Part shown: positions 1-64,000 of the stretch, one piece after another
Layout: each line of letters starts with the position of its first letter
Position numbering within the stretch: position 1 is the first letter of the stretch
Origin: Naegleria gruberi
Lineage: Eukaryota
Length of the DNA: 64,000 bases
NCBI GenBank assembly: GCA_000004985.1
Contig: GG738889.1
Strand: one strand, 5' to 3'
The notes under the pieces: model-generated
Told to the model about the DNA's origin: nothing
The model's input: the letters and a program-made list of their open reading frames with translations, nothing else
Databases searched by the model: none
Position numbers and translations under genes: made by a program

Positions 1-3000
1 TGTATCATCTTCTTGGGTAATTGTGGCACCTCCATTCAAAACAAGAATTGGGGTATCTGGTTCCTTATACACAAGTTGTGATTCTGTGATATTGGCAACT
101 TGGTTAGTGTCTGGATCGACTTGACCCTTAATTTGTTCTACTAACTTTTGAAGATCCTTTGGAATTTCAAACTTGGTATCAGCTTCAACAGGTTGAACAT
201 TGACTTTTGTTTCATTGAGATAAACTTGAACATCATTGACAAGAACCTTAACACCAGTCTTACCATCAGACAAGATTGAAACCTTATCCGATCCGCTCAT
301 GAATGAAATACCCTTCATACATGATGTCTTTGAATCTGCTGTACATTTCATCAATCTACCTTGTAATCCCAATTCATTAGACTTGTACAAGTAGAATTCA
401 CCAATTGAATTGAATGTATATTCTGCAGCATCAACAGTTCTAAGGTGAATATCACCAAAGGCCAAAACCTTATTGACCAAATCAAATATGTGAACAAGAC
501 TACAATCTGATCCTCCAAAACCTGGGAAACAAGCACAAGTATTTGGACCAACACAAGTACCTCTTCCTCCACACCAATTTCTATGGACACAATGGAATGA
601 TGAACAGGTTTCAGTGTACCAACCCCATCTACAGACACATTCATTTGGTCCAACACATTTACCTCTCTTAGCACCACCACAACTTGATCTATTAGCACAC
701 AAATCAGTATCAATGACAGCAACACAATTAGATCCAGGAGGAACATAGGTAGCCTCTTCAATATAGACAGTTGCTTCCTTCTTGACTGGAAGAGTGACAA
801 TATTATTCTTACAATCATAAGTAGTTAGACCATCTGTGAAATTGGATGGTGAGAGATTTCTAGTTGGTGAACCATCAGTAAATTCAATCTTAACTTTCAA
901 TGGTCCCCATTTGACAAATCCAATGGAAACACTCAAAGTTGTGGAACCTTGCCAATCGAGTCTTATCTTTTCAGGTGTACCAACAACACCAAGCCAATCA
1001 ATGGAATATCTATAGATACCATAATCCATGTAAAGTGCTCTGTACCACCATTCACCCCAATATTGCAATCTACCATTCAACTTTTCACTATATCCATTAG
1101 TACTATTCACTCTAGCTCTATCAATACCATTGGTAATGGCTGGAGTTGTAATTTCAAATCTCTTGAAATTCACAGATTCGTCACAAATGAAAGCATTCCA
1201 TTCCTTAACATAGGCACACAAAATTGGATCGACCATGATCATAGTACTTGGAATAATTCTAGCACCAGCTCTTCTGATTTTAGAAGGTACAGTAATATTT
1301 CTAGATAAAGTGCCGTCAGTATCAATAATAACTTCATGTCTATAAACATCAGACAATGATGATTCCTTAGAAGCCAAACCAGCAAGTAAATACATAACGT
1401 TAGCATTGTGGAAATACATTCTATTGGTAACATAATCACCTTGATTCATTGAAGCCCAATCATCATTTCTAAGATCAATGGATGATAGCTTTCTTTCACA
1501 ATTATCAACAAAATCAAAGAATTCCAAATCTTGAAGAAGTAAAGTATTACCATCACGATGATATAAAACACCGATAAATGGATCATTTCTACTGTATGAA
1601 GGAAGTGATCTATAATATGGTGAGGATGGATTCTTGTAATCAGTTCCACATCTATAACATTGACCATCATTACAATTATTTGGATTACCCTTATTTTGTG
1701 TAAAACCAATAAAGATGGCACCACTAACAACAATTGGACTCATAATGATATTAAGGACAGTATAACTAACTGGATTGTCTGCAAAGATACTTCCCTTCAA
1801 ATTGAGTTTTCCTTGAACGTGGGAGTATTGACCATTTTGTCTATTCTTCCAAATGTTCATATTCTCAAATACTGGTTCAGACCAAGGATTCTTATCAGTA
1901 CCACAATTAGTTGAATCATACATTTCCATCTTTGGATTTGTGCATGTGTAAAAGTTTGGATACAACATCATACCATGTTGATTATTACTGTGGGCAGTGT
2001 TGTTAACAAATTGTCCCCAGTACCATCTATTAGGTCTAATATATGGAGTTTGAGAAGCACCTGTAGCATAGGAATCCAAATGATACCAGAAACCAAAAGC
2101 ATCACTTCCAGCTGCACGATTTCCAATGAAAATATTGTTTGGATTGGTAATGTAGAAGGTGGCTGGATTATTGTCTTGATTGTCTGGAAGCATGACAGAT
2201 CTTGAATCTGGAATGACCTTTGAAAGTATACCAAGATTATTTTCGAAAATGTTATACTGTTCAGCACCATCTTCAAGGAAGAAAGTATGTCCATAAATAT
2301 TGAAAGCAACAACTCCTTCAACGTGTAAATAATTGGTTCCTTGCAATGCAACAGCTCTTTGATAGGTATCATAGACTGAAACCTTGTGGACATAGGAAGT
2401 ATTGGCATCACCAAACAATTGGAAGTAAATTGGATAACGACCTGGAATACCAGCTTGACCCATTCGTGTGAATTCAACATTATCAAGTCTGACATATTGA
2501 GCAGTTCTGAGGAAGGCAGTGTGACCACCAAACATTGAATCTTCACTTGTTGCCAAATCACCTCTAATCTTAATATTGTGCGATAACAAACCAACTTCAC
2601 CACGTTCATCAAATGTAACAACAGTTCCATTAGCCTTTTGATAGTATTCTGTATTGGCATAGTGACCATAGACGAGTGGTTTAACAAATCCAAAACATGT
2701 ACTATTGAAACGGACTGAAATTGTTCTTCTTTCAGCTTGATTGTGATAGTAATCAGTGGAAGCTAGAACAATTTCATCACCAACTTGCCATTCAGTTGGT
2801 TGTTTAAGATGAACGGAAGTATCACCAACTTGAGCTGATTTACCCAACAAAGTCCAAGAAACTTCATGTTTCTTACCATGCAAGCTCAAAGCACCTCCAC
2901 TGGTTACAATGATATTCTTAACACCAAATCCAATTAAAGTTCTATTGAGATTTCTTTCACCGTGAAGTGTAATTGTGGCATTGTGTTGATGAGGGCTGGT

Positions 3001-6000
3001 TTCATTACCTATTTGGAGAGAACCAGTAACAATCATCGATTTAAAGTGCATTTCCAAATCAAGCTCATCACTGAAAACTAAACAACCAAATACATGAACA
3101 ACGTCCAATTTTGGAGGAATGACATCCAAAATAACAGTATAGTTTTCTGGAACAACCAAAATTCTTTCGGGTTCAAGATAGAGAGAATCATCCTCTTCTT
3201 CTTCATCAATATAGTTGTTGGTAGAATTGGTTGTAGAGTTGGTGGAATTGTGTGAAATGAGAGTATTATTAACAAGAATGAATGTTGAATTATCGCCATA
3301 GCAATTTGTAACATTGAAAATGGTTCTATTAAGGGAACAAACTGTTGAGGTATTTACAGTAATTTGATTACAGACAACACTGGTAACATTCTCTGAAATG
3401 TAGGTAGTATTGCTGCAGTTTGAATTAGTTACTGAAATACACATGGCATCTCCATTGGAACAAGTTGAACAATTAGCACTATCACAAGTGAATGAATCAA
3501 TATGAGTGAAGATGACACAATCAGTATGGTTTGTATAGTAGAATCCATCGAATGTTGAATTCGTATAACATTCAGTGGTGTGTTCTGTAGCATAACAGTC
3601 ATAGATATCTTCACGAGTAATCTCAGTTGTGCAATTGGTAGTGCTATTGAATTGAGAATCATCAATATTTGAACTATTGCTATTGGATGTATTGTTAGAA
3701 TCAGTTGTTGAACTATTACCAATAGTTGAGTTACCGTCAACAGTAGAGTTATTATCAGTTGTTGAGTTTCCAGCAATTGTTGAGTTATCATTAGCTATTG
3801 TGGAGTTATCAGAAGTGGAATTGTTAAAGGTGGAGTTATCACTTGTAATAGTACCATTATTTACAATTGTTGAATTATCTGAAGTGGAATTATTTGAATC
3901 AGTTGTATTATTACTAGTTGTGGAATGATCAACTAGAGTAGAATTACTTCCATCAATATTGGTGGAATTGTTATCACCAATGTCAGTACTATTATCAACA
4001 TTTGTTCCATTATTATTATCAACTGTGCTATTATTGTCAGCTGTATTGTTGTTTTGAACAGTGGAGTTAGAATCGAGAGTTGAATTGTTTTCACCAATTG
4101 TACTGAAATCACCAACAGTAGCATTACTACCATCAGTGGTGGAATTATCAACTAGAGTTGAATTACCATCGATTGTGGAGTTATCACTTGTTGAACTATT
4201 AGATTCAGCTTGAGCAGTAATATTAACACAAGTTGTTGAAATACTCAAAACANNNNNNNNNNNNNNNNNNNNNNNNNNNNNNNNNNNNNNNNNNNNNNNN
4301 NNNNNNNNNNNNNNNNNNNNNNNNNNNNNNNNNNNNNNNNNNNNNNNNNNNNNNNNNNNNNNNNNNNNNNNNNNNNNNNNNNNNNNNNNNNNNNNNNNNN
4401 NNNNNNNNNNNNNNNNNNNNNNNNNNNNNNNNNNNNNNNNNNNNNNNNNNNNNNNNNNNNNNNNNNNNNNNNNNNNNNNNNNNNNNNNNNNNNNNNNNNN
4501 NNNNNNNNNNNNNNNNNNNNNNNNNNNNNNNNNNNNNNNNNNNNNNNNNNNNNNNNNNNNNNNNNNNNNNNNNNNNNNNNNNNNNNNNNNNNNNNNNNNN
4601 NNNNNNNNNNNNNNNNNNNNNNNNNNNNNNNNNNNNNNNNNNNNNNNNNNNNNNNNNNNNNNNNNNNNNNNNNNNNNNNNNNNNNNNNNNNNNNNNNNNN
4701 NNNNNNNNNNNNNNNNNNNTATAGTAGAATTGTTGTCTATTGTTGAATTGGAATTGGTAGTTGAATTATCAACATTAGTGGTATTATCATAAAGCGTTGA
4801 ATTGTCAACGTTAGTAGAGTTGTCCATTGTGGAATTGGAATCAGTCGTTGAATTATTAACATTAGTGGTATTATCACCTGTGGCTGTTGTTGAATTGTTC
4901 TCCACTGTTGAGTTATAGCTAACTGTACCATTTGAATCTGATTGTGTTGAATTGGAAAGTGAGTCGGTAGTGTTTTGGACAGTTCCATTATTAGTAGAAA
5001 TGGTCGAATTATCAGTAGAATTATTAGATATCGAGGTGTCATTCAAACCAGAGGTACTATTATCAACACTTGTTGAATTATCTATTTCTGTAGAATTGGA
5101 ATCAAAAGTGCTATTAGAATCAATTGTAGAATTATCAATATTGGTATTATTGGAATTATTACCATTATCAATATAAGTATTGTTATTATTAGTATTATCA
5201 TCAGTGTTAGTGGAATTACCAGTATGAGTAGAATTATCTCTGGAAGAATCATTAATAAAATGTGTATTATTATTCCCAATAATGGATGAATTATTCACAA
5301 GTGAGGAATTGCTCACAACTGTTTCATTCTTAACAATCACTGGATCCATGTATTCAGTCAAATTTCCATACAATTCAGACCACTTGATCACTTGTGATGG
5401 ACAATTATCACCAATACCATGTCCATATGGATTCAACTTGGTTGTTGTGAAAATAATTGCTTGATTACCAATACCATAACTATTATATCCAGTAAACTTG
5501 TTATATGGAAGAATTCTAAAACTGTAAGTCTTGTTTTCATCCAAATTATATCTTGTGAAATTATTGACATTATAAGATTTGTAAGTAATAGTAGTATATC
5601 CAACTGCATTCAATGTAGACATTTGAATTTGGATATAACAAATAGTACTAGCAGAAACATCTGGCATTTTCCACTTTAACAATACACTGTGATAGGTTGG
5701 AATTGCTCTAAAATTGTAAATGCTCGCAACTGATGATGCAGAAGGGAATGGAGCAACACTTGAATTATTGCCAGGATCAGACAAGTCCTTCAGGTTGTAT
5801 CTTCTTGTTGGAGGACCTCCATAGTACCACGAACAACAAGGATCACCCAATTCATCACCATTGGTTAAGCCATCTCCATCAGAGTCCTTCATGCAGAGAT
5901 CAGTGTTCCAGGCATAATTGTTATTCATGAAATCTCTTCCGAAAGATGTTAAATTACCATCCTTTTTGAAAATGTTCTGAAAGAGAGGTGAATTAGCAAA

Positions 6001-6195
6001 GGTGAGACCATTAGGAAGTTTGGCCACATCAAAATCCAAAGCAGTTACCATTCCCATACAGCAATAGAAGGAAATTACAATTCCTATCATGATCATTAAT
6101 ATCCTTGAGGATGAGGATGACCAAGACAGCTGATGTCTTGCTGTATTCTTCTTCATCCTGTTATCATCATCATTCCCGAACAAGGAACGCATCAT
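1..6195 (-). CDS. Giant secreted/surface glycoprotein, 3'-partial (continues past window start). Domain order: N-terminal signal-anchor, FN3-like domain, long N-S-T sequon repeat stalk, G8 domain plus right-handed beta-helix (CEMIP/TMEM2/PKHD1-like), Cys-rich EGF-like repeats, VWD-like domain.
   Basis: Minus strand. Start is ATG ATG at 6195..6190 (MMRSLFGNDDDNRMKK), followed by a hydrophobic anchor (ILMIMIGIVISFYCCMGMV). I translated by hand in one frame from 6195 to the gap at 4719, and from 4252 to position 1 with no stop. Recognisable pieces: G8-like motif LDVVHVFGCLVF...MIVTGSLQIGNE...ITLHGE; beta-helix segment GHTFFLEDGAEQYNIFENN; EGF-like CVGPNECVCRWGWYTETC and CVGPNTCACFPGFGGSDC; VWD-like FGDIHLRTVDAAEYTF...C. 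The ORF track does not list it because the ORF has no in-window stop. Frame continuity across the 467-nt N-gap is unknown. Confidence 0.7.
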   Translation of the reverse strand, partial: MMRSLFGNDDDNRMKKNTARHQLSWSSSSSRILMIMIGIVISFYCCMGMVTALDFDVAKLPNGLTFANSPLFQNIFKKDGNLTSFGRDFMNNNYAWNTDLCMKDSDGDGLTNGDELGDPCCSWYYGGPPTRRYNLKDLSDPGNNSSVAPFPSASSVASIYNFRAIPTYHSVLLKWKMPDVSASTICYIQIQMSTLNAVGYTTITYKSYNVNNFTRYNLDENKTYSFRILPYNKFTGYNSYGIGNQAIIFTTTKLNPYGHGIGDNCPSQVIKWSELYGNLTEYMDPVIVKNETVVSNSSLVNNSSIIGNNNTHFINDSSRDNSTHTGNSTNTDDNTNNNNTYIDNGNNSNNTNIDNSTIDSNSTFDSNSTEIDNSTSVDNSTSGLNDTSISNNSTDNSTISTNNGTVQNTTDSLSNSTQSDSNGTVSYNSTVENNSTTATGDNTTNVNNSTTDSNSTMDNSTNVDNSTLYDNTTNVDNSTTNSNSTIDNNSTIXXXXXXXXXXXXXXXXXXXXXXXXXXXXXXXXXXXXXXXXXXXXXXXXXXXXXXXXXXXXXXXXXXXXXXXXXXXXXXXXXXXXXXXXXXXXXXXXXXXXXXXXXXXXXXXXXXXXXXXXXXXXXXXXXXXXXXXXXXXXXXXXXXXXXXXXXXXXVLSISTTCVNITAQAESNSSTSDNSTIDGNSTLVDNSTTDGSNATVGDFSTIGENNSTLDSNSTVQNNNTADNNSTVDNNNGTNVDNSTDIGDNNSTNIDGSNSTLVDHSTTSNNTTDSNNSTSDNSTIVNNGTITSDNSTFNNSTSDNSTIANDNSTIAGNSTTDNNSTVDGNSTIGNSSTTDSNNTSNSNSSNIDDSQFNSTTNCTTEITREDIYDCYATEHTTECYTNSTFDGFYYTNHTDCVIFTHIDSFTCDSANCSTCSNGDAMCISVTNSNCSNTTYISENVTSVVCNQITVNTSTVCSLNRTIFNVTNCYGDNSTFILVNNTLISHNSTNSTTNSTNNYIDEEEEDDSLYLEPERILVVPENYTVILDVIPPKLDVVHVFGCLVFSDELDLEMHFKSMIVTGSLQIGNETSPHQHNATITLHGERNLNRTLIGFGVKNIIVTSGGALSLHGKKHEVSWTLLGKSAQVGDTSVHLKQPTEWQVGDEIVLASTDYYHNQAERRTISVRFNSTCFGFVKPLVYGHYANTEYYQKANGTVVTFDERGEVGLLSHNIKIRGDLATSEDSMFGGHTAFLRTAQYVRLDNVEFTRMGQAGIPGRYPIYFQLFGDANTSYVHKVSVYDTYQRAVALQGTNYLHVEGVVAFNIYGHTFFLEDGAEQYNIFENNLGILSKVIPDSRSVMLPDNQDNNPATFYITNPNNIFIGNRAAGSDAFGFWYHLDSYATGASQTPYIRPNRWYWGQFVNNTAHSNNQHGMMLYPNFYTCTNPKMEMYDSTNCGTDKNPWSEPVFENMNIWKNRQNGQYSHVQGKLNLKGSIFADNPVSYTVLNIIMSPIVVSGAIFIGFTQNKGNPNNCNDGQCYRCGTDYKNPSSPYYRSLPSYSRNDPFIGVLYHRDGNTLLLQDLEFFDFVDNCERKLSSIDLRNDDWASMNQGDYVTNRMYFHNANVMYLLAGLASKESSLSDVYRHEVIIDTDGTLSRNITVPSKIRRAGARIIPSTMIMVDPILCAYVKEWNAFICDESVNFKRFEITTPAITNGIDRARVNSTNGYSEKLNGRLQYWGEWWYRALYMDYGIYRYSIDWLGVVGTPEKIRLDWQGSTTLSVSIGFVKWGPLKVKIEFTDGSPTRNLSPSNFTDGLTTYDCKNNIVTLPVKKEATVYIEEATYVPPGSNCVAVIDTDLCANRSSCGGAKRGKCVGPNECVCRWGWYTETCSSFHCVHRNWCGGRGTCVGPNTCACFPGFGGSDCSLVHIFDLVNKVLAFGDIHLRTVDAAEYTFNSIGEFYLYKSNELGLQGRLMKCTADSKTSCMKGISFMSGSDKVSILSDGKTGVKVLVNDVQVYLNETKVNVQPVEADTKFEIPKDLQKLVEQIKGQVDPDTNQVANITESQLVYKEPDTPILVLNGGATITQEDDT
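3650..5290 (-). repeat. Coding tandem low-complexity repeat of 4-6-aa units centred on Asn-Ser-Thr (DNSTI/DNSTT/SNSTV...). It is a dense array of N-x-S/T glycosylation sequons forming a mucin-like stalk inside the giant CDS. It is interrupted by assembly gap 4253-4719.
   Basis: Translation gives more than 100 consecutive NST-containing units on both sides of the gap. The nucleotide level shows the repeated aattcaac[at]gt[tg]ga[tc]aa periodicity. Repeat-driven assembly collapse plausibly explains the gap. Confidence 0.8.
4253..4719. other. Assembly gap (467 N) inside the NST-repeat coding region.
   Basis: Run of N characters. Confidence 1.
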
Positions 6196-6980
6196 CTTTA
6201 TAAAATTAAAATTGTTCGGTTTAAAACACCAAGTTCTCCAACACAAATGTTTCTCTTGTTTTTTTTAAGGCAAATCCCGCACTAAGATATTTCAGTTGTG
6301 AGGATGTTAATAATTCAATAACGAAACAAACCTGTGTAATAAATTAAATAGTGTGAGGAATAGTTTGATGTTTTTTTTCACTTGGTCAATGTTGAGGAGA
6401 ATAGTTGATGGCCCTCCATTTACCAACGGCCTCAATCCATTCACATTGTTGATGCAACACAATGGTGGTGAGGAAGATATTAATATCCTTTAGGTTGTAT
6501 GGTCTCCTGAATGCCACTGTATAACAAACCGAAAAACGTCAATTTTAATTAGGAGAGCTTCACAAATTTGACACCACATTGTCAGAGACAGTTTTGGCAA
6601 ATCTCACAACATTGTGCTTAGAGCGCATGTATTCCATAATATTGTATAATATAACATTGTCTTAGGAGTGGTGTTAAATAGCTTTCAATTTTTTTGGAGA
6701 TTTCGTTGAAAATCTAACTGCTGTAATGCTGCTGTTAAAAAGAAAATCAATGATATTACAGGTAGTTATTCATTAATTAAGTTGTTTCTTTTGATAGAAG
6801 GAATTGTATTAACAAATAGAGTATTCACAGACCATTGTAAGTAAGGAACAAATGGTTTTATACGGCAATCGTTACAGAATTGCCAAACCTGAGGGACAGA
6901 GCTGTTCGATAATGAATCTTCCAAAGAATCAAGGACTCTTTACTCCTATTATTCCGTAAACTATGAAATTACAAATAAGT

Positions 6981-8351
6981 TTATAATACCTTTCTAATCC
7001 TATTATTTTTAGTATCTGCAATGTAAACAGCACCATTTGACTGAACTGCAATTCCACATGGATCATTGAGAGATGACAAGATGGCAGGCCCATTATCTCC
7101 ATCAAACCCAGCTCCGCTTCCACCAGCAATTGTTGAAATAGTTTTGGTTGTTGGATTAATCTTCTTAATTCTTGCATTAGACTTGTCAGCAACATAGACA
7201 TCACCATTTGGACCAATAGCAATACCAAAAGGTGAATCCAAGCATGCAAACTCTGTTGTGGATGGGAATCCTGGACGACATCCACCAGCAATTGTAGTCA
7301 TGGTATAATAACCATTTTGAACTACGACTTGTCTCACCGTATTGATCAAATTTTCAATAAAGTAAATCTTTCCTCCACTTGCTGCAACACTTATTGGGGA
7401 TGAAATCTTGATATATTGAGCAAGTCCTTCATAAATTAAATTGGGTTGTATATAAGGAGAGTATGTGTAATCTGTTCCAGCAACAGTGTAAAGTTTTGAA
7501 GAGGTAATTTTTCTAATCTTTGAATTATTAGTATCTGCAAAGTAAACAGTATTTGAACTAGATTGATCCACAGCAACACTTGTTGGATTATTCAACGATG
7601 AAGCAATGGCTGATAATCCGTCATACAAAGGACTACCAGCATCACCATCCCCTGCAATGGTAGAAATCTTTCCATTTGAGATTGTAATCTTTCTAATTCT
7701 ATGATTTTGGCTATCAGCAATATAGACATTTCCAATCGAATCGAGAGCAACACCTGTTGGTGAGCTTAATTTAGCAGTTGTAGCAATGATATTGTCTCCG
7801 TTATAACCTTCCTCTTCTGTTCCAGCAATGGTTGAAAGCTTTCCAGTAAGTGCTGTGAATTTTCTAATTCTATGATTTTGAGTGTCTGCAATGTAAATAT
7901 TTCCACTAGAATCCACTGCAATACTTGTTGGAAATAGAAGGGAGGTAGAAGTTGCTGCTCCTGAATCTCCACCATATCCAGGCATACCATTACCCACAAT
8001 GGTTTTAATTTGAGGTAACAAAATGTTGGTCAAGAATTGAGAAACGCTCACTGAACTAGATGGATTAGCCAACCTGTTTATCAAACCCCATGCGGAAGAG
8101 GAATTCGACTTTTTGTAAAGGAATACTACTCCATTATCAACCATGTCTGGTGCGCCAACTAAGAGATAGTTACCATTGGATGAGAAGGACAATAAACCGC
8201 CAAAAGATTGTTCTTCAGAATCAATGGCAAATTCCAATGCACAACTATCATTTTCCACACATGAGAAAATTTCAACTCTATATTCATATCCAAGCACCAA
8301 TTGGTTGGATAACATGGCTGCAGAAGTAACGTTCGAGACTGAGACATCCAT
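6981..8351 (-). CDS. Secreted beta-propeller protein with one FG-GAP-like repeat (FGGLLSFSSNGNYLLVGAPDMVDNGVVFLYKK) followed by about six NHL repeats (YIAD.QNHRIRKI).
   Basis: 456-aa ORF with an ATG start (AAG GAG ATG GAT GTC). It contains repeated ...GNIYIADTQNHRIRKF/GNVYIADSQNHRIRKI/GAVYIADTKNNRIRKV blocks, which are the NHL consensus. A possible extra 5' exon encodes a signal peptide MKRLHIMVTVIMMLLLLTL (ATG at 8622..8620). It would join through a 58-nt GTAGTT...CACAG intron into the open upstream frame (...HNGSTSSIILDTPVQ...). That exon is inference only. Confidence 0.7.
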   Translation of the reverse strand: MDVSVSNVTSAAMLSNQLVLGYEYRVEIFSCVENDSCALEFAIDSEEQSFGGLLSFSSNGNYLLVGAPDMVDNGVVFLYKKSNSSSAWGLINRLANPSSSVSVSQFLTNILLPQIKTIVGNGMPGYGGDSGAATSTSLLFPTSIAVDSSGNIYIADTQNHRIRKFTALTGKLSTIAGTEEEGYNGDNIIATTAKLSSPTGVALDSIGNVYIADSQNHRIRKITISNGKISTIAGDGDAGSPLYDGLSAIASSLNNPTSVAVDQSSSNTVYFADTNNSKIRKITSSKLYTVAGTDYTYSPYIQPNLIYEGLAQYIKISSPISVAASGGKIYFIENLINTVRQVVVQNGYYTMTTIAGGCRPGFPSTTEFACLDSPFGIAIGPNGDVYVADKSNARIKKINPTTKTISTIAGGSGAGFDGDNGPAILSSLNDPCGIAVQSNGAVYIADTKNNRIRKVL

Positions 8352-9836
8352 CTCCTTATACCATTCAAAAGTGGATGTGGAATACTTGTAAAGGGATACT
8401 ATTGATTCTTGAATGGAGACTACTCGTTGATAGTCCTGAGAAAAGAGAGCTGAAATAACTTGGACTGGTGTATCTAATATAATTGATGAGGTGCTTCCAT
8501 TATGAACTGTGAGTGTATCAACGTCCCATGTGAGTGTGAGTTGTTGTTACTTGGGTGAAACTACCAAGAGTCAATAAGAGCAGCATCATGATCACTGTTA
8601 CCATAATATGTAATCGCTTCATTGCTGGTGTTTTGTTGTTGGTAGCAGCTACGAACAACAATGGATTAGTAGAGAGGCTAGAGATATGTGGTGTTGAGGA
8701 CATTTTTTTTAAAGATTTGAGAATGTCTAAGGGTACAGTAATAGTGGCGGGAAATATCCTGTTCCATTGATCAAGCCAACCTCTAGCTGTTTTGGGGCTA
8801 CTTGGAGCGTTCTCGTTTGTTAATAGAAGCTTCAAAAAAGTTGTTTGTTTGCGCTTATGTGCCTGGCAGTAGATTACATCCAAAACGAGACGAGCTGGTA
8901 CAAGCTCCTCTACTGACATAAATGACAATAAGGTTCAAATATGGATGATTGGTCATCTTTGCCATTAAGCACATACGCAATTATTGGTATTATTATTATT
9001 TAATATCAATCAGTATTAAATAATGAAAAATGTCAAAATATAGAGAGGATAGGATCAGATTGAAAATTAATCTTGTATTGAAATTTAAATATTGAATTTA
9101 AATTTTCAAGTCACTACACCGAGCCACTACAAACTGGGGTCCATATTTGAAGAGAAGGGCAACGCATGGAAAGCAGATAATTTCAGTTTGGCTTGCCGTC
9201 TATAGAGATGGTTGATGTTGATGTTGAATTGGTAGTAGTGGTGGAGGTTGAATTATCACTCGTTGAATTATCAATACTCTGCAGTAAATTGAATAGCAAG
9301 AGGGGAATATTGGATGATGAAATTTCTTCTGCCATGATAATTGATGATAGGATTGATGATGGTAATAAGTGTGTTCTCTTTTTCTCTCGGAGGTTAATAG
9401 TGTGGATGGATTTTACAGGATTGTTTGGTGATGAACCTTCAGAGATGTTGAAATTGTTTTTTTCTAACGGTTTGCTGTTTCATAAAGGTTTTTTGATTTT
9501 CCACATGTCAGCAAAACCCTTGATTTGCTAAATGACTTGTCAACCATTGTCGCAAGATTCTGAGCACTCAAATAGAATGGTTTCCTCATTCAAGTTCAAA
9601 AGTTCGCTCGTGTGGAAATTGTTTGTGTTAATTCCTTAGTCATATAAAACTTTAAATTTATTATTGAGACTAAACTATCCTACTATTTGATATTCGGTTG
9701 TATTGGTTGCTTGATCAAATTGCCACTATTCAATTCCATACTATTTTGAATTATCTAAATTCAATCTCCATTATTATTGAACTGGTCAAAACTGTTTCAT
9801 CATTTAAATATTTCAGATGAAACTTGTTTAAATAAT

Positions 9837-12800
9837 TTAATCGCTGTTATTCATGAATGGACCCAAAGCTTCATCATAGGCAAAGGAATAAATTTCTTGC
9901 ATGTCATCATTATCTAGGAATGGCTCAAAGAATGATTCATTTTGAAGAGATGGCTCTGCATTCATATTTGGAACAGGAGAAGCAAGTCCAAAACCTAGAT
10001 TATTTCCCAAATTCAAATTTAAACCGCTACCATTAATCATGTCTTGCCAGTTAATAGTAGGAGGATCTACCATTTGATTTTGAGTTCCCATATTGATAGG
10101 ATTATTACTCTTGTTATTATTCTTTGGATTGGCAATAACTGAGAAAAAGTCCTTGGTATTCTTAACATTTTGGAATTCGGAAAATTCTGAAAGATTGTAG
10201 TGACTAAATATATCATTTGAAAATCCACTCAAAGGATTAGTAGTGGTAGTGCTTCTATTGGATGTATTGGAAACGGTAGGAAGACTACTAGTTGTACTAC
10301 TAGGAGTGGTGCTATTGGTGCTATTAGAACTGCCAATACTGGTGGTTGGAAGAGAGCCAGATGAAAAGTTTTGAGTGAATTGTGGCAAGTCAGTTGGTTG
10401 TTTGCTTCCATCATTCAGAGAGTGAGAAGTGAATAAATTGAGAGCACTCATCAAGTGTTTTCTATTGATAATTTCCTCCATTTCTTGCATAAGTGTTTTG
10501 TGGAAGAGAGAAACTTTCTTATATCTCTTGGAGAGAATGTTCAAGGCTCTCAAATCTTTGGCCAAAATCTCATAATAGTCAACAGTACCAACTCGTGGTT
10601 CCTCACCATAGTTGACTGTTGGTACCATCATTACCTCTGGATTTTGACGTTCTCCAGCCTCAATAGACTTGACGATGTGAAGGTGAACTTTGGCAGCTGC
10701 TGCAACGTGAGCAACAATTGGTGGTGGCACAAAGAGGAATAACTCATTCTCTGTACCAAATGTAATTTTGAGAGCAGACTCTTCAATCAATTCCTTTCCA
10801 CGATTGACAGCACTCAAAATTCCTAATCTAATGCCATGGAATACAATAGTTGATCCCATATCGAAAATCTTCAAGTTTCTTTCACTACCAGTCTTTGTGA
10901 GATGCATTCTTACGATGTGTAAAAGTGTCTCTACAACCTTGATCATTGTGGAATAGTTATTTGGTGTCAAATCTTGCTCGAGTAATGTTCTCCATTCGGT
11001 AGGTATTTGAATACCAAGTGTCTTTTCGAATACATTTGGCCAATCCTTCAAGAGAGAAAGCACACCACTATCATTTGATGAACAGACTTTACAAAAACTT
11101 CTAATCTTTTTGAGATTTTTCTGATAGATTGTCAAATTTTGTTGTTCTTCTTCACTGAGCTCATCAAGGTAAAAGTTAACAGACTGTAAATAGTATTTGG
11201 CAGTCTTTAGTCTTCCACATCCTGACTCGTAGATGCACATGAATGCATAACAACAACTCACGTAAAAATTTGAATGTTCATCAAAGAATTTGGATAGAGC
11301 TTCTCTAGCTTTTTTCATTGTTTCTTCAGCTAAATCTGAAAGACCAGTTCTTTGCTCGCAAATGGCCTTAATAGCTAAAAACATGGCATATACTTCCTTC
11401 TTGTTTGGCATGATATCATTTCCTTCAGTAATAATTTCTTCATCGTCATCCTTTGAGTTATTTGACTTAGAAGAGAGATATCCTTCAAAGTCTTTTCTTT
11501 CAATTACTGGCATACCATTACCAAAAATGTTAAAGTACAAATCTAGTACCTTTCTCTTGTCAAGATGTTTTTCTGGTGTTTTGGCAATATTTCCATAGGG
11601 TGTTTCAGATGATAAAATGTTTGCCAACAACTTGGTTGTGCTTGAATGAAGAGGTTTCACTCCAGCATTAGTAGTATTGAAGATACACATGTTCATTTCG
11701 GAAATTCTTCTAACATCAACATCTGCCATTTGAGGTGCTGTATTTGTTGAAATTCTGTCCAATTCTGGAGGGTTCATTGAAACTCCTTCCCATGATGGTA
11801 GAGATGAAGCAATGTCCCTATTGCTTTGGTCACCTTCAGTAGATGTTTTTGGTTTGGCTGTTCTTCCCTTTTTTCTTGGGATTTTATATTCACAATTTAC
11901 TCCTCTCGAAACACATTTTGAACAGGCTGGTAATTTCCTATCCTATAATTTCAAAATTCAATATTATAATCCAAATATGATAAGAGATATCAAAAGTTAG
12001 TACTCCAAATAATTGTTTAAATACTAATACGTACACATCTTTTGTGTAGACGACGGCATTGTACACAAGCTATTGGATGGAATAAACCTCCACTCTCATC
12101 TCCTTCCATTTGCATCTCCTCATCTTCATCAGATTCTGGAGCAACTGGTTTTTTCTTCTTCTTTTTCTTTGATTCTTCTACGTGTTGTCCATTACTTCCA
12201 CTACTACTCGAAAGGGATGATGAGGATGTTGGTGATGTCATTGGTAGGTTGTTGTTGCTGCTACTTGTAATATGATTATTAATATTATTCAGCAAGGTTG
12301 AAATCTTGTCCGAAGATGCTGATTTTGATATTTGTTGATTGGCATTTGCTGATGTTGTGTTGTTTGTTCCTGCTGATGAATTACCCAAGAGTGAAGAAGA
12401 ACTTGTTGATGGTGCTAATAAACCTCCCTTGTTCTGGTTTGGCAATCCAAGTTGTTCCAAATAGTAAGAGAGTGAATCTGCCAGAGGTGTTGATGCTGGT
12501 GGAAGGGGTGAGACAAATGCTGATGGATTGGTGCTATTGCTATTTGAGGAGGAACTTCCTGGAGTATTTACATTGGCTGACATTGCATTCAGGAGGTTGT
12601 TATTGCTATTGGTATTGTTGTTATTGCCAGAGAAGAGTCGTTGATAGTAGTGTGCCATTTCGTCGGAAGCCATCGTAGATGTGGATCCATCCAATAAATT
12701 AAATAGAGAAGGTTGATTGGTGGCACCACCTTGTTGCTTTTCGAATTGGTGTAGGAAGTGAAGAGCATTGGAGGTGTTGGAGGATTGGAAGGCAGATTGT

Positions 12801-12937
12801 GGCCCTTGGTATCGTAAATTATAAAGGTTGTTATTGCTCTCGCTATTATTCTGTTGTTGTTGTTGTGAATGTTGTTGGTGGTTGTTGTTATTGCCATTGC
12901 TACCACCTTGGCCAGGGTAGGTTGTTTGTTTGGGCAT
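9837..12937 (-). CDS. GAL4-type Zn(II)2Cys6 binuclear-cluster transcription factor, two exons: complement(12035..12937) and complement(9837..11942). About 1002 aa, with a long C-terminal regulatory region.
   Basis: Exon 1 (ATG at 12937) encodes a poly-N/Q/S-rich N-terminus, a K7 basic run, an acidic patch, and then HPIACVQCRRLHKRC. It ends at a GTACGT donor. The intron is 92 nt (12034..11943), contains a TACTAAC branch-point match, and ends TATAG. Exon 2 continues in frame with DRKLPACSKCVSRGVNCEYKIPRKKGR... This completes the motif C-X2-C-X6-C-X6-C-X2-C-X6-C. Exon 2 runs 55 codons into the 646-aa ORF 9837..11777. Confidence 0.75.
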
Positions 12938-14335
12938 TGTTTTGGGACTGGTATTAGCAATTAAAACGAAAGGATCTTCTTAGATTGGAGATTTTCGTGA
13001 TTGTAGGGGTTGGCGTTGTTTGATGGTTTTGTGTTCTAAGAGGTAGGAAGAAGAATGTGGCTCTCTTGTTGTAGATCGTTTGGAAGATGACAAGATGTTA
13101 TTCTTTCCAAGCAAGGGAGGCGATAACGATTTTTACTTGGGGAGAGAAAGCAAAAAAACTTGTGGTGGTTTGGATAGCGATGTTGTTGTTTTCTTTTTCT
13201 CTTTGAATTCTAAAATTATGCTTACGGCAACAATTGACAAAGATAATAAGTGATGATAGATTGGATATGTTGCTGATGATGATTGATGTTGTTCGAGCAG
13301 ATTTTTGAATGGGTGGATTAACACCATCATATTTGAAGTTGAACAAGAAGTAATAGAAATTTTGATATGAATATTCATGCGAGGATGAAAACACATGAGA
13401 GAGGACAATAAATTGAAGCGTGAGCATAAATGCATGCTGTGCAAAGGAACTGAAAACAAACCTTTGGAAATGAAATATGGAAGGTCACCTTCTCTTTTGT
13501 TCTTTACTCATCACACACGAGAATGGAACCTAAGAGCTTGTCTTGTTTTTTTCTGGATTTCAAAAATAAATTCCTGCAGTATTTCGAAGAAGGCATGAGA
13601 ATCAAACGTTTGAAAAACAAAGTTTTCAACAGCTAATTGCAAATCAATTGACAAGAAAGCATCTTGATGGGCGGCAATAAGAATAGACTCAAAAAGAACC
13701 ACATATTTACCTCAAGATTACTATTGATATTGGATCACTGTGTTTTTCATTAAATTGATAGAGCTCATGTTTAAATGATGAAAACGTGCGCTTCTACTTG
13801 AAATTCCAAGAGGAATAAAGTGCGTTGTTTCATGACCTTGTTGAACCAATCCATCTACTACTGTAGTTGAGTGGTTGATTGTGTTTTCAATTGGGTTTAA
13901 TTTTGGAATATCAAATGCATTTGAATTTGAATACACGTGTTTTTGAGGAAATTCATTAGAATGAAATACGTAAGCAAATGAATACTTGAGTTTACAATAC
14001 AATCATTTTGAGATCCTCATAGGCGACTGTAATGGCGCTAAATAAACTATTAAAGATAAATGCCTTTCCGTTGCTACTTTAACAATGATGTTTGATCCGT
14101 GCGGGTCTTTGCTATTTATAATTGTGTGTTCCCTTTCTATCCAATCATTTTCACACTAAATACCTTATCGACATCTATTTTCAATTGTAAAGTTGATAAA
14201 ATAGAAATTTTAAAAACAACTCAATTTTAAAAAAAAATAGAACCAAACAACTTTCCATTTTTTGAATAGATCTATTTGCATACATTGCCCATACAAAAAG
14301 AAGAATAGCAGGAAAAACACTTAAAAATACAGAGA

Positions 14336-15052
14336 ATGATACCCCTCGGAAAAACCTTACTAATCGGAACGGCATCTTCTCTCCTCGGAGCAGTATGTCT
14401 TGATTATGTGTTATCCAAGCACTACTTTAAGATTGAAACCATCCGAGAGGATACCAATAGAGAACAAGTGATGAAAACATATGCCAGTTTGAAAATACCA
14501 TCTCTCAATATGCAAGAAGTGTCTTTGAATGATAAATTGGAGAATGTTTCAATGCTGGATCGATTCGAATCCAAGTATGGTGAAGAAATCATGCTGATGG
14601 ATCATTATAGAACTTCCATTTCCATTCCAAAAAGTGGTGAATCAATGAGCCAGTTGAACTCAACAGAAATGGCTCAGAGTTTCTACAGCTCACCTCTTTT
14701 CGGTTTGGAAAAGATGATTCTTGCACGAATTGAACCAACTTTTGGAAATTTGGAAAATTCAAAAATTGAAAAGATGAATTTTGACATTGGCGAAAATGTT
14801 TCGATATTTCATGTGATTGAGAAGAAGGATGATGAGATTTTATTGAGAACTCCATGGGGCTCATTATCTTGGATGAAAGTTGTGAGGAAATCAGATAGTG
14901 AATATGAATTGAATTTTGGAAGTGGAATCTTGACGAAAGGTCATTTGGGAAGTAAACCAATGTTTAAGGTTTTGATTCCATTCCATGCTATTTATTCAAG
15001 GTATTTGTTGGCATTTACAAAACGTGGTATTGCTATTAATAAAAAATTGTAA
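14336..15052 (+). CDS. Hypothetical protein, 238 aa, with an N-terminal transmembrane anchor.
   Basis: ATG-initiated ORF (MIPLGKTLLIGTASSLLGAVCLDYV...) with coding-like composition. I recognise no domain. Confidence 0.5.
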   Translation: MIPLGKTLLIGTASSLLGAVCLDYVLSKHYFKIETIREDTNREQVMKTYASLKIPSLNMQEVSLNDKLENVSMLDRFESKYGEEIMLMDHYRTSISIPKSGESMSQLNSTEMAQSFYSSPLFGLEKMILARIEPTFGNLENSKIEKMNFDIGENVSIFHVIEKKDDEILLRTPWGSLSWMKVVRKSDSEYELNFGSGILTKGHLGSKPMFKVLIPFHAIYSRYLLAFTKRGIAINKKL

Positions 15053-15604
15053 ATAACTTTCGAATACAAATTCCAATACAATTAATTGTCTTTAATTGGA
15101 AATGTTTAAAAATAATTGAACATGACATTATAATACCAATTATTTACCACTCAACACCAGTCATACAATAGATATTTATTTCCTAGTCAACCTCACCAAC
15201 CTTTACACCAGTTGTCAATTCTCAATACTAGTTATTTTATTCCTCATATAGCTACTGCACCTTTTTAACGCACGCACCAACAAAGTCCATCACGCACTCT
15301 ACGTAGGCACCTAACCATAATGGACTTCCTTATCTCGTTCCCGTGCAATGGTTGCCTCATGTCAATTAGGAAGGTTTTTCACTGCAGCAACATTGTGCGG
15401 GCGATGAATAAGCAAAAAATCACACGAATAATTCAAGCATGGCATTTGAGCATAGAAATTTACGATTTGAGTTTTAAGAATATTTTTTTCAAATTCTAAA
15501 AAAAAACAACAACAAGGGTGACGAGACTCTTTTTACAAAAGCAGCAAACAAGTTTTTTTCTTTAAAGCTAATTGAGAGGTTGACTAATTGAAAGCCAACA
15601 TTCG

Positions 15605-17429
15605 ATGGAAGATAATATTATACACGAGGCTATTGAAACATTGAACCTTTTTGAACGTACTGATAGTTTAATTGAAGAATTCTTCAATAATAACAGCAAG
15701 GATGACAAGGAGAATGAAACTACAACAAGTATTGTCGATGAAAAGAAGGTGGCGGAAGGAGATGGAAGGATGGATTTGATGATTGAAGACCAATTAAAAT
15801 ACGACTTGCTGGTAGAAATTACAAAGGAAAGAGAACATGAACATACAAGAGTTCCTTCATCACCAGAAGATAAGGAACATGATGCTAATTTGTTTATTCA
15901 TGGATTTGAGGAGAAGGTTCAAAAATTGTTTGATGACATTGTCGATTGTATTGAGGATGAGAATCATCAACATCATTACATTAACAATCAAAAGACAATT
16001 ACTCCAGAAAAGATGAGACTCTTCATGAAAAAGTCCAAGATTTTGGTAGTAGATGGAACTGTGGACGAAATTATGAGATTACATGACACCAGTAAGGATG
16101 GTCACTTGTCATTTGATGAATTCAAGCAATATATGATTGCTCAAGAATTACAATTGAGAAAATTGTTTAATCAAATTGATTTGGATAACTCTGGAGACAT
16201 TGGTATCGGAGAATTGAAGGCAATTTGTAAGAAACTCAAGTTGAAATTGAGTGACAAAGAAATGAAACAAATTATGAAAATGATAGATAAGAACAAGTCA
16301 AATTCCATCTCTTATCAGGGTAAGTAATTTCTGATCGGTGTGTAAATTTACCCAAATATGTAAATCTTAATTGTTGGATTACTGAACTTTCGAATATTTT
16401 AAAATTTTATCAGAATGGTATGATTTTATGCATAGAAAGAAGTTAATCCCTATTCACAATAAGGATGTATCATTGAAAAGTGCTTTCAATATTTTAAAGA
16501 ATGAATGTGAGGCAGATACAGAACATCCAAAGTGGAAATACTTCCTTGCAGGTGGTATGGCAGCTGCTGTTGCAAGAACAGCTGTAGCTCCACTGGAACG
16601 TTTGAGATGTCTCTACCAAATTCAAACTCAAATCACCAAACATAAGAATGGCCAATTTTTGGAATTTCAATCAATCAGGGAGGGATTGAGAGAAATTGGT
16701 AAAGATGGTTACAAAGGACTTTTCAAAGGAAATGGTATGAATGTCATGAAAGCAATTCCAGAGATTGCAGCCAGATCTTACTTTTATGAAATGTTCAAGA
16801 GATGGATCATTTATTACAATGATCACGTACCTGATGCTGTTTCTATTCAAATGCATCAACGTTTTTGTGCCAGTGCATTTGCTGCTATGGCTGCCCAAGC
16901 TCTTATTTATCCATTGGATTCAATCAAGATGCATCTCATGACAAGAGAAAATGTAAATATTAGAGGAATTTTTAGAGATTCCTTAAAAGCTGATGGTTGG
17001 AGACAATTCTACAGAGGATGCACACCAGCAATGATTAGAGTGGGTCTTGACACTGGACTCTACGAAACGTTCAAGAAAATTCACTACACTTATTACAGCA
17101 GTCAAGATATCAATCATGACTATCCATCAATGCCAGCTGTCTTTATGATGGCAACAGCTGCTTGTACAGTTAACCAAGTACTAACTTATCCACTCCAACT
17201 TGTAAGAACTCGTTTGCAAATGCAAAACGTTTTGGAAAGATCTCACATTACTGACATTCACTATAATGGCATGTCAGATGCCTTTAAACAAATTTGGAAA
17301 ACTGAAGGAATTAGAGGATTGTACAGAGGCAGTGTAGTTACATTCTTAAAGAGTGTTCCTACAGTTTCTACAACCTTATTTGCTTTCGAATTTGCCAAGA
17401 GAGAATTTGGTATTTATTCTCAAGTGTAA
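15605..17429 (+). CDS. Calcium-binding mitochondrial carrier (SCaMC/Sal1-like ATP-Mg/Pi carrier architecture). Two exons, 15605..16319 and 16414..17429, about 577 aa.
   Basis: Exon 1 has EF-hand loops DTSKDGHLSFDE, DLDNSGDIGIGE and DKNKSNSISYQE. It ends CAG G followed by GTAAGT. The intron is 94 nt (16320..16413) with a TTACTGAAC branch-like site and a TTTTATCAG acceptor. Exon 2 starts AA TGG TAT GAT TTT ATG CAT..., in frame. It carries three carrier signatures: PLERLR, PLDSIK and PLQLVRTR. Confidence 0.7.
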
Positions 17430-17603
17430 ATTATCGTTAACTTGTGTAAAATAAACAACTATAGCTGAACAAAGAGCTAATTGATTAATTTCACTCATAT
17501 TTCTCTCTACTACAAACAACTAGCTAATTATCATTCCATTCAAATACCAATCAAATAACATAAAAAGACTAAGAATACTATCGAATCTTTATTTACATTG
17601 AGT

Positions 17604-19359
17604 TCATTTTCTTTCCACAAGTCTATACTTGTTAGAACTATCTGGTGACATATTCGGTCTCAATTTGTTTAGTTTGAGAACTTGGTCTGGTCTCTCCAAT
17701 TCAATCTTGTATTTTCTCAATAACGCAATGACAAATGTTTTTTGTTCCATCATCGAAAATTGATTACCCTAATCCAAATTGTGAATTAAATGTTAAAAGT
17801 GAATTCTTTTAAAACTTACAATGCATTTACGAGCACCTGAACCAAATGGAATCCAAGCAAAGGAAGGATATCTCTTTTCCAAGAATCTCTCTGGTTTAAA
17901 TTCCTCAGCATCTTCTCCCCAGACTTCTGGATGCCTGTGAACGCTGTACACACTCAAATTGACAGCAAATCCTTTTGGTATCTTGTAGCCATCAATGACA
18001 GTGGTAGAATTCAAGATTCTTAAAGGAAGTTGAGGAACTGGAGGGAATAATCTGAGATTTTCTTTCAAGACAGCATCTAAATATTTCATATCTTTCACCT
18101 TTTCATAATTATTGAATTGAGTTTCATCTTGATCCAATGGGAATGTTTCAATAATTTCTTGATATAGCTTTTCTTGAACTCTTGGATTGGTTGCCAATGA
18201 ATAAAAGATGAATGCCAAAGCAGCAGCCGTAGTCTCTATATTTAAGTAAATAAACAAAATAATTGAAAAGAAACAACATACCAGTTCCTGCAAGGAAAAA
18301 GACTGAGGTATTATTCTTGATATCTTGAATAGACATTCCATTTCCTTCCTCATCAACAGAGTCAACCATCATTTTGAGAAGGGTATTATTTTGATAATCC
18401 TTCTTATTTTTACAATCTTCAATTAATTCATCGAGGAATGATTGGAAAGCTGCAATATTATTATTCATCTTGATATTTGATTCTATATTCCAATCAGCAA
18501 AATATTTACCAGCAAGGAATCGAACTGGATTGGCAATATTATCCATAACATATTGGTAGGATTTGAGAGCTTTGGCAACCTTTTCAGATTCATTTGTCTT
18601 GGTATGTAATGGAGACAATGCACTAATGGTATTGAAATTGACTCCAAAAACTGTCATGCCCAAAACATCTAGAGCTAATCTTCCAGTCATGTCCGAAGGA
18701 TCAACAATGAGTTCCTTTCCACTCTGGTTCAATTCAGAAAAAACTTGTACAGCTTTGAATGCATTCTTAACAAATGCTCCCATAAATCTTGAAATGTCTT
18801 TAAAGGCAGGATTTACAACAGTTCTTTGCCTTTTCCATTCATCTCCATTTGCAAACACTAAGTTAAGTCCCATAAATTTGTGAATATCTGGTGAGAATAA
18901 TCTGGTATTTTCCTTTTCAATTTCTCTCCAATTCATTGTCAATACTCTTGCAGCACTAGGAGTTGAAAAGACAACATATGGGAATGACATTAAATATCCC
19001 AATAATGGTTGATAATTATGCTTGAGAACAGCTTGTTTGTGAACAACCACAGCAGGATGTTCAGGAGTCATGAAATTATAAGCAATACTCTCCACAGTAT
19101 TCCAAAACAACAACTCCTTAATAGGCTTTGGTTGAGGTGTTTTAAAAATTGGTTTAGCCTCCTTATTGTCCTCACTCGGAATCCCAGTATTTTCTCCACC
19201 AATCTTCTCATCATTATCATTAATATCATGTTGTTCCTCCTCAACTTTTACAACTTTAATCTTCCACTTGTTAGCTTCCTCCTTCCGAGCAATATAAAAA
19301 TAAGTACCAACAACAAGGCACACCACAAGACCCAAAACACTCAAGACACTCGACCACAT
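17604..19359 (-). CDS. Cytochrome P450 (microsomal, N-terminal membrane anchor). Three exons: complement(18282..19359), complement(17820..18235), complement(17604..17768). About 552 aa.
   Basis: Splicing joins I-helix FFLAGT/ETTAAALAF across a 46-nt GTATGT...ATATAG intron (18281..18236). The heme loop FGSGARKCI/GNQFSMMEQ is joined across a 51-nt GTAAGT...GATTAG intron (17819..17769). Other marks: ExxR/PERF-like region (KENLRLFPPVP; PERF) and ATG at 19359 (MWSSVLSVLGLVVCLVV). Without the introns the two track ORFs (18148..19359 and 17793..18365) end in unrelated peptides. Confidence 0.75.
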
Positions 19360-19710
19360 CTTCCGAATCAGTTTTTGATATTTCTTCTTCTTGAATTTAC
19401 TTTTTTCAAAGCGTTGAGCTTTTTGTTATTTTTTTTTAATGTTTTTTATGAACTGTTTTTGGATTTTTTATAGTAATTGGTGAAAATGGCGGGGTGCTGC
19501 TGACTAATATGGTGATTTGGTCGCCACTATGGAATGCATAGTTGAGATTCGATTTTGTTGTTGACTTGTTGGAATGTTATTAGAAAGGTTTGGAATAATC
19601 AAACTATCTGTTGTTGTAATACGGTTTTCATGAAATGTTGTTGGTTGACCTGTTGTTATCTTTTATTCACTTCCAGTTTTCAGTCGAACTGAAAATTTGA
19701 ATCAAAAAAA

Positions 19711-20994
19711 ATGAAAAGACGCGCCAATAAGAAATCCACATCTTCTTCCTCGAAGAAAACCAAACTCGAAGTGGCAACAGAAAATGATTCTAACACCACC
19801 ACAAATATTGTAGTGTCGACAGAAAGCGCTCCGAATAGCAAAGAAGAAAATCAAATGGTTGATGATTTTAATCCTGATTTGTATTGTGTAGAAGAATTAA
19901 TTCAAGAATTTGATCGGGTAGATTCGGAAATTGTTGAATTGGAGAGGAGAAGACAGGAAGTGTTGAGAATATTGAAGAAACATCCATCTACTCGAATTAA
20001 ATATTCAACTGTGAATAGATGGGAAAAAACCAAGGAAATGATTGCTGGATCACAATTTCATAATGTGAGTGCTGATTGTTTGGGAATTATCTTGTCTTTT
20101 ATTTATGGAAAGGAACTGTTGGATGTTGAATTGGTCAAGAAGATTAGTTCTCTTTCCACTAATTTCAATAAGGGTCTCTTGCACTATACACCATTCGTTC
20201 TGACCTTGAATAGGGAAATTAAAAGTTTTAAAGAGGATGCCATTCCAGAATTTAATAGTTTGTACGGTATTGAATTCGCTCCATATTCAGAGAATTTAAA
20301 AATTGTCGAATTGCTAATGAAGAAAGCAAACTATTCCATCGAGTATTTGTCTGTTCGGTGCGATATCACCAATACTGTGTTTCCAACATTTTCCAAACAA
20401 GTTCAAGAATCTGTTCAAGTATTGAAATATATTGAGAGCCACAACCAAACTCGAGGAAAACTCGATTTATCTTCATTCTCCTCACTCAAAGATGTGTACA
20501 TTGCCAAATTGAGATCAGCTGCAGCTGTAATTACCTTCCCTTCGAATACTCTTTCCAGACTTTCATTTTCTTTCCCCCATTGTGGAAGTGATCTTAAGAT
20601 TAGTCAATTATTTGGTGTATCAGAACACTTGACTCTATGTTTACCAAACTGTGCCAAAGCTGCAAATAATATTTCAGATTCGAATGCTAAGGAGCATTTC
20701 GCCAGTTCAACACAATCCAAAACCAAAACCTTTACATTTATTCGATTCAAGAGCAATTCCAAGAAACCAGATCTAATGGAACGTCTCACTACTGAAACGA
20801 CATTTTACAGTAGAAATGTGAGGGGAGATGCTGAGTCACAAGATAAACACTCTACAACCTCAACAATTTCAGATATCACAAACAAATTAGAGAAGGAATT
20901 TAACATTCCTTTAGAAGTTGTTACTGGCATTAAATCGACAACACTCTTGAGTGACCGATATATTGAAAAATTCACTCGGGCAATATTAGAATAA
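19711..20994 (+). CDS. Hypothetical protein, 427 aa, with a basic Ser/Lys-rich N-terminus (possible nuclear protein).
   Basis: ATG-initiated single ORF (MKRRANKKSTSSSSKKTKLE...). No domain recognised. Confidence 0.5.
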   Translation: MKRRANKKSTSSSSKKTKLEVATENDSNTTTNIVVSTESAPNSKEENQMVDDFNPDLYCVEELIQEFDRVDSEIVELERRRQEVLRILKKHPSTRIKYSTVNRWEKTKEMIAGSQFHNVSADCLGIILSFIYGKELLDVELVKKISSLSTNFNKGLLHYTPFVLTLNREIKSFKEDAIPEFNSLYGIEFAPYSENLKIVELLMKKANYSIEYLSVRCDITNTVFPTFSKQVQESVQVLKYIESHNQTRGKLDLSSFSSLKDVYIAKLRSAAAVITFPSNTLSRLSFSFPHCGSDLKISQLFGVSEHLTLCLPNCAKAANNISDSNAKEHFASSTQSKTKTFTFIRFKSNSKKPDLMERLTTETTFYSRNVRGDAESQDKHSTTSTISDITNKLEKEFNIPLEVVTGIKSTTLLSDRYIEKFTRAILE

Positions 20995-21210
20995 TTGAAA
21001 AGAATGCATGTTCACTGCATGAATCGTGAAGTTTCCAATATAAATATCATGTCATGTGGAATTTGGAATAATTTTACTTCATGAATTTGTATGACGAATC
21101 GATTCAGTCGATTAGGCAACGAACTCAAATGTCAACTTTCATATTTTCGATTTGTTTAGAAATACTAACATGATGTTATCAGTTTAAGAAACTTTTCAAC
21201 ACGCGAAAAA

Positions 21211-22852
21211 ATGCCAAGCACGAGTATTGATATTGTAGCCTTCTCGATTCTTATCAATCCAACACTCACCAATACAACAGCAGACTCAATTTCGAATAGT
21301 AGCTCTAGGCTTTCGTTAAGATTCTCCTCATCAGGTTCTTCATCAAGTGGATCAAATCCTAATCTCAGAGCAAGTACTTCACAAGGCTCACTCATGGAAC
21401 TCTCCATCTCCAAGAAGCCTATAGAATCACAATTAGAATGGATAGGTTGGTTAAAGAAGGCTTTCCTCGGTTTTGTTGAGAAGAAAGTTCACAAATCAAT
21501 GGAAATGGAGTTGAAAATATTATTCCTTGAGCACTTTTTGAATCCACTAACAGAGAAGGTAGCCTGGAAAACGAGAAGTGAAGTGCTTTCCATGTTGAAT
21601 TTATTTTGTGAACTTGTATTGGAATGGATGGTACCTTTCGAATGGATTGAAATTGAAAAGACGAAAGATGTCAAGAACTTGAATTATTATACACAACAAT
21701 TAGCCTTGATTTTAGAGAAGGCTAACTTGTTTGAACATGAATATTTGAAAGATTTCATTCACAATCAAGCTAAACTGACAAGTTCTTCTTCCATGCAAGA
21801 AGAAATAGAAGAATCCGAAACTATTGATGAGGTGAAACTAATCTGCTCAATGTTTTTCCTGGAACTCTCTGATTGGTTCAATGAATTTGAGTTCACAAAT
21901 AGAAAAAAGATTAACAAGTGGTTTGCTAAAGGACTCCAATCTGACATTATTCCAAAATATGTAATCAAGATTTACAAGACGAAACGAGATAAGTTATCAA
22001 AGGCCAATGAAGAATTCATATTCAAAGAAGATGATTTAAATCAAAAGCATGTGATTGCATCTGACTGGAATTATACAAATTTCATTGGGAAAGAACATTC
22101 CACAGAGTGGACCCTTACTTATTCGAGATGTCCTGAAACTTCCATGTGGATTTCATCGGTTGACCGTTCGAGTGACAAGTTGGGATTGAAAACTCTCAAA
22201 TCTGTAGGATATTTAGACACCTCAGTTGCAAAGATTACGAAAGCAACTTGTAGTGATGCTCATTTCCATCAATTTTTCAAAGAAGCAAGGTTTCATGATT
22301 ATTCCTCGATTGATAAATCTCATTCCCAGAAGAAATATCCATTAGTGTTCATGTCTAATATCTTTAAGTTTGGCCCAATGTTTAGCACTAGAGAACTCCA
22401 TTTGGTTTACTCAACTTTGGCCAAGTTTCAATCAGACAAGATGGTTGAGAGTTGCATTTTGTTTAAATCTCGTGATTATGTTTATGTAAGTAAGGATGTT
22501 TTAAAAGCTAACACAAATGTAATAGGGTTTGAATGAGGAAAATAAGAAACTGATCAAAGTGCCAATGATTGGGGCAAGATTGTATTATATGGTCGATAAG
22601 AATCGTGTAAGATATGTCGAATACAGAACTCTCAACTCTGGAGGTCTGTTAAATTCAAATCTTGTATTGTACAACAAAATGGCTGCAAAAAAAACCGTGG
22701 ATGATATTCTTTCAGCTATTCAAAAATCAGAAACTGACTCTAACCAATACAAGAATGGAATTAATCCAAGTAATGATAATTTATCTAGACTGTTGCATAA
22801 CTATTGTAAAGAGTATTGCAACATTGATTTAGAAAATACTGAAATATCATAA
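21211..22852 (+). CDS. Hypothetical protein with a Ser-rich N-terminus and a possible START/Bet-v1-like lipid-binding C-terminal half. Two exons, 21211..22485 and 22526..22852.
   Basis: The 441-aa ORF and the following 107-aa ORF overlap at 22529-22536 in different frames. A 40-nt intron (22486..22525; GTAAGTAAG...GCTAAC...TAATAG) joins ...SRDYVY to GLNEENKKLIKV... in frame. The domain call is weak. Confidence 0.5.
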
Positions 22853-22906
22853 TTTACACACCTCTGTAAAATACACTATAATGTACATTAGTATTGCTGT
22901 TGGTAT

Positions 22907-24520
22907 TTAACACACTCTACTATCTAAATACCTATCAGGAATATAACAATCCATGTAGCAACTACTCATTCTAATTTGTCTTAATTCTTTTAAGAAATTC
23001 TCACCAAATAAAATTCTGTAAACTTGATTTTCTTCTCTGTATGGGTAAGGAATGATGAACCCATTCTGCTTGACAGCTTCTATAATCATCTCTGCATTGA
23101 ATTTCCATCTGTTGGAACAGAACATGAGTGCCAATCCATTCTGTCTAATTGCAGATAATGCCAATTCCCTATCTGAAGGTTTAATAAAAGGTTTCAGATA
23201 GCATAGAGAGAAGCCGTTCAGTTTTACCAGTGTATGAATAAACTCTCTATCTGAAAATACATTATCAGGTGCCTGACCAATCACTGATGGATTAATCTTG
23301 ATAGATTCACACAGAATATCTACATCACTCTTCAAAGTTTCCGATAATTGAGAATAAAGGTTTAAAATTTGATCTGGATGCTCCTGCTTCAAAGCCTGAA
23401 TAACAAACTCCTTATTTTCTTGAAGTTTCTGTGGGAACTCTTGGAATACCTTATTATTTTGTTTCAGTACTTTTAAAGCAAATTCAATGTCTCCTTTCAT
23501 TTGACCTGTTATAAACTTTAAGTTTTGAGTATCTCTATAAAGAACCTTTGAATCATTATGCAATCTCATATTTGGTGATTTCTCTTGGTTAGCAATTGAT
23601 TCGGAATATTGTTGAATTTCTGGATTTAATTCCAATAATTCTGTAGAAGCATACTCAATGGCACATGAATTTTGCTTGATAGCTTGTTTTACAATTTGTA
23701 TATTTGATTTCATTCGTTCAGATGCATAACCAAGAGCAAGCCCATTGCTGTTAATGGCTAGTTTCACTAATTCTTCATCATCATTAAAGTGGGCCACATA
23801 TCTCAAGCTTAATCCATTTTGACAGATGGCAAGTTTGACAATATCAATATCTCCTTTGAACTCTTCATTCAAATATTCCAAAACCATTCCATTTACACTA
23901 ACCACTTTTTTAATAAATTGGTAATCCTTTTTCAAGACTTCTGATGCAAATCTAAATGCAAATGTCATTTGTCTTGTGGCTTCTAAAACAATTTCTTCAT
24001 CTGATTGCATTGAAGGAGCATGGGAAAGAGCAATGCCTATCTGCTTTACAGCTTCCAAAACAATTCTTCTATCATTTCTCAATTCCAGAGGAATTTCACT
24101 AATCATTAATCCATTTTGTTTGACTGCTGACAGGGCAACATCTCTGTCATTTCTCAATTCTTCAGAGGCAAACGTCAGAGCAAATCCGCCCTGCTGACAA
24201 GCTTTCATTACAATTTCCTTATCATTCTTCCAAGAAGGAACTAAACTCAAATATTCTCTATAAACTGAAGTGTCCTTATCAACAATTGACAGGACAGTTT
24301 CTCTATTCTCAATAAATTCAATTGGAATATACAAGTGACTTCTATTGTAATGACTACTCTTCCAATTTCTTATGTGTTTATGATAGATTTCTCTATTGGT
24401 GAACCACTTTACAAAACCCTTGCTTTGCAATTGAAGTTTTGTAGTGAGAAGTGTTTGCAACGAATTGCATTCATTGAAATCAATTAACTCAATGATAACC
24501 TGTTGTTCTGCATGATGCAT
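22907..24520 (-). CDS. DUF4116-type repeat protein, 537 aa, built of tandem ~30-aa repeats of the form ...EIVL.AVKQNG.AL.YAS.ELRND...
   Basis: ATG at 24520. At least 8 repeats are visible, for example DRDVALSAVKQNGLMISEIPLELRND, RRIVLEAVKQIGIALSHAP, DIVKLAICQNGLSLRYVAH, IQIVKQAIKQNSCAIEYAS, RELALSAIRQNGLALMFCS and EMIIEAVKQNGFII. Confidence 0.6.
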   Translation of the reverse strand: MHHAEQQVIIELIDFNECNSLQTLLTTKLQLQSKGFVKWFTNREIYHKHIRNWKSSHYNRSHLYIPIEFIENRETVLSIVDKDTSVYREYLSLVPSWKNDKEIVMKACQQGGFALTFASEELRNDRDVALSAVKQNGLMISEIPLELRNDRRIVLEAVKQIGIALSHAPSMQSDEEIVLEATRQMTFAFRFASEVLKKDYQFIKKVVSVNGMVLEYLNEEFKGDIDIVKLAICQNGLSLRYVAHFNDDEELVKLAINSNGLALGYASERMKSNIQIVKQAIKQNSCAIEYASTELLELNPEIQQYSESIANQEKSPNMRLHNDSKVLYRDTQNLKFITGQMKGDIEFALKVLKQNNKVFQEFPQKLQENKEFVIQALKQEHPDQILNLYSQLSETLKSDVDILCESIKINPSVIGQAPDNVFSDREFIHTLVKLNGFSLCYLKPFIKPSDRELALSAIRQNGLALMFCSNRWKFNAEMIIEAVKQNGFIIPYPYREENQVYRILFGENFLKELRQIRMSSCYMDCYIPDRYLDSRVC

Positions 24521-25110
24521 TTTCAGTTTTTTTTCATTGAGTTTCTCTTTCGTATTATTGAAAAAATCCTAATCGATGGAATTTCTGTTTTCAGAGGATT
24601 CTCCAAGATTCTCAAGTAAGTGCATGATGGAAGTTTCTTTATCTCTTCTTAGTAGCCCAAATTACATGTTTGATGTTTCCATTTATATCTATTTGAAACA
24701 CTACCACAAAAAACATCATCAAATTCATTTTCTCTAATTTCCTCAACCTCTTAATCGTTTTTTTATATGAAATCTTCAAGTGTTGTTCATCAATTTATCA
24801 AAGAAATATATGATAAAAACCTTATCATTTCTTCTGATGCATTCCGATGATGCTCAACAATTACCAATAATAATATATCTATTTTTAAAAAATCAAACAA
24901 TATTAGCAAGGTTCATCCCGTGAACATTCCAATCCATTCTTGAGGTGTAACTTTGAATTTTACGTTCATCTATTCCTTCATTCCCTTGTTCACGCACAAC
25001 TTGTTATCTTCATCAAACGCTAGTTTTTGGGTTTTCTATTTTTTTTTAAGGCCAAAAAAATATCGCAACACGCAACCACACAGAAAGTTTTTTCTATTCT
25101 TTTGTAAAAT

Positions 25111-26055
25111 ATGGAAAGTAACAATCATACATTGATGGAAGAAAATATATCGACAGTAATGGGAAAAAATGGTAGTAGCTATGGAATTGTAGATTTACCT
25201 GGAGAAATTCTAGTACACGGAATAATACCCTTCATTTCTGAATATCATCCGAAAGATGTGATGAGACTTATTCTACTCAATCATGAAACAAAGGATAAAA
25301 TTATGGAAGGCTTGAATTCGTTCCGAATTGTTGGAAGTGAAGTTTATAAAGCAAATATTGCTAGAACCAATTTCAAGAAACCAGGAGTTGGTAGAAAAAG
25401 GGATCAACAACGAGGATTTAAATTGAATTTTTCCAAACCTAAAAAGTTGGCAACTCAAAAGGATCTGATCATGTTGGACAAGTTGAAGAATTTGAAGAGT
25501 GTAACCTTTGAATCATTGTTTTTTAACGATAAGAATAAGGAGAAAATTATTTCTGCACTCAACAAAGTAACAAACCTGTCAGAACTCAAATTTGTGAAAT
25601 GTAAGGGTTCTTTCTTGGAAATTTTGAAACCGTTCAATGAAAAATTGACTAGCTTACATTTCATAGATTGCATTGGAAGTATATTTCACTTACATGAAAC
25701 TTCATTCCCTAATTGCGTAAATCTAGTTTTTTCCACCAAGTACTTTGATGGACAACACAAAAAGTACAAATCCAAGCTCATCACTGATCTGCCTATCATC
25801 ACACCAAATTTAACTTCCCTCACTTTCATTGATAAGAGCTCTAAATCATTCTCACCTGCCACACCTTCATTTTATTCATTCATAAAACTCAAACAATTGA
25901 AAGAGTTGAATATTGACACTGCAACGTTTACATGCCCGAAGTTAAGTGAAATTTTGAACCATAACCCATCACTAAAGTGTAAACTTCCTAGTAGGTTCCA
26001 GGATTTATTAGGAAAGGCCAAAATCACAATTACAGAGCTGGAATATTTCAAATAA
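25111..26055 (+). CDS. F-box / leucine-rich-repeat-like protein, 314 aa.
   Basis: ATG start. F-box-like segment LPGEILVHGIIPFISEYHPKDVMRLILLNHETKDKI, followed by L-rich LxxLxL repeats (LKNLKSVTFESL, LTSLHFIDC, LTSLTFIDK, LKELNIDT). Confidence 0.55.
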   Translation: MESNNHTLMEENISTVMGKNGSSYGIVDLPGEILVHGIIPFISEYHPKDVMRLILLNHETKDKIMEGLNSFRIVGSEVYKANIARTNFKKPGVGRKRDQQRGFKLNFSKPKKLATQKDLIMLDKLKNLKSVTFESLFFNDKNKEKIISALNKVTNLSELKFVKCKGSFLEILKPFNEKLTSLHFIDCIGSIFHLHETSFPNCVNLVFSTKYFDGQHKKYKSKLITDLPIITPNLTSLTFIDKSSKSFSPATPSFYSFIKLKQLKELNIDTATFTCPKLSEILNHNPSLKCKLPSRFQDLLGKAKITITELEYFK

Positions 26056-26132
26056 CCAGCCACAACCTCCAAAAATCAAAATTAAAACTCTTTATTGTAC
26101 AGTAAATAAGTAAATAATATTCCGTTCCAAAA

Positions 26133-27680
26133 TTAAAGGGCTATACTGCCATTTTCATCCAATGTTTCGAAATATCCGCTAGAGTTTGCTGGTCTTGTAT
26201 ACATATCACATTTAGTTTGTTTGATTACTTTCATGGTTTCTCTGAAAAAGTTCTTGGCTCTTGTCTTGACAATCTTGTGTACTATAAAGTTTGGAAGCGA
26301 CCCTCTAAGATCTGTACCAATTAATTCAATATATTTACAATGCTCTTTTCCATCTACCATGACAGGCATGAAAATCCAAGCACCAATATCCAGGGCCTTA
26401 ATTGCATCCTTCTCCGACAATTTGTAATTTGGTGGTTCACAAGATTTCTTTGCGACAATGTACAACTTGTCAGTAGTGTCATAAACCATAGATTGAGCCA
26501 AAACATAGTACCTATTCTTAACAGGCCACACCAATTTGTAGACCTCATGGGTGAGAACAGTTGCCAATCTTGTCTTGCCAGAAAGTTTGTTCAAAGAAAG
26601 GAGGGAATCTGATGAGGCACTATGATTACTATGTGTACTATGTGGTGAGGCTGGTGGTGAATGGTTGAGTGATGACAGGGACTCACTACTCTTGTATTTT
26701 TTTGGAGGTGATGAAAGTAAATCTCCTCCAGACTTATTCAGATACCCCACAATTTTGATACTATCCAAATTCTTATCAGATGCCAATCTAATTGTAGTAT
26801 TTGTCATAATATTCATCATTTGTTCCACAGTATAAGGGAAAATGACTTGAGATTTGGCAAAGTAAATACCCTTCTTACTTTCTTCCTCTCCCAGAATGTA
26901 CTTGTTCGATGATAAAAATGCAAAACAAGTATCCTTACTATAGATGCAATCCCAGAACTTTTCTTCCAATACATGTTGTTTGATCATTTTGATTTGGTCA
27001 ACTGTAATTTCACAACTCTTCATATCCATCAATGATTCCACAAAACAGCTGTGGGAGAGATTTCTTACAGTACCAATTTGGTTCAAGAATTGTTTGCTCT
27101 TCTTGCAAACAAATTGTTTGAATGTGTCAGATTCCAAAAACATTGGAAAGACGTGTTCTTTCATATTGACTAGAATATAGCTCTCTGCTTTCTTAAGCGC
27201 TTCTTCACATTCTTGAAGATCAGAACTGTCAATATTCACCTGTTGAAGAGTTGAGTTACTGGCATTTGAAGAATTTGTTGGTGTTTTTAGAGTAATCTTG
27301 TCGTTCAGATCCATAAAGCTCTGTTCCATAACTTCCCTTGATCTTTGAGGTAAATTCAACTCGTGAACAGAATTACCACTGAAAAAAGTAATGAAAATTT
27401 GTTGCAACGCATTCCACTTATTGGCAGCAGATCGCTTTCTATAATACTCGTTAACTTGATCTAGAAACATTATACTCTCCTCGCAATGAATAATTTTCAT
27501 GAACTGCAGCAAGGCTTGTTTAGTTTCTGGTTCGTCCAGAAATGCTTCATATGAAAAACAATAATCTCTCAACGAGAGTAATAGTTTCTGTTGTTCAGTT
27601 GTGTATGTAGAGAGAGGAATGTTCGTGGTAGTAGCCGAGAAGGATTTATCAACAGCCAAGGTTGATGTTGTTGCACTCAT
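26133..27680 (-). CDS. RGS-domain protein with a C-terminal START-like domain, about 516 aa.
   Basis: The track ORF starts at a TTG at 27794. The first in-frame ATG is 27680..27678 (MSATTSTLAV). RGS-like block: LSLRDYCFSYEAFLDEPETKQALLQFMKIIHCEESIMFLDQVNEYY...WNALQQIFITFF. The C-terminal region (...YVLAQSMVYDTTDKLYIVAKKSCEPPNYK...GSLPNFIVHKIVKTRAKNFFRETMKVI) resembles a START lipid-binding fold. Confidence 0.6.
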   Translation of the reverse strand: MSATTSTLAVDKSFSATTTNIPLSTYTTEQQKLLLSLRDYCFSYEAFLDEPETKQALLQFMKIIHCEESIMFLDQVNEYYRKRSAANKWNALQQIFITFFSGNSVHELNLPQRSREVMEQSFMDLNDKITLKTPTNSSNASNSTLQQVNIDSSDLQECEEALKKAESYILVNMKEHVFPMFLESDTFKQFVCKKSKQFLNQIGTVRNLSHSCFVESLMDMKSCEITVDQIKMIKQHVLEEKFWDCIYSKDTCFAFLSSNKYILGEEESKKGIYFAKSQVIFPYTVEQMMNIMTNTTIRLASDKNLDSIKIVGYLNKSGGDLLSSPPKKYKSSESLSSLNHSPPASPHSTHSNHSASSDSLLSLNKLSGKTRLATVLTHEVYKLVWPVKNRYYVLAQSMVYDTTDKLYIVAKKSCEPPNYKLSEKDAIKALDIGAWIFMPVMVDGKEHCKYIELIGTDLRGSLPNFIVHKIVKTRAKNFFRETMKVIKQTKCDMYTRPANSSGYFETLDENGSIAL

Positions 27681-29563
27681 GATTAGTTGTTGGTTGAGTA
27701 CTGACGTTTTTTTGATATGATGAAATTGACTTGAAATAGTCCTTACTTTGAGAATCTGCCAGGCGCAAAATCCAACTCTATAGACGTTAGACAAAGTATT
27801 ATTTGGGATTCGTATGGAAAATGTTCTTTCAACACTTTTCTCTTTTCGTTTCCTAATCCTTTAGAATAACAAGCTGTTGGCAAGGAAAGTTCTTTTTGAG
27901 TAGGTGGTCAAACCCGTACGTTGAAAACCTTTCAATTTTTGATTTTTCTCAATCTGTCAAAGAGATACTAGTCTCCTTTGGTTTTCTTATCTTGCAACAA
28001 CTGTTGAGAAAAATTAATGTCGTGTTGATGAAAAATCACCGCCCAGAAATGTTGTCGTTTTTTTGTTGTGAAGATTCCTCTAACACACGCTGTCAGCACC
28101 TATCGGCAACTATCACGAACAAATTAAAATATTATAATTCAAACCTGAGCAGTGCCGGTGTTTAACACCATCCTTGCCAAAGTCCTTAAAGCCTTTTACT
28201 AAAAAGCCTGCATACAAAAAATTTGCTTTCCTTACTCGAACACTCGTTGGGCATCATCAGTGATTTCGCTCCTTTTTTTTTTAAAGTTGGACATGACGAA
28301 GTTGGTGAGCGGGAAAGTGTTTCTGTTTGAGAAAAAGATGCGGTGCATCTATTTTACAAATGTCATCAACACTTGGACATATTGGTATGATGAAGTCAGT
28401 TATTCTTATTAGTGAGTGTTTTTCACACTTTCAACATATTGAGATGATTTCTTGTATTCTGAGAAATGAAACATTTACATGAAATTGTTGGGAGTGGAGA
28501 AAGGTCAGAAGTCAAAATAGGTTTTGAATCATTTGAATCATTCCCTGAGAGAGTCACATTCCTTACCAGCCTTATTTCTTCTTCGACAATAAAATTCCTT
28601 GATCATATCCTTATCAAACTCTGATTCGTAAATATTCACATCTGATAATAATGTCAATTTCTTATCCAAATTGATTTTCCAAGAAATAGACAAGCTGAAA
28701 CTGTATGAAAAAGCAGCAGAAACTACTCCATAAAACTGAAAACCCTGTTTTGGGCAAGAAATAATTAATTCTGATGGAATAATTAAAGATAAAATACAAT
28801 TATCAAAAATTGAGAAATGTAAGGCATTATTGGTTCGTAACGTGTGATATTTGAGATTTCTACTCACACGATTATTGCATGATCCATGAAATAATATTAA
28901 ATCTCCATGCTTCCCAGCACTCGGGTCAAGGTAATAAATTACTCTCAAATAAAACATGATCACATCCAAATTCTAGGAATATTCTGATCACCTCATTGGT
29001 AACAGTAGTCATTGATTGAAATAATAAGCTTGTTCACTAGAAGCCAGTGTCTAATCTCCGAAGAAGAAGAGAAGACTGAGTAGTGATTGCCCTCCATCAT
29101 TGTCCGTTACATTAATACAACTTGAAAAAAAATAGAAATGATTTGTGCTCCTGCATCATCTCTCTCAATGCTGAACTTATCTTCACATTAATGGAATTTA
29201 CTAATATTAGTTAGTTTCCGAATACTTATTAAAAAGTCTAGAAGTGTGTTCTTCCTATTTCATGCATGAAACCTCATAATCCTTCAATTCTATCACTACC
29301 CGATATCAAGAAAGCTTCTGATGAGCAGTGATGGAACATATTCATCATCTGATCAAGTTTTGGCAATTCAACATTTCAAAACAGTAGAGAGAGGTTCAAT
29401 GAAATTACGTTTCCATCCATTCTCCTACCATGTCCAGTAATATCATTGGCCATTACTCGGAAGACATCAAACATTGTAATTTTAAAATGTGAGAGTGTCC
29501 AATGAAACTCTCAGATTGTACAATGAACCACAAAAACAACAAGAAAAAAGGTTTCATCATCAT

Positions 29564-32500
29564 ATGAGTACGAATCCATACCTTCTGCCCACTTCTTCTA
29601 CAAGTATGTTTTCATTAGGAGAGGTAGCATCAAGTAGTCAGAATGTACTTGCAGAACAATCATCATCACACTATTCGATGGGAGCAACTGGGAATGAGTA
29701 TAATCCCTCAAAAGCTGGTACCATGTCTCATACTGGCTCTGAAAGTATTAAAAGTGCTGATACACTATCAACAACAAGTGAGGGAGGAATTAGAGGTCAA
29801 ACCAAATTGCTAATTACCACAACTTTGGTCAGTTTGCAAGATAGCTCACCAAAGAAAGGATGGCGATGCTATGTTTCCTATCTATTGGTTTTTATATACA
29901 TGTTTTGGTGTCAGGTGTTTGTACCTACGTTGGGAAATTATGGTTGGGGAGAGTATGGAACCTATGTATTGATTCATGTTCTCAATTTTCCAAATACCTT
30001 TCTGGTTCATCTCATTCCATTCTATGGATATTTGGCCATCACTATTGCAACTATATTATTTGTATTAACCATGGCAGTTTTGTATATTGTGGGAGTAAGG
30101 TTGGCAACGAAACCAAACAAGCATTTTAACAAGTTCAAGGTTTTGGTTTACTATCTCAGTTTCTTTGTCAAGACTTTCTCTCTCCCTATTGTATATATTT
30201 TGGTTGGTTTATTGGATTGTAATTCTATTGCCTATGATGTAGATGGTGATCCAATCCCTTCTTTGAGAAGATATAGCTCACAATCTTGTACAGACGATTT
30301 GAATATTATCATGATGATTATATCAGTAATTTCCCTTTTGATACTGTTACCTGTTTATTTCTTTTCAGAATCTATAACGGCAAATTCCAATCCACACAAT
30401 AGAACTCCACTGATGGTTGAAAGTTCTTTTCCAACTTCAATTATTGGAGTAATTTCATTGATACAACTAATTATTGGCCAACTGATACCAAGCAATTACA
30501 TGTACATATCTGCTGCCTTACAATTATTACTCAGTGTGATAGCAACCATTATTGCTGGTTATTCACTTCCTTGTTTCAGAATAATTGATAATTCTCTTTA
30601 TTTTGGTATGAATTTGGCTAAAGTAGGAGCAAGTATTGGATCCGTGGTGGCGTCCTCTCTTAATACTGCAAATATATTGAATACATCAGATCCAACACTG
30701 GGCTGGTCTCTCATGACCTTGGGATTGATGATTCTATTCTTTGTTATTGGAGTGGCTATTTTGGAAGTTTTCCAAAGAATTCAACTGAAAAGAGCTAGAA
30801 GTTTTATACTGAACTGGGTTCAACAAGATGAAACAGCTATTAACTCTGATCCTATTTCTCCACTCATTCTCATAGAAAAGAATGCCATGAATATATATGG
30901 CGATGCAGAAGATGCCAAGCTGTTGGGTCTATTGAGACACATGTTCAAGTGTTCCATTCTAGAGGCAAGGGATGCCAAAGGCACTTCATACACTAATAGT
31001 GACTTGTCTTCAGCATTTGTGAAGGGAGCAGCTAGTCACAACTCATTCAATGACCTCAAGTTATTGATTTATTCGTCAATATTATTGGAGACTAAATGGA
31101 ATGAAAGCAATAATACTGTCTTTTCTCTCAACCTACTCAAACGTGCAATGAAACAACATCCAAATGGATTAGAGCAAATTACTATACGGGAGAGAATTAA
31201 GCAAGTTGAGAACTTTTCTCAAACCAACTTTAAGAATTTAACCAATTTTGAATTGAGCTCTCAACTCGACTTGCTAGAAAAGAATCAAAACATTCTTCTA
31301 ACTTTGCACAGAAACTTTTGGAAGGAGTTGGCATCTGAAAAGATCAATTATGATTCTGTTGAAAAAATCAATCGTGCCATTCATTCTCTCACTATTGATT
31401 GTAGGACAACACTTCAAAATTTAATGTACAACCACAAAAATAACAAGACAATTTACAGATTATATGCCAATTTCATTGAAAGTTTTGAGTTTGACAGCGA
31501 CTTGGCCCAACAATACTATAACGAAGCCAATTCTATTGAAGAGGAGGAAATGAAAAGAAAGAGAAGAATGTCAACCTTTAGTAATAATGGAAAGAGAGGT
31601 GGTAATCGTGTTGTTCCTGTCATGAATGAATACAAATTTGGAAATGCAGAGGCAGTTGAAGATCAAGATTTAGATGAGATGGAAAGTGCCTTTGATAATC
31701 CAAAGGTAAAAAAGGAGCAAGTTTTCAAAACAGCCATCTCAAATCAAAGATCCAATAGATTCGTATTCACATCAACTCTATTATATGGCTTGCTATGTTT
31801 CAGTTTTATCACTGCATCGTTAGTACTTAGTGTTTATTACTCTAAAACTTCCAAGAACAATATTCCTTACTTGCAACAGGTTTGCGCAGTTAGTGTAGCT
31901 CCATTCTCAGTATTTAGAAATGTCAGGGCTGGTCAGAACTGGATGAACTTTTACATGCTTTTTGAAAATGTTTGGCCAGCTATTAATCCTGAATCAAATA
32001 CCAAAACAAGATCAAAATCAAGCTATGTCACAAGTCACAAACAAAGAATGTTAGACGATTTGGCTTATTATGATACTCTCGTTTCTACAGCTCAAAGTAA
32101 GATATTCGATAGTGACTCATATATCGACTATTCAGAAAATGTTTATCCATTTGCATACCCAAATGAAGACAAACAGTTTAACTATAATGGAGCTTTAACT
32201 ATTAGAAATATTTCAGTTCAAGAAATTACCAATAATATGATCAAGTACACTAAGAAATTCTACGCAGACGTACCAGACACATATTTATTGGCCTCTGAAG
32301 CTATTAATATCACATATGCCAAGAAGAAACTCAATCTTGACTTGGCAGCAAATTCTACCTATTTTAATCCATTGGCAAACTATAATTTTATGGTTTTGTA
32401 TAGTAATATTGAGAGAGCTAGTAATGCCTATGATGCATTTTGTGGAAAATATCTCGATAGATCAACAAGTACAATTAATGATACCATCAATCTTTTGATC

Positions 32501-34915
32501 TATTATACTGTTACATTGGTTGGTTTCTTCCTATTGTCAAGCTTTGCCTATCTGATATTTATGCTTGTTGAAATGACTTCAATGAAGAGAATAATGAAAC
32601 TCTATGAGAAGCAATTGAGCAAAGATGTTATTGGAAAGATCTATCATACCTTAGATAAGAAGACAACAGAAGTTGCTGATTCTCAATCTAAAGGTATTTC
32701 TCTTAATAGAATCAAACCAAGTGTCATACTTATTGGCTTGATTTTACTTATCATTCTAGTTACAGTAACCTGTTTGGTTTTATTATTTGTTGAAAGTTAT
32801 GAAAATTCAATTACATCATCACAGGTGATGGCAAGTGTAAGATTGACAGTTCAAGCAGCTGCTATTTTGCAAAGATTATCGTTTGCAGTTGGAGAAGTAG
32901 CTACATACTTTGTTGCTAGTGAGACTTCCAATACCAAATCACCTCTAGCCAGTTCTTTCCCTAGAAAGGTAACCTTTGGAGATCCAAGTTTATATGGAAT
33001 AGATATTGCAAGTTTACAAGCATTTTTAGTGGCACGTATAAACACAAGACTTCCTCAATTGAGTAGTATGTGGTCAAAATTAATTTATGGAGATGCAGCA
33101 TCTGGAAGAGAAGCTATTCTTGGTAAATTTGATGATGTTGATCAAGTAATTGTGACTGGAATTACTAATTGCACAGATTATATGGCCAAAAACAATATTA
33201 CATATGGCCTTGAAACTAGTTATCAGTATTGTGTTGGATTTGAAGAATTATTTGGTAATTATTTGACAACTGTTGCTCAGCTCGTTACAGATTCAAAGAA
33301 ACAGTATGCACTTCAACAAGCTGCCCTTAGCACTACAACTCTTCTTCCAACGGATGATTTACAATTGAGACATAACAATGCTATGAGAATGGCTTTATCC
33401 TTAACAAGCAAATTTGTGAAATTTATTCAAGAATTTGTGGATGCAACCTCTAGTGCTTCCTACATTATTGCAATCATTAGTACAATTATCAGCTACTTGC
33501 TATGTACAGTCTTCTTCTTTTTCCTTCAGAGTACTTATCAATCTTATGATGGTCAATTACACACTTTGAGAATAATGGCTCACTACATTCCAGTTGATGT
33601 TCTTGATAGAAATGAACAATTGAAGAACTTTATTCTATACAATACTACCAAGACAGAAAAGAAGAAGAAATCTCTGCTCTCTAAGGAAGGCTTTGTTGGA
33701 GGTTCCTCTCTTGAAGATTTGAAGAATATTTTCAATTCCAACATTGAGGGAACCACAATTTGTAATAGCAAGTTTGAAATTGAATTTTTCAATGCAGCTG
33801 CCCTCAAAATGTTTGGTATGCAATCAATTGATGTGTTGGGAGTTTCTATGGGAAATTTGATTGAGCCAACACAAAAAGATGAGCTCATTAATTGTATGGA
33901 TCATTTAATGAAGAAAAAGACAGGTGAAAATAACCTAAAGAAGGATGAAATTCAAACTAATGATCAATGCGAAGTTTTAGAATTAGACTGCATCAGAAGA
34001 AATCAAACAAAATTCCCATGCAAAATAACTTTAATTGCTGTTAAGGTTAGTGATGGAATAGGTCAAAAGCCAATCCTAATCGTCAGTCTTAAAGATTTAA
34101 CATCTGAAAAGAAACAAAATGCACTATTGAGTGAAGAGAAACAAAAATCAGACAATTTACTGAAAAACATATTACCAATGAGTGTTGCTTCGAGATTAAA
34201 GAGTGGACACACTTTCATTGCTGAAAAGTTGGATGATATCACTTGTTTCTTCTCAGATATGGTTGGATTTACTGCAATCAGTAGTGGACTTCAAGCAACT
34301 GACCTTGTGATGATGTTAAACTCTATTGTTAATGGATTTGATTTACTAACAGAGAAGTATGATTTGGAGAAGATCAAAACTATTGGAGATGCATACTTTT
34401 GTGTAGGAGGACTTCCAGGTGCAGCAACAAGTGATCATCCAGAACGAGTTCTCAAATTTGCTATTGAAACATTTGGTGTCATTAACGATTTCAATGCCAA
34501 TAATGCTGAAAGGAAATCGGTGACTGATAATCAAGAAGAATATCAACCAACTGAAGAACAGTCATCGCCTATCAAGGCAAAGATCAATATTCGAGTTGGA
34601 ATTAACACAGGAGCAGTTGTGGCAGGTGTTATTGGAATGAAAAAGTTTGCCTACGACTTGTGGGGTGATACAATCAATACTGCATCTCGTATGGAATCAA
34701 CATCAAAGAATGGAAGAATTCAAATTTCACGATCAACCTATGAAAGAGTTTTCGATTTGGGTTATGAATTTGAGGAAAGAGAAGTAGATGTGAAAGGAAA
34801 AGGAATTGTCAAGACTTATCTATTGAATGATAAGCATCATAGATATCTCAAAAACAATCCACTAATGTATTCAGCACAGAAGAGTGCTTCTTTGTTATTC
34901 ACTTCCCAACAATAA
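29564..34915 (+). CDS. Polytopic sensor-type class III nucleotidyl (probably adenylyl) cyclase, about 1783 aa. Order: N-terminal ~8-TM domain, cytoplasmic helical region, two TM helices bracketing a ~260-aa N-glycosylation-rich extracellular domain, more TM helices, PAS domain, coiled coil, C-terminal cyclase catalytic domain.
   Basis: One uninterrupted ORF. The track start at 29489 is GTG; the first in-frame ATG is 29564 (MSTNPY). Hydrophobic helices are at aa ~120-440 and again FVFTSTLLYGLLCFSFITASLVLSVYY, LLIYYTVTLVGFFLLSSFAYLIFMLV, VILIGLILLIILVTVTCLVLLFV and YIIAIISTIISYLLCTVFFFFL. PAS-like segment: GTTICNSKFEIEFFNAAALKMFGMQSIDVLGVSMGNLIEP. Catalytic core: FSDMVGFT...LEKIKTIGDAYFCVGGLP...YDLWGDTINTASRME. 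It has both metal-binding Asp residues, plus Lys (EKIKTIGD) and Asp (YDLWG) at the purine-specifying positions. Confidence 0.8.
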   Translation: MSTNPYLLPTSSTSMFSLGEVASSSQNVLAEQSSSHYSMGATGNEYNPSKAGTMSHTGSESIKSADTLSTTSEGGIRGQTKLLITTTLVSLQDSSPKKGWRCYVSYLLVFIYMFWCQVFVPTLGNYGWGEYGTYVLIHVLNFPNTFLVHLIPFYGYLAITIATILFVLTMAVLYIVGVRLATKPNKHFNKFKVLVYYLSFFVKTFSLPIVYILVGLLDCNSIAYDVDGDPIPSLRRYSSQSCTDDLNIIMMIISVISLLILLPVYFFSESITANSNPHNRTPLMVESSFPTSIIGVISLIQLIIGQLIPSNYMYISAALQLLLSVIATIIAGYSLPCFRIIDNSLYFGMNLAKVGASIGSVVASSLNTANILNTSDPTLGWSLMTLGLMILFFVIGVAILEVFQRIQLKRARSFILNWVQQDETAINSDPISPLILIEKNAMNIYGDAEDAKLLGLLRHMFKCSILEARDAKGTSYTNSDLSSAFVKGAASHNSFNDLKLLIYSSILLETKWNESNNTVFSLNLLKRAMKQHPNGLEQITIRERIKQVENFSQTNFKNLTNFELSSQLDLLEKNQNILLTLHRNFWKELASEKINYDSVEKINRAIHSLTIDCRTTLQNLMYNHKNNKTIYRLYANFIESFEFDSDLAQQYYNEANSIEEEEMKRKRRMSTFSNNGKRGGNRVVPVMNEYKFGNAEAVEDQDLDEMESAFDNPKVKKEQVFKTAISNQRSNRFVFTSTLLYGLLCFSFITASLVLSVYYSKTSKNNIPYLQQVCAVSVAPFSVFRNVRAGQNWMNFYMLFENVWPAINPESNTKTRSKSSYVTSHKQRMLDDLAYYDTLVSTAQSKIFDSDSYIDYSENVYPFAYPNEDKQFNYNGALTIRNISVQEITNNMIKYTKKFYADVPDTYLLASEAINITYAKKKLNLDLAANSTYFNPLANYNFMVLYSNIERASNAYDAFCGKYLDRSTSTINDTINLLIYYTVTLVGFFLLSSFAYLIFMLVEMTSMKRIMKLYEKQLSKDVIGKIYHTLDKKTTEVADSQSKGISLNRIKPSVILIGLILLIILVTVTCLVLLFVESYENSITSSQVMASVRLTVQAAAILQRLSFAVGEVATYFVASETSNTKSPLASSFPRKVTFGDPSLYGIDIASLQAFLVARINTRLPQLSSMWSKLIYGDAASGREAILGKFDDVDQVIVTGITNCTDYMAKNNITYGLETSYQYCVGFEELFGNYLTTVAQLVTDSKKQYALQQAALSTTTLLPTDDLQLRHNNAMRMALSLTSKFVKFIQEFVDATSSASYIIAIISTIISYLLCTVFFFFLQSTYQSYDGQLHTLRIMAHYIPVDVLDRNEQLKNFILYNTTKTEKKKKSLLSKEGFVGGSSLEDLKNIFNSNIEGTTICNSKFEIEFFNAAALKMFGMQSIDVLGVSMGNLIEPTQKDELINCMDHLMKKKTGENNLKKDEIQTNDQCEVLELDCIRRNQTKFPCKITLIAVKVSDGIGQKPILIVSLKDLTSEKKQNALLSEEKQKSDNLLKNILPMSVASRLKSGHTFIAEKLDDITCFFSDMVGFTAISSGLQATDLVMMLNSIVNGFDLLTEKYDLEKIKTIGDAYFCVGGLPGAATSDHPERVLKFAIETFGVINDFNANNAERKSVTDNQEEYQPTEEQSSPIKAKINIRVGINTGAVVAGVIGMKKFAYDLWGDTINTASRMESTSKNGRIQISRSTYERVFDLGYEFEEREVDVKGKGIVKTYLLNDKHHRYLKNNPLMYSAQKSASLLFTSQQ

Positions 34916-35099
34916 ATAATTGAATGTGTCCAGCCATAAGTTAAATTGTTTATTTCGCCCGTTGATTTGGAATTTCAGCAATACACATTCTCTTGTCTGA
35001 AATTCCAATATTTATTTGAAAATGCGAAATAATTGCTGGTGGAGCTAATTTTATTCACAACCTATAATATCGCTTAATATTTTAAGGTCAAATTTTCAA

Positions 35100-36570
35100 T
35101 TATTCGTAATCAAAAAAGTCCTCCTCAAAACAAAGCTCTTGTGCTGTAGATATTCCATTAACGAGTTGGAATGCCTTTCTACTAGCTCCGCTTTCCGTAC
35201 CAGGATTGTAGTAATAATCTCGAATGTAAAAGAGTTTCTTACTACAGCCAGTTAGGTATTGAAACAATAAATCCAAAAGTGCCTCAGCATCACTGGTTCC
35301 ATTTCCTAATATTTTCTCAATCTCTTCTAGATAGTTCGTAGCGAAAGAGTCTGAAATCAAGAACTGTTCATCTTTTTCAGAACTATTTGCATAGAGTGTT
35401 TTTGAATTTTGTGGATTGTCGAAATATAAGGATAAATATACATCAACGAAAGTTTCATCTCCATTAAAGTATTCCCAGCTGTATTTCAAATAAAAGAATT
35501 CAAACTGTTCTTCAAGATTTCCCCTTATTTTGAGTGTAAATTCAACCATTTCGTAATACTCTACTCCCCTAAAAACTCGAATGACATCCACTTTAGAACA
35601 TGGAGTAAAGTTGTTGAAAATAGGTAAGGGTTTTCTGATCTCTGCTATTCTCTTACAGGACAAGTTTTTGGCGCTTGATTGAATGAATTTCAATATTGAC
35701 ATGATCGTTTTTTTTTTCAAGTTTAGAGATCTTGTCAATTATTTGCGATCCAAAGTTAATTCCCTTAATACTTTTTGCATTTGTACACCATCCAAACTTG
35801 TTGAGCTCCATTCTGCCAGTTCCCCCATTTGTGTATTTCTTAATGATAAATGCAATGTCCTCACGATCTTCTGTTGGAAGAAGAGTGGTAATAAATTCTT
35901 CCACATTCTTATTGGCTCCAAAATTAGTTTCACTCAATATCTTATCTATTTCATGTTTTTGGACATGCACTATATTTCTAGAGCGTCCAACTGTGTCATA
36001 ATGAATAAGAAGTGTGCCATTGCATGAAACCACAATCTTTCTAAGAAACTTTGTAGATTGAAACCGTGTCAAGTCGATATTAATCAATACACACTCATCT
36101 GAATCTCTTTTGGGAAACTTTAAAACGGATGCAATAAAAGAACCATTTCCAGTGTCGGCTTCATCTTTACAAAATATGGACCACAAAGGATTTCTCTCCA
36201 TTAATTCATTACTGTTCAAGAAATCAATTTCAGCATTCAATCTATAAATAATACCATACAGGAAATTCCTCTTATCCACTTCGGAATCAAACTCATCACA
36301 TGCTTTTTTCATTAAAACAACATTTTTCCTAGAATGATGATGATATTCAAAATTAACACTGCTATCCATAATATCTTGTATTGATTTACATGTGGCATAC
36401 AATGAGCATTGATCAGCCAAAGTGGAAAAGCTACAAATTTCATCTAAAATTCCTAATTCTATCGGGAAACAATTCATCACCATTGTTGCGTTAGATGATG
36501 ATTGATTTTCCTTCCGAATTTTTTGTCCTTCATATTTGCCAGCTTCATTGTCTTTTAAACTTCTTTTCAT
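35100..36570 (-). CDS. F-box-like protein. Likely two exons, complement(35657..36570) and complement(35100..35568), about 460 aa. Alternatively, two ORFs separated by a frameshift in an A10 run.
   Basis: Upstream ORF (ATG at 36570) has the F-box-like FPIELGILDEICSFSTLADQCSLYATCKSIQDIM. It overlaps the downstream ORF (35100..35738, TTG start in the track) in another frame. An 88-nt intron (35656..35569; GTAAGA...TTTTTAG) joins ...KRQKLV-L-GVEYYEMVEF... in frame. The overlap also contains AAAAAAAAAA (A10), a classic indel site, so a sequencing or real frameshift cannot be excluded. Confidence 0.45.
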
Positions 36571-36708
36571 TTTTTTTTGTAATTTAATTTGTTGTTGGCT
36601 TCCCTACTGAAATGAGATATATTGAATGCCACTATCAGGTAAGGTAGGTAATTCAGAAAGATGCTTTGCAATGAAATATTGCAGTAATATTTTCATAATT
36701 TACAAGAT

Positions 36709-36780
36709 TCCCGTGTAGTCCAATGGCTAGGATACCTGGCTTTCACCCAGGAGGTCCGGGTTCAATTCCCGGCATGGGAG
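36709..36780 (+). tRNA. tRNA-Glu (anticodon TTC), 72 nt.
   Basis: TCCCGTGTAGTCCAATGGCTAGGATACCTGGCTTTCACCCAGGAGGTCCGGGTTCAATTCCCGGCATGGGAG folds as a cloverleaf. Acceptor TCCCGTG/CATGGGA plus discriminator G. Anticodon stem CCTGG/CCAGG with loop CTTTCAC. T-arm CCGGG-TTCAATT-CCCGG. A T-rich tract (TTTTAACTTTTTC) follows as a Pol III terminator. Confidence 0.9.
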
Positions 36781-37031
36781 AATCATTTTAACTTTTTCAT
36801 TGACCTGGGATAGAGCACTAACAATATTTTTCAAACCAACTTTAAACCAAGTTGTGGAAAGATGATCAGCAATGTTTCCCTAATTTCCTTTCTTCCAGTC
36901 CTATTGAATAAGCTCATCAAATTGATTTCTCAAAGGTGAAAAATGATTCGTCTCATTCCGGACTTGGTCCTTGCTTCGAATAATAATATCTGATGGGGGG
37001 CGATTGGTAAACAAATTCTATTCTTTAAAAA

Positions 37032-38392
37032 ATGTCAACAACTCTTACTGAGAGTGTTAACACTCCAACCCACACCAATGGTGTTGTTGCTGCTGCTAGT
37101 AGTCCTCCAACTACTCCAACTACTCCAACTAACAAGTTAATTATTAAACCAACCTATGCACCAACTGAAGAGTACTTGCAAAAGGTTAAATATGCTGAAG
37201 CTAATGATCTCTTCCTTCATGAAAAGGATACCACACTTGCTGTCAAGTCTATTCGTAATACTATCAAGAATGAAGAGGCTCGTCTTCGTAGAAAGTACAA
37301 GTTCCTCCAATATCAAGATGCTTTGGGCTTGTTAATCTTTCTCGTTGGTGTTACTTCAATGATTGGTGTTGCTACCTTGTATTTACAAGGACGTCTTCAT
37401 TGGGCATTGGTTGTACCATTGCTTGCTTTACCTGCTTCCATTTTGCATGAATTGGAACATGATTTGATTCATAATTTGTATTTCAAGACTAATCAATGGG
37501 TTCATCATGTCATGTACTTTTTCATTTACCTAGCTAAATGTTCAGTTACTCCATGGTATAGAAAGTTTATTCATTTGCGTCATCATCAAGTTTCTGGATC
37601 AAAGGCTGATCTTGAAGAGAGATTAATTGGTGGTGGTCTACCATTTGGTTTCTTACGTTGGGCACTAATTATTACTCCATGGGCCAATACAATGATTATT
37701 GAAGATGTTCAAAAAGATAATATGGATAATTGGAATAGATGGGGTCTTGTATTCACTTCTGCTCCAAGCGTTGTTTCATTCGCAATTGTTTGGCACCTAT
37801 TCTTCAGTTATATTCGTTCAATGTTTGGTCTCACTTTCACCGAATATGATCCTGCTTTGTATTTACCGTTGTGGGCTTGGCCAATTGTTAGAGATTTGGG
37901 TGTCTTGATTATTTTACCTAACATTTTGAGACAATCCTGTTTAAATTTAATGGCTTCCTATTGTCATTATTATGCTGATGTTCCTGCAGGTGATGTTTTT
38001 TATCAAGGTTTGTTTTTATTATTATTTAATATTTAATATTTATATATATTTATATTTAATATTTAATATTATTATTATTGCTTTTCATAATAACAGGACA
38101 AGTTATTAATCATTGGACAATGATTCCATTCCAATTATTCTGCTTTAATTTTGGTGCCACTCACATTATTCATCACTTTGTACCAAATCAACCATTTTAT
38201 ATTCGTGAGATTATTTCCAGAAAGGCTAATGCTGAAATGATCAGACAAGGTGTTAGAAATAATGATTGGGGTATTGTTGCTCGTGCTAACCGTTTCTATG
38301 AAACTTCAAAGGGTTTAACTGAAATGGACAAGACTCAAATCGTTCAACCAGATCAATGGCCAATTCTTTTAAAGAAGGAAAAATCTGATTAA
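37032..38392 (+). CDS. Membrane di-iron desaturase/hydroxylase superfamily protein (three His boxes). Two exons, 37032..38007 and 38097..38392, about 424 aa.
   Basis: ATG at 37032. His boxes are HELEHDLIH, HLRHHQ and HIIHHF. The third box is only in frame after removing an 89-nt AT-rich intron (38008..38096; GTTTGT...TAACAG), which joins ...DVFYQ-G-QVINHWTMIPFQLF.... There are multiple TM helices. The fold family (fatty-acid desaturase vs sterol/sphingolipid hydroxylase type) is not resolved. Confidence 0.6.
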
Positions 38393-38855
38393 TTTATTAT
38401 TACATTGACACTAACATGATATTGGTCATTCATTGTTGTACAACAATAAGAAGAATAAATTATTAGATGACTTTGGCCAATGTCATTGATGTGATAACAT
38501 ATGTCGCTGTGCAACTACCTGACATTCTAATAATGTTTCGTATTGCATAAATTTATACTTCCAATAGTTCATCACACATTTTAAACTTGTGGAAGTCTTG
38601 AAATACAGACAAAAGATTTAATCAGAATCAGAGAGAAAGCATCATATCGATACTCAAGTATTAACGAGTATAACATTCCATTTGAAAAATTCTGAACATT
38701 CATTTCACTTCCTTCACTCACTTATGAAAATGCAAAAACAAAAACCTGACAAAATTAGTCACTTTTATGTAAAAGGAAAGAAGTATTCCTAAATAGATAT
38801 CCTGTTATCCAAACTCACAAGAAAAAGTTACTTGTCAACAAACAAATTAGAAAAA

Positions 38856-40898
38856 ATGCAACGAGTTGGCAGAGCTAGTTGGGTTAGATCCGCTCATACA
38901 ACCTTTTTCATTATATTCTTGTTGGTGTTGTTTTTAATTCAAGTCAACTGCCACACATCAAGTTTGATAGATTTAAAGGAAAGTTATCGGCCCGTGTATG
39001 CTAATCAATCCCAATGTATGGTTAAACCATTTGATGATCCAATTAGATTTGAATGGTCCTTGGAATGCCAAAACGTCACTTGTAATAATTTAAAAATTGG
39101 ATTATCTAAAATGTCACCAACTCTTTGCTTGGCAATACAATTATTCTCGGATGATGATTGGATTTTCGAGCATTTAAACAATACTGATAATTACAAGATG
39201 AATGTTGGTAAACATGTGATGTCTGACAATGTCAGATATCGATTATTTTGTTATTATCAGAATATGGGAGCTTTAGACTTTGAAGTTCCACCACGAGCAT
39301 TTTGTTTGACGAGGAATGGAAGTGAATATTCAACGAATTGCACAGATGGATATGCTAATGAGAAATTGGACGAATTGATTGGAGAAAGTTATTGGAATTT
39401 CACTAGACGAAAGCAGTTTCATCAATATTCATGGAAAATGACCAACTTGACAGTGGAAATACCCATCAAATTGGATCAATCAAATCAAACAGGATTACAA
39501 ATGCATGTCATGTTAATTGACTTGTATTCTTATCCTCAAAAATTTGAATTGAGATTTATTGGAAACCCTTATTATATAATACCATTAATTACAAATTATT
39601 CAATGAGTGAATTTTCGAATAGAACATGGGATCCTCAGTGTGATGATTTAACTTATAATTCACGACCTCAATACTATATTTGGAAATTAATCGCCATCTC
39701 AATTGGATTGGTTGACTTTAGTACGGTTTTAATTCTATTGATATGTAGAAGAAAGCACCGTATTATACAGAGTCGATTTATTATTCCCTACTTTACCTCA
39801 TGCATGTATATATTGCAAGGGATAACAAATATTTTTTTGAATGTTTTCTATTATGATCCTGAATGGGATGCCTTAATTGAGGAATTAGTTTTGATTGTGG
39901 TCATGTCACTACACTTGTTGCAGGGGATGAGGTATTATATTTCTAGATTGATGTATTCGAGATTTTATTCGAAACGAGATGGAATATTGATGAAGATTCT
40001 CCTGTCAAAAGTTTACTTTCTAATAGCCATTATTTCTGTTTTGATTTTAGAAGCAATTGTCGTTGCCGTAATAATGACTAATCTTCCATATGTTGATATG
40101 GTTGATTTTTATACTTATTTTTCAATTATTTGTGGAATTAGCTATTTAATCTTACTTGGAATTGGAATGACTGTTCACATTATTGTAAACTTTAAATTTG
40201 CAAGAAAGTTAAAGAGTGCCAAGCAGATTTTCAGGTGGTTCTTTTTACATGATGACAGCTTTGGATATAATGGTGAATTTCTGGTGTTTGTTGTGATTTA
40301 TATTTTGGCAGGATTGTTTTTTTTACTTTCTTCCCTTTCTGGAGGTTATCTCACTTCTACTTTATATGTGAGTACGAGACCCATTTCTAAACTGTATTTG
40401 AACAATGGTTTTGGATATGCCCTGTATGGATGTGGTAAAATTCTCTTTACTGTTGGATATAGTTTACAACTTTGGTTTCTTGTAATTATGACATTTTTCA
40501 AGAAGGAGAAGGAGAAAACTGACATTCAACAACTCAAGGAAGAGATGGATATATTCTTTTCCAAGTCATTTAATGATGGATCTGTCTGTATTGAAATTAT
40601 GAAACGATTTCTAGTGTTGGAATTCAAATTGGAATTATTGGAAATTTACATTTTCTTGTCCCAACATCCAAAATCAACATTGATGGATTTAATTCAGAAA
40701 TATCCTCAGAATTACTTTGCAATTGTTCGATATTTCAAGAAATCAAATCTGGATAGCAATTATCAAGAATGTTATCTCGAGTCAACTGAACTTTTAGTGG
40801 AAGCTTTTATAAGATTAAAGTTGACAGTCATTTACGAGAAGGAATATTTGGAAAGGATGAAAGAGGAAATTCAGTTTGTGCTGGAATGTATAAAATAG
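38856..40898 (+). CDS. Receptor-like 7TM protein with a signal peptide, a ~290-aa Cys-containing N-glycosylated ectodomain and a divergent RGS-like cytoplasmic tail, 680 aa.
   Basis: The track start at 38832 is TTG; the ATG is at 38856 (MQRVGRASWVRSAHTTFFIIFLLVLFLIQVNC). NxS/T sites are NQS, NVT, NNL, NYS and NRT. Seven hydrophobic helices lie between YIWKLIAISIGLVDFSTVLILLI and LYGCGKILFTVGYSLQLWFLVIM. The tail FFSKSFNDGSVCIEIMKRFLVLEFKLELLEIYIFLSQH resembles an RGS core. The architecture parallels the gene at 53433. Confidence 0.55.
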   Translation: MQRVGRASWVRSAHTTFFIIFLLVLFLIQVNCHTSSLIDLKESYRPVYANQSQCMVKPFDDPIRFEWSLECQNVTCNNLKIGLSKMSPTLCLAIQLFSDDDWIFEHLNNTDNYKMNVGKHVMSDNVRYRLFCYYQNMGALDFEVPPRAFCLTRNGSEYSTNCTDGYANEKLDELIGESYWNFTRRKQFHQYSWKMTNLTVEIPIKLDQSNQTGLQMHVMLIDLYSYPQKFELRFIGNPYYIIPLITNYSMSEFSNRTWDPQCDDLTYNSRPQYYIWKLIAISIGLVDFSTVLILLICRRKHRIIQSRFIIPYFTSCMYILQGITNIFLNVFYYDPEWDALIEELVLIVVMSLHLLQGMRYYISRLMYSRFYSKRDGILMKILLSKVYFLIAIISVLILEAIVVAVIMTNLPYVDMVDFYTYFSIICGISYLILLGIGMTVHIIVNFKFARKLKSAKQIFRWFFLHDDSFGYNGEFLVFVVIYILAGLFFLLSSLSGGYLTSTLYVSTRPISKLYLNNGFGYALYGCGKILFTVGYSLQLWFLVIMTFFKKEKEKTDIQQLKEEMDIFFSKSFNDGSVCIEIMKRFLVLEFKLELLEIYIFLSQHPKSTLMDLIQKYPQNYFAIVRYFKKSNLDSNYQECYLESTELLVEAFIRLKLTVIYEKEYLERMKEEIQFVLECIK

Positions 40899-40935
40899 GT
40901 GTTGGTTGATATCAGCTAATGAAGAATAGTCAGTG

Positions 40936-41073
40936 ATGCACAGAAAGAAGTTAATCCCTATTCACAGTAAGGATGTATAATTGAATAGTGCTTTCAATAT
41001 TTTAAGAATGAATGTGAGGCAGATACTATAACAAAAGTGGAAAGTACTTCATGCTAATTGGAATTTCAATCAG
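40936..41073 (+). pseudogene. Degenerate, internally deleted fragment copied from the 5' end of exon 2 of the mitochondrial carrier gene (16428-16680).
   Basis: The stretch atgcacagaaagaagttaatccctattcacagtaaggatgtataattgaatagtgctttcaatattttaagaatgaatgtgaggcagatac matches 16428-16520 at about 90% identity. It has stop-creating changes (TCA->TAA, AAA->TAG) and a ~100-nt internal deletion before the resumed match at aattggaatttcaatca. It lies 38 nt downstream of the 7TM gene's stop codon. Confidence 0.7.
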
Positions 41074-41394
41074 TACCAATAAAAAAATATTGGCAAACGT
41101 TGAATATTCAATTCCAGGCACTCGAGATTAATTTTTGACTCTATCCCCAATATTTGAGTTTTACATTTTTCATCATAGGTGGAATGATATGTACTCTAAC
41201 TAAGAATCAATTTTCAAAGTTTCATCTCTTAAAACCACCGAGAAAATAATCAAAGATTATTTTTTTATTTTCCTACATGTAATTCTTCAATTTAATTTAA
41301 GGAATGGATTGATATTCAATTTATATGAAAAAACTATTTCATGCATTAACAAAGATGAGACTATTTGTGGTGAACTTTCGATTGTTTAAAAAAA

Positions 41395-42906
41395 ATGTGG
41401 AACATTCTTTGCATTGCTATTTTGGTGGTTCTTTGTTCTGCTGGTTACTTTTATTTTAATATGAACAATACTCAACAGTATAATGACTTGGACATTTATG
41501 TTCCCATAGAATACATTCTTTTCTGTATATCGGAACAATACCAGATCGCCAACACCTCCTTATTGGAACCTCTCATCCGAAAAAACTTCAATAAGGATAA
41601 TATTAAGACACTATTGAATATGCTCACCAAACATAACAAAATAGATGTCGTAAATAACTTGGTGAACACCTTTAGAATAAGAGCTGATATTGCCGAGAAT
41701 ATTGTTGACTTTATTGGCCATCAAGCGAAGCAAGCATTTCCATTTTCAAAAGAGAGAATGGACGAGTTTCTATGGAGAAAAGCCAAAATACGAGATGCAC
41801 TATCAAGTATTGAAGATATTACAACTGATCACGAGCATGTTAACAATAGTGACACGTTTATTTACAAAGTTAATGATGGAAATTGGTACATTTTCAATAA
41901 TCTTTCAAAATTTAAGAAAGCAATTCATCATATACCTTTAGTATTGGGATCTGCCCAGAGATGTAGAATGTCTTTTGAAGTTAAGGGTCAGCCTAGAACA
42001 GGAAAAACACTTTGTTCGAAATATGTGCTTCCCTATTTTTGTGCCACTTCAATTAATCGAAAGAGGGAACAAGAAGGCCTTACAAAACTGTCAAGAGCTC
42101 CTGTTTTCTATTTAATGATGGTAAAGAATGGAAATCCAATCAGGGATTTGTATCACGAACTGAAGAAACATTTAAGTGAAATAATTAACTACCATCCAGA
42201 ACATGAATTTAAAGAAAATGGTGAGCTTATTCTGGAAGTACGAACGTATATTCACAGATTTTTCGATGTGTATTCTGACTCTCATATGTTTATTGTTCTA
42301 GATGAGATTCAATTAATTGATTCAAAATATTTGGACTCTCTGAGAACAATTATCAAGTCAAGAGACTTTCTCAAGTGTACATTCATTCTAACAGGCTCTA
42401 CCCAGTCAATGTTCAACTTGACAATGGAAAAGACATGTAGAAATGGATTGAGTTTCTTTGACAATACAATTGTTTATGATATTCCCTTTTCCAATTCACC
42501 AAAACGTGTTGAAGAATCTCTTAAAACATTGTTTCATAAGGGTGCTTTGAATAGAAGTTCTATAACAGCAGAAGAAACCCTTATGATACAATCACATTGC
42601 ACAGATCTAAACGTTGCGTATGTAAGCCAGATACTGAAATATGAGCACGATTTAAAACTTTCTTTCACTAAATCTTTGAATAAGTTAGTAGAAGAAATAT
42701 TGAAAATATACGACCGAGATGTTGTAATTGATTCAGCCACAGTCTTAGCTATACTAAATGGTGATCTTGAATCTTTGGAAGATACATGCTTTGTTACTAA
42801 AGTTAAAGGACAATTACTTTTAACAGACAAGCTTTTCACCATATTTCTTAACAACAATTTTATGGTTGAGAATCAAGGAAAAGCAGTTATTAAGAAATGC
42901 TTCTGA
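41395..42906 (+). CDS. Membrane-anchored P-loop NTPase (AAA-like), 503 aa.
   Basis: ATG start, with an N-terminal TM segment (ILCIAILVVLCSAGYFYF). Walker A: GQPRTGKT. Walker B-like: MFIVLDEIQLI. Confidence 0.55.
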   Translation: MWNILCIAILVVLCSAGYFYFNMNNTQQYNDLDIYVPIEYILFCISEQYQIANTSLLEPLIRKNFNKDNIKTLLNMLTKHNKIDVVNNLVNTFRIRADIAENIVDFIGHQAKQAFPFSKERMDEFLWRKAKIRDALSSIEDITTDHEHVNNSDTFIYKVNDGNWYIFNNLSKFKKAIHHIPLVLGSAQRCRMSFEVKGQPRTGKTLCSKYVLPYFCATSINRKREQEGLTKLSRAPVFYLMMVKNGNPIRDLYHELKKHLSEIINYHPEHEFKENGELILEVRTYIHRFFDVYSDSHMFIVLDEIQLIDSKYLDSLRTIIKSRDFLKCTFILTGSTQSMFNLTMEKTCRNGLSFFDNTIVYDIPFSNSPKRVEESLKTLFHKGALNRSSITAEETLMIQSHCTDLNVAYVSQILKYEHDLKLSFTKSLNKLVEEILKIYDRDVVIDSATVLAILNGDLESLEDTCFVTKVKGQLLLTDKLFTIFLNNNFMVENQGKAVIKKCF

Positions 42907-43056
42907 TATTTGGAGAAAAGATTTCAAAAATAGAAGAAAATCCAACAACAAATATTCTAACTTTATCATATCTGATATAGGCTTACTTGTAAGATGAAAT
43001 GCATCTTCTTTGCTGGTCTTTCATTGAAAAGTGCATCAATTAAATAAACTTTTATT

Positions 43057-44036
43057 TTAAAGATATACAGAACTAAGTACTTTACAAGTCCAAATTTCAT
43101 TTGGACCAATACTTGTTGCGTTAAATGAAACATTTCCAGCGGCATCAGCTGTCAAATAACCCCCAGTCCATGCCCTGAAACTTGTTCCACTACTATGAAC
43201 CTCCACAGTAAACTTCTCCCACCCTCCAATTGCAATTCTATTATCAACAATTGAATTATCATTATCACAACACAAATAAGTATGCCACCAAGTTCTCAAT
43301 GCACAAATTGACACCCAATCAGTCCAATCAGTATCTGACATTAGGTAGAAATTCTCCCATGGACCAACTACTGGACGATCAGCAACGACTCTTCCATTTT
43401 CAGAGCAAAGATACATTCCATTGGCTGCTTTCATGGATTGAGTGTAACCGACGACGTATTTTGGACGAGGAATTGGTTGGAAAATGTTTTGAGCAATGAA
43501 TGAGAGTGGTTGAGTGGTGTTGGATAAATGTCTTTTGGCTAGTTGAGCGAAATTGAATGGTTCTCCTGGATCTGTATTGTTCATGTGAGTTCTTTGGTCA
43601 ACTGAGGAAGTGAGTGGACCTTGATAATCAGCATTGATGTGATTCAAACCACCACTCTTGATGAACAAGTAGGCATTGACGTAGTTTTTAATACTGACAA
43701 CTTTGAGACGTTCTCTATCAACAAAGCTTAACATGTGTCTTAAGTCAAATGTCAGAAATTTAAATATTCCACCAAGATAACATACCTTGCTTCAAACTTG
43801 TTAATTCCCAATCTCTTCATTGCCTTCTTGAATTCTCTTCTTCTCAAGAATCCATTACGTTCCAAATCGACTTGATTATAAGCTGTTTCGGCTTGTTTAC
43901 ATAATTGTTGAACCTGATTTAACATTTCGGTTGGCTTTTAAATGTGTGAAAAGATATGTTAAAGAAATGAGAAACTTACCACTTGGAATCCTTCAGGTAA
44001 CCACTTTGGTTGAACGTCTTGAACCCAGAATTGCAT
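43057..44036 (-). CDS. EF-hand-containing protein with a C-terminal W/G-rich beta-rich domain (possibly beta-trefoil/fascin-like). Three exons: complement(43980..44036), complement(43786..43934), complement(43057..43738). About 295 aa.
   Basis: Exon 1 encodes MQFWVQDVQPKWLPEGFQV and ends at GTAAGT. Intron 1 is 45 nt (43979..43935, ...TTTAAAAG). Exon 2 encodes PTEMLNQVQQLCKQAETAYNQVDLERNGFLRRREFKKAMKRLGINKFEA plus AG; its EF-hand loop is DLERNGFLRRRE. Intron 2 is 47 nt (43785..43739, GTATGT...TTCTGAC...CTTAAG). The A of exon 3 completes Arg and continues in the 225-aa ORF frame. Confidence 0.6.
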
Positions 44037-44386
44037 TGTTTTATTGTTATTTTTTTAAATGTTTAAACTATTCGAAAGGCAAATTTAATTAATGTCAAGC
44101 AACCTAAAGAGTATGATGAAATTGGTAAGTCAACTTTACAAAAAGTGAAATTCATGGCTGCTAGTATGCTATTTTTGATCTAATTTGTGTGCAATTACTA
44201 TAAATATTCACAATTTTTGTAATCTCAAATCTAAGAATGGAAAGGTTAAGCCACCACTACGGCAAAGAGACCAATCTGTTTCTAATGTCAGAATAAGTTG
44301 GAATAGGATTAGTCTGTTTAATGAAAATTGTTCCTCCAACTTGATGCTTTGATTTTGGTTATGATTCTCTTTGAAGATGAAAAAAA

Positions 44387-44504
44387 GACTACAGCACCAC
44401 AGGTTCCCAAGTTGTCTCCAACCTCAGTACTGATGTGGCTCGACGATGCTTAACTTCTCAAATCGGACGGGATGAGGTGCATTCATCGTGATATGGCCGT
44501 AGCC
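44387..44504 (-). rRNA. 5S ribosomal RNA gene, 118 nt, dispersed single copy.
   Basis: Minus-strand sequence GGCTACGGCCATATCACGATGAATGCACCTCATCCCGTCCGATTTGAGAAGTTAAGCATCGTCGAGCCACATCAGTACTGAGGTTGGAGACAACTTGGGAACCTGTGGTGCTGTAGTC carries the conserved 5S blocks (CGGCCATA, CCCGTCCGAT, GAAGTTAAGC, AGTACT, TGGGAA, GGTGCTGTA). Helix I pairs GGCTACGGC with GTGCTGTAGTC. A T7 run follows as a Pol III terminator. Confidence 0.85.
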
Positions 44505-45725
44505 ATTCATCACCCCGAAATTTGAAATATTAATATCAAATTACATTAATGTCTTGAAGTAGTTCATGAATAAGATGTTTGTCATCAGAATTGATTGAAG
44601 TATTCGCATCCACTTCACAATGTTATTTACAAGCAAATATAGTAGCAATATCAATTCAACAAAAGTTTCCAAACATTCAACCTTTACCTTCCCAATTCCG
44701 CTTTTTTACACAAAATTAAATTCCCATTGTCTCTATATCATGCCATCTTCCAACACGTGTAACACTTTTGAGTGTCATCAAGAAATGCTCTCGATAATCG
44801 ATTTTTCACATAAAGGATGAATAATTTAGAGGGGATAAATTTTTCTTTCTGTAAAAAATTTCAAATTTTTTTGCCAGAAAACTCGGCAAAATTTTCAAAA
44901 GAAAAAACAACAAAAATTTTCTCTCTTGAAAATTCTACTTCTTCTGTGATGATTTTCAACAGTAATTCTGCATGATGGTAAAAACCATTTAATACACAGC
45001 ATGATAGGATGGAAAGGAAGTGATAGGAATTGGATTTATTGGATTTTATGATAAATTGCGGATTTTGGAAGGCAAAGATTACCTTTGTAAAAACTTTTAT
45101 GGAAATGATGAAGTGAAACCTTCATGCTTGTTGGTAAATAGTATTTACATAACAATGGAGAGTATGCGAACGTCTCAATTCAACATAATTCTTATCAAAA
45201 TATTAATTTTAATATTTTCATCATATTCAACATGAAATACAACAAGAACAACATCATTGCCATGTTATTTATCATCAATAATATCACCTGGGAATGTTTT
45301 GTTAATTCACATCTACCATTGGTGATGACAGAGAAGTTGAAAGTAAAATCGAAAAAGTTGGAAATACTTTTGACAAACCTGCTAGTAAAATGCAAAGCGA
45401 GCAAAATTCACCACCTATGAGCATCATCAAGAACACTCCCTATCTGTTTTTCAAGTTTTTGTGCTAGATTGGGAGGTCAAATTTTTACATCCTCTCCCAA
45501 CATTAATTATTCTTCATCTACTTGTTCAATCTTCTTCAGCACAACAATAAATTCATAACAGCAATATTACCAATTACTAATCTTCATCTTGTCCCTTCCC
45601 TCCAAACATTCATCAAAATATTCATCAATTCCTATCCGCACCCAACATCTCCAACATCTCCTTCACAATCGCACCTCCTCTCCTACCATATCGCAATAAG
45701 CGCATTGAAAGTTAAAAAAAAATCC

Positions 45726-46281
45726 NNNNNNNNNNNNNNNNNNNNNNNNNNNNNNNNNNNNNNNNNNNNNNNNNNNNNNNNNNNNNNNNNNNNNNNNNNN
45801 NNNNNNNNNNNNNNNNNNNNNNNNNNNNNNNNNNNNNNNNNNNNNNNNNNNNNNNNNNNNNNNNNNNNNNNNNNNNNNNNNNNNNNNNNNNNNNNNNNNN
45901 NNNNNNNNNNNNNNNNNNNNNNNNNNNNNNNNNNNNNNNNNNNNNNNNNNNNNNNNNNNNNNNNNNNNNNNNNNNNNNNNNNNNNNNNNNNNNNNNNNNN
46001 NNNNNNNNNNNNNNNNNNNNNNNNNNNNNNNNNNNNNNNNNNNNNNNNNNNNNNNNNNNNNNNNNNNNNNNNNNNNNNNNNNNNNNNNNNNNNNNNNNNN
46101 NNNNNNNNNNNNNNNNNNNNNNNNNNNNNNNNNNNNNNNNNNNNNNNNNNNNNNNNNNNNNNNNNNNNNNNNNNNNNNNNNNNNNNNNNNNNNNNNNNNN
46201 NNNNNNNNNNNNNNNNNNNNNNNNNNNNNNNNNNNNNNNNNNNNNNNNNNNNNNNNNNNNNNNNNNNNNNNNNNNNNNNNN
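45726..46281. other. Assembly gap (556 N). It hides the 5' end of the following ORF.
   Basis: Run of N characters. Confidence 1.
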
Positions 46282-47738
46282 AACCTTGGATTGATGAAAC
46301 CATTTCAACAAAAAGACTCACTGGTACTCTCAATGGTGATGGAGTTTCACCATTTAAAAAGAGCTTGAATAATTTCTATAATTTCATTGTACAGTTCAAT
46401 GAAATGAGTCCTTCTGATCGAAAGAAATCTACCAATAATTTTCTATGGGCCATTTTACCAAGGAAACCTGATAAGATAGATATTGAAATTGGACTCAAAG
46501 TAATAATGAATGATCTGAATTGTCTAAATTCAAATCAAAAAAACCTTAATTTGGAAATGATAATTGAACGAGTAATTGCTGACCTTCCTGCAAGATCAGA
46601 GATTTTATTCTTTAAACGCCAAGGATTTTATTTTTGTCACTTGTGTAACACTAAGGGTGAAGATACATCTGGTTCTCACAAAGTTTATCCATTGGAGTTT
46701 CGAACAAGATTAGTAGTATTGAATGGAAAATCAGAACTCATTGAGGTTTTTGAAAAATTCAAATACAGAGAATATCACAATGAGATTTCTCTCATTAACA
46801 ATTTTCCAAACTCAAATCTACCACCCGGAATGGATAATGTTTCTCCAATCCTATTACAACCATTCAATCCTAATCCAACATGTCTCTGTTCATATGATAA
46901 CATGCATTACAATTATGAAGGTATTTTGGTGAAATTTCTCAATTTAATTGATGAACGATATTGGAAAGAATTTGATGTCATTTATTTAAAACAGAAGTTT
47001 CCCTCCTTTTTTCACAAGCACCCAAGATCCATTGCAAAGAATATCAATCACCTGAAATCCATTGAAGTTTACATTCTGTGTCATTATTATCTCGAATTAT
47101 TTGAGGAAATTCCAAGCTATAGTGAAATTCAAGAAATAGTTCAACACATTATTCAATATGTGAGAATTATTGATAAGCTAATGGACTCATTTCAATTAGA
47201 AGATCTTCTATTATTGCAGAAACAGCTAAACTCAGTTCTGTACTTTTTTCAAAAGAAGGATGCTAATTTTTGCTCTCCAAATTTTCACATAGCAGCTGAA
47301 ATGGTAATGAACTGCCGTCTATATGGTCCATTGTGGTGCAATAACGCATTTATTTTTGAGGCAATGAATAACATTCTCTCAAAACCCTTCAAATGTGCCA
47401 ATTCTTTAAGATATTCAATTCTATTCTTTGATATGGTAAATTTGGTACAATTATTGAACTTGAAACCTCCCAATCGTAAACTAGAATGTGTCTGTGGTAA
47501 TTATATAATCAATAGCAAAAGAGATTACTTGCTACACACTCCCTCTAAAGAAATTTATCAAGTCAATTCATTTTCTCCAAATTATTCACAAATTGAGATT
47601 CGACATGCTGTTAATGGCACAACAATCACCGTCTCACAAGACACTATCAAACAAGATTTCATACCAGCAATATGCCAGCAAATTAATGGCTCTTTTCACT
47701 TCAAACCAATTCACAAAATGGCCTTTACATTATATTAA
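46282..47738 (+). mobile_element. 5'-truncated ORF of about 485 aa (start is in the gap). Its C-terminal part resembles the DUF4218/TNP2 core of CACTA/EnSpm/KDZ-type transposases. Possibly a transposase-derived or mobile-element gene.
   Basis: An open frame runs from the gap edge to TAA at 47738. The segment NFHIAAEMVMNCRLYGPLWCNNAFIFEAMNNILSK follows the TNP2-family pattern H-[LI]-x-x-[HE]-[LM]-V-x5-RL-x-GP-[VL]-x3-W-x4-FE-x2-M-x2-[IL]-L-K. The upstream FPSFF and several C-x2-C pairs (CHLCNTKG, CVCGNY) are also present. This is recognition-level only. Confidence 0.4.
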
Positions 47739-47950
47739 ATGTCTTTCCATATTTGGCTTCATCTCTAAAATAAACACTTTCTATTTTTGCAACCAGTTTA
47801 AACTATTTTTCAAAAAAAATACCTCAACATACTAGTAAGTCGTATCAGTTATCAATTATATTACATCATTTCAATTCATTTACAAGACATATCAATTCAA
47901 ATTTTTATTTCACGTTTTTATAAGAAACTCTTGTCAATTTCCTTGTCATC

Positions 47951-48050
47951 TTTGATGGTGTGAAATCTTTTACAATATTAATTCACACGGTGTGAATCTT
48001 TCATAGCATTGAGTTTCACTCAGTGTGAAATGGTTCAAGATGAAAGATTT
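47951..48050. promoter_or_regulatory. Cluster of GTGTGAA-containing palindromes.
   Basis: ggTGTGAAatc, aaTTCACACgGTGTGAAtc (a perfect 7-bp inverted repeat with a 1-nt spacer) and ttTCACTCAGTGTGAAAtgg, all within 100 nt, about 310-410 nt upstream of the P450 ATG. Confidence 0.5.
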
Positions 48051-48117
48051 CCAACTTGTAAGAATTATGAATAGTTCAATAAAATTTCAATTTATCAAAA
48101 ATTAATAATCATTCTGC

Positions 48118-48300
48118 AACGTCATTGGAGACACTTTTTGAGACGTCATTGAGGACGCTTTTTTTGACGTCTTAATGACTCTCAAATTGACACCGTCAAA
48201 ATGACGAAAAAAAACGTCATTTTGACGTCCACAACACCGTCCCAATGACACCTTAACAAGCATAAACAAAGGCGTCATTCATGACTATAAAATCGTCAAA
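48118..48300. promoter_or_regulatory. Dense array of about 12 CRE/TGACG-type half-sites ((A/C/G)CGTCA with ATGAC partners), including near-palindromic TGACGTC. It lies immediately upstream of the P450 gene.
   Basis: Half-sites: caACGTCAttgg, gagACGTCAttgagg, ttTGACGTCttaATGACtc, caCCGTCAaaATGACGaaaaaaaACGTCAttTTGACGTCcac, aCCGTCccaATGACacc, gGCGTCAttcATGACta, aTCGTCAaaacaaGCGTCAat. TGACG is the core of bZIP (ATF/CREB/AP-1-like) sites. Confidence 0.55.
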
Positions 48301-48360
48301 ACAAGCGTCAATAAAAATGAGCGGGGCATTGAAAGTTTAAAAAAAAATTCCCAACTTGAA

Positions 48361-50013
48361 ATGCAAGAAACACAATCACTCGCCGATTACATCAAATCTT
48401 TTGGTACATTTCAATTGATTTTCCTCTCTTTCATTTCTTTGATCATTCTCTACTTGATAATTTATACATGCCGATTTGTGCACTTGTATTTAAAGTATAG
48501 GCACATTCCTGGCTTTGTTTCCTTTCTACCACCCTTCTTGGGATCACTCGTGGCCGGAGAAATGTTTGTTGGTTATGAGTATTCATGTATTTTGAAGGCT
48601 TTTACGAGTAATCCTGATAGTACAATTGTAAAGATTCAAAAAGGATTGGATCTTTATTTTGCTGTGGCTAAGGATCAAGAAATAATCAAGGAATTACTCA
48701 TTAGAAAGTATAAAACTATGGCCAAGAATGAAAAGTTGTTGGAACCATTGGGATTATTTGGACATAATATGTTAACTGCCGATTCAACCAATCCTATTTG
48801 GAAGAAACATAGAGTATTGGCTAATCCAATCTTTTCAAATCATGCTCACTTGAAAAATGTATTCAGAGTCACAATGGAAGAACTTTCCAACATGATTAAA
48901 TATTGGAAAGATAATTATGATTCAGATGCTGAAGGAAATATTAGAAATGTCAATACTACACAAGAACTCAAGTCAATTACACTCACTGTTATTAACAGAG
49001 TTGCTTTTGGTTATGATATTGAGATTTTTAATAAGAGTACAAAACACAGAGATGAAATTCATCAATCGACAACTGACTTGTTGAGTGGAATCATGTACAA
49101 ATTTGTTTTCCCTACATGGTTCTTTGAATATTTACCGTTTGGAATTTTTGGCAAATTCAAGAAGGCAAAGAATAATTTCCGTAAGATTGCCATGGATATG
49201 ATTAGTAAAAAGACAGCTGAAATTCAAAAGAATAATGAAATTATGGAAGATGAAGATTTATTGAGCTTGTTAATGAAGAGTAGTGCTTCTCAAAACTTAT
49301 CAGATGAGGAAAAATTGAGTGATGATGAATTGGTCAGTGCTATGTTTATTATATTCTTTGCTGGATTTGAGACAAGTTCAACCTCTTTGAATTTCATGTT
49401 GAGGCTGTTGGCCATTCATCCAGATGTTCAGGAGAAATTAATTGAAGAAATTGATGCAACAGTAGAGTCAGCCGAATCTATGAAATTTGAAGATCTTACC
49501 GAAAGACTTCCTCTATTGAACTCATTCATTAAGGAGTCATTCAGGGTCAAACCAGCAGTAGGTGCCGTTTCCAGAACTGTTGCCAAGAAGGGAGGAGAAA
49601 CTATTGGAGGAATGCACTTTAATGAGGGAGACCAAATTGTTTTCAACATTATGGTTCATCACAAACTCTCCCACAATAATGCTATGGATACTTTCAAATT
49701 TGACAGATTTTATCAACCATCAGATAAGCAAGACGATTCTTCATCAGAAAGCTCAGATAAGGGAACAATGGGAAATTTAACACTCGAGTTTGCAAAGGAT
49801 GATTTGGCCTCCTTCTCACTTGGTCCAAGAGATTGTCTCGGAAGAAGAATGGCCTTGATAGAAGTTAAACAGATTCTCGTCTATTTATTGAAAAAGTACA
49901 GAATTACAGTGCCAGAACATTTGAAGGAGCAACAGGCTAAAATTAAGGAAACTTACATCATGACAAGATGTACCTTTGAACCTTTTATTCTTAATTTTGA
50001 AAAGAGATGTTAA
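48361..50013 (+). CDS. Cytochrome P450, intronless, 550 aa, with an N-terminal membrane anchor.
   Basis: ATG at 48361. Marks: TM anchor LIFLSFISLIILYLIIYTC, I-helix FFAGFETSS, K-helix ESFR, heme loop FSLGPRDCLGRRMALIEVK. It ends in TAA. Confidence 0.85.
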   Translation: MQETQSLADYIKSFGTFQLIFLSFISLIILYLIIYTCRFVHLYLKYRHIPGFVSFLPPFLGSLVAGEMFVGYEYSCILKAFTSNPDSTIVKIQKGLDLYFAVAKDQEIIKELLIRKYKTMAKNEKLLEPLGLFGHNMLTADSTNPIWKKHRVLANPIFSNHAHLKNVFRVTMEELSNMIKYWKDNYDSDAEGNIRNVNTTQELKSITLTVINRVAFGYDIEIFNKSTKHRDEIHQSTTDLLSGIMYKFVFPTWFFEYLPFGIFGKFKKAKNNFRKIAMDMISKKTAEIQKNNEIMEDEDLLSLLMKSSASQNLSDEEKLSDDELVSAMFIIFFAGFETSSTSLNFMLRLLAIHPDVQEKLIEEIDATVESAESMKFEDLTERLPLLNSFIKESFRVKPAVGAVSRTVAKKGGETIGGMHFNEGDQIVFNIMVHHKLSHNNAMDTFKFDRFYQPSDKQDDSSSESSDKGTMGNLTLEFAKDDLASFSLGPRDCLGRRMALIEVKQILVYLLKKYRITVPEHLKEQQAKIKETYIMTRCTFEPFILNFEKRC

Positions 50014-50098
50014 AATTTTCTAATTTATTTACATGATTTGATTATTATTAAATCGTCGTTAGGAGAATAGGATTTCAAAATTGGATATTTTGTTAACT

Positions 50099-50881
50099 TT
50101 AAACATGTTGCTCTTGATTAAGATTTGGATAATGAACTTGATTAATGGAATAAGCAACTGGATTTTGAGCAACATATTGTTGAGGAGTGACAATAGTTGG
50201 AACGGAGGCATCATCTTCTTCCTCTCTCAATTGTTGATGAGCTTCACTCTTTTGTAATGAAATAGAATAACCCTTCTTCTTCAAAATGAGAACTACAATT
50301 CCAGCTCCACAAGCCAAACACAATGAAACACTAGCAACAATACCACCAATAACACCAAGAATTAAACCAATTGGTAATCCTTGTTCTCCAGCTCTATTTT
50401 GAGTTTTGGTCATTTCATTACCATCTTGAATATTGGAATCATCTTGATCCATATCTGGTGATGCTGATGAAGAATCTTGTGGTCTTGGTGGTCTTTGTCC
50501 AGAACGATCTGGTCTTGGTGGACGAGGACCTGGACCTGGTTGTCTTCTGGAATGATCTGGTCTAGGTGGTCTTTGTCCAGATGGTAATGGACGTGGAGGT
50601 CTTTTTCCAGAAGGCATTGGTCTTGGATTTCCTGATTGTTGTGGACCTGGTGGAGGATGTGGTCTTTCACCAGAATGATCAGGTCTTGGTGGTCTTTGTC
50701 CAGAGTGATCTGGTCTTGGAGGTCTTTGTCCTGAACGATCAGGTCTTGGACCAGGTGGTGGATTTGGAGGTCTTTGAGAAATATTGTTATCTTGAGCGAG
50801 TGTGGACATTGTCAAGGCAATGAACATGATTAACATGACAGCGAGGACTGCCAATGATTTCTTTGAGTGTTGGTGATGCAT
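50099..50881 (-). CDS. Type-I membrane protein with a signal peptide, about 9 tandem Pro-rich decapeptide repeats (consensus SGQRPPRPDH), one TM helix and a short cytoplasmic tail. 260 aa.
   Basis: ATG at 50881. Signal peptide-like LAVLAVMLIMFIALTMSTLA. Repeats include RPDRSGQRPPRPDHSGQRPPRPDHSGERPHPPPGP...SGKRPPRPLPSGQRPPRPDHS...RPDRSGQRPPRP. TM helix: LPIGLILGVIGGIVASVSLCLACGAGIVVLIL. The 30-nt nucleotide periodicity is visible (ggtcttggtggtctttgtccag...). Confidence 0.65.
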   Translation of the reverse strand: MHHQHSKKSLAVLAVMLIMFIALTMSTLAQDNNISQRPPNPPPGPRPDRSGQRPPRPDHSGQRPPRPDHSGERPHPPPGPQQSGNPRPMPSGKRPPRPLPSGQRPPRPDHSRRQPGPGPRPPRPDRSGQRPPRPQDSSSASPDMDQDDSNIQDGNEMTKTQNRAGEQGLPIGLILGVIGGIVASVSLCLACGAGIVVLILKKKGYSISLQKSEAHQQLREEEDDASVPTIVTPQQYVAQNPVAYSINQVHYPNLNQEQHV

Positions 50882-51271
50882 TTCGTTTCTTTTTTTCTTA
50901 TTGTTTTGAGAGTTTGTTTCTGAGTGGCTTGGATTTTAAAGGATTGAGAAAGCTTCTTGTTGGAAAATTGAACATGAGAGGTGTCTATATATTGTCCAAT
51001 TGATTGTTATTGATGTTGTTAGTGACTAGACGCACTAATAAATTCCAACATCTTTCGAGTTCGTGGAAAGAGTTCAAGTTTTAGTCGGAGTTTTCATTTC
51101 CAAATGAGAGGACGTTTGATACTACTAAGCTCGAATTCAATGTTCTAGAATTGATAATTTCAGTGAAGGAATTGACCCTTGTTCGTTCTTATTAAATATT
51201 TACAATAAATTTAAATACATATTCATTATTACATGTGTTTAATTGTTTAAGTTGTGTTTTCTTTTAAAAAA

Positions 51272-52538
51272 ATGCAAAAGACAATTCACGTGCATTGTTT
51301 AGGTGTTTGCACAATGGATTTTGTCTCCCAACTCGATCACTTCCCTTCCATCAATTCAAAAAACAAGAGTTTGAATATGAAAATGTGCGGAGGAGGAAAT
51401 GCTGCAAATGTAGCCTTTGATTTATTCATGATGATGAGGAAGGAAAATAATAATGATCATGATTTGATAGAGGAAGTATCATCAAGAAAGGGGAAAGAAT
51501 TATCGGAAAGTTTTAATACAATAATTAAATTAATATCAAAAATTGGTAATGATGTGGTTGGAAAATCGATAAAACAAGAATTTGAAGAATTGAAAGATGG
51601 GATTGGATTTGAGTGGTTTTGTGGTTTCTCCGAATTGTCAATCTTCATTTAGTTATATAATGGTAACACCTAGTAGGGATTCTAATGAAGCATTTGATAG
51701 AACTATTGTTAATACTCCGTTATCGGAAGGGTTTCAATTTAAAGAATTGGAAAGTTATTGTAAAGAAGATAATTTGGGAGAAATTGATTTGCTGTTTTTG
51801 GATGGAAGATATGCTAATGTAGCAATTGAATATATTGATGCAATGGATTGTAGAGGATGTATTGTAATGGAATGTGAAAGGATGAGATTTGGATATGAAT
51901 TGAATTGTTTTTTGGAACTAATTTCAAAATCGAATGTTATTACAATATCTGAAGGATTTGGAAAGGAATATCTTGATTATTATATGAATCAAAATGAAGA
52001 AATTAAGGAGTGGATGCAACAGGTCGACATTTCTAATGAATTAATTTCTCTTCACTTGCTGTATTCTCTCTTGAAACAAACAAAGAACAAGATCCCTAAT
52101 TTTTTAATTCAAACGTTGGGATCCAAGGGATCTATATGCATGATTCAAAAGGTGGATATGGAAGAAACTCAAGTAAAATCATTTTCGGATATCATATCAT
52201 TGGAGACTATTAGCTCTTCACCTCAGACTCAAGACTTTTCATTTTCAATTACAGACCATCTAGGAGTACAACATTATTATACTATCATTTACTGTCAAGC
52301 ATATTCAAATAATGAACTACCAATTGTAGATGGTACAGGAGCTGGCGATTCCTTCAATGCTGCAACACTCTACACATTACAACAATTCATAGCTAAAGAT
52401 ATTCCTGTTGACCTTTCGAGCTTGAAAAAATTATTGAAATTTTCTAGTATCTCTGCAGTTTATTGTTGCAGTGCAGTTGGCGCTCGAACTCGTATCATTG
52501 ATAGCAAAACAGCAAGGGAAATTTGGAATGAATTATAA
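51272..52538 (+). CDS. PfkB-family carbohydrate/ribokinase-like kinase, split into two frames (51272..51652 and 51597..52538) by an apparent 1-nt frameshift near 51590-51600.
   Basis: The N-terminal ORF (ATG at 51272; the track start at 51254 is GTG) has the GG motif MCGGGNAANVAF and ...ISKIGNDVVGKSIKQEFEELKDG. The downstream frame (ATG at 51597) continues with ribokinase-like GLDLSGFVVSPNC...SYIMVTP and the PfkB signature DGTGAGDSFNAATLY. The two frames meet within GAATTGAAAGATGGG. No intron with plausible signals reconciles them. Confidence 0.55.
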
Positions 52539-53432
52539 TATTTTATTGGATGATTTCAGAGCCTTTTCAATTTCCTCTCTCACCTTGTCAATTAGAATTG
52601 GCTTTTAATTAACTGAATCGAAACTAGCTTCTTTTAACATATCAGCTGTTTCCCAATTATTTGCAGTGTACTTTTCTTATTGTTGGTTTTTTCATACTCT
52701 CTAATATTTTTCACACTTTGCTTACCACACATTACTAAGATCGTAGAACCAACCAATAATGCCATGTAATGGATTTCTTGCTTCATGTGAAATGTTGGCA
52801 ATTAGGTGAGTCTTTTCATTGCTAATGTACTTATCCTGTTTCTCCTTTGAATACGTATTACACAGGAATAAACATAGGGAGAACAAAAGCTAGGAGAGGT
52901 CACTTCAATGATCTTTGAATAAATTGAACCGCTCATATATAAGGAAGAGGGTTATAGAATTAGACGGAGGGATCAGATGACAGGAAGTCCATTTGTAGAA
53001 TTCGTTGAAGTGATGGTACTAAATGAGTTGATTTTCTTGGCCTATTTCCACAAACGAAGAACGAGAATTTGGCGTTAATTCTGGAGAGCTTGTAATACTA
53101 CTAGTATTAGATGAAAGACAGTTCATAGATTGAGATCTACTCAAAGGGCTGAATGGTATTGAGCTATATGGATATCCACTTGTCTGACTAGAAGAAGATG
53201 TATTATATAGCAGTGATGCTAATGTGAGGGAGTGATGAAATATTTCTCTTAGAAGATAAGGATTCTGTCATACTTAACGACCTTACTATTAATTTTCCAT
53301 TCGCTGTTAAGTGGTTATCAATGTTCCTGAGTAGGAGTTAGGTGCACATTTGTAAAGTCATTTTTGGAAAGGAAAATATCTGTATTGACAGGTGGCACTT
53401 GGAATGAGAAACGTGATCACAAGAACAAAAAA

Positions 53433-55565
53433 ATGGTAGCAACGCCACCTCTCCTCTTCTCTTTCTTTGTGTTTTGTTGGTGTGGATTCTTGCTTGTTGA
53501 CACATGTTCTACACACTCTTCCATAACTTCATCAACATTGAATGTGTTTATTCAGAAAAGCTCCACAACAGAAAGTTTGCAAGTATTTGGATCCAACTCT
53601 TCGATCATTCTCATCACATTCAATCAGACAGCTAGTCAAGATGAGTCAAGTTGGAACGTCATTAATCAAATTGGACCTACAACAGATGTACATGTCTATT
53701 CGTCACTCTTAGAGGAAGACACTCCAGAAAAGGATGAATTCAAAAGGAGTGTTGAACATGCCATGCTTATGAATGGTTTGAATATTAGAAAACTTTCGTA
53801 TGTCACTTTGATGCTTACGGATTGTATGATTGGAAATCCATTTGTGGATAACAAACAGATCAAGTTTCTGATAACGACAGATTTCGATTTACCTATCATG
53901 GTGAGGAAAATCAGAGAGAATTTCGCATTGGGGAGGTTATTAGAAATGAGTGATTTTAGAATTCAAGTTTTGGCTCCATACGAAATCCAATATTCAACGA
54001 CAAGCAACATTTCAGAATCAACTGAAAGTTTATATCAAGATAAGATTGCAGAATGTTTGAATGCAATGAAGAATTGTAAAAATAATGGAACCCTCTCAAC
54101 ATGCTATTGGAAACATGATTATTGTTGGATCAGACAACCTTCATCTCTCTTCCAAGTTCAACAATTCAATCTTCTCAATTCCTACACTAATATGAAACTA
54201 GTTTACAATAGCTCTTCCATTTCCAACTCTATTTCCAAATACTCTCTGGAATTCTCGCACGAAACTCAAAACCTCACCTTACCATTCATCATTTACAATG
54301 AAATTCTTCCATCTTTCTTCTTTTCCTGCAAATCTCCGATCTGTCTCTATGAACCAATGCTTCCAAGTGAACCATTTCACTATGCAGTTGCGTTCTGTTG
54401 CTTGATATTTTATATTGGACTAATTTTCATGAGGAATAAGAATACTATTAAGGTAAGATTGTTGTTGCCGTGGATATGTCCATTGATTGTTACAATAAGA
54501 ATTCTTAGTAGTGGAGAATACTTGTATTCAACCTGTCCAATTATTTATTCAATGATTTCTATAGAAACTGTTTCTATTGTGGTGACGATTTATTGTGTGA
54601 CAGTTATTAGATTCTTTTATTTGAGAAATTTATATGACATCATTTCAAAATCAAAGAGAATTACACTTTTAAAGAGATTGGCATCTGTCAGATTTGGAAT
54701 TTTTGTGACAGTTTTGGCATCTGTGATTGTATTTGCTCTGTTGATGGTGTTTCTTCCAATGTTTATCAAAATTTATTTGAATCAGACTGCAATCAGTGTT
54801 TCCAGAAATGTAATTATTGGAGTAATTGTTGCCATTGCAATTATTTTGGCTATTATTTATTCTATATTTGATATTATTCTCAGAAGAAAGGATATTCGAA
54901 TGAAAGGAATCATGTATTATCTATTTTTCGATGATCCTTATCTGATTCGAATAGATTTAATATCCTTAATTATCATTTTGCTGTTGCTTATTCCATTTGT
55001 GATTCCAACAAGAATTCAAGTATTATCTGGATTGTTTAGAATGTTGATTGCATTGTCTGCGTTCATGGCAATGGGTGGAACAACAATGGTATTGGAATGT
55101 TTCAAAATGATTCGTTATTCGAAAAATGACGAAAGTGAAAAACTGGAGGATATAATTTCTGATAAGAATTTATTTAAAATCCTTAAAGAATATGCACAGA
55201 AAGAGTTTAGTTTGGAGAATATTCTATTATATGAAAATTTACAGCAATTTTCCCACAAGAAATTTACACGTACTGACCTAGAAGAAATAGAAGAATTATT
55301 TGTAAGAAACTATTCGAAATACGAAGTCAACCTCCCTTCCCTAACCAAACGTAAATTCTACGAATACATGAAAGAAACTGAAAAATCCGAAACTCTTGAT
55401 GTAAAACTTGTCAAGGACCTAATCTTCCAAGAAATCCTCAACAATATCATGGACACATTCTCTCGTCTCCAAGAAACCGAAGAATATCTGAAATGGGAGC
55501 GCATCAAACAGTTCCAACTTCGTAAAATGTCTATCAATCCTTCAAATTCCAATAGAAATCAATAA
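53433..55565 (+). CDS. 7TM receptor with a C-terminal RGS domain (7TM-RGS). It has a signal peptide, a ~300-aa N-glycosylated Cys-containing ectodomain, 7 TM helices and a clear RGS box. 710 aa.
   Basis: The track start at 53364 is TTG; the ATG is at 53433 (MVATPPLLFSFFVFCWCGFLLVDTCS). Sequons: NSS, NQT, NIS, NGT, NSS and NLT. TM helices run from AVAFCCLIFYIGLIFM to ALSAFMAMGGTTMVL. RGS box: LFKILKEYAQKEFSLENILLYENLQQF...EIEELFVRNYSKYEVNLPS...LIFQEILNNIMDTFSRL. Confidence 0.7.
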   Translation: MVATPPLLFSFFVFCWCGFLLVDTCSTHSSITSSTLNVFIQKSSTTESLQVFGSNSSIILITFNQTASQDESSWNVINQIGPTTDVHVYSSLLEEDTPEKDEFKRSVEHAMLMNGLNIRKLSYVTLMLTDCMIGNPFVDNKQIKFLITTDFDLPIMVRKIRENFALGRLLEMSDFRIQVLAPYEIQYSTTSNISESTESLYQDKIAECLNAMKNCKNNGTLSTCYWKHDYCWIRQPSSLFQVQQFNLLNSYTNMKLVYNSSSISNSISKYSLEFSHETQNLTLPFIIYNEILPSFFFSCKSPICLYEPMLPSEPFHYAVAFCCLIFYIGLIFMRNKNTIKVRLLLPWICPLIVTIRILSSGEYLYSTCPIIYSMISIETVSIVVTIYCVTVIRFFYLRNLYDIISKSKRITLLKRLASVRFGIFVTVLASVIVFALLMVFLPMFIKIYLNQTAISVSRNVIIGVIVAIAIILAIIYSIFDIILRRKDIRMKGIMYYLFFDDPYLIRIDLISLIIILLLLIPFVIPTRIQVLSGLFRMLIALSAFMAMGGTTMVLECFKMIRYSKNDESEKLEDIISDKNLFKILKEYAQKEFSLENILLYENLQQFSHKKFTRTDLEEIEELFVRNYSKYEVNLPSLTKRKFYEYMKETEKSETLDVKLVKDLIFQEILNNIMDTFSRLQETEEYLKWERIKQFQLRKMSINPSNSNRNQ

Positions 55566-55930
55566 TTATTGTAAACATTCTACGAAACAAAATGGAATAA
55601 ACCAATTCCAATATATAGAACAGCACAATATAGAAAGTTATACCAGTACATCCAGCACATTGTTACTCTATCACACATAATTATAATGAAAATTACAAGT
55701 TTTTTTGATATCCAACATCTATGCTGGAATCTATTTGGCGCGCTGGATGTTGCAATTTTCTCCAGTAATGGAGCTAAATGTGGAAGTATAGAGGAAGTAG
55801 TGTGATTGCTAATGTTGAAATTGCTATTGTAGTTTCAGATAGCCCGATATGTGCAGTTGCGGCTTCTAGTACAGAATGAAGATTATAATTCTAAAGGATC
55901 ATCTGTTGCAGATTTAACAAATTAAAAAGA

Positions 55931-56741
55931 ATGGCAACAAGCAAAACTGTTGAAGATATTGATGAAGCATATCGTTCTGAACCTTGGTGGTAAGTTGATG
56001 CACTTTCGAATAGTTTTTGACATGGTCTTGTTTCAACATGTTTACAGGTATGATGTGAGAGGATTTTTCATATTAACATTTGCCTACCGATCAACACTTC
56101 CCAGACAAATTCGAATGTTTGGTTTAAACATGGGAGAAAATCACTTGGAAGTAGCCTGTGGCACTGGAACTCTTTTAGAGTATATTTTAAATTGGCGTAG
56201 ACGAAAGCAACTACCTCACATCCAAATAACATGTGTAGATTATGCAGAGAAGATGTTACAAGGTGCCAAACATCGTTTCGCCAATCAATCTGACATGAAA
56301 TTCCTCAAAGCAGATGCAGCAAACATGTCAGACTTCTCAGATGAACTATTTGACACTCTCAACATTGCAAATTCCATTCATTGTCTTCCACAAGTTGTTG
56401 AATCTTTCCAGGAAATGTTTCGTGTCTTAAAATCAGGTGGAATTCTATGTGGAAATGTATTGTTACATGCACGTGGTTGGTTTCCATTCAAACAAATTGC
56501 CAATTCCATAAATAGATGGGGAGAAAGGAGAGGAATTCTGGTGACACCCTATTCAGAGGATGGCATTGTGGAAATTGTAAAGCAAGTTGGATTTGTAGTT
56601 TTGGTGAGGGAAGTTCATGGAAATTGTTTGGAATTGACTTTACAAAAACCGAAAAATGATGCGAATGTTGTTGCTCAGAAACAACAAGTGAGTTCTGTGA
56701 GTTCTGTATCCATTGAAGTTGAAATAGGGCAAATAAATTAA
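55931..56741 (+). CDS. Class I SAM-dependent methyltransferase. Two exons, 55931..55989 and 56048..56741, about 250 aa.
   Basis: Motif I: LEVACGTGTLLEYIL. Acidic post-I residue in VDYAEKM. A 58-nt intron (55990..56047; GTAAGT...TTTTGAC...TTTACAG) joins MATSKTVEDIDEAYRSEPW-W-YDVRGFF... in frame. The track ORF start at 55950 is not ATG-anchored in this model. Confidence 0.55.
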
Positions 56742-57711
56742 GCATGTGTTAAAGGTTTCATGTGAGAATTTCAAAATGACTTGATCACATGTGAGTGATC
56801 CAATTTTGTAATACTTCATATATACATCTGAGTAGGTACATAAACAGCATATTCAACACAATTAAGTATTTGCTGTATTAATCCCTAACTTTGGTAATGA
56901 TGAATTTTGAGAGATAAATTGTGTAAATATATTAGAAGAGATTAAGGAAGACAATCATACACATCTATTAGAAGTTGCTGCTTCTTGCACTTGCCTATGA
57001 AAACGAGGGCACCAACAAGAAGGTATTAAGGAACCTTTTGAATTGTTTTTTGATTTTTTGTTGGTTAATTATAATCTTAATTGTTAGCAAATTAATCCAT
57101 GGAGTTTGTGTGTCACCTTGTTTAACATTAATGTCTATATATTGAAATGAATTTGACCATTTAAGAATGACTTTGTTGCATGGCTAAACACCCATGGTTC
57201 ATTTCAATTTTACCTGGTAACTGTTATAAAATCATTCATAAGAATCCTTATCATACAGCCTTAAAGTTCCTATTTTGAGAAGTACCCTTCTCCAAACCTG
57301 ATGAGTACGTCCATGATACAGTTGATGAACGATTCTTAATTCTATTAAGGAAGGTGCTCAATACCAAATCAGAAGGCACAGCTTTCCTCTATCAAACAAA
57401 ACACCCTAGACTGTTTCGGCGGTTCTGTCACATCTCCTCATAAGAGCTTAGTTCATTAAGGTTCTCCTCGTCCACAAGTGTGCATATTCTCCCTCTCCAG
57501 CTTTTGTTGTTGTTTGAATTTGTGTTGAAGAAGAAGGGATGAAGGGGAGATCACAAAATTTCATGATCAAAAAAAGAACAACAAATACTCTAGAACTGTG
57601 GGATTCTCAACAATATATTCACCTTGGTCAGTTCATCAGCATTACATTCACTGTGTCCACTCAATTTTGCATCTAGATAATCAAGTCTCTAACACCATAT
57701 ATTAATTAAGA

Positions 57712-58485
57712 ATGAATCATCATCACGCCGAGTCCTATATGAATGGTTGGATGGTTTCTCGTTGGTCATCCTCTAACAACAGTGACAGTAACAAAAGTTG
57801 CCTTTTCACACATAGTGAACCATCCTCGCCAAGGGAAGTTTACATGTCTTGCTTTTCGCACAATGCCTTTGCTATGAAACCACAACAAGGATTTCATTCA
57901 AATGCAAACGTTGGTTCAGCATCATGTTCAGCATCATGTGAGGATTATTTCTATAATGCTAAGGACAAGCTCAATTATGATAACGGCTGCAGTAGTAGCA
58001 GTAGGAAAGATTTTCATGAAACTGTTTCAGTAACATCTGTGGAAGGACATTCGACGCTTTCAACTGACATTTCGGACTCTTATTCTACTTTTCTCAAATT
58101 GGATGTGGAAGACTTCATTCAATCATGCATTAGCCAATCACAGAAACATTCTCTTTCTACATGTATTAAACATGCTTCACAACAAACCAAGCCACAACAA
58201 CATTCTAAAAGTCAATTTAAACAAATATATGAAACAAATCCTGTCTTGAATGCTTCCACTCTACAACTAGAAGAAACAATAGCTCTAACAAATCCTCCCT
58301 CACTACCTCTCCCTCCAAAAATTAGTAAGAATTCGTCTTCGAGAAAGACACATTCATCTTCATCATCGAGTCTGGATTCTCTTGTTCCAGAAAGAAGAAA
58401 GAGGAATAAGAGAAGCTATTTACCTGGTGAGAGGAAAATGATCATGTGGAAGTGGAATAAGGCAACAATAAAAGAAGGTCTGTGA
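57712..58485 (+). CDS. Hypothetical Ser-rich protein, 257 aa, with a basic C-terminal patch (PERRKRNKRSY).
   Basis: ATG-initiated ORF (MNHHHAESYMNGW...). No domain recognised. Confidence 0.45.
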   Translation: MNHHHAESYMNGWMVSRWSSSNNSDSNKSCLFTHSEPSSPREVYMSCFSHNAFAMKPQQGFHSNANVGSASCSASCEDYFYNAKDKLNYDNGCSSSSRKDFHETVSVTSVEGHSTLSTDISDSYSTFLKLDVEDFIQSCISQSQKHSLSTCIKHASQQTKPQQHSKSQFKQIYETNPVLNASTLQLEETIALTNPPSLPLPPKISKNSSSRKTHSSSSSSLDSLVPERRKRNKRSYLPGERKMIMWKWNKATIKEGL

Positions 58486-58841
58486 TTCTTAAACAGGAGA
58501 AGGTTTCTTTTTGGAAATGCATTGAGCAATTCATCTTTCAATGCCAGTGTTTGTATTTAGAATTGGAATCGCTACTGTTTGATTAATATTGGAGCATAAC
58601 ACCTGATTGCTTTGGTTAATTGGATAAACAAATCAACAACATTCTCAATGGTCATACTATCGAGTTGGAAACTCCTTGATTGAAAATTTGGCTAATTCTT
58701 ATTGTAGTAACAATGTTAACAACCAGAGAGATAATATAATTCTAGATATGGATGACACTTTAAATACAATGCCAAACGAAGGAACTATTCAACATTGGCC
58801 ACTTACTTCTAATCAAGCCTCCAATTTTTCATTACCAACCA

Positions 58842-58891
58842 NNNNNNNNNNNNNNNNNNNNNNNNNNNNNNNNNNNNNNNNNNNNNNNNNN
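58842..58891. other. Assembly gap (50 N).
   Basis: Run of N characters. Confidence 1.
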
Positions 58892-58896
58892 ACAAT

Positions 58897-59445
58897 ATGT
58901 GGAATACTGATAATGATACAACATACTGTCTTTCTGATAATGAATCTAAAGCCTTAATGGAAAGAATTCAATTTTTTATCACACCAAATGGTGGTGAAGA
59001 CACATTCAACATTAAATTGTCACCAGCCTCTCCTAAATATAATCACACAAGAATGAATCCTGATTCAGCAAGAAATGTAACTTGGAGACAGAATTTATGT
59101 TTTACACTTCCATTTGGTCCAATTTCAGATTTATTCTTCTCTCAGTTAACTCAATCCAAACCATCATCTGTTAAACTTACATCTAAGTATTACTATATGG
59201 AAGGCAAATCCTCTAAAGGTTTGAAACTTGACACAAAAGTGTACGTATGGGATGAAGATAATATGCCAAGTTTAAAATCTGAACATTGGTTTTTGAAAAA
59301 GTGGAATGGGAAGAATGATACGTTTCGAGCTAGATGTATTCAGTTTACTTTAACTTACAGGCCTCAACTCGACATTATTCGTGTCGAATTTAAATATACA
59401 ACTCAAAAGTGGAACAATATTCTACAAGCTTGGCAAGATATGTAA
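58897..59445 (+). CDS. Hypothetical protein, 182 aa. It may extend 5' across the 50-N gap into ORF 58676..58841.
   Basis: ORF MWNTDNDTTYCLSDNESKALMERIQFF... lies directly after the gap. The upstream ORF (…DMDDTLNTMPNEGTIQHWPLTSNQASNFSLPT) runs into the gap. Frame continuity is unknowable. Confidence 0.4.
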   Translation: MWNTDNDTTYCLSDNESKALMERIQFFITPNGGEDTFNIKLSPASPKYNHTRMNPDSARNVTWRQNLCFTLPFGPISDLFFSQLTQSKPSSVKLTSKYYYMEGKSSKGLKLDTKVYVWDEDNMPSLKSEHWFLKKWNGKNDTFRARCIQFTLTYRPQLDIIRVEFKYTTQKWNNILQAWQDM

Positions 59446-59595
59446 GATGTAAGTAATAAATCTTCATACCAAAACTCAAATATCCTTAATTGAAATTTCA
59501 AGTTGTCGAATCAAGGATCCAATTAAGATGTTGGCAGCCCGCCAAAAGTTAAACCCGCCAAAATTTGGGCATTTTGAAATTAAAAAAAATAGAGG

Positions 59596-60063
59596 ATGGT
59601 ACCACCAAGAAGCCGTCCATCAGAATCAATATTAACAAGGCGAACAAGACGTTCCACTTGTGAGGCTTTGGAGGCAAGTTATGTTAGACCAAACAATAAT
59701 GCTTACTTTACGGACCAGTATGAGAAAGTTCCGTATGTAGTTAGGTCTGAAGTAGACACACAAATGTTGAATTGTTGGTTTACTGTTTTCTTTCCTTACT
59801 TGCTTTCTCTGTTTTGTAGTATATACACATTTAACCAATTGTTATTAATGTGGTTGACTAATACAAGACTTGGAAGGTCATTATTGAATCAAGCAATTAA
59901 TTCAGTAGAAGACAAACATCTCAAAAAGCATTCACAATTAGGTTATACAATCAGCAAACGAGCCAAAACAAGGATATCGGTTGTTACAATGGGTTTGGTA
60001 CCTGTCATTATCTCTCTGGTTTGGGATCCGCACATGCTCAGATCTTATAGCTTATCAATGTGA
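59596..60063 (+). CDS. Hypothetical small membrane protein, 155 aa, with two hydrophobic segments.
   Basis: ATG-initiated ORF (MVPPRSRPSESILTRRTRRS...WFTVFFPYLLSLFCSIYTF...VVTMGLVPVIISLVW). It ends 25 nt before the large gap. Confidence 0.4.
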   Translation: MVPPRSRPSESILTRRTRRSTCEALEASYVRPNNNAYFTDQYEKVPYVVRSEVDTQMLNCWFTVFFPYLLSLFCSIYTFNQLLLMWLTNTRLGRSLLNQAINSVEDKHLKKHSQLGYTISKRAKTRISVVTMGLVPVIISLVWDPHMLRSYSLSM

Positions 60064-60088
60064 TGTATAATAGTCTGATCTACTTGTG

Positions 60089-62870
60089 NNNNNNNNNNNN
60101 NNNNNNNNNNNNNNNNNNNNNNNNNNNNNNNNNNNNNNNNNNNNNNNNNNNNNNNNNNNNNNNNNNNNNNNNNNNNNNNNNNNNNNNNNNNNNNNNNNNN
60201 NNNNNNNNNNNNNNNNNNNNNNNNNNNNNNNNNNNNNNNNNNNNNNNNNNNNNNNNNNNNNNNNNNNNNNNNNNNNNNNNNNNNNNNNNNNNNNNNNNNN
60301 NNNNNNNNNNNNNNNNNNNNNNNNNNNNNNNNNNNNNNNNNNNNNNNNNNNNNNNNNNNNNNNNNNNNNNNNNNNNNNNNNNNNNNNNNNNNNNNNNNNN
60401 NNNNNNNNNNNNNNNNNNNNNNNNNNNNNNNNNNNNNNNNNNNNNNNNNNNNNNNNNNNNNNNNNNNNNNNNNNNNNNNNNNNNNNNNNNNNNNNNNNNN
60501 NNNNNNNNNNNNNNNNNNNNNNNNNNNNNNNNNNNNNNNNNNNNNNNNNNNNNNNNNNNNNNNNNNNNNNNNNNNNNNNNNNNNNNNNNNNNNNNNNNNN
60601 NNNNNNNNNNNNNNNNNNNNNNNNNNNNNNNNNNNNNNNNNNNNNNNNNNNNNNNNNNNNNNNNNNNNNNNNNNNNNNNNNNNNNNNNNNNNNNNNNNNN
60701 NNNNNNNNNNNNNNNNNNNNNNNNNNNNNNNNNNNNNNNNNNNNNNNNNNNNNNNNNNNNNNNNNNNNNNNNNNNNNNNNNNNNNNNNNNNNNNNNNNNN
60801 NNNNNNNNNNNNNNNNNNNNNNNNNNNNNNNNNNNNNNNNNNNNNNNNNNNNNNNNNNNNNNNNNNNNNNNNNNNNNNNNNNNNNNNNNNNNNNNNNNNN
60901 NNNNNNNNNNNNNNNNNNNNNNNNNNNNNNNNNNNNNNNNNNNNNNNNNNNNNNNNNNNNNNNNNNNNNNNNNNNNNNNNNNNNNNNNNNNNNNNNNNNN
61001 NNNNNNNNNNNNNNNNNNNNNNNNNNNNNNNNNNNNNNNNNNNNNNNNNNNNNNNNNNNNNNNNNNNNNNNNNNNNNNNNNNNNNNNNNNNNNNNNNNNN
61101 NNNNNNNNNNNNNNNNNNNNNNNNNNNNNNNNNNNNNNNNNNNNNNNNNNNNNNNNNNNNNNNNNNNNNNNNNNNNNNNNNNNNNNNNNNNNNNNNNNNN
61201 NNNNNNNNNNNNNNNNNNNNNNNNNNNNNNNNNNNNNNNNNNNNNNNNNNNNNNNNNNNNNNNNNNNNNNNNNNNNNNNNNNNNNNNNNNNNNNNNNNNN
61301 NNNNNNNNNNNNNNNNNNNNNNNNNNNNNNNNNNNNNNNNNNNNNNNNNNNNNNNNNNNNNNNNNNNNNNNNNNNNNNNNNNNNNNNNNNNNNNNNNNNN
61401 NNNNNNNNNNNNNNNNNNNNNNNNNNNNNNNNNNNNNNNNNNNNNNNNNNNNNNNNNNNNNNNNNNNNNNNNNNNNNNNNNNNNNNNNNNNNNNNNNNNN
61501 NNNNNNNNNNNNNNNNNNNNNNNNNNNNNNNNNNNNNNNNNNNNNNNNNNNNNNNNNNNNNNNNNNNNNNNNNNNNNNNNNNNNNNNNNNNNNNNNNNNN
61601 NNNNNNNNNNNNNNNNNNNNNNNNNNNNNNNNNNNNNNNNNNNNNNNNNNNNNNNNNNNNNNNNNNNNNNNNNNNNNNNNNNNNNNNNNNNNNNNNNNNN
61701 NNNNNNNNNNNNNNNNNNNNNNNNNNNNNNNNNNNNNNNNNNNNNNNNNNNNNNNNNNNNNNNNNNNNNNNNNNNNNNNNNNNNNNNNNNNNNNNNNNNN
61801 NNNNNNNNNNNNNNNNNNNNNNNNNNNNNNNNNNNNNNNNNNNNNNNNNNNNNNNNNNNNNNNNNNNNNNNNNNNNNNNNNNNNNNNNNNNNNNNNNNNN
61901 NNNNNNNNNNNNNNNNNNNNNNNNNNNNNNNNNNNNNNNNNNNNNNNNNNNNNNNNNNNNNNNNNNNNNNNNNNNNNNNNNNNNNNNNNNNNNNNNNNNN
62001 NNNNNNNNNNNNNNNNNNNNNNNNNNNNNNNNNNNNNNNNNNNNNNNNNNNNNNNNNNNNNNNNNNNNNNNNNNNNNNNNNNNNNNNNNNNNNNNNNNNN
62101 NNNNNNNNNNNNNNNNNNNNNNNNNNNNNNNNNNNNNNNNNNNNNNNNNNNNNNNNNNNNNNNNNNNNNNNNNNNNNNNNNNNNNNNNNNNNNNNNNNNN
62201 NNNNNNNNNNNNNNNNNNNNNNNNNNNNNNNNNNNNNNNNNNNNNNNNNNNNNNNNNNNNNNNNNNNNNNNNNNNNNNNNNNNNNNNNNNNNNNNNNNNN
62301 NNNNNNNNNNNNNNNNNNNNNNNNNNNNNNNNNNNNNNNNNNNNNNNNNNNNNNNNNNNNNNNNNNNNNNNNNNNNNNNNNNNNNNNNNNNNNNNNNNNN
62401 NNNNNNNNNNNNNNNNNNNNNNNNNNNNNNNNNNNNNNNNNNNNNNNNNNNNNNNNNNNNNNNNNNNNNNNNNNNNNNNNNNNNNNNNNNNNNNNNNNNN
62501 NNNNNNNNNNNNNNNNNNNNNNNNNNNNNNNNNNNNNNNNNNNNNNNNNNNNNNNNNNNNNNNNNNNNNNNNNNNNNNNNNNNNNNNNNNNNNNNNNNNN
62601 NNNNNNNNNNNNNNNNNNNNNNNNNNNNNNNNNNNNNNNNNNNNNNNNNNNNNNNNNNNNNNNNNNNNNNNNNNNNNNNNNNNNNNNNNNNNNNNNNNNN
62701 NNNNNNNNNNNNNNNNNNNNNNNNNNNNNNNNNNNNNNNNNNNNNNNNNNNNNNNNNNNNNNNNNNNNNNNNNNNNNNNNNNNNNNNNNNNNNNNNNNNN
62801 NNNNNNNNNNNNNNNNNNNNNNNNNNNNNNNNNNNNNNNNNNNNNNNNNNNNNNNNNNNNNNNNNNNNNN
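60089..62870. other. Assembly gap (2782 N) between the last gene and the subtelomere.
   Basis: Run of N characters. Confidence 1.
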
Positions 62871-63566
62871 GATTGAAGTGATGTATTTGATAGAGTTGAT
62901 CTGACCTGTCTTTCTCTAAAGTCAACCATAATATTTCAACATTTACCTTCCCATGGTACCATTTCTGATTTTTATGATATGAAATTGAATTCTACATCAT
63001 TATATATCATCTACATCATGTTGGTAAAGTTTCAATAGGTGGTCCTTTTTCAAGATTTCCACCTTTTCATCATAGTTGACCATATGATGGTTGAGGGAAG
63101 AAATCTTTAAATATGAAAGTTAAAATAAATTTGATATTCGATGTTTACTCATCAAATGGAACATTTTCATGTCAGGATTCAATATGTTTTGATGAGAAAC
63201 TAAAAAGTTATTGTTGACCTCTTGTACTTCACAACTTCCCTTTTCACTTCATACTTTTATACCTACAGACATGAACCTTTGAAATTTCATATGAAAGTGA
63301 TTATAAATGTTGTTAATGATGATATAAACTATATAATCTCATTAAAGGATTTCGAAATTATTATTCTTCCTATGGTTTCATTTATGAAATTTTAATCTGA
63401 CTCTATTTAAAAAGTTAATATTTTATAAATTGAAAAACTAAATATACCACATTGTTCTACTCATCATTAGCTATCGAATGATATAAAATTTAATGATATT
63501 TGAATAAGTTTATAATTTTGGGTTAGGGTTTGAACGTTGGGTTTAGAAGAATTCTATTTTTAGGTT
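62871..63566. other. AT-rich, ORF-free subtelomeric sequence. It ends in a degenerate telomere-like transition (TTGGGTTAGGGTTTGAACGTTGGGTTTAGAAG...TAGGTTTTGGG).
   Basis: No ORF of 60 aa or more. Contains a 10-bp inverted repeat ACTCATCAAA...TTTGATGAGA at 63140-63200. Telomere-like variant units, including a TTAGGG-type unit GGGTTA, start at about 63517. Confidence 0.7.
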
Positions 63567-64000
63567 TTGGGTTTGGGTTTGGGTTTGGGTTTGGGTTTGG
63601 GTTTGGGTTTGGGTTTGGGTTTGGGTTTGGGTTTGGGTTTGGGTTTGGGTTTGGGTTTGGGTTTGGGTTTGGGTTTGGGTTTGGGTTTGGGTTTGGGTTT
63701 GGGTTTGGGTTTGGGTTTGGGTTTGGGTTTGGGTTTGGGTTTGGGTTTGGGTTTGGGTTTGGGTTTGGGTTTGGGTTTGGGTTTGGGTTTGGGTTTGGGT
63801 TTGGGTTTGGGTTTGGGTTTGGGTTTGGGTTTGGGTTTGGGTTTGGGTTTGGGTTTGGGTTTGGGTTTGGGTTTGGGTTTGGGTTTGGGTTTGGGTTTGG
63901 GTTTGGGTTGGGTTTGGGTTTGGGTTTGGGTTTGGGTTTGGGTTTGGGTTTGGGTTTGGGTTTGGGTTTGGGTTTGGGTTTGGGTTTGGGTTTGGGTTGG
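63567..64000 (+). repeat. Telomeric repeat array (TTTGGG)n of about 72 units. The G-rich strand runs 5'->3' toward the window end.
   Basis: Perfect GGGTTT hexamer tandem array from 63567 to the window end. One 5-mer variant (GGGTT) lies at about 63905. It is preceded by a degenerate transition and sits at a scaffold end after the gap. Confidence 0.85.

Follow-up and report, generated by a model that had tools for sequence, protein, structure and literature searches.

The closest described systems to the protein analyzed here are human TMEM2 (CEMIP2; PDB 8C6I) and CEMIP/HYBID, the fibrocystin/PKHD1-like giants, and, as a functional analogy only, transmembrane mucins such as MUC4. TMEM2 is a single-pass membrane protein of the cell surface, whose ectodomain (residues 106-1383) lies C-terminal to its anchor. 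In its structure, the G8 domain is part of the beta-helix (PMC10206443). The purified TMEM2 ectodomain degraded hyaluronan in one study (PMC10474455), an activity that two groups failed to reproduce (PMC10206443, PMC10276149). All residues at which mutation lowers the activity of CEMIP/TMEM2, R187 in CEMIP and R265, D273, and D286 in TMEM2, sit in the lectin-like GG-1 insert (PMC10206443, PMC12423501). Fibrocystin/PKHD1-like proteins comprise TIG repeats and two G8/beta-helix units; the first unit keeps a His cluster that is discussed below, and the second lacks, in its consensus, the RYPxHxH motif. Transmembrane mucins combine Pro/Thr/Ser repeats bearing O-glycans with VWD, EGF, and TM segments, and a GDPH cleavage motif occurs in MUC2, MUC4, and RGM members.

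The locus lies at the beginning of a 64,000-nucleotide stretch of Naegleria gruberi DNA (GCA_000004985.1 GG738889.1), hereafter the window. A minus-strand open reading frame starts at 6195, the first ATG past an upstream stop, and leaves the window at base 1, with no stop in 1,909 visible codons. Past an assembly gap it picks up at 4251 and runs stop-free for 1,417 codons; over 1-4252, the remaining two minus frames contain 34 and 226 stops. Including the gap, the in-window length is 2,065 codons, in agreement with the more than 2000 residues announced by an earlier reading of the sequence alone (the sequence-only reading). The translation matches the N. gruberi predicted protein P0001 at 100%, and P0001 continues for 307 residues beyond base 1, the C-terminal TM anchor among them, which gives a full protein of about 2,372 aa (2,339 aa counted from the JGI start). 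The region is thus best explained as most of a single-exon N. gruberi gene for a membrane-anchored surface glycoprotein of about 2,340-2,370 residues, in line with the giant surface protein proposed earlier, and the probability of this best explanation as a whole is put at roughly 0.55. The features that bear on the gene model are the following:

4720..6195, minus strand: N-terminal visible part of the CDS, 492 codons between the first ATG and the gap, identical to P0001 up to ...KWSE
4720..5373, minus strand: N-side block of the sequon repeat, 218 aa, 39 sequons
4253..4719, no strand: assembly gap (467 N) inside the coding repeat; with base 4252, 156 codons as written
3652..4251, minus strand: C-side block of the sequon repeat, 200 aa, 36 sequons
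3841..5373, minus strand: stretch spliced out as an "intron" in the deposited model, judged coding (donor GAATT/GTATGG, acceptor ACAAG/T)

As written, 4252-4719 is 468 nt and leaves the reading frame unbroken; since the gap has only an estimated size, this in-frame spanning carries no weight, and a stop or a frameshift could lie in the approximately 156 hidden codons. Repeat blocks flank the gap on both sides, although the first ~17 residues 3' of it, VLSISTTCVNITAQAES, are not repeat-like; the gap falls inside the coding repeat, as had been noticed, so that the array holds at least 75 sequons. The further claim that the repeat almost certainly caused the gap finds no support, as the visible units resemble one another by only 61-76%, no exact match between the two sides of the gap exceeds 15 nt, and the three other gaps within the window all fall in non-repetitive sequence.

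The deposited gene model encodes 1,829 aa and removes the repeat as a 1.5-kb intron. If it were correct, 3841-5373, gap included, would be an intron and the NST "repeat" non-coding low-complexity DNA. GT...AG boundaries do exist, and the phase fits, giving Phe at the junction. However, the coding frame of this stretch contains no stop in 218 + 137 codons (P of 7e-8 and 2e-5 for the two blocks), whereas every other of the six frames has 3-54 stops, and its codon usage resembles that of the rest of the gene. The stretch displays a 6-aa periodicity with a fixed NST core, and the sequence immediately past the supposed donor aligns with the orthologues, which are colinear beyond that point. The orthologous gene encoding P0003 is one uninterrupted ORF without intron, and the deposited model itself retains the last 63 residues of the repeat as exon. 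The intron is almost certainly an artefact, and the deposited model is very improbable.

The repeat, here read as coding, is built from a degenerate 6-residue unit, (D/N/S)-N-S-T-x-x, with a period of 6 aa. Its visible 418 residues contain 75 N-x-S/T sequons, i.e., 18 per 100 aa, against 2.3 per 100 aa in the remainder of the protein. Composition-preserving shuffles yielded about 19 sequons per block (z about 6), and none of 1,000 shuffles attained the observed count, which is twice the level predicted by composition. As many as 19 different 9-mers, drawing on both Ser codon families, spell the 37 NST triplets, which indicates that the motif has persisted in the protein while synonymous positions drifted. 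Expansion of the NST array is restricted to this paralogue among the relatives compared: the linker between FN3 and G8 measures about 740 residues here, about 140-165 in Naegleria-type relatives, and 17 in Willaertia.

The repeat might alternatively be a mere Asn/Ser/Thr-rich low-complexity expansion without selected role, poorly or not glycosylated, in a paralogue that is perhaps decaying. The genome is AT-rich (about 35% GC), the units are degenerate, conserved helix residues have been lost, and this copy is the fastest-evolving member of the family. Against this stand the twofold sequon excess over shuffled sequences, with N-S-T fixed while flanking positions and codons vary, the absence of stops from all visible codons, and the retention of 92% of the family-invariant columns, and such an expansion is considered improbable. 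For a mucin-like region, defined as a long, densely glycosylated tandem repeat, sequon density and periodicity are shown here, and glycosylation itself is predicted. The Ser and Thr residues of the array could also carry O-glycans instead of, or besides, N-glycans.

Around the repeat, the window encodes these modules, listed from the N-terminus:

6040..6102, minus strand: hydrophobic segment ILMIMIGIVISFYCCMGMVTA, 21 residues, Kyte-Doolittle 19-residue peak 2.48
5770..5970, minus strand: Temptin_C domain with the DSDGDGLTNGDELGDPCC motif (Pfam PF24784, E 9.3e-21, 74.6 bits against a cut-off of 27)
5440..5721, minus strand: FN3-like beta-sandwich, from sub-threshold Pfam fn3 matches in orthologues and from profile and model matches
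3211..3651, minus strand: Cys- and sequon-rich linker, 147 aa, loosely common to the Naegleria-type proteins P0002-P0004, absent in Willaertia P0005
3187-3210, minus strand: acidic IDEEEEDD stretch, following that linker
2845..3171, minus strand: G8 domain (Pfam PF10162, E 3.6e-26, 91.9 bits against a cut-off of 22.9)
1969..2532, minus strand: CEMIP-type right-handed beta-helix (Pfam PF24606, CEMIP_beta-hel, E 6.7e-63)
748..1968, minus strand: post-helix beta-rich region, about 400 aa, confidently modelled
499..726, minus strand: two EGF-like Cys repeats, from EGF_PEAR1L, EGF_TEN, and WIF-1 matches and Cys spacing
1..468, minus strand: N-terminal ~155 residues of a VWD-like module, starting VLAFGDIHLRT

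This order agrees with the succession of FN3-like, repeat, G8/beta-helix, EGF-like, and VWD-like modules described from the sequence-only reading, and the HMM check proposed there confirmed both G8 and helix. Beyond base 1 the protein continues with the remainder of the VWD-like module, a C8-like region, another EGF (the third), the TM helix, and the tail. No Pfam family was found for the Cys/sequon-rich linker.

The protein belongs to a small family, so far seen only in heterolobosean amoebae or close relatives. Its members share a signal sequence, Temptin_C, an FN3-like domain, a linker, a G8/TMEM2-type beta-helix, and a post-helix sandwich, followed by two EGF, a VWD/C8-like module, another EGF, a TM helix, and a short tail. 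The relatives compared were N. gruberi FM171 (P0004), N. fowleri FDP41_006486 (P0002), Willaertia magna ABK040_005245 (P0005), P0003, and P0125. Identity to four full-length relatives, including N. fowleri, N. gruberi, and Willaertia, is 48-55%. They are colinear from Temptin_C to the cytoplasmic tail, and they differ from the present copy, the most diverged by sequence comparison, in their linkers of 17-165 residues and in lacking the NST array.

The N-terminal Temptin_C domain is Pfam-significant and was overlooked previously; its TSP3-like DSDGDGLTNGDELGDPCC motif, presumed to bind Ca2+, is invariant in nine aligned sequences. An FN3-like fold, as earlier suggested, gains some support. A Pfam fn3 search of this protein returned no match, and the orthologues score 17.7-21.5 bits, below the cut-off of 25; however, an orthologue profile of the region retrieved FN3 chains exclusively from the PDB. 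A seven-stranded model, with a pLDDT of only 48, found essentially all FN3-type structures among the listed Foldseek PDB matches (TMt up to 0.77). For the EGF- or tenascin-like Cys repeats, the classic Cys spacing is visible in the sequence and PDB searches retrieved WIF-1 EGF repeats (E 0.008), but the in-window HMM scores stay below cut-off (EGF_PEAR1L 26.5 bits against 37.5, EGF_TEN 35.7 against 65). The third EGF, beyond base 1, does exceed its cut-off (EGF_Teneurin, 24.8 bits against 24.3). The VWD-like assignment comes by way of the orthologues. No Pfam VWD (PF00094) was detected in this protein at E<=0.05, and only about 155 residues lie in the window, but the Willaertia orthologue exceeds the Pfam VWD cut-off in the corresponding stretch (34.5 bits, cut-off 22.9), and orthologue profile A1 retrieved VWF, RGMB, and, at E 1.2e-6, the VWD of MUC2. 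In P0001, RGM_C reaches 24.6 bits (cut-off 27), in the portion that lies outside the window. The autocatalytic GDPH motif was not found: this protein has GDIH, and all orthologues have GD(I/V)H, which leaves no Asp-Pro bond.

The ILMIMIGIVISFYCCMGMVTA segment, which has an equivalent hydrophobic stretch at the N-terminus of the orthologues, could serve either as signal peptide or as signal anchor; uncleaved, it might leave both protein ends tied to the membrane. The strongest hydrophobic peak is a C-terminal segment (residues ~2289-2323, outside the window), followed by RRYK and a conserved tail of ~50 residues, and this predicted helix beyond base 1 is the definite TM anchor. The N-terminal anchor described in the earlier reading was therefore not confirmed. 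With a C-terminal anchor, the repeat would sit distal to the beta-helix and tether an N-terminal Temptin_C and FN3 head; it would not be a membrane-proximal stalk lifting the enzyme-like module off the membrane.

The beta-helix region matches PDB chain 8c6i (TMEM2) with a phmmer E of 3.8e-44, and a model of the body (812-aa query, pLDDT 88.5) has 8c6i as its best Foldseek match (E 1.7e-39, TMq 0.75). By analogy with TMEM2, G8 would form the N-terminal turns of the helix. The post-helix region, for which no Pfam match was obtained at E<=10, presumably corresponds to "domain X" of TMEM2, since a TMq of 0.75 over the whole 812-aa query suggests that most of it is matched. In the 8c6i alignment, only ~10 residues of the query separate the positions matched to chain residues 164 and 340, and no GG/PANDER Pfam domain was found in this protein at E<=0.1. 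Sequence comparison thus indicates that the Naegleria protein is without the ~175-residue insert made up of a small sandwich and GG-1, and no Pfam match was found for a second lectin-like domain of the TMEM2 type. It would share with TMEM2 a single-pass topology and, presumably, the cell surface location, but its anchor is C-terminal and it adds Temptin_C, FN3, the sequon array, EGF, and VWD modules. Fibrocystin/PKHD1-like proteins, which were among the best non-heterolobosean helix matches in an exhaustive search, lack Temptin_C, VWD, and the sequon array. Three segments of the helix deserve attention:

2338..2439, minus strand: degenerate His-cluster block, RYPIYFQ...VSVYD...AVALQG, against RYPvHfH...SIHd...vTvHG in relatives
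2266..2292, minus strand: retained GHTFFLEDG motif
2143..2163, minus strand: ATFYITN, against (A/S)TFWITN of relatives, a near-invariant Trp replaced by Tyr

At five family-conserved positions, this copy has Y, Q, Y, Q, and Y in place of four His and one Trp. Among 118 close homologues, 116-118 keep the family residue at each of these positions, as do 105-117 of 118 diverse representatives; only one other representative loses three of these positions at once. Human TMEM2 has the His cluster (H550, H552, H575, and H585) and the Trp, and the heterolobosean relatives keep all five. By comparison, this copy retains 97 of the 105 columns that are conserved across at least 116 of the 118 homologues; the eight changed columns include the four His, the Trp, and a Thr that shares a strand with one of the His, and the probability of at least four of eight changes falling on His is 0.0016. 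The five positions occupy alternate residues of three consecutive predicted strands, flanked by hydrophobic residues, and from this alternation their side chains probably face outward, clustered on the helix surface. The acidic GHxFFLEDG motif is intact, which counts against a loss of activity.

These data bear on whether the protein is an active cell-surface enzyme that degrades glycans or remodels matrix, its helix cleaving, e.g., bacterial EPS, cyst-wall, or prey glycans, with the repeat as spacer or shield. The TMEM2 fold, the conserved columns with GHxFFLEDG among them, and the hyaluronan degradation reported for TMEM2 (PMC10474455) speak for such a role. With one exception, the adhesin PfbA, the other structural neighbours are beta-helix carbohydrate-active enzymes (polysaccharide depolymerase, phage tailspike, glycoside hydrolase, or epimerase). 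On the other hand, the His and Trp are replaced in this paralogue alone of the family, the activity-reducing mutation sites lie in an insert that is absent here (PMC12423501), TMEM2 activity is disputed (PMC10206443, PMC10276149), and no substrate is known for any non-animal member. The association with glycan-cleaving activity made in the sequence-only reading is thereby weakened, and an active enzyme seems rather unlikely. No catalytic site has been assigned in CEMIP/TMEM2 (PMC10206443), so that a missing His cluster cannot be read as missing activity; still, the substitutions suggest that the helix has most likely changed or lost its ancestral activity. Naegleria is not known to metabolize hyaluronan.

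The preferred reading, a surface glycoprotein with a sequon-rich linker, recalls MUC4 in its long, densely glycosylatable repeat N-terminal to a membrane-proximal VWD-like/C8-like/EGF/TM cassette, and orthologues give weak Pfam matches to C8-3_MUC4 and RGM_C. It differs in that the repeat consists of N-linked sequons, GDPH reads GDIH, and an enzyme-like beta-helix body lies between repeat and VWD; NIDO and AMOP domains were not found by Pfam. If the ER oligosaccharyltransferase glycosylates many Asn residues of the array, the linker would become stiff, extended, and resistant to proteases, a brush much like a mucin domain. Given the substituted His and Trp, a role in binding, adhesion, or the glycocalyx appears more likely than polysaccharide cleavage. 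The brush would project the presumed Ca2+-binding Temptin/FN3 head far past the beta-helix body and would add bulk to the glycocalyx of the amoeba.

The gene lies on the minus strand, where a stop closes the frame upstream of 6195 and the first ATG is found at 6195. The reading frame then covers 492 codons before it reaches the edge of the gap at 4720, and from 4251 to base 1 a single frame stays open for 1,417 codons, the remaining two containing 34 and 226 stops. The gap (467 N at 4253-4719) and base 4252 together make 468 nt, which preserves the frame as written, the scaffold gap size being an estimate and one gap in three fitting by chance. The translation is 100% identical to P0001, the deposited 1,829-aa 'predicted protein [Naegleria gruberi]' of this locus, of which 307 residues extend past base 1 and supply the remaining VWD-like part, a third EGF, a long hydrophobic TM segment and a ~50-residue tail. 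The protein as written, counted from its first Met, comprises 2,372 aa, which bears out the giant ORF of more than 2000 aa proposed in the sequence-only reading. A pseudogene has been dismissed for the visible sequence (1,909 codons without a stop, the gap lying outside that count).

In the deposited model, 3841-5373, including the gap, is taken out as a GT/AG intron, and ...KWSE is fused straight to F-DNSTFNNS. That this is a true intron is highly improbable. The coding frame is open over 218 and 137 codons, with 3-54 stops in each other frame, and the chance of such open runs from base composition is 7e-8 and 2e-5. The codon usage of the stretch resembles that of the remainder of the gene, the segment right after the supposed donor (LYGNLTEY..VIVKNETVV) aligns with orthologues, and the gene for the orthologue P0003 runs without interruption as a single ORF of 5.4 kb on its own contig. 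We conclude that the 'intron' is an artefact that arose when the gene was modelled with the gap in it. The public protein of the locus is consequently short by about 510 residues, with repeat and gap spliced out, and a fix of the gene model is worthwhile. P0004, the deposited FM171 model of an N. gruberi paralogue outside the window, lacks the N-terminal ~110 residues present in all other family members and, within the VWD-like module after GDIHLRTVD, a 23-residue stretch that all others have, which suggests more gene-model errors in the family.

The gap had been ascribed almost certainly to the repeat. Its visible units have drifted too far apart for the repeat alone to account for a failed assembly, and the initial 17 residues on the C-side of the gap are unlike the repeat. 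Three further gaps, making four in 64 kb, have non-repetitive flanks of ordinary complexity:

45726-46281, assembly gap
58842-58891, assembly gap
60089-62870, assembly gap

Scaffold gaps here are therefore not repeat-specific, and the repeat as cause is plausible, unproven.

The modules were assigned by profile and structure comparison as follows:

Temptin_C, E 9.3e-21, significant, overlooked in the sequence-only reading
FN3-like domain, three weak, concordant lines
G8, E 3.6e-26, significant
CEMIP_beta-hel, E 6.7e-63, significant
EGF-like, two repeats, weak: sub-threshold Pfam matches, WIF-1 EGF at E 0.008
VWD-like module, support via orthologues

The G8 and beta-helix assignment, originally made from the sequence alone, is therefore confirmed by the HMMs. 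The three lines for FN3 are the fn3 HMM in the orthologues (17.7-21.5 bits, cut-off 25), an orthologue profile whose PDB matches are FN3 chains only, and a model of the head with seven strands, for which the listed Foldseek matches are essentially all FN3-type domains; at pLDDT 48 this low-confidence model was used for strand count and fold class only. A search with the N-terminal head returned just four short temptin-like proteins and missed even the known orthologues, and these four served only to deepen the alignment slightly. The proposed EGF-like and VWD-like modules are probably present, but for the two EGF-like repeats the HMMs stay sub-threshold, and the Pfam VWD cut-off of 22.9 bits is passed solely by the Willaertia orthologue, which scores 34.5 bits at the equivalent position. 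A four-orthologue profile matches the MUC2 VWD at E 1.2e-6, and also VWF D3 and RGMB. The first ~155 residues of this module lie in the window, and GDIH stands in place of GDPH, the motif at which some VWD/RGM proteins autocleave. Pfam gave zero matches at E<=10 for the post-helix 318 residues and the Cys-rich 159 residues.

Hydropathy analysis shows two terminal peaks, at residues 32-52 (2.48) and at about 2289-2323 (2.76). The latter is the stronger and has RRYK and a conserved RMVSIVPT tail behind it, so that the certain anchor is C-terminal. The N-terminal anchor suggested earlier does correspond to a hydrophobic segment, of 21 residues and long in all orthologues as well, but this segment may be cleaved and is not the certain anchor. 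From the membrane outward, the order is EGF, VWD/C8-like module, two EGF repeats, post-helix sandwich and beta-helix/G8, then a Cys-rich knot, the sequon array, FN3 and Temptin_C. The array, previously pictured as a membrane-proximal stalk, thereby takes up a distal position and tethers the N-terminal head.

The sequon array (3652-5373, minus strand, gap included) is visible as 218 aa on the N-side of the gap and 200 aa on its C-side; Asn accounts for 23-25% of these residues, Ser for 19-21% and Thr for 18-19%. The array holds 75 visible N-x-S/T sequons, while same-composition shuffles give about 19 per block and 31 at most. The sequon spacing peaks at 6, residue autocorrelation reaches 0.28-0.34 at lags 6 and 12 and is about 0.1 elsewhere, and the unit can be written (D/N/S)-N-S-T-(I/T/V/L)-(D/x). 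That the NST-sequon repeat is coding, as first proposed, is borne out. The underlying DNA is that of an old, degenerate array: Tandem Repeats Finder reports periods of 18 and 36 nt with just 61-76% match, the 37 NST triplets are encoded by 19 different 9-mers using both TCN and AGY serine codons, and the longest exact word common to both sides of the gap is 15 nt. Since NST persists while the DNA has degenerated, the motif has been kept at the protein level, which argues for selection on the sequon and against recent slippage; neutral low-complexity growth, or decay, is accordingly quite unlikely. The linker from FN3 to G8 measures about 740 residues, as compared with 157, 165, 139 and 17 in the relatives, so the array is a paralogue-specific expansion of a linker already rich in sequons and Cys. 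A repeat-bearing query against the 5.8-billion-protein index, aimed at a copy that crosses the gap, recovered only an N. fowleri fragment and was uninformative, low-complexity words having swamped the candidates.

In the same index, only five full-length proteins have this architecture: two from N. gruberi (P0001 among them), one each from N. fowleri and Willaertia magna, and P0003. An exhaustive search added a truncated sixth member, P0125. The next-best matches cover the helix only and are of two types, G8 plus helix proteins, about 800-1,100 residues long and for the most part encoded in metagenomes and bacterial genomes, and fibrocystin-type TIG-rich giants of 2,000-4,700 residues. No member has diverged further than the window protein, which shares 48-55% identity with the rest, as against 51-69% among the rest themselves. 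It represents a diverged form of a known kind of protein and no new class of system.

The neighbouring genes in the window comprise:

6981-8351, minus strand, NHL-repeat / teneurin-NHL-like beta-propeller of 456 aa (NHL E 3.7e-37, TEN_NHL E 4.8e-26), directly upstream
9837-11777, minus strand, ORF of 646 aa with no Pfam family
22907-24520, minus strand, DUF4116 protein with eight repeats
26133-27794, minus strand, RGS+START protein
29489-34915, plus strand, PAS-domain adenylate/guanylate cyclase with TmcB-like TPR repeats, an uninterrupted 1,808-aa ORF
36708-36781, plus strand, tRNA-Glu (TTC), between protein-coding ORFs
38832-40898, plus strand, ORF of 688 aa with no Pfam family
48361-50013, plus strand, cytochrome P450
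53364-55565, plus strand, protein with a weak RGS match

The 1,808-aa ORF, equal in length to P0003, was considered as a second family copy and is unrelated, being the PAS/cyclase protein. The NHL propeller, an extracellular-type module, adjoins a protein with teneurin-like EGF repeats, probably by coincidence.

The 812-residue core (G8, CEMIP-type beta-helix and post-helix region) was modelled from a 40-sequence alignment with pLDDT 88.5 and pTM 0.88. Its best structural match is the human TMEM2 ectodomain (8C6I; E 1.7e-39, TMq 0.75), and the other listed matches, the PfbA adhesin excepted, comprise capsule depolymerases, phage tailspikes, GH110/GH87/GH28 enzymes and an alginate epimerase, all of them carbohydrate-active enzymes built on a beta-helix. 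The modelled fold thus points to a polysaccharide-binding or -cleaving helix. When the core was aligned with 118 homologues and columns present in at least 116 of them were taken as conserved, the window protein kept 97 of 105. The eight changes include four His, the Trp of TFW (to Tyr) and the Thr two residues ahead of the last His, and there is a probability of 0.0016 that at least four of eight changes would hit the nine invariant His. The motifs concerned are:

RYPvHfH in the family, RYPIYFQ in the window protein
SIH in the family, SVY in the window protein
TvHG in the family, ALQG in the window protein

The GHxFFLEDG motif is kept. The five positions (four His and the Trp) are conserved in 105-117 of 118 diverse 50%-identity representatives, just one other of which has lost three of them together. 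Human TMEM2 has all five, the His being H550, H552, H575 and H585 by alignment and the Trp lying in the STFWIAHPNN motif. In the core model, the four His positions fall on three consecutive strands and alternate between hydrophobic residues, a pattern that would be expected of outward-facing side chains. These four His and the Trp are shared by prokaryotic-type, protist and human members and have been selectively lost here; the family member of the pathogenic relative N. fowleri keeps the His and has no repeat. Among the fibrocystin-like giants that carry a pair of G8/beta-helix units (alignment A6, P0126-P0213), unit 1 keeps the RYPxHxH / SIH / TxHG histidines and the unit 2 consensus lacks them, so helices may repeatedly have become non-canonical by losing the cluster.

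The sequence-only reading noted that this module is associated with glycan-cleaving activity in CEMIP/TMEM2, and proposed a candidate adhesion or matrix-remodelling protein. CEMIP/TMEM2 are without an assigned active site (PMC10206443, PMC12423501), our literature search found no paper assigning catalytic residues to them, and the only substitutions known to lower their activity map to the lectin-like GG-1 domain (PMC10206443, PMC12423501). The alignment of TMEM2 to the window protein skips about 175 human residues, namely a small sandwich and GG-1, and the status of TMEM2 as an enzyme is itself disputed (PMC10276149, PMC10206443 vs PMC10474455). The cleavage inference is therefore weak for the family outside animals and even weaker for the window protein, and the enzymatic reading has been corrected. 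An active surface depolymerase, to which the enzyme matches of the core would correspond, is the main rival, possible though doubtful. The literature search found no paper connecting Naegleria with a G8 domain, nothing mechanistic on temptin, and on Naegleria N-glycans a general pathway paper only.

We favour, at a probability of roughly 0.55, a C-terminally anchored surface glycoprotein combining a sequon brush with a helix whose site is changed or lost, acting in binding or adhesion. Its architecture is well supported, and its function is what we infer. The N-glycosylated array would form an extended brush, part of the glycocalyx, that may keep a putative Ca2+-binding Temptin/FN3 head well off the protein body, while the helix, its ancestral site changed or lost, would take on a binding or adhesion role. 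A bolder and rather unlikely proposal is an independently evolved N-linked transmembrane 'mucin' (about 100 sequons over about 570 residues on a VWD/EGF/TM cassette) joined to a TMEM2-type helix that four-His loss turned into a non-catalytic binding module. If that were true, the His cluster would turn out to be the functional site, metal or catalytic, that has long been sought in the CEMIP/TMEM2/fibrocystin helix.

The window protein offers a useful natural experiment on the conserved His cluster, and gives the CEMIP/TMEM2/fibrocystin field concrete residues to mutate, TMEM2 H550, H552, H575 and H585 and the Trp of STFWIAHPNN. Its N-glycosylation sequon array would rank among the densest described for a protist surface protein, and the protein itself is a candidate for a major component of the Naegleria glycocalyx or for a major adhesion component.

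What the first reader, a model, noticed from the sequence alone, without database searches (positions are those of the whole stretch)
9837..12937. Zn2Cys6 transcription factor split by a yeast-style intron inside the zinc cluster; ORF-based annotation would break it
The six-Cys GAL4-type motif is interrupted exactly between Cys3 and Cys4 by a 92-nt intron with a GTACGT donor, a TACTAAC branch point and a TATAG acceptor. Exon 1 contributes 300 aa of poly-N/Q/S low complexity plus a KKKKKKK run before the DNA-binding domain, which is unusually far from the N-terminus for this family. A Zn2Cys6 regulator about 5 kb from a P450 near a telomere recalls pathway-specific regulators of fungal subtelomeric gene clusters.
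Basis: partly seen in the sequence, partly recalled or inferred. Interest (0 to 1): 0.5.

Follow-up and report, generated by a model that had tools for sequence, protein, structure and literature searches.

The report
Known Naegleria zinc-cluster regulator gene
But the DNA is from the amoeba Naegleria gruberi, not a yeast, and this exact 1002-residue protein is already in the public annotation.

Summary
Observation confirmed. On the minus strand, exon 1 (12937-12035), a 92-nt GTACGT...TATAG intron (12034-11943) and exon 2 (11942-9837) give a 1002-aa protein. Its CX2CX6CX6CX2CX6C motif is split after Cys3. Of 80 in-frame, stop-free GT/GC-AG pairs, only this one restores the motif. Pfam Zn_clus passes only on the spliced product (39.3 bits, cutoff 21).

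Eight window ORFs are exact Naegleria gruberi NEG-M proteins. The spliced model is exactly EFC40981.1 / XP_002673725.1 / UniProt D2VQN7 (NAEGRDRAFT_80888), so it is already annotated with this intron. It is not fungal. TACTAAC is not enriched in the window and is absent from eight related introns. Fungal_trans fails its cutoff. The P450 lies 4.8 kb away behind two unrelated genes, and no P450 lies within 10 kb of the N. lovaniensis ortholog.

Side observation: introns inside the zinc-cluster coding segment sit at seven different positions across family members, and they differ even between positional orthologs.

The parts
12035..12937 (-). Exon 1 (301 codons). It encodes the start MPKQ..., an S/N/Q-rich low-complexity N-terminal region, a K7 run (aa 257-263, 12169-12149) and the first half of the zinc cluster up to Cys3.
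   Evidence: An N-terminal 'MPK' is shared with P0001, P0011, P0012 and the L010 gene.
11943..12034 (-). Spliceosomal intron, 92 nt, phase 0. Donor GTACGT (12034-12029), TACTAAC (12002-11996, 53 nt upstream of the 3' splice site), acceptor TTATAG (ends at 11943).
   Evidence: It is the only GT-AG pair that restores the motif, and it is identical to the reference gene model.
9837..11942 (-). Exon 2 (701 codons plus TAA at 9839-9837). It encodes the second half of the zinc cluster, a basic linker, the middle domain, a low-complexity tail and an acidic C-terminal motif.
11868..12070 (-). Zn2Cys6 binuclear-cluster DNA-binding domain, aa 290-326, coded by 12070-12035 and 11942-11868 with the intron in between.
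   Evidence: Pfam Zn_clus 39.3 bits. A PROSITE-style pattern matches at aa 290-318. A family profile hits the DNA-binding domains of Put3, Lac9, Gal4, Cep3, Hap1 and Leu3 in the PDB.
10410..11654 (-). Conserved all-alpha middle domain, aa 398-812 (structured from about aa 424 to 809). It is Cep3-like, resembling the middle homology region.
9840..9938 (-). Conserved acidic/hydrophobic C-terminal motif ESFFEPFLDNDDMQEIYSF..., aa 970-1002. Inferred to be an activation region.
   Evidence: The consensus 'FEPFLD' is conserved in A1, and the C-termini of P0001-P0006 share it. The function is inferred only.

Best explanation
[not shown]
Confidence: 0.85

Rival explanations
1. One reading: a yeast or fungal Zn2Cys6 pathway-specific regulator with a yeast-type intron, controlling a subtelomeric gene cluster that includes the P450 5 kb away.
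For: The Zn2Cys6 domain is real. A P450 lies 4.8 kb upstream. The scaffold ends in telomere repeats about 50 kb away. A paralog (N. lovaniensis C9374_003211, and its relative on Logan contig L007) sits divergently next to a P450, about 0.6-0.9 kb apart.
Against: The organism is Naegleria gruberi. Two unrelated genes separate the regulator from the P450. The N. lovaniensis positional ortholog has no P450 within 10 kb. The paralog-linked P450 is only 21-33% identical to either window P450. TACTAAC is not enriched in the window and is absent from related introns.
Confidence: 0.03
2. The intron is not removed, or the locus is a decaying pseudogene. In that case the two ORFs (306 aa and 646 aa) are separate or non-functional products.
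For: The N-terminal 280 aa are low complexity.
Against: Both half-domains are under strong conservation across 13 homologues, and they assemble into a full-length Zn_clus match only when spliced. The donor is canonical GTACGT and the acceptor YAG. Exon 2 has no stop over 701 codons, and its middle domain is 66-69% identical to its orthologs. The reference annotation uses this intron.
Confidence: 0.03
3. Origin rival, not exclusive of the best explanation: the heterolobosean family was acquired from a fungus by horizontal transfer, rather than inherited from an early eukaryotic ancestor.
For: Both the zinc cluster and a Cep3-like middle domain are present, which is the fungal architecture. The family is seen only in Naegleria and Willaertia among named hits.
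Against: The middle domain is too diverged for the Pfam fungal model. Its profile finds only 234 clusters, and none of the sampled ones is fungal, so there is no close fungal donor. No phylogeny was made.
Confidence: 0.3

Closest known systems
Naegleria gruberi NAEGRDRAFT_80888 (EFC40981.1, XP_002673725.1, UniProt D2VQN7, 'Zn(2)-C6 fungal-type domain-containing protein')
   Same: Identical over all 1002 residues, so the same exons and the same intron.
   Different: Nothing differs. The database entry is only an automatic annotation, and I found no paper in the held library linking Naegleria with Zn2Cys6 terms.
Naegleria lovaniensis C9374_003541 (P0002), the positional ortholog
   Same: 64% identity over the zinc cluster and middle domain, a shared divergent upstream neighbour, and a K-rich run before the zinc cluster.
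   Different: Its zinc-cluster intron lies 9 nt further downstream (after CDKK), is 62 nt long and shows no significant sequence similarity to the window intron. It has a second 131-nt intron in the middle domain that N. gruberi lacks.
Fungal Gal4/Put3/Ppr1/Hap1/Leu3-type Zn2Cys6 regulators (Pfam PF00172)
   Same: Six-cysteine spacing, basic residues between Cys2 and Cys3, a Pro before Cys4, a Pfam score above the cutoff, and profile hits to their solved DNA-binding domains.
   Different: The host is not a fungus. The domain starts at aa 290 rather than near the N-terminus. Family members range from position 10 to 863, and 8 of 51 start at position 200 or later. No recognisable coiled coil follows the linker, and Fungal_trans is not detected by sequence.
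Saccharomyces / Kluyveromyces Cep3 (CBF3 subunit B; PDB 6F07, 6P7V)
   Different: 9% sequence identity, rmsd 6.5-7.9 A, and Foldseek is not significant. Cep3 is a kinetochore protein, and nothing suggests that role here.
Near-intron pairs, 'intron sliding' and differential intron loss (a concept from the intron-evolution literature, recalled from memory)
   Same: Orthologous genes carry introns a few nucleotides apart while the protein aligns without gaps.
   Different: The offsets here (9 and 16 nt) are larger than the 1-2 nt slides usually accepted. One offset is not a multiple of three, so simple boundary drift cannot explain it.

Membership tests
Zn(2)-Cys(6) binuclear cluster DNA-binding domain (Pfam PF00172 / PROSITE PS00463-type) | Six cysteines spaced C-X2-C-X6-C-X5-12-C-X2-C-X6-8-C | tested here: met
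   CVQCRRLHKRCDRKLPACSKCVSRGVNC at aa 291-318 of the spliced product. Unique among 80 splice alternatives.
Zn(2)-Cys(6) binuclear cluster DNA-binding domain (Pfam PF00172 / PROSITE PS00463-type) | Profile score above Pfam's gathering threshold | tested here: met
   39.3 bits against a cutoff of 21, E 7.2e-10, profile positions 2-38 of 39. 13 of 14 family members also pass.
Zn(2)-Cys(6) binuclear cluster DNA-binding domain (Pfam PF00172 / PROSITE PS00463-type) | Small residue before Cys1, basic residues after Cys2 and three positions further on (pattern written from memory) | tested here: met
   The regular expression [GASTPV]C..C[RKHSTACW]..[RKHQ]..C... matches aa 290-318.
Zn(2)-Cys(6) binuclear cluster DNA-binding domain (Pfam PF00172 / PROSITE PS00463-type) | Binds two zinc ions and DNA (CGG-type half-sites) | not testable with these tools
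   Inferred only from homology to Put3, Gal4 and Hap1 DNA-binding domains.
Gal4-like full-length fungal regulators (zinc cluster plus middle homology region, Pfam PF04082 Fungal_trans) | Fungal_trans profile above the gathering threshold | tested here: not met
   13.5 bits against a cutoff of 23 on the exon-2 product. No hit on the full protein. 0 of 14 members at E<=1.
Gal4-like full-length fungal regulators (zinc cluster plus middle homology region, Pfam PF04082 Fungal_trans) | Helical middle domain with the fold seen in Cep3 | tested here: inconclusive
Gal4-like full-length fungal regulators (zinc cluster plus middle homology region, Pfam PF04082 Fungal_trans) | Found in fungi | tested here: not met
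   The host is Naegleria gruberi (Heterolobosea). The family's named members are all from Naegleria or Willaertia.
Budding-yeast-type introns (GTATGT / TACTAAC / YAG) | A TACTAAC branch box as a general feature of the genome's introns | tested here: not met
   It is present once in this intron, but the window holds 8 copies against 4.5 expected. It is absent from the other N. gruberi intron in the window and from eight related introns.
Pathway-specific regulator inside a (sub)telomeric biosynthetic gene cluster | Contiguous co-functional biosynthetic genes next to the regulator, conserved in relatives | tested here: not met
   The neighbours are an NHL-repeat protein, a 238-aa unknown, an EF-hand mitochondrial carrier and then one P450. 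The N. lovaniensis ortholog has no P450 within 10 kb.

The most novel reading that the evidence does not exclude
The roughly 90-nt zinc-cluster coding segment of this heterolobosean family is a hot spot of intron turnover. I count positions in nucleotides from the first base of the Cys1 codon. Introns lie at 33 (window), 42 (N. lovaniensis positional ortholog), 14 (N. fowleri FDP41_008351), 30 (its N. lovaniensis positional ortholog C9374_013766), 34 and 87 (C9374_008216), and 17 plus 42 around a 25-nt micro-exon (metagenome locus L010). Five other family genes have no intron in this segment. At each of the four loci tested (W, L001, L003, L009), only one GT-AG pair restores the motif. If this reflects recent intron relocation or repeated gain, rather than differential loss from a multi-intron ancestor or gene conversion between paralogs, then Naegleria would offer a natural system for studying how spliceosomal introns move.
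Probability: 0.35. Interest if true: 0.55.

Novelty: already known. Interest (0 to 1): 0.22.

Why it matters
The finding as stated adds nothing to public knowledge, because the gene, its intron and its domain label are already in GenBank and UniProt. Its main use is as a caution. A correct reading of a motif led to a wrong guess of organism ('yeast') and of biology ('fungal cluster regulator').

Two things could interest specialists.
- A regulator class usually taught as fungus-specific exists as a sizeable family in a discoban amoeba, with a zinc cluster and apparently a Cep3-like middle domain. This bears on where Gal4-type regulators came from.
- The intron position within the zinc cluster differs between close orthologs, which may point to active intron turnover in Naegleria.

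Both are leads, not results.

Tried and rejected
1. Transcript proof: I searched JGI metagenome and metatranscriptome contigs for the 25-nt exon-exon junction and found nothing, which is uninformative.
2. More family loci from metagenomes via the search for related loci: 64 pattern matches, none confirmed.
3. Homology of the N. gruberi and N. lovaniensis introns (both start GTACGT and share a block of about 15 nt): the local alignment score is reached by 108 of 2000 and 22 of 500 shuffles, and unrelated introns score as high. No pair among the eight introns stands out, so there is no evidence for a sliding 'same' intron or an introner-like family.
4. TACTAAC as a genome-wide signal: not enriched.
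5. Fungal_trans by sequence: fails on the protein and on all 14 family members. The PDB sequence-profile search hits only the DNA-binding domain.
6. Foldseek confirmation of the Cep3 match: not significant. The afdb50 library was unavailable.
7. P450 linkage: the P450 next to a paralog is not orthologous to either window P450.
8. Literature: no paper in the held library combines Naegleria with Zn2Cys6, Zn_clus, binuclear cluster or fungal-specific transcription factor. The de Mendoza 2013 paper is not held.
9. N. gruberi genomic loci are not in the contig index, so the N. gruberi paralogs could not be examined for introns.
10. The first homology search did not return the query's own database entry. 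That entry was found only by exact look-up.

Full report
**1. The observation**

Read on the minus strand, the window shows ...CAC AAA AGA TGT | GTACGTATTAG...GGAGTACTAACTTTTG...GAAATTATAG | GAT AGG AAA TTA CCA GCC TGT TCA AAA TGT....
- The six-frame ORF list has a 306-aa ORF (12937-12017) and a 646-aa ORF (11777-9837) in different frames.
- Removing 12034-11943 (92 nt) joins 301 codons to 701 codons. The product is 1002 aa, with CVQCRRLHKRC|DRKLPACSKCVSRGVNC at aa 291-318. The intron is in phase 0 immediately after Cys3.
- I enumerated every GT/GC donor in the last 150 nt of exon 1 against every AG acceptor. 80 pairs are in frame and stop-free. Only 12034/11943 restores a Zn2Cys6 spacing, and it also has the best donor.
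- Pfam Zn_clus scores 39.3 bits (cutoff 21; E 7e-10; profile positions 2-38 of 39) on the spliced product. It finds nothing on exon 1 alone and scores 20.1 bits on exon 2 alone.

**2. The organism**

The window is 32% G+C and ends in (GGGTTT)n at 63569-63993. The homology search returned only Naegleria lovaniensis, N. gruberi, N. fowleri, Willaertia magna and unnamed environmental proteins.

Exact look-ups showed that eight other window ORFs are identical to N. gruberi NEG-M proteins on one 348,446-bp scaffold (EFC40980, 40903-40907, 40911, 40983). TTTGGG is the candidate N. gruberi telomere repeat reported by Fulneckova et al. 2013 (PMC3622300). So the sequence comes from a heterolobosean amoeba, not a fungus.

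**3. Already annotated**

The spliced 1002-aa sequence is, residue for residue, EFC40981.1 / XP_002673725.1 / UniRef100_D2VQN7, locus NAEGRDRAFT_80888. UniProt names it 'Zn(2)-C6 fungal-type domain-containing protein'. The reference annotation therefore already uses this intron.

The remark that ORF-based calling breaks such genes is true of relatives:
- Environmental gene calls P0007 and P0010 start just after the intron position.
- The N. lovaniensis model C9374_003211 lacks its zinc cluster. There the cause is a late start codon, not an intron, because the domain is in frame and contiguous upstream.

**4. What the protein is**

*Zinc cluster.* Fourteen family members align with an almost invariant FHPIACVQCRRLHKRCDKKLPSCSKCVSRGVxCEY. 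A profile of the family hits the solved DNA-binding domains of Put3, Lac9, Gal4, Cep3, Hap1, Leu3 and Ppr1, and nothing else in the PDB.

*Middle domain.* A conserved region of about 390 residues (aa 424-809) follows.
- Pfam Fungal_trans reaches only 13.5 bits (cutoff 23) on the exon-2 product, and 0 of 14 members match it.
- A profile of this region searched against 1.84 billion representative proteins finds only 234 at E<=1e-3. Eight of ten sampled distant hits carry Zn_clus and none carries Fungal_trans. All nine that have names are from Naegleria or Willaertia. N. gruberi alone has at least six paralogs.
- An AlphaFold2 model of the region (pLDDT 82, pTM 0.81) is all-alpha.
- Foldseek does not confirm this. 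It gives no hit at E<=0.001, and Cep3 is rank 26 with a TM-score of 0.43, although that is the highest query-normalised TM-score listed.
- I take the Cep3-like fold as likely but not settled.

*C-terminus.* The family shares an acidic/hydrophobic motif (FEPFLD...ELY), which I infer to be an activation region.

*Position of the zinc cluster.* It starts at aa 290 here. Across family representatives the start ranges from 10 to 863, so a long N-terminal extension is not unusual in this family.

**5. Mechanism**

Shown: the exon structure, the complete zinc-cluster motif after splicing, conservation, and orthology to N. lovaniensis C9374_003541. That ortholog is 64% identical, and the divergent upstream gene EFC40903 matches the 270-aa gene next to it.

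Inferred from the Gal4, Put3 and Cep3 precedents:
- six cysteines hold two zinc ions;
- the cluster recognises short CGG-type sites;
- the middle domain mediates dimerisation or regulation;
- the acidic tail acts as an activation region;
- the lysine runs act as nuclear localisation signals.

Targets are unknown.

**6. The cluster and telomere idea**

The gene's neighbours are an NHL-repeat protein, a 238-aa unknown, an EF-hand mitochondrial carrier, then a P450 4.8 kb upstream of the gene's start, and a DUF4116 protein. The N. lovaniensis ortholog locus has no P450 within 10 kb.

One paralog (C9374_003211, and its relative on Logan contig L007) is divergently paired with a P450. That P450 is only 21-33% identical to the two window P450s. 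L006 and L007 also come from closely related species, so shared gene order there is expected anyway. The telomere repeats are about 50 kb from the gene, beyond a 2.8-kb assembly gap. I see no support for a fungal-style cluster.

**7. The 'yeast-style' intron**

- GTACGT...YAG is an ordinary U2-type intron.
- TACTAAC occurs 8 times in the window against 4.5 expected, and 8 of 100 shuffles reach 8.
- The other N. gruberi intron I could define in the window (EFC40904, 16319-16412, GTAAGT...TCAG) has TTACTGAAC instead.
- None of eight related introns has TACTAAC.
- The heptamer may well be the branch site, but it says nothing about yeast.

**8. Side observation: intron positions**

I mapped annotated proteins exactly onto their loci. 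Positions are counted in nucleotides from the first base of the Cys1 codon.

| Gene (locus) | Intron position(s) in the zinc-cluster segment |
|---|---|
| N. gruberi 80888 (window) | 33 |
| N. lovaniensis C9374_003541, positional ortholog (L001) | 42 |
| N. fowleri FDP41_008351 (L003) | 14 |
| N. lovaniensis C9374_013766, positional ortholog of FDP41_008351 (L009) | 30 |
| N. lovaniensis C9374_008216 (L004) | 34 and 87 |
| Environmental gene (L010) | 17 and 42, around a 25-nt micro-exon |
| L002, L005, L006, L007, L008 | none |

- L003 and L009 share the same Cullin, DUF4291 and CoA-transferase neighbours.
- For the window, L001, L003 and L009, only one GT-AG pair restores the motif, so these differences are not annotation noise.
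- No pair of introns is more similar than shuffled controls.
- Possible causes are repeated gain, loss followed by regain, differential loss from a multi-intron ancestor, or gene conversion among paralogs. I could not distinguish them.

**9. Verdict**

The gene is already annotated. The fungal, yeast and cluster interpretation is wrong. Interest in the finding itself is low. The non-fungal Gal4-like family and the intron-position scatter are modest leads.

Noticed in passing
window 11943-12034; L001:10760-10821; L003:3272-3325; L009:2806-2868; L004:2161-2255 and 2309-2413; L010: about 580-660: Introns inside the zinc-cluster coding segment sit at seven different positions in six family genes, and five other family genes have none there. 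Two pairs of positional orthologs differ by 9 nt and 16 nt. The introns show no sequence similarity to one another.
   Followed up: partly
L010: about 560-680 (ENA ERZ27315067 contig k141_482206): A family member has two 37-nt introns flanking a 25-nt micro-exon (A CTT CAC AAA CGT TGT GAC AAG AAG) inside the zinc cluster. The prokaryote-style gene call (P0007) starts only after the second intron and so lacks half the domain.
   Followed up: partly
window 63569-63993 (and the N run 60089-62870): The scaffold ends in (GGGTTT)n with the G-rich strand running 5'->3' toward the end. This matches the candidate N. gruberi telomere repeat TTTGGG proposed in PMC3622300. A 2,782-N assembly gap lies just inside it.
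   Followed up: partly
L006:2734-3000 (N. lovaniensis PYSW02000017.1): The annotated model C9374_003211 (P0004, 537 aa) starts at an internal Met. The zinc cluster (GFHPISCIHCRRLHKKCDKMLPSCSKCISRGVKCEY) is in frame and contiguous upstream, so the public model is truncated and carries no Zn_clus label.
   Followed up: yes
L006:452-4614 and L007:750-4989: This paralog is divergently paired with a P450 gene, with about 0.6-0.9 kb between them, in N. lovaniensis and in a related Naegleria assembly (Logan SRR29240419). The P450 is not orthologous to the window's P450s.
   Followed up: partly
window 15605-17429 (+): EFC40904 (576 aa) is an EF-hand plus mitochondrial-carrier protein, split by a 94-nt intron (16319-16412, GTAAGT...TTACTGAAC...TCAG). 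This looks like a calcium-regulated carrier of the SCaMC/Aralar type.
   Followed up: partly
window 48361-50013 (+) and about 17697-19359 (-): There are two diverged cytochrome P450 genes in the window. For the first, the annotated protein (EFC40912, 483 aa) starts 67 codons inside the 550-aa ORF. The second appears to contain a short intron near 18237-18285.
   Followed up: no
window 6981-8703 (-), 21211-22536 (+), 41377-42906 (+): ENA and Logan environmental assemblies hold proteins 95-99% identical to window genes (P0015, P0018, P0022). So close relatives of strain NEG-M are present in public metagenome or run assemblies.
   Followed up: no
tool behaviour: The word-indexed homology search did not return the query's own database entry (P0030, 100% identical). 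It was found only by exact look-up, so absence from that search is not evidence that a protein is unannotated.
   Followed up: yes
L002:758-3493 (JGI metagenome 3300002220): An intronless gene 62% identical to the query region (aa 278-802: zinc cluster plus middle domain) lies on a 4.3-kb environmental contig with flanking ORFs. It is probably genomic DNA of another Naegleria-like amoeba.
   Followed up: partly

What the first reader, a model, noticed from the sequence alone, without database searches (positions are those of the whole stretch)
26133..55565. Clustering of G-protein/cAMP signalling genes: RGS-START protein, sensor cyclase and two 7TM-RGS receptors within 30 kb
Three RGS-domain genes and the cyclase sit near one chromosome end: RGS+START at 26133-27680, a 7TM receptor with an RGS-like tail at 38856-40898, and a clear 7TM-RGS at 53433-55565. 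Both 7TM proteins share an unusual build: a cleavable signal peptide, a ~300-aa Cys-containing N-glycosylated ectodomain, then the 7TM core and a cytoplasmic RGS tail. They look like diverged paralogs. 7TM-RGS proteins of the AtRGS1/GprK type normally lack large ectodomains. A receptor that carries its own GAP, with a ligand-binding ectodomain, would be a self-contained G-alpha off-switch sensor.
Basis: partly seen in the sequence, partly recalled or inferred. Interest (0 to 1): 0.6.

Follow-up and report, generated by a model that had tools for sequence, protein, structure and literature searches.

The report
Naegleria receptor-RGS genes near a telomere
This subtelomeric stretch of the Naegleria gruberi genome carries four G-protein/cyclic-nucleotide signalling genes, including two distantly related receptor-plus-RGS proteins, but these gene families are so large in this amoeba, and the receptor-with-built-in-off-switch design so well documented there, that the finding is largely ordinary.

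Summary
The window is Naegleria gruberi, ending in a TTTGGG telomere. The genes described are real. There is an RGS+START protein and a multi-TM PAS/class III cyclase. There are also two single-exon proteins built as signal peptide, ~250-290-aa ectodomain, 7TM core and ~130-150-aa tail.

Protein B (53433-55565) is a genuine 7TM-RGS. Its Pfam RGS match is marginal, but its N. lovaniensis orthologue passes and the G-alpha-contact residues are kept.

The two ectodomains show no detectable similarity.

The clustering is not remarkable. N. gruberi has 229 RGS proteins, so about 17 such 29-kb windows with two RGS genes are expected by chance. Unrelated genes lie between the signalling genes, and the neighbourhood is not conserved in N. 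lovaniensis.

Ectodomain-7TM-RGS receptors were already described and assayed in N. fowleri (Bosch 2022). The only mildly new item is the small, unannotated A family.

The parts
26133..27680 (-). RGS-START protein, cytosolic with no TM segment. The RGS domain is at about 27111-27551. The START match is at about 26217-26564.
   Evidence: Pfam RGS E 2.3e-12 (47.8 bits) and START E 4.6e-6 (26.6 bits, above the 22-bit cutoff). The RGS+START architecture is noted in divergent taxa (PMC3971589).
29489..34915 (+). Large multi-TM class III nucleotide cyclase. It has a TmcB-type TPR, a PAS domain (~33746-34102) and a C-terminal catalytic domain (~34220-34828).
   Evidence: Pfam Guanylate_cyc E 7.5e-52, PAS_9 E 3.1e-14, TPR_TmcB E 4.1e-13.
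38856..40898 (+). Protein A (P0001, 680 aa). Signal-like segment: aa 1-32. Beta-rich ectodomain: aa ~33-275 (38952-39680). GPCR-fold 7TM core: aa 278-548 (39687-40499). Helical tail: aa 553-680 (40512-40895), probably a degenerate RGS-derived domain.
53433..55565 (+). Protein B (P0004, NAEGRDRAFT_58957, 710 aa). Signal-like segment: aa 1-25. Ectodomain: aa 26-312 (53508-54368). 7TM: aa 315-548 (54375-55076). RGS domain: about 55143-55500.
   Evidence: Pfam RGS E 1.7e-4, 22.4 bits. The N. lovaniensis orthologue P0005 scores RGS 34.2 bits. For the B-tail profile against PDB, 23 of 24 hits are RGS proteins, best E 7.7e-4. Alignment to RGS4 keeps SxEN, EVNL and DxxxR. Hydropathy.
63566..63998 (+). 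Telomeric repeat (TTTGGG)x72 at the scaffold end. It places the whole region within ~38 kb of a chromosome end.
   Evidence: Tandem Repeats Finder. Sequence read.

Best explanation
This is an ordinary subtelomeric stretch of the Naegleria gruberi genome. It happens to contain four members of this organism's massively expanded G-protein and cyclic-nucleotide signalling families. It is not a functional gene cluster.

Protein B is a typical Naegleria receptor-GAP (7TM-RGS). An extracellular domain and a GPCR-like 7TM core present a cytoplasmic RGS domain to G-alpha-GTP at the membrane. By analogy with AtRGS1 and the assayed N. fowleri 7TM-RGS proteins, that domain accelerates GTP hydrolysis on (partly self-activating) G-alpha subunits. 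Ligand binding is presumed to modulate this activity.

Protein A belongs to a small, so far unannotated family: at least 5 loci in N. gruberi plus environmental relatives. It descends from the same 7TM-RGS stock. It has a different, beta-sandwich-like ectodomain, and its RGS-derived tail has diverged beyond HMM recognition. The tail has lost at least one canonical G-alpha-contact residue (the RGS4 Asn88 equivalent is Leu in every member), so its GAP activity is doubtful.

Shown here: the domain content, the GPCR fold of A, the A-B homology over 7TM plus tail, the lack of ectodomain similarity, and the lack of statistical or syntenic support for clustering. Inferred: membrane topology, GAP function of B, ligand regulation, and loss or change of function in A's tail.
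For: - Organism and gene models.
- Domains: and for the B orthologue's RGS at 34.2 bits.
- B keeps the RGS4 contact motifs EFSLEN, YEVNL and DTFSR. For its tail profile against PDB, 23 of 24 hits are RGS proteins.
- A-B homology: hhalign probability 94.7%, E 5.7e-8, 370 collinear columns from TM1 to the end of the RGS.
- Split analysis: TM E 3.4e-4, tail E 0.021, ectodomain E 0.81, reversed controls E 0.3-0.6.
- Shuffles: 0/60 and 0/40 reach the observed scores.
- Bridging: adding 8 A-family tails to the B-tail profile raises the RGS hits, with best E going from 7.7e-4 to 1.8e-4 and hits below 0.01 going from 3 to 18. Adding column-shuffled A tails collapses the RGS4 score from 18.2 to 2.1+-1.3 bits, while real A tails give 20.8.
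- Family size and taxonomic spread of A.
- Background: 229 RGS proteins in N. gruberi (PMC3971589); 44 G-alpha (PMC8584482); 41 Mb and 15,727 genes (PMC4408790); 28 7TM-RGS with complex ectodomains and demonstrated GAP activity in N. fowleri (PMC9283941).
- Chance calculation.
- No other signalling genes in the window, and unrelated genes in between.
- No synteny in N. lovaniensis.
Against: - A's tail on its own gives no significant RGS match anywhere. Pfam finds none at E<=10. The PDB profile finds none. hhalign against a 4-sequence RGS profile gives probability 0.7%. An A-only HMM scores 5.6 bits against RGS4.
- The tail-only A-B comparison is weak (E 0.021). The RGS-derived reading therefore rests on collinearity with the 7TM homology and on the bridging test.
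- The fold of A's tail could not be tested separately.
- Counting A as a fourth signalling gene gives four in 29 kb, expected only ~0.1-0.2 times per genome under a uniform model. A mild local enrichment is therefore not excluded, for example from subtelomeric accumulation of expanding families.
- The genome itself was not available for a direct count.
Confidence: 0.75

Rival explanations
1. Functional signalling cluster. The RGS-START protein, the cyclase and the two receptor-RGS genes are co-located because they act in one G-alpha/cAMP pathway and are co-regulated.
For: Four signalling genes lie in 29.4 kb. With A included, this is expected only ~0.1-0.2 times per genome under a uniform Poisson model. 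The N. lovaniensis B orthologue also has a cyclase gene ~8 kb downstream.
Against: - The genes are on different strands and are separated by at least 9 unrelated genes, including a P450, PfkB, an AAA ATPase, a methyltransferase and orphans.
- Counting only Pfam-detectable RGS genes, like for like with the published total of 229, two in 29 kb is expected ~17 times per genome. Three signalling genes are expected ~3 times.
- None of B's N. gruberi neighbours is found within +-10 kb of its N. lovaniensis orthologue. The cyclase there has a different architecture.
- Eukaryotic signalling pathways are not generally organised as clusters (established knowledge).
Confidence: 0.08
2. Protein A is not RGS-related at all. 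It is a GPCR-like 7TM receptor, possibly a conventional GEF-type receptor, with an unrelated helical cytoplasmic tail. The similarity to B is confined to a shared 7TM ancestry.
For: No RGS HMM or profile hit for any A-family tail. Tail-only hhalign against B gives only E 0.021, probability 2.3%. The RGS4 Asn88 equivalent is an invariant Leu. The A-only HMM scores 5.6 bits on RGS4.
Against: - The full-length alignment runs collinearly through the tail.
- The tail score exceeds 60 of 60 shuffles, z ~3.6.
- MAFFT independently aligns the A motifs IDIMKRFLxxEFRxELL and EAFxRLKQT with B's RGS motifs.
- Real A tails improve the combined profile's RGS hits, whereas shuffled A tails destroy them.
- The tail length of ~125 aa and its all-helical prediction fit an RGS domain.
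Confidence: 0.2
3. A and B are recent tandem or segmental duplicates that share the same ligand-binding ectodomain, as paralogous sensors for related ligands.
For: Same overall architecture, similar lengths (680 and 710 aa), same strand, 12.5 kb apart.
Against: BLASTP between them is not significant, E 0.21. Ectodomain profiles show no similarity, E 0.81. A's closest relatives, at 63% and 50% identity, lie on other scaffolds. B has an orthologue in N. lovaniensis while the A family has none there. The split is therefore ancient.
Confidence: 0.03

Closest known systems
Naegleria fowleri 7TM RGS proteins (Nf 7TM RGS1-4 and 24 others; Bosch et al. 2022, PMC9283941)
   Same: Same genus and same architecture: an extracellular N-terminal domain, a 7TM core and a C-terminal RGS. 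The RGS domains were shown to be selective GAPs for Nf G-alpha subunits, some of them self-activating. Protein B fits this class.
   Different: The described Nf proteins carry EGF-like, lectin and GPS modules. The ectodomains of A and B have no Pfam or PDB-sequence match. No N. fowleri orthologue of A or B was found. A's tail is not HMM-detectable as RGS.
Arabidopsis AtRGS1 (plant 7TM-RGS)
   Same: A 7TM core fused to a C-terminal RGS box that acts as a membrane-anchored GAP on a self-activating G-alpha. This is the conceptual model of a receptor-GAP (and established knowledge).
   Different: AtRGS1 has only a short N-terminus, whereas A and B have ectodomains of ~250-290 aa behind a signal peptide. 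No sequence relationship to AtRGS1 was tested here.
RGS-homology (RH) domains that have lost GAP function (axin, GRK2, RhoGEF rgRGS)
   Same: Like these, A's tail appears to be a diverged RGS-type helical domain lacking canonical catalytic-contact residues. Axin appears among the hits of the combined A+B tail profile.
   Different: There is no direct homology evidence to any RH subfamily, and no fold confirmation for A's tail.
Class C, class B and adhesion GPCR transmembrane domains
   Different: Sequence identity is 5-13%. There is no Venus-flytrap, hormone-binding or GAIN/GPS domain (no Pfam hits). The tail is RGS-derived rather than a G-protein- or arrestin-coupling tail.

Membership tests
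7TM-RGS receptor-GAPs (AtRGS1 / Nf 7TM RGS type): protein B | Seven transmembrane helices N-terminal to the RGS domain | tested here: met
   Seven hydrophobic segments lie between aa 315 and 548. They align collinearly with the 7TM core of A, which has a confirmed GPCR fold. B's own structure model was unusable, pLDDT 39.
7TM-RGS receptor-GAPs: protein B | C-terminal domain recognised as RGS (PF00615) | tested here: met
   B itself scores 22.4 bits, E 1.7e-4, just under the 23.9-bit gathering score. The orthologue P0005 scores 34.2 bits. For the B-tail profile against PDB, 23 of 24 hits are RGS proteins.
7TM-RGS receptor-GAPs: protein B | Conserved G-alpha-contact residues (RGS4 Ser85/Glu87/Asn88, Asn128, Asp163/Arg167) | tested here: met
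   In the alignment with RGS4 (the RGS4 sequence was verified against 1AGR), EFSLEN matches EYSEEN, YEVNL matches KEVNL and DTFSR matches DSYRR.
7TM-RGS receptor-GAPs: proteins A and B | GAP activity on a cognate G-alpha, and regulation by an extracellular cue | not testable with these tools
   This needs recombinant RGS domains and Naegleria G-alpha in GTPase or SPR assays, as in PMC9283941.
7TM-RGS receptor-GAPs: protein A | Seven-TM GPCR-like core | tested here: met
7TM-RGS receptor-GAPs: protein A | C-terminal domain recognised as RGS (PF00615) | tested here: not met
   No Pfam RGS hit for A or any of 8 family tails, even at E<=10. No RGS hit among PDB sequences. hhalign against a small RGS profile gives probability 0.7%. 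Only indirect support exists: collinear homology with B's RGS and the bridging test.
7TM-RGS receptor-GAPs: protein A | Conserved G-alpha-contact residues | tested here: inconclusive
   In alignment A7 the Glu87 equivalent is kept (E/D). The Asn88 equivalent is Leu in all members. The Arg167 equivalent is invariant. An Asn128-like 'SNLDS' is present in A and P0002 but not in the other members (by inspection). The alignment is unreliable in that loop.
Adhesion-GPCR-like 7TM-RGS (GPS/GAIN-containing Nf 7TM RGS) | GPS/GAIN, EGF or lectin modules in the ectodomain | tested here: not met
   No Pfam domain in either ectodomain. No PDB-sequence match.
Functional or co-regulated gene cluster | Co-location beyond chance, contiguity, and conservation of the arrangement in related genomes | tested here: not met
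   The Poisson expectation is ~17 windows per genome with at least 2 RGS genes, and ~3 with at least 3 signalling genes. At least 9 unrelated genes are interspersed. No shared neighbours around the N. lovaniensis orthologue. A direct genome-wide count was not possible.
RGS domain proteins with START (26133-27680) | PF00615 and PF01852 above gathering scores | tested here: met
   47.8 bits against a cutoff of 23.9, and 26.6 bits against a cutoff of 22.
Class III adenylyl/guanylyl cyclase (29489-34915) | PF00211 catalytic domain | tested here: met
   176 bits, E 7.5e-52, with the PAS domain upstream. Substrate specificity (ATP or GTP) and dimerisation were not tested.

The most novel reading that the evidence does not exclude
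The A family is an unrecognised branch of the Naegleria 7TM-RGS receptors. It comprises P0001, P0002, P0003, NAEGRDRAFT_74079, the split model NAEGRDRAFT_68335/68334, and environmental relatives. In this branch the RGS domain has lost its catalytic-contact asparagine and been converted into a non-GAP G-alpha-binding or scaffolding module, analogous to axin or GRK RH domains. It is coupled to a novel beta-sandwich ectodomain. This would be a receptor that captures or reports G-alpha-GTP rather than switching it off. It would also mean that published RGS and 7TM-RGS counts for Naegleria miss cryptic members.
Probability: 0.3. Interest if true: 0.4.

Novelty: new member of a known kind. Interest (0 to 1): 0.22.

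Why it matters
Receptor-GAPs (7TM-RGS) are the proposed ancestral way of controlling self-activating G-alpha proteins outside animals and fungi. Naegleria has the largest known repertoire of them. The finding adds little to that picture. B is one more member, and the apparent clustering is what a genome with 229 RGS genes produces by chance.

The small gain is the A family. It shows that HMM-based inventories can miss diverged RGS tails. It also gives a natural test case for what happens to a receptor-GAP when the GAP residues decay. Neither point opens a long-standing question.

Tried and rejected
- BLASTP of A against B was not significant, E 0.21. The shallow profile comparison A1 vs A2 reached only probability 21%. 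The signal appeared only with the 11-sequence A-family profile.
- Pfam on the A-family full lengths and tails found no RGS.
- The A-tail profile against PDB sequences returned only spurious hits.
- A tail against a 4-sequence RGS profile gave probability 0.7%.
- The structure prediction of B failed, pLDDT 39 with a 2-sequence alignment. Its Foldseek search is meaningless, although RGS17, axin and GRK2 appear among the non-significant hits. The ectodomains therefore could not be compared by structure.
- Fold searches with model A are saturated by GPCR hits. Neither the tail nor the ectodomain fold could be identified.
- The afdb50 library was unavailable.
- A second homologue search for B with the alignment found nothing new.
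- Look-ups of the N. gruberi scaffolds carrying the A paralogues failed because they are not in the contig index. The neighbourhoods of the other A-family genes could not be examined.
- The ectodomains gave no match against PDB sequences.
- I considered whether the 590-aa gene without Pfam domains next to the N. lovaniensis cyclase was an A homologue. It is not: it has no TM pattern and gives no tblastn hit.
Full report
**Source and setting.** The two 7TM ORFs are 100% identical to NCBI protein models of Naegleria gruberi, on a 348,446-bp scaffold. The window ends in 72 copies of TTTGGG at 63566-63998. The region of interest therefore lies within ~38 kb of a chromosome end. GC is ~34% and genes are mostly single long ORFs. 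Two assembly gaps interrupt the window.

**Checking the observation: domains.**
- ORF 26133-27794(-) has RGS (E 2.3e-12) plus START (E 4.6e-6).
- ORF 29489-34915(+) has TmcB-type TPR, PAS and a class III cyclase domain (E 7.5e-52).
- ORF 53364-55565(+), protein B, has a sub-threshold RGS match: 22.4 bits against a gathering score of 23.9, E 1.7e-4.
- ORF 38832-40898(+), protein A, has no Pfam match at all.

**Checking the observation: architecture.** Seven hydrophobic segments and a tail of ~130-150 aa follow. The remaining ORFs of the window contain no further RGS, G-alpha or cyclase genes. The genes lying between the four signalling genes are unrelated. They include an AAA ATPase, a P450, a PfkB kinase, a proline-rich membrane protein and several orphans.

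**Protein B.**
- It has a single detectable orthologue, in N. lovaniensis: P0005, 43% identity, which carries a clear PF00615 match of 34.2 bits.
- For a profile of the two tails searched against PDB sequences, 23 of 24 hits are RGS proteins; the best is RGS10 at E 7.7e-4.
- I aligned B's tail to human RGS4, whose sequence I verified against 1AGR/1EZT. B keeps the canonical G-alpha-contact motifs: EFSLEN for EYSEEN, YEVNL for KEVNL, and DTFSR for DSYRR.

B is therefore a bona fide 7TM-RGS and probably GAP-competent.

**Protein A: family and fold.** A has two closer N. gruberi paralogues on other scaffolds, at 63% and 50% identity. An exhaustive HMMER scan of 1.84 billion representatives found only nine relatives. 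These are two more N. gruberi loci (NAEGRDRAFT_74079 and the split pair NAEGRDRAFT_68335/68334) and short environmental contigs. None comes from N. fowleri or N. lovaniensis.

An AF2 model built on the 11-sequence alignment reached pLDDT 71, with 75-90 across the 7TM core and the tail. The core is a GPCR fold:
- Foldseek probability is ~1 to PTH1R, mGlu and PAC1.

The ectodomain is predicted as a beta-sandwich of about ten strands at moderate confidence. The tail is predicted as seven helices.

**Is A's tail RGS-like?** Direct tests fail:
- Pfam finds no RGS in any of eight family tails, even at E<=10.
- The tail profile against PDB sequences finds no RGS.
- hhalign against a small RGS profile gives probability 0.7%.

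Indirect tests are positive:
- The deeper A-family profile aligns to the B family with probability 94.7% and E 5.7e-8. The alignment covers 370 collinear columns, from TM1 to the end of B's RGS domain.
- Split by region, the TM cores give E 3.4e-4, the tails give E 0.021 over 90 collinear columns, and the ectodomains give nothing (E 0.81). Reversed-sequence controls give E 0.3-0.6.
- Column shuffles never reach the observed scores. The tail scores 19.1 against 11.6+-2.1 (0/60). The TM core scores 34.2 against 13.6+-2.2 (0/60) and against 19.5+-2.9 for helix-sized block shuffles (0/40).
- MAFFT independently aligns the A-family motifs IDIMKRFLxxEFRxELLEIY and EAFxRLKQT with B's FKILKEYAQKEFSLENILLY and DTFSRLQET. 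These are the alpha3-alpha4 and alpha7-alpha8 signatures of RGS domains.

**Bridging test.** Adding the eight A tails to the B-tail profile improves the RGS hits in PDB. The best E goes from 7.7e-4 to 1.8e-4, and hits below 0.01 rise from 3 to 18. In a controlled version, the RGS4 score is 18.2 bits with B alone, 20.8 with B plus real A tails, and 2.1+-1.3 with B plus column-shuffled A tails.

I conclude that A's tail is most likely an RGS-derived domain that has diverged beyond HMM recognition. The equivalent of RGS4 Asn88 is Leu in every family member. The Asn128 loop is not conserved across the family. GAP activity is therefore doubtful. This last step is inference.

**Are A and B diverged paralogues with a shared build?** Yes for the 7TM core plus tail, but the split is old. 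BLASTP is not significant, B has an orthologue in another species, and A's nearest relatives are elsewhere in the genome. No for the ectodomains, which show no sequence similarity. A structural comparison was impossible because B's model failed at pLDDT 39.

**Is the clustering meaningful?**
- N. gruberi has 229 Pfam-detectable RGS proteins (PMC3971589), 44 G-alpha subunits (PMC8584482), and 15,727 genes in 41 Mb (PMC4408790).
- N. fowleri has 107 RGS proteins and 80 cyclases (PMC9283941).
- For the 29.4-kb interval, the expected RGS count is 0.164.
- Two RGS genes are expected in ~17 such windows genome-wide. About 28% of all RGS genes should have another within +-29 kb.
- Three signalling genes (RGS plus cyclase) are expected ~3 times.
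- Four are expected ~0.1-0.2 times. That last count includes A, which the published totals do not.

The ~100 figure for N. gruberi cyclases used in that calculation is from my memory of Fritz-Laylin 2010. It is bracketed by the N. fowleri figure.

The genes are on both strands and interspersed with unrelated genes. Around the N. lovaniensis orthologue of B, none of the N. gruberi neighbours recurs. I find no support for a functional cluster. At most, expanding lineage-specific families tend to accumulate near chromosome ends.

**Comparison with what is known.** The receptor that carries its own GAP is the AtRGS1 paradigm. The version with a large ectodomain is already described in this genus. 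Bosch et al. 2022 report 28 7TM-RGS proteins in N. fowleri. Several have EGF-like, lectin and GPS-containing extracellular regions. The same paper shows that isolated RGS domains of three of them are selective GAPs for Nf G-alpha subunits, including self-activating ones. De Mendoza et al. 2014 already list RGS+START and TM-RGS architectures across eukaryotes.

**Verdict.** B is a new member of a known kind. The A family is a modestly interesting, unannotated, probably RGS-degenerate offshoot. Overall interest is low.

Noticed in passing
window 63566-63998 (repeat-like sequence from ~63520): 72 perfect copies of TTTGGG at the end of the scaffold. This appears to be the telomeric repeat of N. 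gruberi. A 2.8-kb assembly gap at 60090-62870 lies just inside it.
   Followed up: partly
window 44000-48000: An AT-rich stretch (GC 0.274) with an assembly gap at ~45.7-46.3 kb. It holds a long ORF, 45522-47738(+), with no Pfam match on its readable part. Together with the AAA_22 ORF at 41395-42906, it may be a lineage-specific or mobile-element-like insertion.
   Followed up: no
window 50099-50881 (-): The ORF encodes a signal peptide, a proline-rich tandem repeat (SGQRPPRPD-like units), one TM segment and a short tail. It has no Pfam match.
   Followed up: no
window 18148-19359 (-) and 48361-50013 (+): Two cytochrome P450 genes in the same window. The first ORF covers only part of the P450 profile, so it probably has an intron or is truncated.
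   Followed up: no
L001 20516-22406 (N. lovaniensis PYSW02000003.1): The N. lovaniensis orthologue of protein B also has a Guanylate_cyc gene about 8 kb downstream. That gene has a different architecture, with a long coiled or low-complexity C-terminus. It gives no tblastn match to the window's cyclase within the locus. This is probably coincidence, given 80-100 cyclase genes per genome.
   Followed up: partly
window 22907-24520 (-) and L001 5425-7053: A DUF4116-repeat protein (9 repeats, E 3.8e-100) lies upstream of the RGS-START gene. A 24%-identical DUF4116 paralogue lies near the B orthologue in N. lovaniensis. DUF4116 seems to be another expanded family in Naegleria.
   Followed up: no
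proteins P0010 and P0011 (NAEGRDRAFT_68335 and NAEGRDRAFT_68334, another N. gruberi scaffold): Adjacent gene models correspond to the ectodomain and the tail of an A-family member, with the 7TM core missing. This is either a mis-split gene model or a decaying pseudogene of the family.
   Followed up: no
proteins A and B, loop between TM5 and TM6 (A aa ~461-472; B aa ~497-506): A shared motif, WFFLHDDSFGYNGEF in A and YLFFDDPYLIRIDL in B, is the best-conserved stretch between the two families. It may mark a cytoplasmic coupling site specific to this Naegleria 7TM-RGS lineage.
   Followed up: no

What the first reader, a model, noticed from the sequence alone, without database searches (positions are those of the whole stretch)
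29564..34915. Unusual receptor-type adenylyl cyclase: polytopic N-domain, TM-bracketed ectodomain, PAS, and a single class III catalytic domain
The topology resembles a transporter-like module fused to a sensor-kinase-like input (two TM helices around a periplasm-like domain, then PAS) driving a homodimer-type class III cyclase. It is 1783 aa in one exon. About 8 N-terminal TM helices are followed by a ~330-aa soluble region. Two TM helices then flank a ~260-aa domain full of N-x-S/T sequons (NISVQE, NITYAKK, NSTYF, NDTINLL), so it is presumably extracellular. More TM helices, a PAS fold and the catalytic core follow. The catalytic domain has both metal Asp residues (FSDMVGFT, IGDAYF) plus Lys (EKIKTIGD) and Asp (YDLWG) at the positions that specify ATP over GTP in class III cyclases. 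This is neither the 12-TM pseudo-heterodimeric animal/ACA type nor the soluble fungal Cyr1 type (LRR plus PP2C). It may be a ligand- or light/redox-gated cAMP source.
Basis: partly seen in the sequence, partly recalled or inferred. Interest (0 to 1): 0.75.

Follow-up and report, generated by a model that had tools for sequence, protein, structure and literature searches.

The report
Naegleria 12-TM receptor-type adenylyl cyclase
This is a real, intact gene of the amoeba Naegleria gruberi for a large membrane-bound cAMP-making enzyme; its uncharacterised sensor half (a TmcB-like membrane block plus two outward-facing helical domains) is shared by dozens of paralogues, so it belongs to an undescribed receptor family, not a one-off.

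Summary
Window 29564..34915 (+) is one uninterrupted 1783-codon ORF, 100% identical to a Naegleria gruberi "predicted protein". Pfam finds Guanylate_cyc (7e-52), PAS_9 (3e-14) and TPR_TmcB (4e-13). All six canonical class III catalytic residues lie in a single domain, including the adenine-specifying Lys1605 and Asp1698. It is therefore a homodimer-type adenylyl cyclase.

- There are two TM-bracketed ~225-aa ectodomains, not one, giving 8+4 = 12 TM helices.
- Sequon density equals chance. The outside location rests on conserved Cys pairs, two conserved sequons and the positive-inside rule.
- The N-terminal block matches no solved transporter or channel fold. Together with the TPR it forms a "TmcB-like" module that also occurs in green algae.
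- The PAS domain has no LOV motif and no conserved His or Cys, so light or haem gating is unsupported.
- The ectodomains are confidently predicted all-helical bundles (pLDDT 91). They match no Pfam family and no specific solved fold.

The architecture is shared by at least 30 protein clusters in Naegleria, Willaertia and Acrasis. Among paralogues the cyclase is ~64% identical and the ectodomains ~19%, the pattern of a diversified receptor family.

Verdict: new variant of a known kind. The gene is already deposited, but the family is undescribed.

The parts
29564..34915 (+). Complete single-exon gene of 1783 aa plus stop, encoding the receptor-type adenylyl cyclase
   Evidence: ORF list and translation. 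100% identical to the N. gruberi predicted protein P0001.
29564..29860 (+). N-terminal Ser/Thr-rich tail (aa 1-99), predicted cytosolic. It is the least conserved part.
   Evidence: No hydrophobic segment. A KK pair lies just before TM1. Paralogues are 17% identical here.
29861..30763 (+). Polytopic block (aa 100-400). It has 8 TM helices plus one non-hydrophobic conserved helix (aa 129-145, NFP/NYP motif). An outward loop (aa 215-244) carries the conserved Cys219/Cys242 pair.
   Evidence: Hydropathy. AlphaFold model with pLDDT 86. Family hydropathy of helix 2 is 0.22. Each Cys is conserved in 41/46 sequences. No solved fold matches. The block is homologous to the N-terminal block of algal TmcB-type proteins.
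30764..31777 (+). Cytosolic all-helical region (aa 401-738) containing TPR_TmcB (Pfam PF25474; aa 561-663 = nt 31244..31552)
   Evidence: Pfam E 4.1e-13, 49.8 bits against a cut-off of 27. The model is helical. Four K/R residues lie directly after TM9.
31778..32566 (+). TM10 (aa 739-757), ectodomain 1 (aa 758-982) and TM11 (aa 983-1001). The ectodomain is a helical bundle with a small beta hairpin. It has an invariant Cys774/Cys960 pair and a conserved sequon at N882.
32567..32722 (+). Short basic cytosolic loop (aa 1002-1053) with the family motif KDxIGKIYHxLxKK
   Evidence: 11 K/R in 52 aa. Consensus motif from the family alignment. Conservation is relatively high at 27%.
32723..33520 (+). 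TM12 (aa 1054-1072), ectodomain 2 (aa 1073-1300) and TM13 (aa 1301-1319). This is a second helical bundle, with a conserved Cys1203/Cys1223 pair and a conserved NCT sequon at N1202.
   Evidence: Model. Cys conserved 28/36 and 32/35; sequon 31/36. Profile-profile similarity to ectodomain 1 is weak and colinear (hhalign probability 53%).
33713..34102 (+). Cytosolic PAS domain (aa 1384-1513), cofactor or ligand unknown
   Evidence: PAS_9 E 3e-14. TIGR00229 at 23.4 bits. No LOV motif and no conserved His/Cys.
34103..34219 (+). Signalling helix / cyclase-transducer-element-like linker (aa 1514-1552; EKKQ..LL.EEK..S..LLKNILP..VA.RLK)
   Evidence: Matches the C-terminal end of HNOBA. Aligns to the helix preceding AC9 C2. 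Weak hit to the sGC coiled coil 3hls. Paralogues are 66% identical here.
34220..34828 (+). Single class III (IIIa-like) catalytic domain (aa 1553-1755). Key residues are D1565, K1605, D1609, R1677, D1698, N1705 and R1709. A ~35-aa insertion lies at about aa 1644-1680.
   Evidence: Guanylate_cyc E 7.4e-52. Alignments to AC9, AC8, AC5 and mycobacterial Cya. Motif conservation. Residue numbering.

Best explanation
The gene encodes a catalytically competent, homodimer-type class IIIa adenylyl cyclase built as a 12-TM receptor.

**Order of parts**
1. Cytosolic N-tail.
2. 8-TM block.
3. Cytosolic TPR_TmcB region.
4. TM10, helical ectodomain 1, TM11.
5. Short basic cytosolic loop.
6. TM12, helical ectodomain 2, TM13.
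7. Cytosolic PAS domain.
8. Signalling helix.
9. Cyclase domain.

**Shown**
- The domain content.
- The complete catalytic residue set with the ATP-type Lys/Asp pair.
- The membrane topology, as far as sequence evidence can show it.
- The confident all-helical ectodomain model.
- Family membership and the conservation gradient.

**Inferred**
- Two chains dimerise through the signalling helices and catalytic domains, forming two symmetric active sites.
- The two disulfide-stabilised helical ectodomains, whose helices are continuous with the TM helices, bind an extracellular ligand or sense a physical cue.
- The resulting helix displacement passes through TM13, the PAS domain and the signalling helix to the catalytic dimer, in the manner of a bacterial chemoreceptor or sensor kinase.
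- The PAS domain relays the signal or adds a second, intracellular input.
- The TmcB-like 8-TM/TPR module is a conserved regulatory or scaffolding unit of unknown ligand.
- Because the paralogues keep the output and vary the ectodomains, the family probably acts as a diversified repertoire of cAMP-generating environmental receptors in heterolobosean amoebae.
For: - **Gene:** ORF and identity to the deposited protein.
- **Domains:** Pfam domains.
- **Catalytic residues:** they align with AC9 C1 (metal Asp) and C2 (Lys, Asp, Asn, Arg). FSDMVGFT, KIKTIGDAY and YDLWGDTINxASR are conserved in 29 family representatives.
- **Subclass:** the best solved relatives are class IIIa enzymes: AC9, AC8, AC5, mycobacterial Cya/Rv1625c and the ANP receptor.
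- **Topology:**
  - The positive-inside pattern holds. There are 4 K/R after TM9, 4 after TM11 and 3 before TM12, and 0 on the ectodomain-side flanks of TM11 and TM12.
  - Each of the three predicted outside loops has one Cys pair conserved in 78-100% of members. Among the other (TM and cytosolic) Cys, five are found in at most 15% of members, while C613 (TPR region) and C1070 (TM12) are moderately conserved (29/40 and 19/40).
  - Only the ectodomain sequons N882 and N1202 are conserved.
  - Helix 2 is not hydrophobic, which gives 8+4 TM helices and places both the N-terminus and the TPR inside.
- **Family:** 133 representatives, 56 below 1e-30. More than 30 have the full ntm-TPR-ecto1-ecto2-PAS-cyclase order. 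They occur in N. gruberi, N. lovaniensis, N. fowleri, Willaertia and Acrasis.
- **Conservation gradient among 24 paralogues:** cyclase 64%, signalling helix 66%, PAS 35%, TPR 28%, 8-TM block 25%, ectodomains 18-20%.
Against: - There is no experimental datum for this protein or any paralogue.
- Topology rests on sequence rules and conservation, not on a dedicated predictor or an experiment. The 'outside' could equally be the lumen of an organelle.
- Neither the ectodomains nor the PAS domain has an identifiable ligand site.
- The role of the 8-TM/TPR module is unknown. It could be the real sensing or transport element, with the ectodomains being structural.
- The ~35-aa insertion in the catalytic domain is untested for its effect on dimerisation.
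Confidence: 0.6

Rival explanations
1. The N-terminal 8-TM block is a channel or transporter, and the protein is a transport-coupled cyclase. In this view cAMP synthesis reports on or is gated by ion or solute flux, as in the K+-channel/adenylyl-cyclase fusions of Paramecium and Plasmodium and the P4-ATPase/guanylyl-cyclase fusions of apicomplexans. The ectodomains would be accessory.
For: - The block is polytopic and conserved, with polar or small-residue motifs in membrane helices: NYPxT in helix 2 and PFxRRxENS...GxSIGxLISS around TM8 (consensus).
- It is conserved as a unit with the TPR from Heterolobosea to green algae, so it has a function of its own.
- Fusions of membrane-transport proteins to cyclases are an established protist theme (PMC6592433; Paramecium case from general knowledge).
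Against: - No Pfam or NCBIfam transporter family matches.
- There is no P-loop, ATPase or selectivity-filter-like signature.
Confidence: 0.15
2. The PAS domain is the primary sensor, for oxygen or redox through haem or flavin, or for light. The membrane part would serve mainly to localise and dimerise the enzyme.
For: - A genuine PAS domain sits directly upstream of the signalling helix and cyclase. In many bacterial PAS-cyclases and PAS-kinases this position is the sensory one.
- The closest solved PAS sequences, although insignificant, are the haem sensors EcDOS/DosP and FixL (E 0.06-0.9).
- Naegleria is known to use photoactivated BLUF cyclases (PMC9928731).
Against: - There is no LOV GxNCRFLQ motif.
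- No His or Cys is conserved in the PAS core across 40 family PAS domains.
- The similarity to haem-PAS proteins covers only the generic N-terminal strands.
- The PAS domain is intermediate in conservation (35%), while the ectodomains diverge most. That pattern fits variable external inputs feeding a common relay.
Confidence: 0.15
3. It is a guanylyl cyclase or a dual-specificity cyclase, or a catalytically dead paralogue in an over-expanded family.
For: - The Pfam family PF00211 covers both adenylyl and guanylyl cyclases.
- Paralogues are annotated 'adenylate/guanylate cyclase'.
- The domain scores well against the ANP receptor guanylyl cyclase (2.4e-40).
- An unusual ~35-aa insertion lies within the domain.
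Against: - The substrate-specifying positions are Lys1605 and Asp1698, the adenylyl type. They align to AC9 C2 IKTIG and YDIWG and not to the Glu/Cys of guanylyl cyclases (the rule is established class III knowledge).
- All metal-binding and transition-state residues are present and conserved in the family.
- Cyclase identity among paralogues is 64%, which indicates purifying selection.
Confidence: 0.05

Closest known systems
Mycobacterial Rv1625c/Cya-type membrane adenylyl cyclases (6 TM plus one class IIIa domain, homodimer)
   Same: - Single class IIIa catalytic domain with all six canonical residues, obligately homodimeric.
- A helical transducer element lies between the membrane part and the catalytic domain.
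- It is among the best solved sequence relatives (5o5k, 7yz9, 4p2f; E 1e-44 to 1e-42).
- The dimer would give 2 x polytopic membrane domains.
   Different: Rv1625c has 6 TM helices, no large ectodomains, no TPR and no PAS. The Naegleria protein has 8+4 TM helices, two ~225-aa ectodomains and cytosolic TPR_TmcB and PAS domains.
Dictyostelium ACG and trypanosomatid receptor-type adenylyl cyclases (ESAG4/GRESAG4 type)
   Same: They are protist receptor cyclases in which an extracellular domain is coupled through TM helices to a single homodimerising class III domain. In trypanosomatids they form large paralogue families (PMC10470820; ACG as osmosensor cited in PMC9928731).
   Different: ACG has a CHASE-type ectodomain between two TM helices. 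The trypanosome enzymes have one TM helix and a periplasmic-binding-protein-like ectodomain. Here no CHASE, Cache or PBP family matches. The ectodomains are two all-helical bundles, and there is an additional 8-TM/TPR module and a PAS domain.
Dictyostelium TmcB (tiny macrocysts protein B) and 'TmcB-related' proteins of green algae and chytrids
   Same: - They share the Pfam TPR_TmcB domain.
- The preceding polytopic block is also homologous in volvocine algal TmcB-type proteins, in the same order (1e-11 to 6e-10).
- The algal and chytrid proteins also carry a PAS domain after the TPR.
- TmcB is described as a regulator of the cAMP pathway in Dictyostelium sexual development (PMC12750705, citing Muramoto et al. 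2005).
   Different: The TmcB-type algal and chytrid proteins examined have no detectable cyclase domain and lack the 4-TM/two-ectodomain module. Dictyostelium TmcB itself could not be retrieved and compared here.
Bacterial helical-bundle sensor domains (4HB_MCP, HBM/PilJ, TorS, NIT of NasR)
   Different: Sequence identity is 4-12%. No Pfam family matches and Foldseek finds nothing significant. Designed helical bundles score similarly, so this is a fold-class resemblance and not demonstrated homology. The Naegleria protein also has two such domains in tandem in one chain, each with a conserved disulfide-type Cys pair.
Animal transmembrane adenylyl cyclases (AC1-9; 12 TM, pseudo-heterodimeric C1/C2)
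   Same: They are the best solved sequence relatives of the catalytic domain (AC9 E 5e-60). They belong to the same class IIIa, have the same transducer helix and also total 12 TM helices.
   Different: Animal enzymes have 6+6 TM helices and two complementary, degenerate catalytic halves forming one active site. Here the TM helices are arranged 8+4, and the single complete catalytic domain must homodimerise to give two active sites.

Membership tests
Class III nucleotide cyclase (Pfam PF00211) | Significant match to the catalytic-domain profile over its full length | tested here: met
   Guanylate_cyc E 7.4e-52, 176 bits (cut-off 21.9), profile positions 3-182 of 183.
Class III nucleotide cyclase (Pfam PF00211) | Two metal-binding Asp plus transition-state Asn and Arg in one domain, giving homodimer competence | tested here: met
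   D1565 and D1609 align with the AC9 C1 metal Asp. N1705 and R1709 align with AC9 C2 NxxxR. The residues are conserved in the family.
Adenylyl (not guanylyl) cyclase specificity | Lys and Asp at the two purine-specifying positions (Glu and Cys in guanylyl cyclases) | tested here: met
   K1605 in EKIKTIGD and D1698 in YDLWG align with AC9 C2 IKTIG and YDIWG. This is sequence-level only; no enzymatic assay was possible.
Class IIIa subclass with cyclase transducer element | A conserved helical segment directly N-terminal to the catalytic domain | tested here: met
   aa 1517-1545 match the C-terminal end of HNOBA (E 0.01, below cut-off). The segment aligns to the helix before AC9 C2 and is 66% identical among paralogues.
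PAS domain | Match above the curated threshold to a PAS profile | tested here: met
   PAS_9 at 53.6 bits against a cut-off of 27. TIGR00229 at 23.4 against 22.9.
LOV (light-sensing PAS) | GxNCRFLQ motif with the flavin-adduct Cys | tested here: not met
   The motif is absent from the query, and no Cys is conserved in the PAS core of 40 family members.
Haem-binding PAS (FixL/EcDOS type) | Significant similarity and a conserved proximal His in the F-alpha helix | tested here: not met
   The best hits, EcDOS and FixL, have E 0.06-0.9 and cover only the N-terminal strands. No His is conserved in the family. Cofactor binding itself cannot be tested here.
TmcB-like proteins (Pfam PF25474 TPR_TmcB) | Match above threshold to TPR_TmcB | tested here: met
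   E 4.1e-13, 49.8 bits against a cut-off of 27, aa 561-663. It is found in 29 of 40 family members scanned.
TmcB-like proteins (Pfam PF25474 TPR_TmcB) | A polytopic membrane block preceding the TPR that is homologous to that of other TmcB-type proteins | tested here: met
   A profile of the heterolobosean N-block hits the algal TmcB-type proteins P0121, P0124 and P0134 at 1e-11, 7e-13 and 6e-10, colinear and upstream of their TPR_TmcB. Dictyostelium TmcB itself was not available.
   No such family reaches E <= 1 in the query or E <= 0.01 in any of 40 family members. The modelled ectodomains are all-helical with one hairpin, not a PAS-like alpha/beta fold.
NIT / four-helix-bundle bacterial sensor domains | Sequence-profile match or a specific structural match | tested here: inconclusive
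Known transporter or channel folds (for the 8-TM block) | Structural or profile similarity to a solved transporter or channel | tested here: not met

The most novel reading that the evidence does not exclude
The heterolobosean 'TmcB-like / double helical ectodomain / PAS / cyclase' proteins may be a previously unrecognised class of eukaryotic chemoreceptors that turn extracellular ligand binding directly into cAMP. With dozens of ectodomain-diversified paralogues per genome, they would be a functional counterpart of bacterial MCP or sensor-kinase repertoires.

The fusion would also work as a Rosetta stone. It implies that stand-alone TmcB-type proteins act by physically partnering with and regulating an adenylyl cyclase. 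These include Dictyostelium TmcB, a genetic regulator of cAMP signalling, and the ciliary 'TmcB-related' protein of Chlamydomonas.
Probability: 0.3. Interest if true: 0.75.

Novelty: new variant of a known kind. Interest (0 to 1): 0.5.

Why it matters
Naegleria genomes encode about 80-100 cyclases (PMC9928731), yet none of the membrane forms has a known stimulus. This locus defines a concrete, family-wide architecture with three features:
- a strongly conserved ATP-type catalytic output;
- two confidently modelled, disulfide-marked helical ectodomains that diverge between paralogues;
- a TmcB-like membrane/TPR module.

If the ectodomains bind ligands, the family would be a major environmental-sensing system of heterolobosean amoebae, including the pathogen N. 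fowleri, where surface-exposed and parasite-specific receptors are of practical interest.

The fusion also yields a testable mechanistic hypothesis for Dictyostelium TmcB: it affects cAMP signalling by an unknown route.

The chimeric design (helical ectodomain, PAS, transducer helix, homodimeric cyclase) could be exploited for engineered cAMP sensors.

Tried and rejected
- **Word-index homology searches.** Searches with the full protein, with the N-terminal 1369 aa and with a 25-sequence family alignment returned only the protein itself plus unrelated cyclases. The family was found only by the exhaustive HMMER scan.
- **Ectodomain duplication.** BLASTP of ectodomain module 1 against module 2 showed no similarity. 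Profile-profile hhalign gave only 53% probability, so an internal duplication is possible but unproven.
- **PAS domain.** Searching it against PDB sequences gave only insignificant haem-PAS hits. LOV and haem readings were rejected on motif and conservation grounds.
- **Sequon enrichment.** Rejected as evidence for an outside location after shuffling.
- **Literature.** The Naegleria genome paper (Fritz-Laylin 2010) is not held. 'TmcB' searches were mostly acronym noise. No paper describing this architecture was found.
- **Weak TPR-only hits.** The last cluster look-up returned unnamed metagenome fragments and no Dictyostelium sequence.
- **Neighbouring genes.** They show no functional linkage and no paralogue of the cyclase.
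Full report

Window 29489..34915 (+) is a single open frame. The first ATG is at 29564, which gives 1783 aa plus a stop. The translation is 100% identical over its full length to a deposited "predicted protein" of Naegleria gruberi. That identifies the window as N. gruberi nuclear DNA (~35% G+C) and confirms the intron-less gene model. An uninterrupted reading frame of 1783 codons (1808 in the full open frame) in this composition cannot be chance.

**2. Domain content**

Pfam finds three families above threshold:

| Family | Residues | Score |
|---|---|---|
| Guanylate_cyc | 1553-1755 | E 7.4e-52 |
| PAS_9 | 1395-1513 | E 3e-14, 53.6 bits vs cut-off 27 |
| TPR_TmcB (PF25474) | 561-663 | E 4.1e-13, 49.8 bits vs cut-off 27 |

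- A sub-threshold match to the C-terminal end of HNOBA (1517-1545) marks the helical transducer in front of the catalytic domain.
- NCBIfam adds only the generic PAS "sensory box".
- No CHASE, Cache, MASE, NIT or 4HB family matches the query or any of 40 family members.

**3. Catalytic domain**

The best solved sequence relatives are class IIIa enzymes:
- AC9 (5e-60), AC8 and AC5;
- mycobacterial Cya/Rv1625c-type enzymes (1e-44 to 1e-42);
- ANP-receptor guanylyl cyclase (2.4e-40).

The printed alignments show two sets of matches. FSD(1565)MVGFT and IGD(1609)AYF align with the metal-binding Asp of AC9 C1. EKIK(1605)TIGD and YD(1698)LWGDTIN(1705)TASR(1709)M align with IKTIG and YDIWGDTVNIASRM of AC9 C2.

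By established class III rules, the Lys/Asp pair specifies adenine, the Asn/Arg pair stabilises the transition state, and guanylyl cyclases have Glu/Cys instead. This single domain therefore carries the complete residue set. It should form a symmetric homodimer with two ATP sites.

The same motifs are conserved in 29 family representatives. A ~35-aa insertion (about 1644-1680) is absent from AC9, and its effect is unknown. Substrate specificity remains a sequence-level inference.

**4. Topology**

Hydropathy gives seven strong TM segments in aa 100-400. Four further segments lie at 739-757, 983-1001, 1054-1072 and 1301-1319.

An AlphaFold model of aa 95-735, built on a 46-sequence family alignment (pLDDT 86, pTM 0.80), shows nine helices in the N-terminal block followed by an all-helical TPR region. 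Family-averaged hydropathy shows that helix 2 (aa 129-145, conserved NYPxT-like motif) is not hydrophobic (0.22). The other eight helices are (best-window 1.4-2.6). The count is therefore 8 + 4 = 12 TM helices, with the N-terminus and the TPR on the same side.

Three independent lines place the TPR, the 1002-1053 loop and the PAS-cyclase in the cytosol, and aa 215-244, 758-982 and 1073-1300 outside:
- **Positive-inside rule.** There are 4 K/R directly after TM9, 4 after TM11 and 3 before TM12, with 11 K/R in the 52-aa loop. The ectodomain-side flanks of TM11 and TM12 carry none. The family mean is 3.1 K/R in the TM3-TM4 loop.
- **Conserved Cys pairs.** Each predicted outside segment has exactly one pair.
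  - C219/C242: 41/46 each.
  - C774/C960: 34/34 and 37/37.
  - C1203/C1223: 28/36 and 32/35.
  - Of the other Cys, five are present in at most 15% of members; C613 (29/40) and C1070 (19/40) are exceptions.
- **Conserved sequons.** Of 15 N-x-S/T sequons, only N882 (30/37) and N1202 (31/36) are conserved, one in each ectodomain.

Ectodomain 1 has 4 sequons against 3.93 expected from shuffles (P = 0.58), and the cytosolic TPR region has 5. Three of the four quoted sequons are not conserved. "Outside" may mean extracellular or the lumen of an organelle; this cannot be decided here.

**5. The ectodomain module**

A model of aa 730-1330, built on a 40-sequence alignment, is very confident (pLDDT 91, pTM 0.86). 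It is almost entirely helical. The TM helices continue as long helices (up to ~69 residues) into two bundles, and ectodomain 1 has one small beta hairpin.

The structure searches gave the following:
- **Foldseek against the whole PDB** finds nothing at E <= 1e-3, with TM-scores <= 0.17.

My conclusion is that these are helical-bundle ectodomains of the general kind bacteria use as sensors, but no specific homologue or ligand can be assigned.

The two ectodomains are not similar by BLASTP. They are only marginally similar by profile-profile comparison (hhalign 53%, colinear). An ancient duplication is possible but unproven.

**6. The N-terminal module**

The block does belong together with the TPR_TmcB domain. 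A profile built only from heterolobosean sequences detects the N-terminal membrane block of volvocine-algal TmcB-type proteins, colinear and upstream of their TPR_TmcB domain:

| Protein | Organism | E-value |
|---|---|---|
| P0121 | Edaphochlamys | 1e-11 |
| P0124 | Pleodorina | 7e-13 |
| P0134 | Chlamydomonas schloesseri | 6e-10 |

In the alga (P0121) and the chytrid (P0135) scanned against Pfam, a PAS domain follows the TPR directly, and no cyclase or ectodomain module is detected.

[quoted passage not shown] 2005, Mech Dev 122:733; reference confirmed in PMC12929561). A Chlamydomonas "tiny macrocysts protein B-related" protein occurs in the ciliary methylome (PMC11244166).

The covalent fusion of a TmcB-like module to an adenylyl cyclase in Heterolobosea is therefore a suggestive Rosetta-stone link. 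I could not retrieve Dictyostelium TmcB itself to test the full-length relationship.

**7. The PAS domain**

It is genuine, but its ligand is unknown.
- There is no LOV GxNCRFLQ motif.
- No His or Cys is conserved in the PAS core across 40 family members.
- The nearest solved sequences (EcDOS/DosP, FixL) are insignificant (E 0.06-0.9) and align only to the generic N-terminal strands.

Light or haem gating is not supported. A relay role or binding of a small metabolite remains open.

**8. Family and distribution**

The exhaustive HMMER scan with aa 101-1300 found 133 cluster representatives, of which 56 score below 1e-30. Domain mapping shows that more than 30 representatives share the full order: N-block, TPR, ecto1, ecto2, PAS, cyclase. 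Named members come from the following organisms:
- N. gruberi (at least six distinct 50%-identity clusters among those sampled);
- N. lovaniensis;
- N. fowleri;
- Willaertia magna;
- Acrasis kona, where the member is annotated "adenylate cyclase".

Among 24 full-length paralogues, mean pairwise identity falls steadily from output to input:

| Region | Identity |
|---|---|
| Transducer helix | 66% |
| Cyclase | 64% |
| PAS | 35% |
| TPR | 28% |
| 8-TM block | 25% |
| Ectodomains | 18-20% |

A conserved output with divergent outward-facing domains is the signature of a receptor family with diversified inputs.

Published Naegleria genome analyses note 81 or more cyclases and treat membrane-bound cyclases as environmental sensors, without describing this architecture (PMC9928731). 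I found no paper that does.

**9. Mechanism (inferred)**

A homodimer would assemble through the transducer helices and catalytic domains. A ligand or physical stimulus acting on the helical ectodomains would shift TM12/TM13. The signal would then pass through the ~60-aa linker, the PAS domain and the transducer helix to the catalytic dimer. The 8-TM/TPR module would act as a conserved regulatory, scaffolding or additional sensing unit.

The rivals are weighed in their own section of this report: a transport-coupled cyclase, PAS as the primary sensor, and a guanylyl or dead enzyme.

**10. Verdict**

Several details are corrected:
- there are two ectodomains;
- the total is 12 TM helices;
- sequon density is uninformative;
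- the N-terminal block is not transporter-like by any test available;
- there is no evidence for light or redox sensing;
- the gene is one member of a large family.

The gene is already in public databases as an uncharacterised protein, and its three Pfam domains are precomputed there. It belongs to a well-known kind, protist receptor cyclases with exotic inputs. Its input architecture, however, is undescribed and structurally unassigned. I rate it a new variant of a known kind, of moderate interest.

Noticed in passing
window 63555..64000: A perfect tandem (TTTGGG)n array runs to the end of the window. It looks like a telomere-type repeat, so the window appears to be a scaffold or chromosome end, and the cyclase gene lies ~29 kb from it (subtelomeric).
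   Followed up: partly
window 60089..62871: A run of N (assembly gap). It explains the 1.8% G+C bin in the composition profile and the spurious ~930-956-aa 'ORFs' listed on both strands at 60055-62929.
   Followed up: yes
window 26133..27794 (-): The upstream neighbour encodes a 553-aa protein that combines an RGS domain (2.3e-12) with a START lipid-binding domain (4.6e-06). This is an unusual pairing of G-protein regulation with lipid or sterol binding.
   Followed up: no
window 22907..24520 (-): A 537-aa protein made of eight DUF4116 repeats (E 3.8e-100).
   Followed up: no
window 41395..42906 (+): A 503-aa ORF with an AAA_22 ATPase domain (1.2e-06). Several other long ORFs nearby have no Pfam match at all: 19711-20994, 21211-22536, 25111-26055, 37032-38036, 38832-40898 and 45522-47738.
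   Followed up: no
P0121, P0124, P0134 (volvocine algae) and P0135 (chytrid Dinochytrium), found: These are very long proteins (2400-3100 aa). The algal ones share the polytopic block, and all share the TPR_TmcB region; a PAS domain follows the TPR in the two scanned (P0121, P0135). No cyclase was detected in any of the four, and no recognisable domain in the remaining ~2000 residues of the two scanned against Pfam (P0121, P0135). P0135 has two TPR_TmcB copies. Their output function is unknown.
   Followed up: partly
window 32567..32722 (aa 1002-1053) and family alignment A2: The short cytosolic loop between the two ectodomain modules carries a strongly conserved basic motif (KLxxKxxxKDxIGKIYHxLxKK). 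It is better conserved than the flanking TM helices and ectodomains, which suggests a specific cytosolic interaction or gating site.
   Followed up: partly
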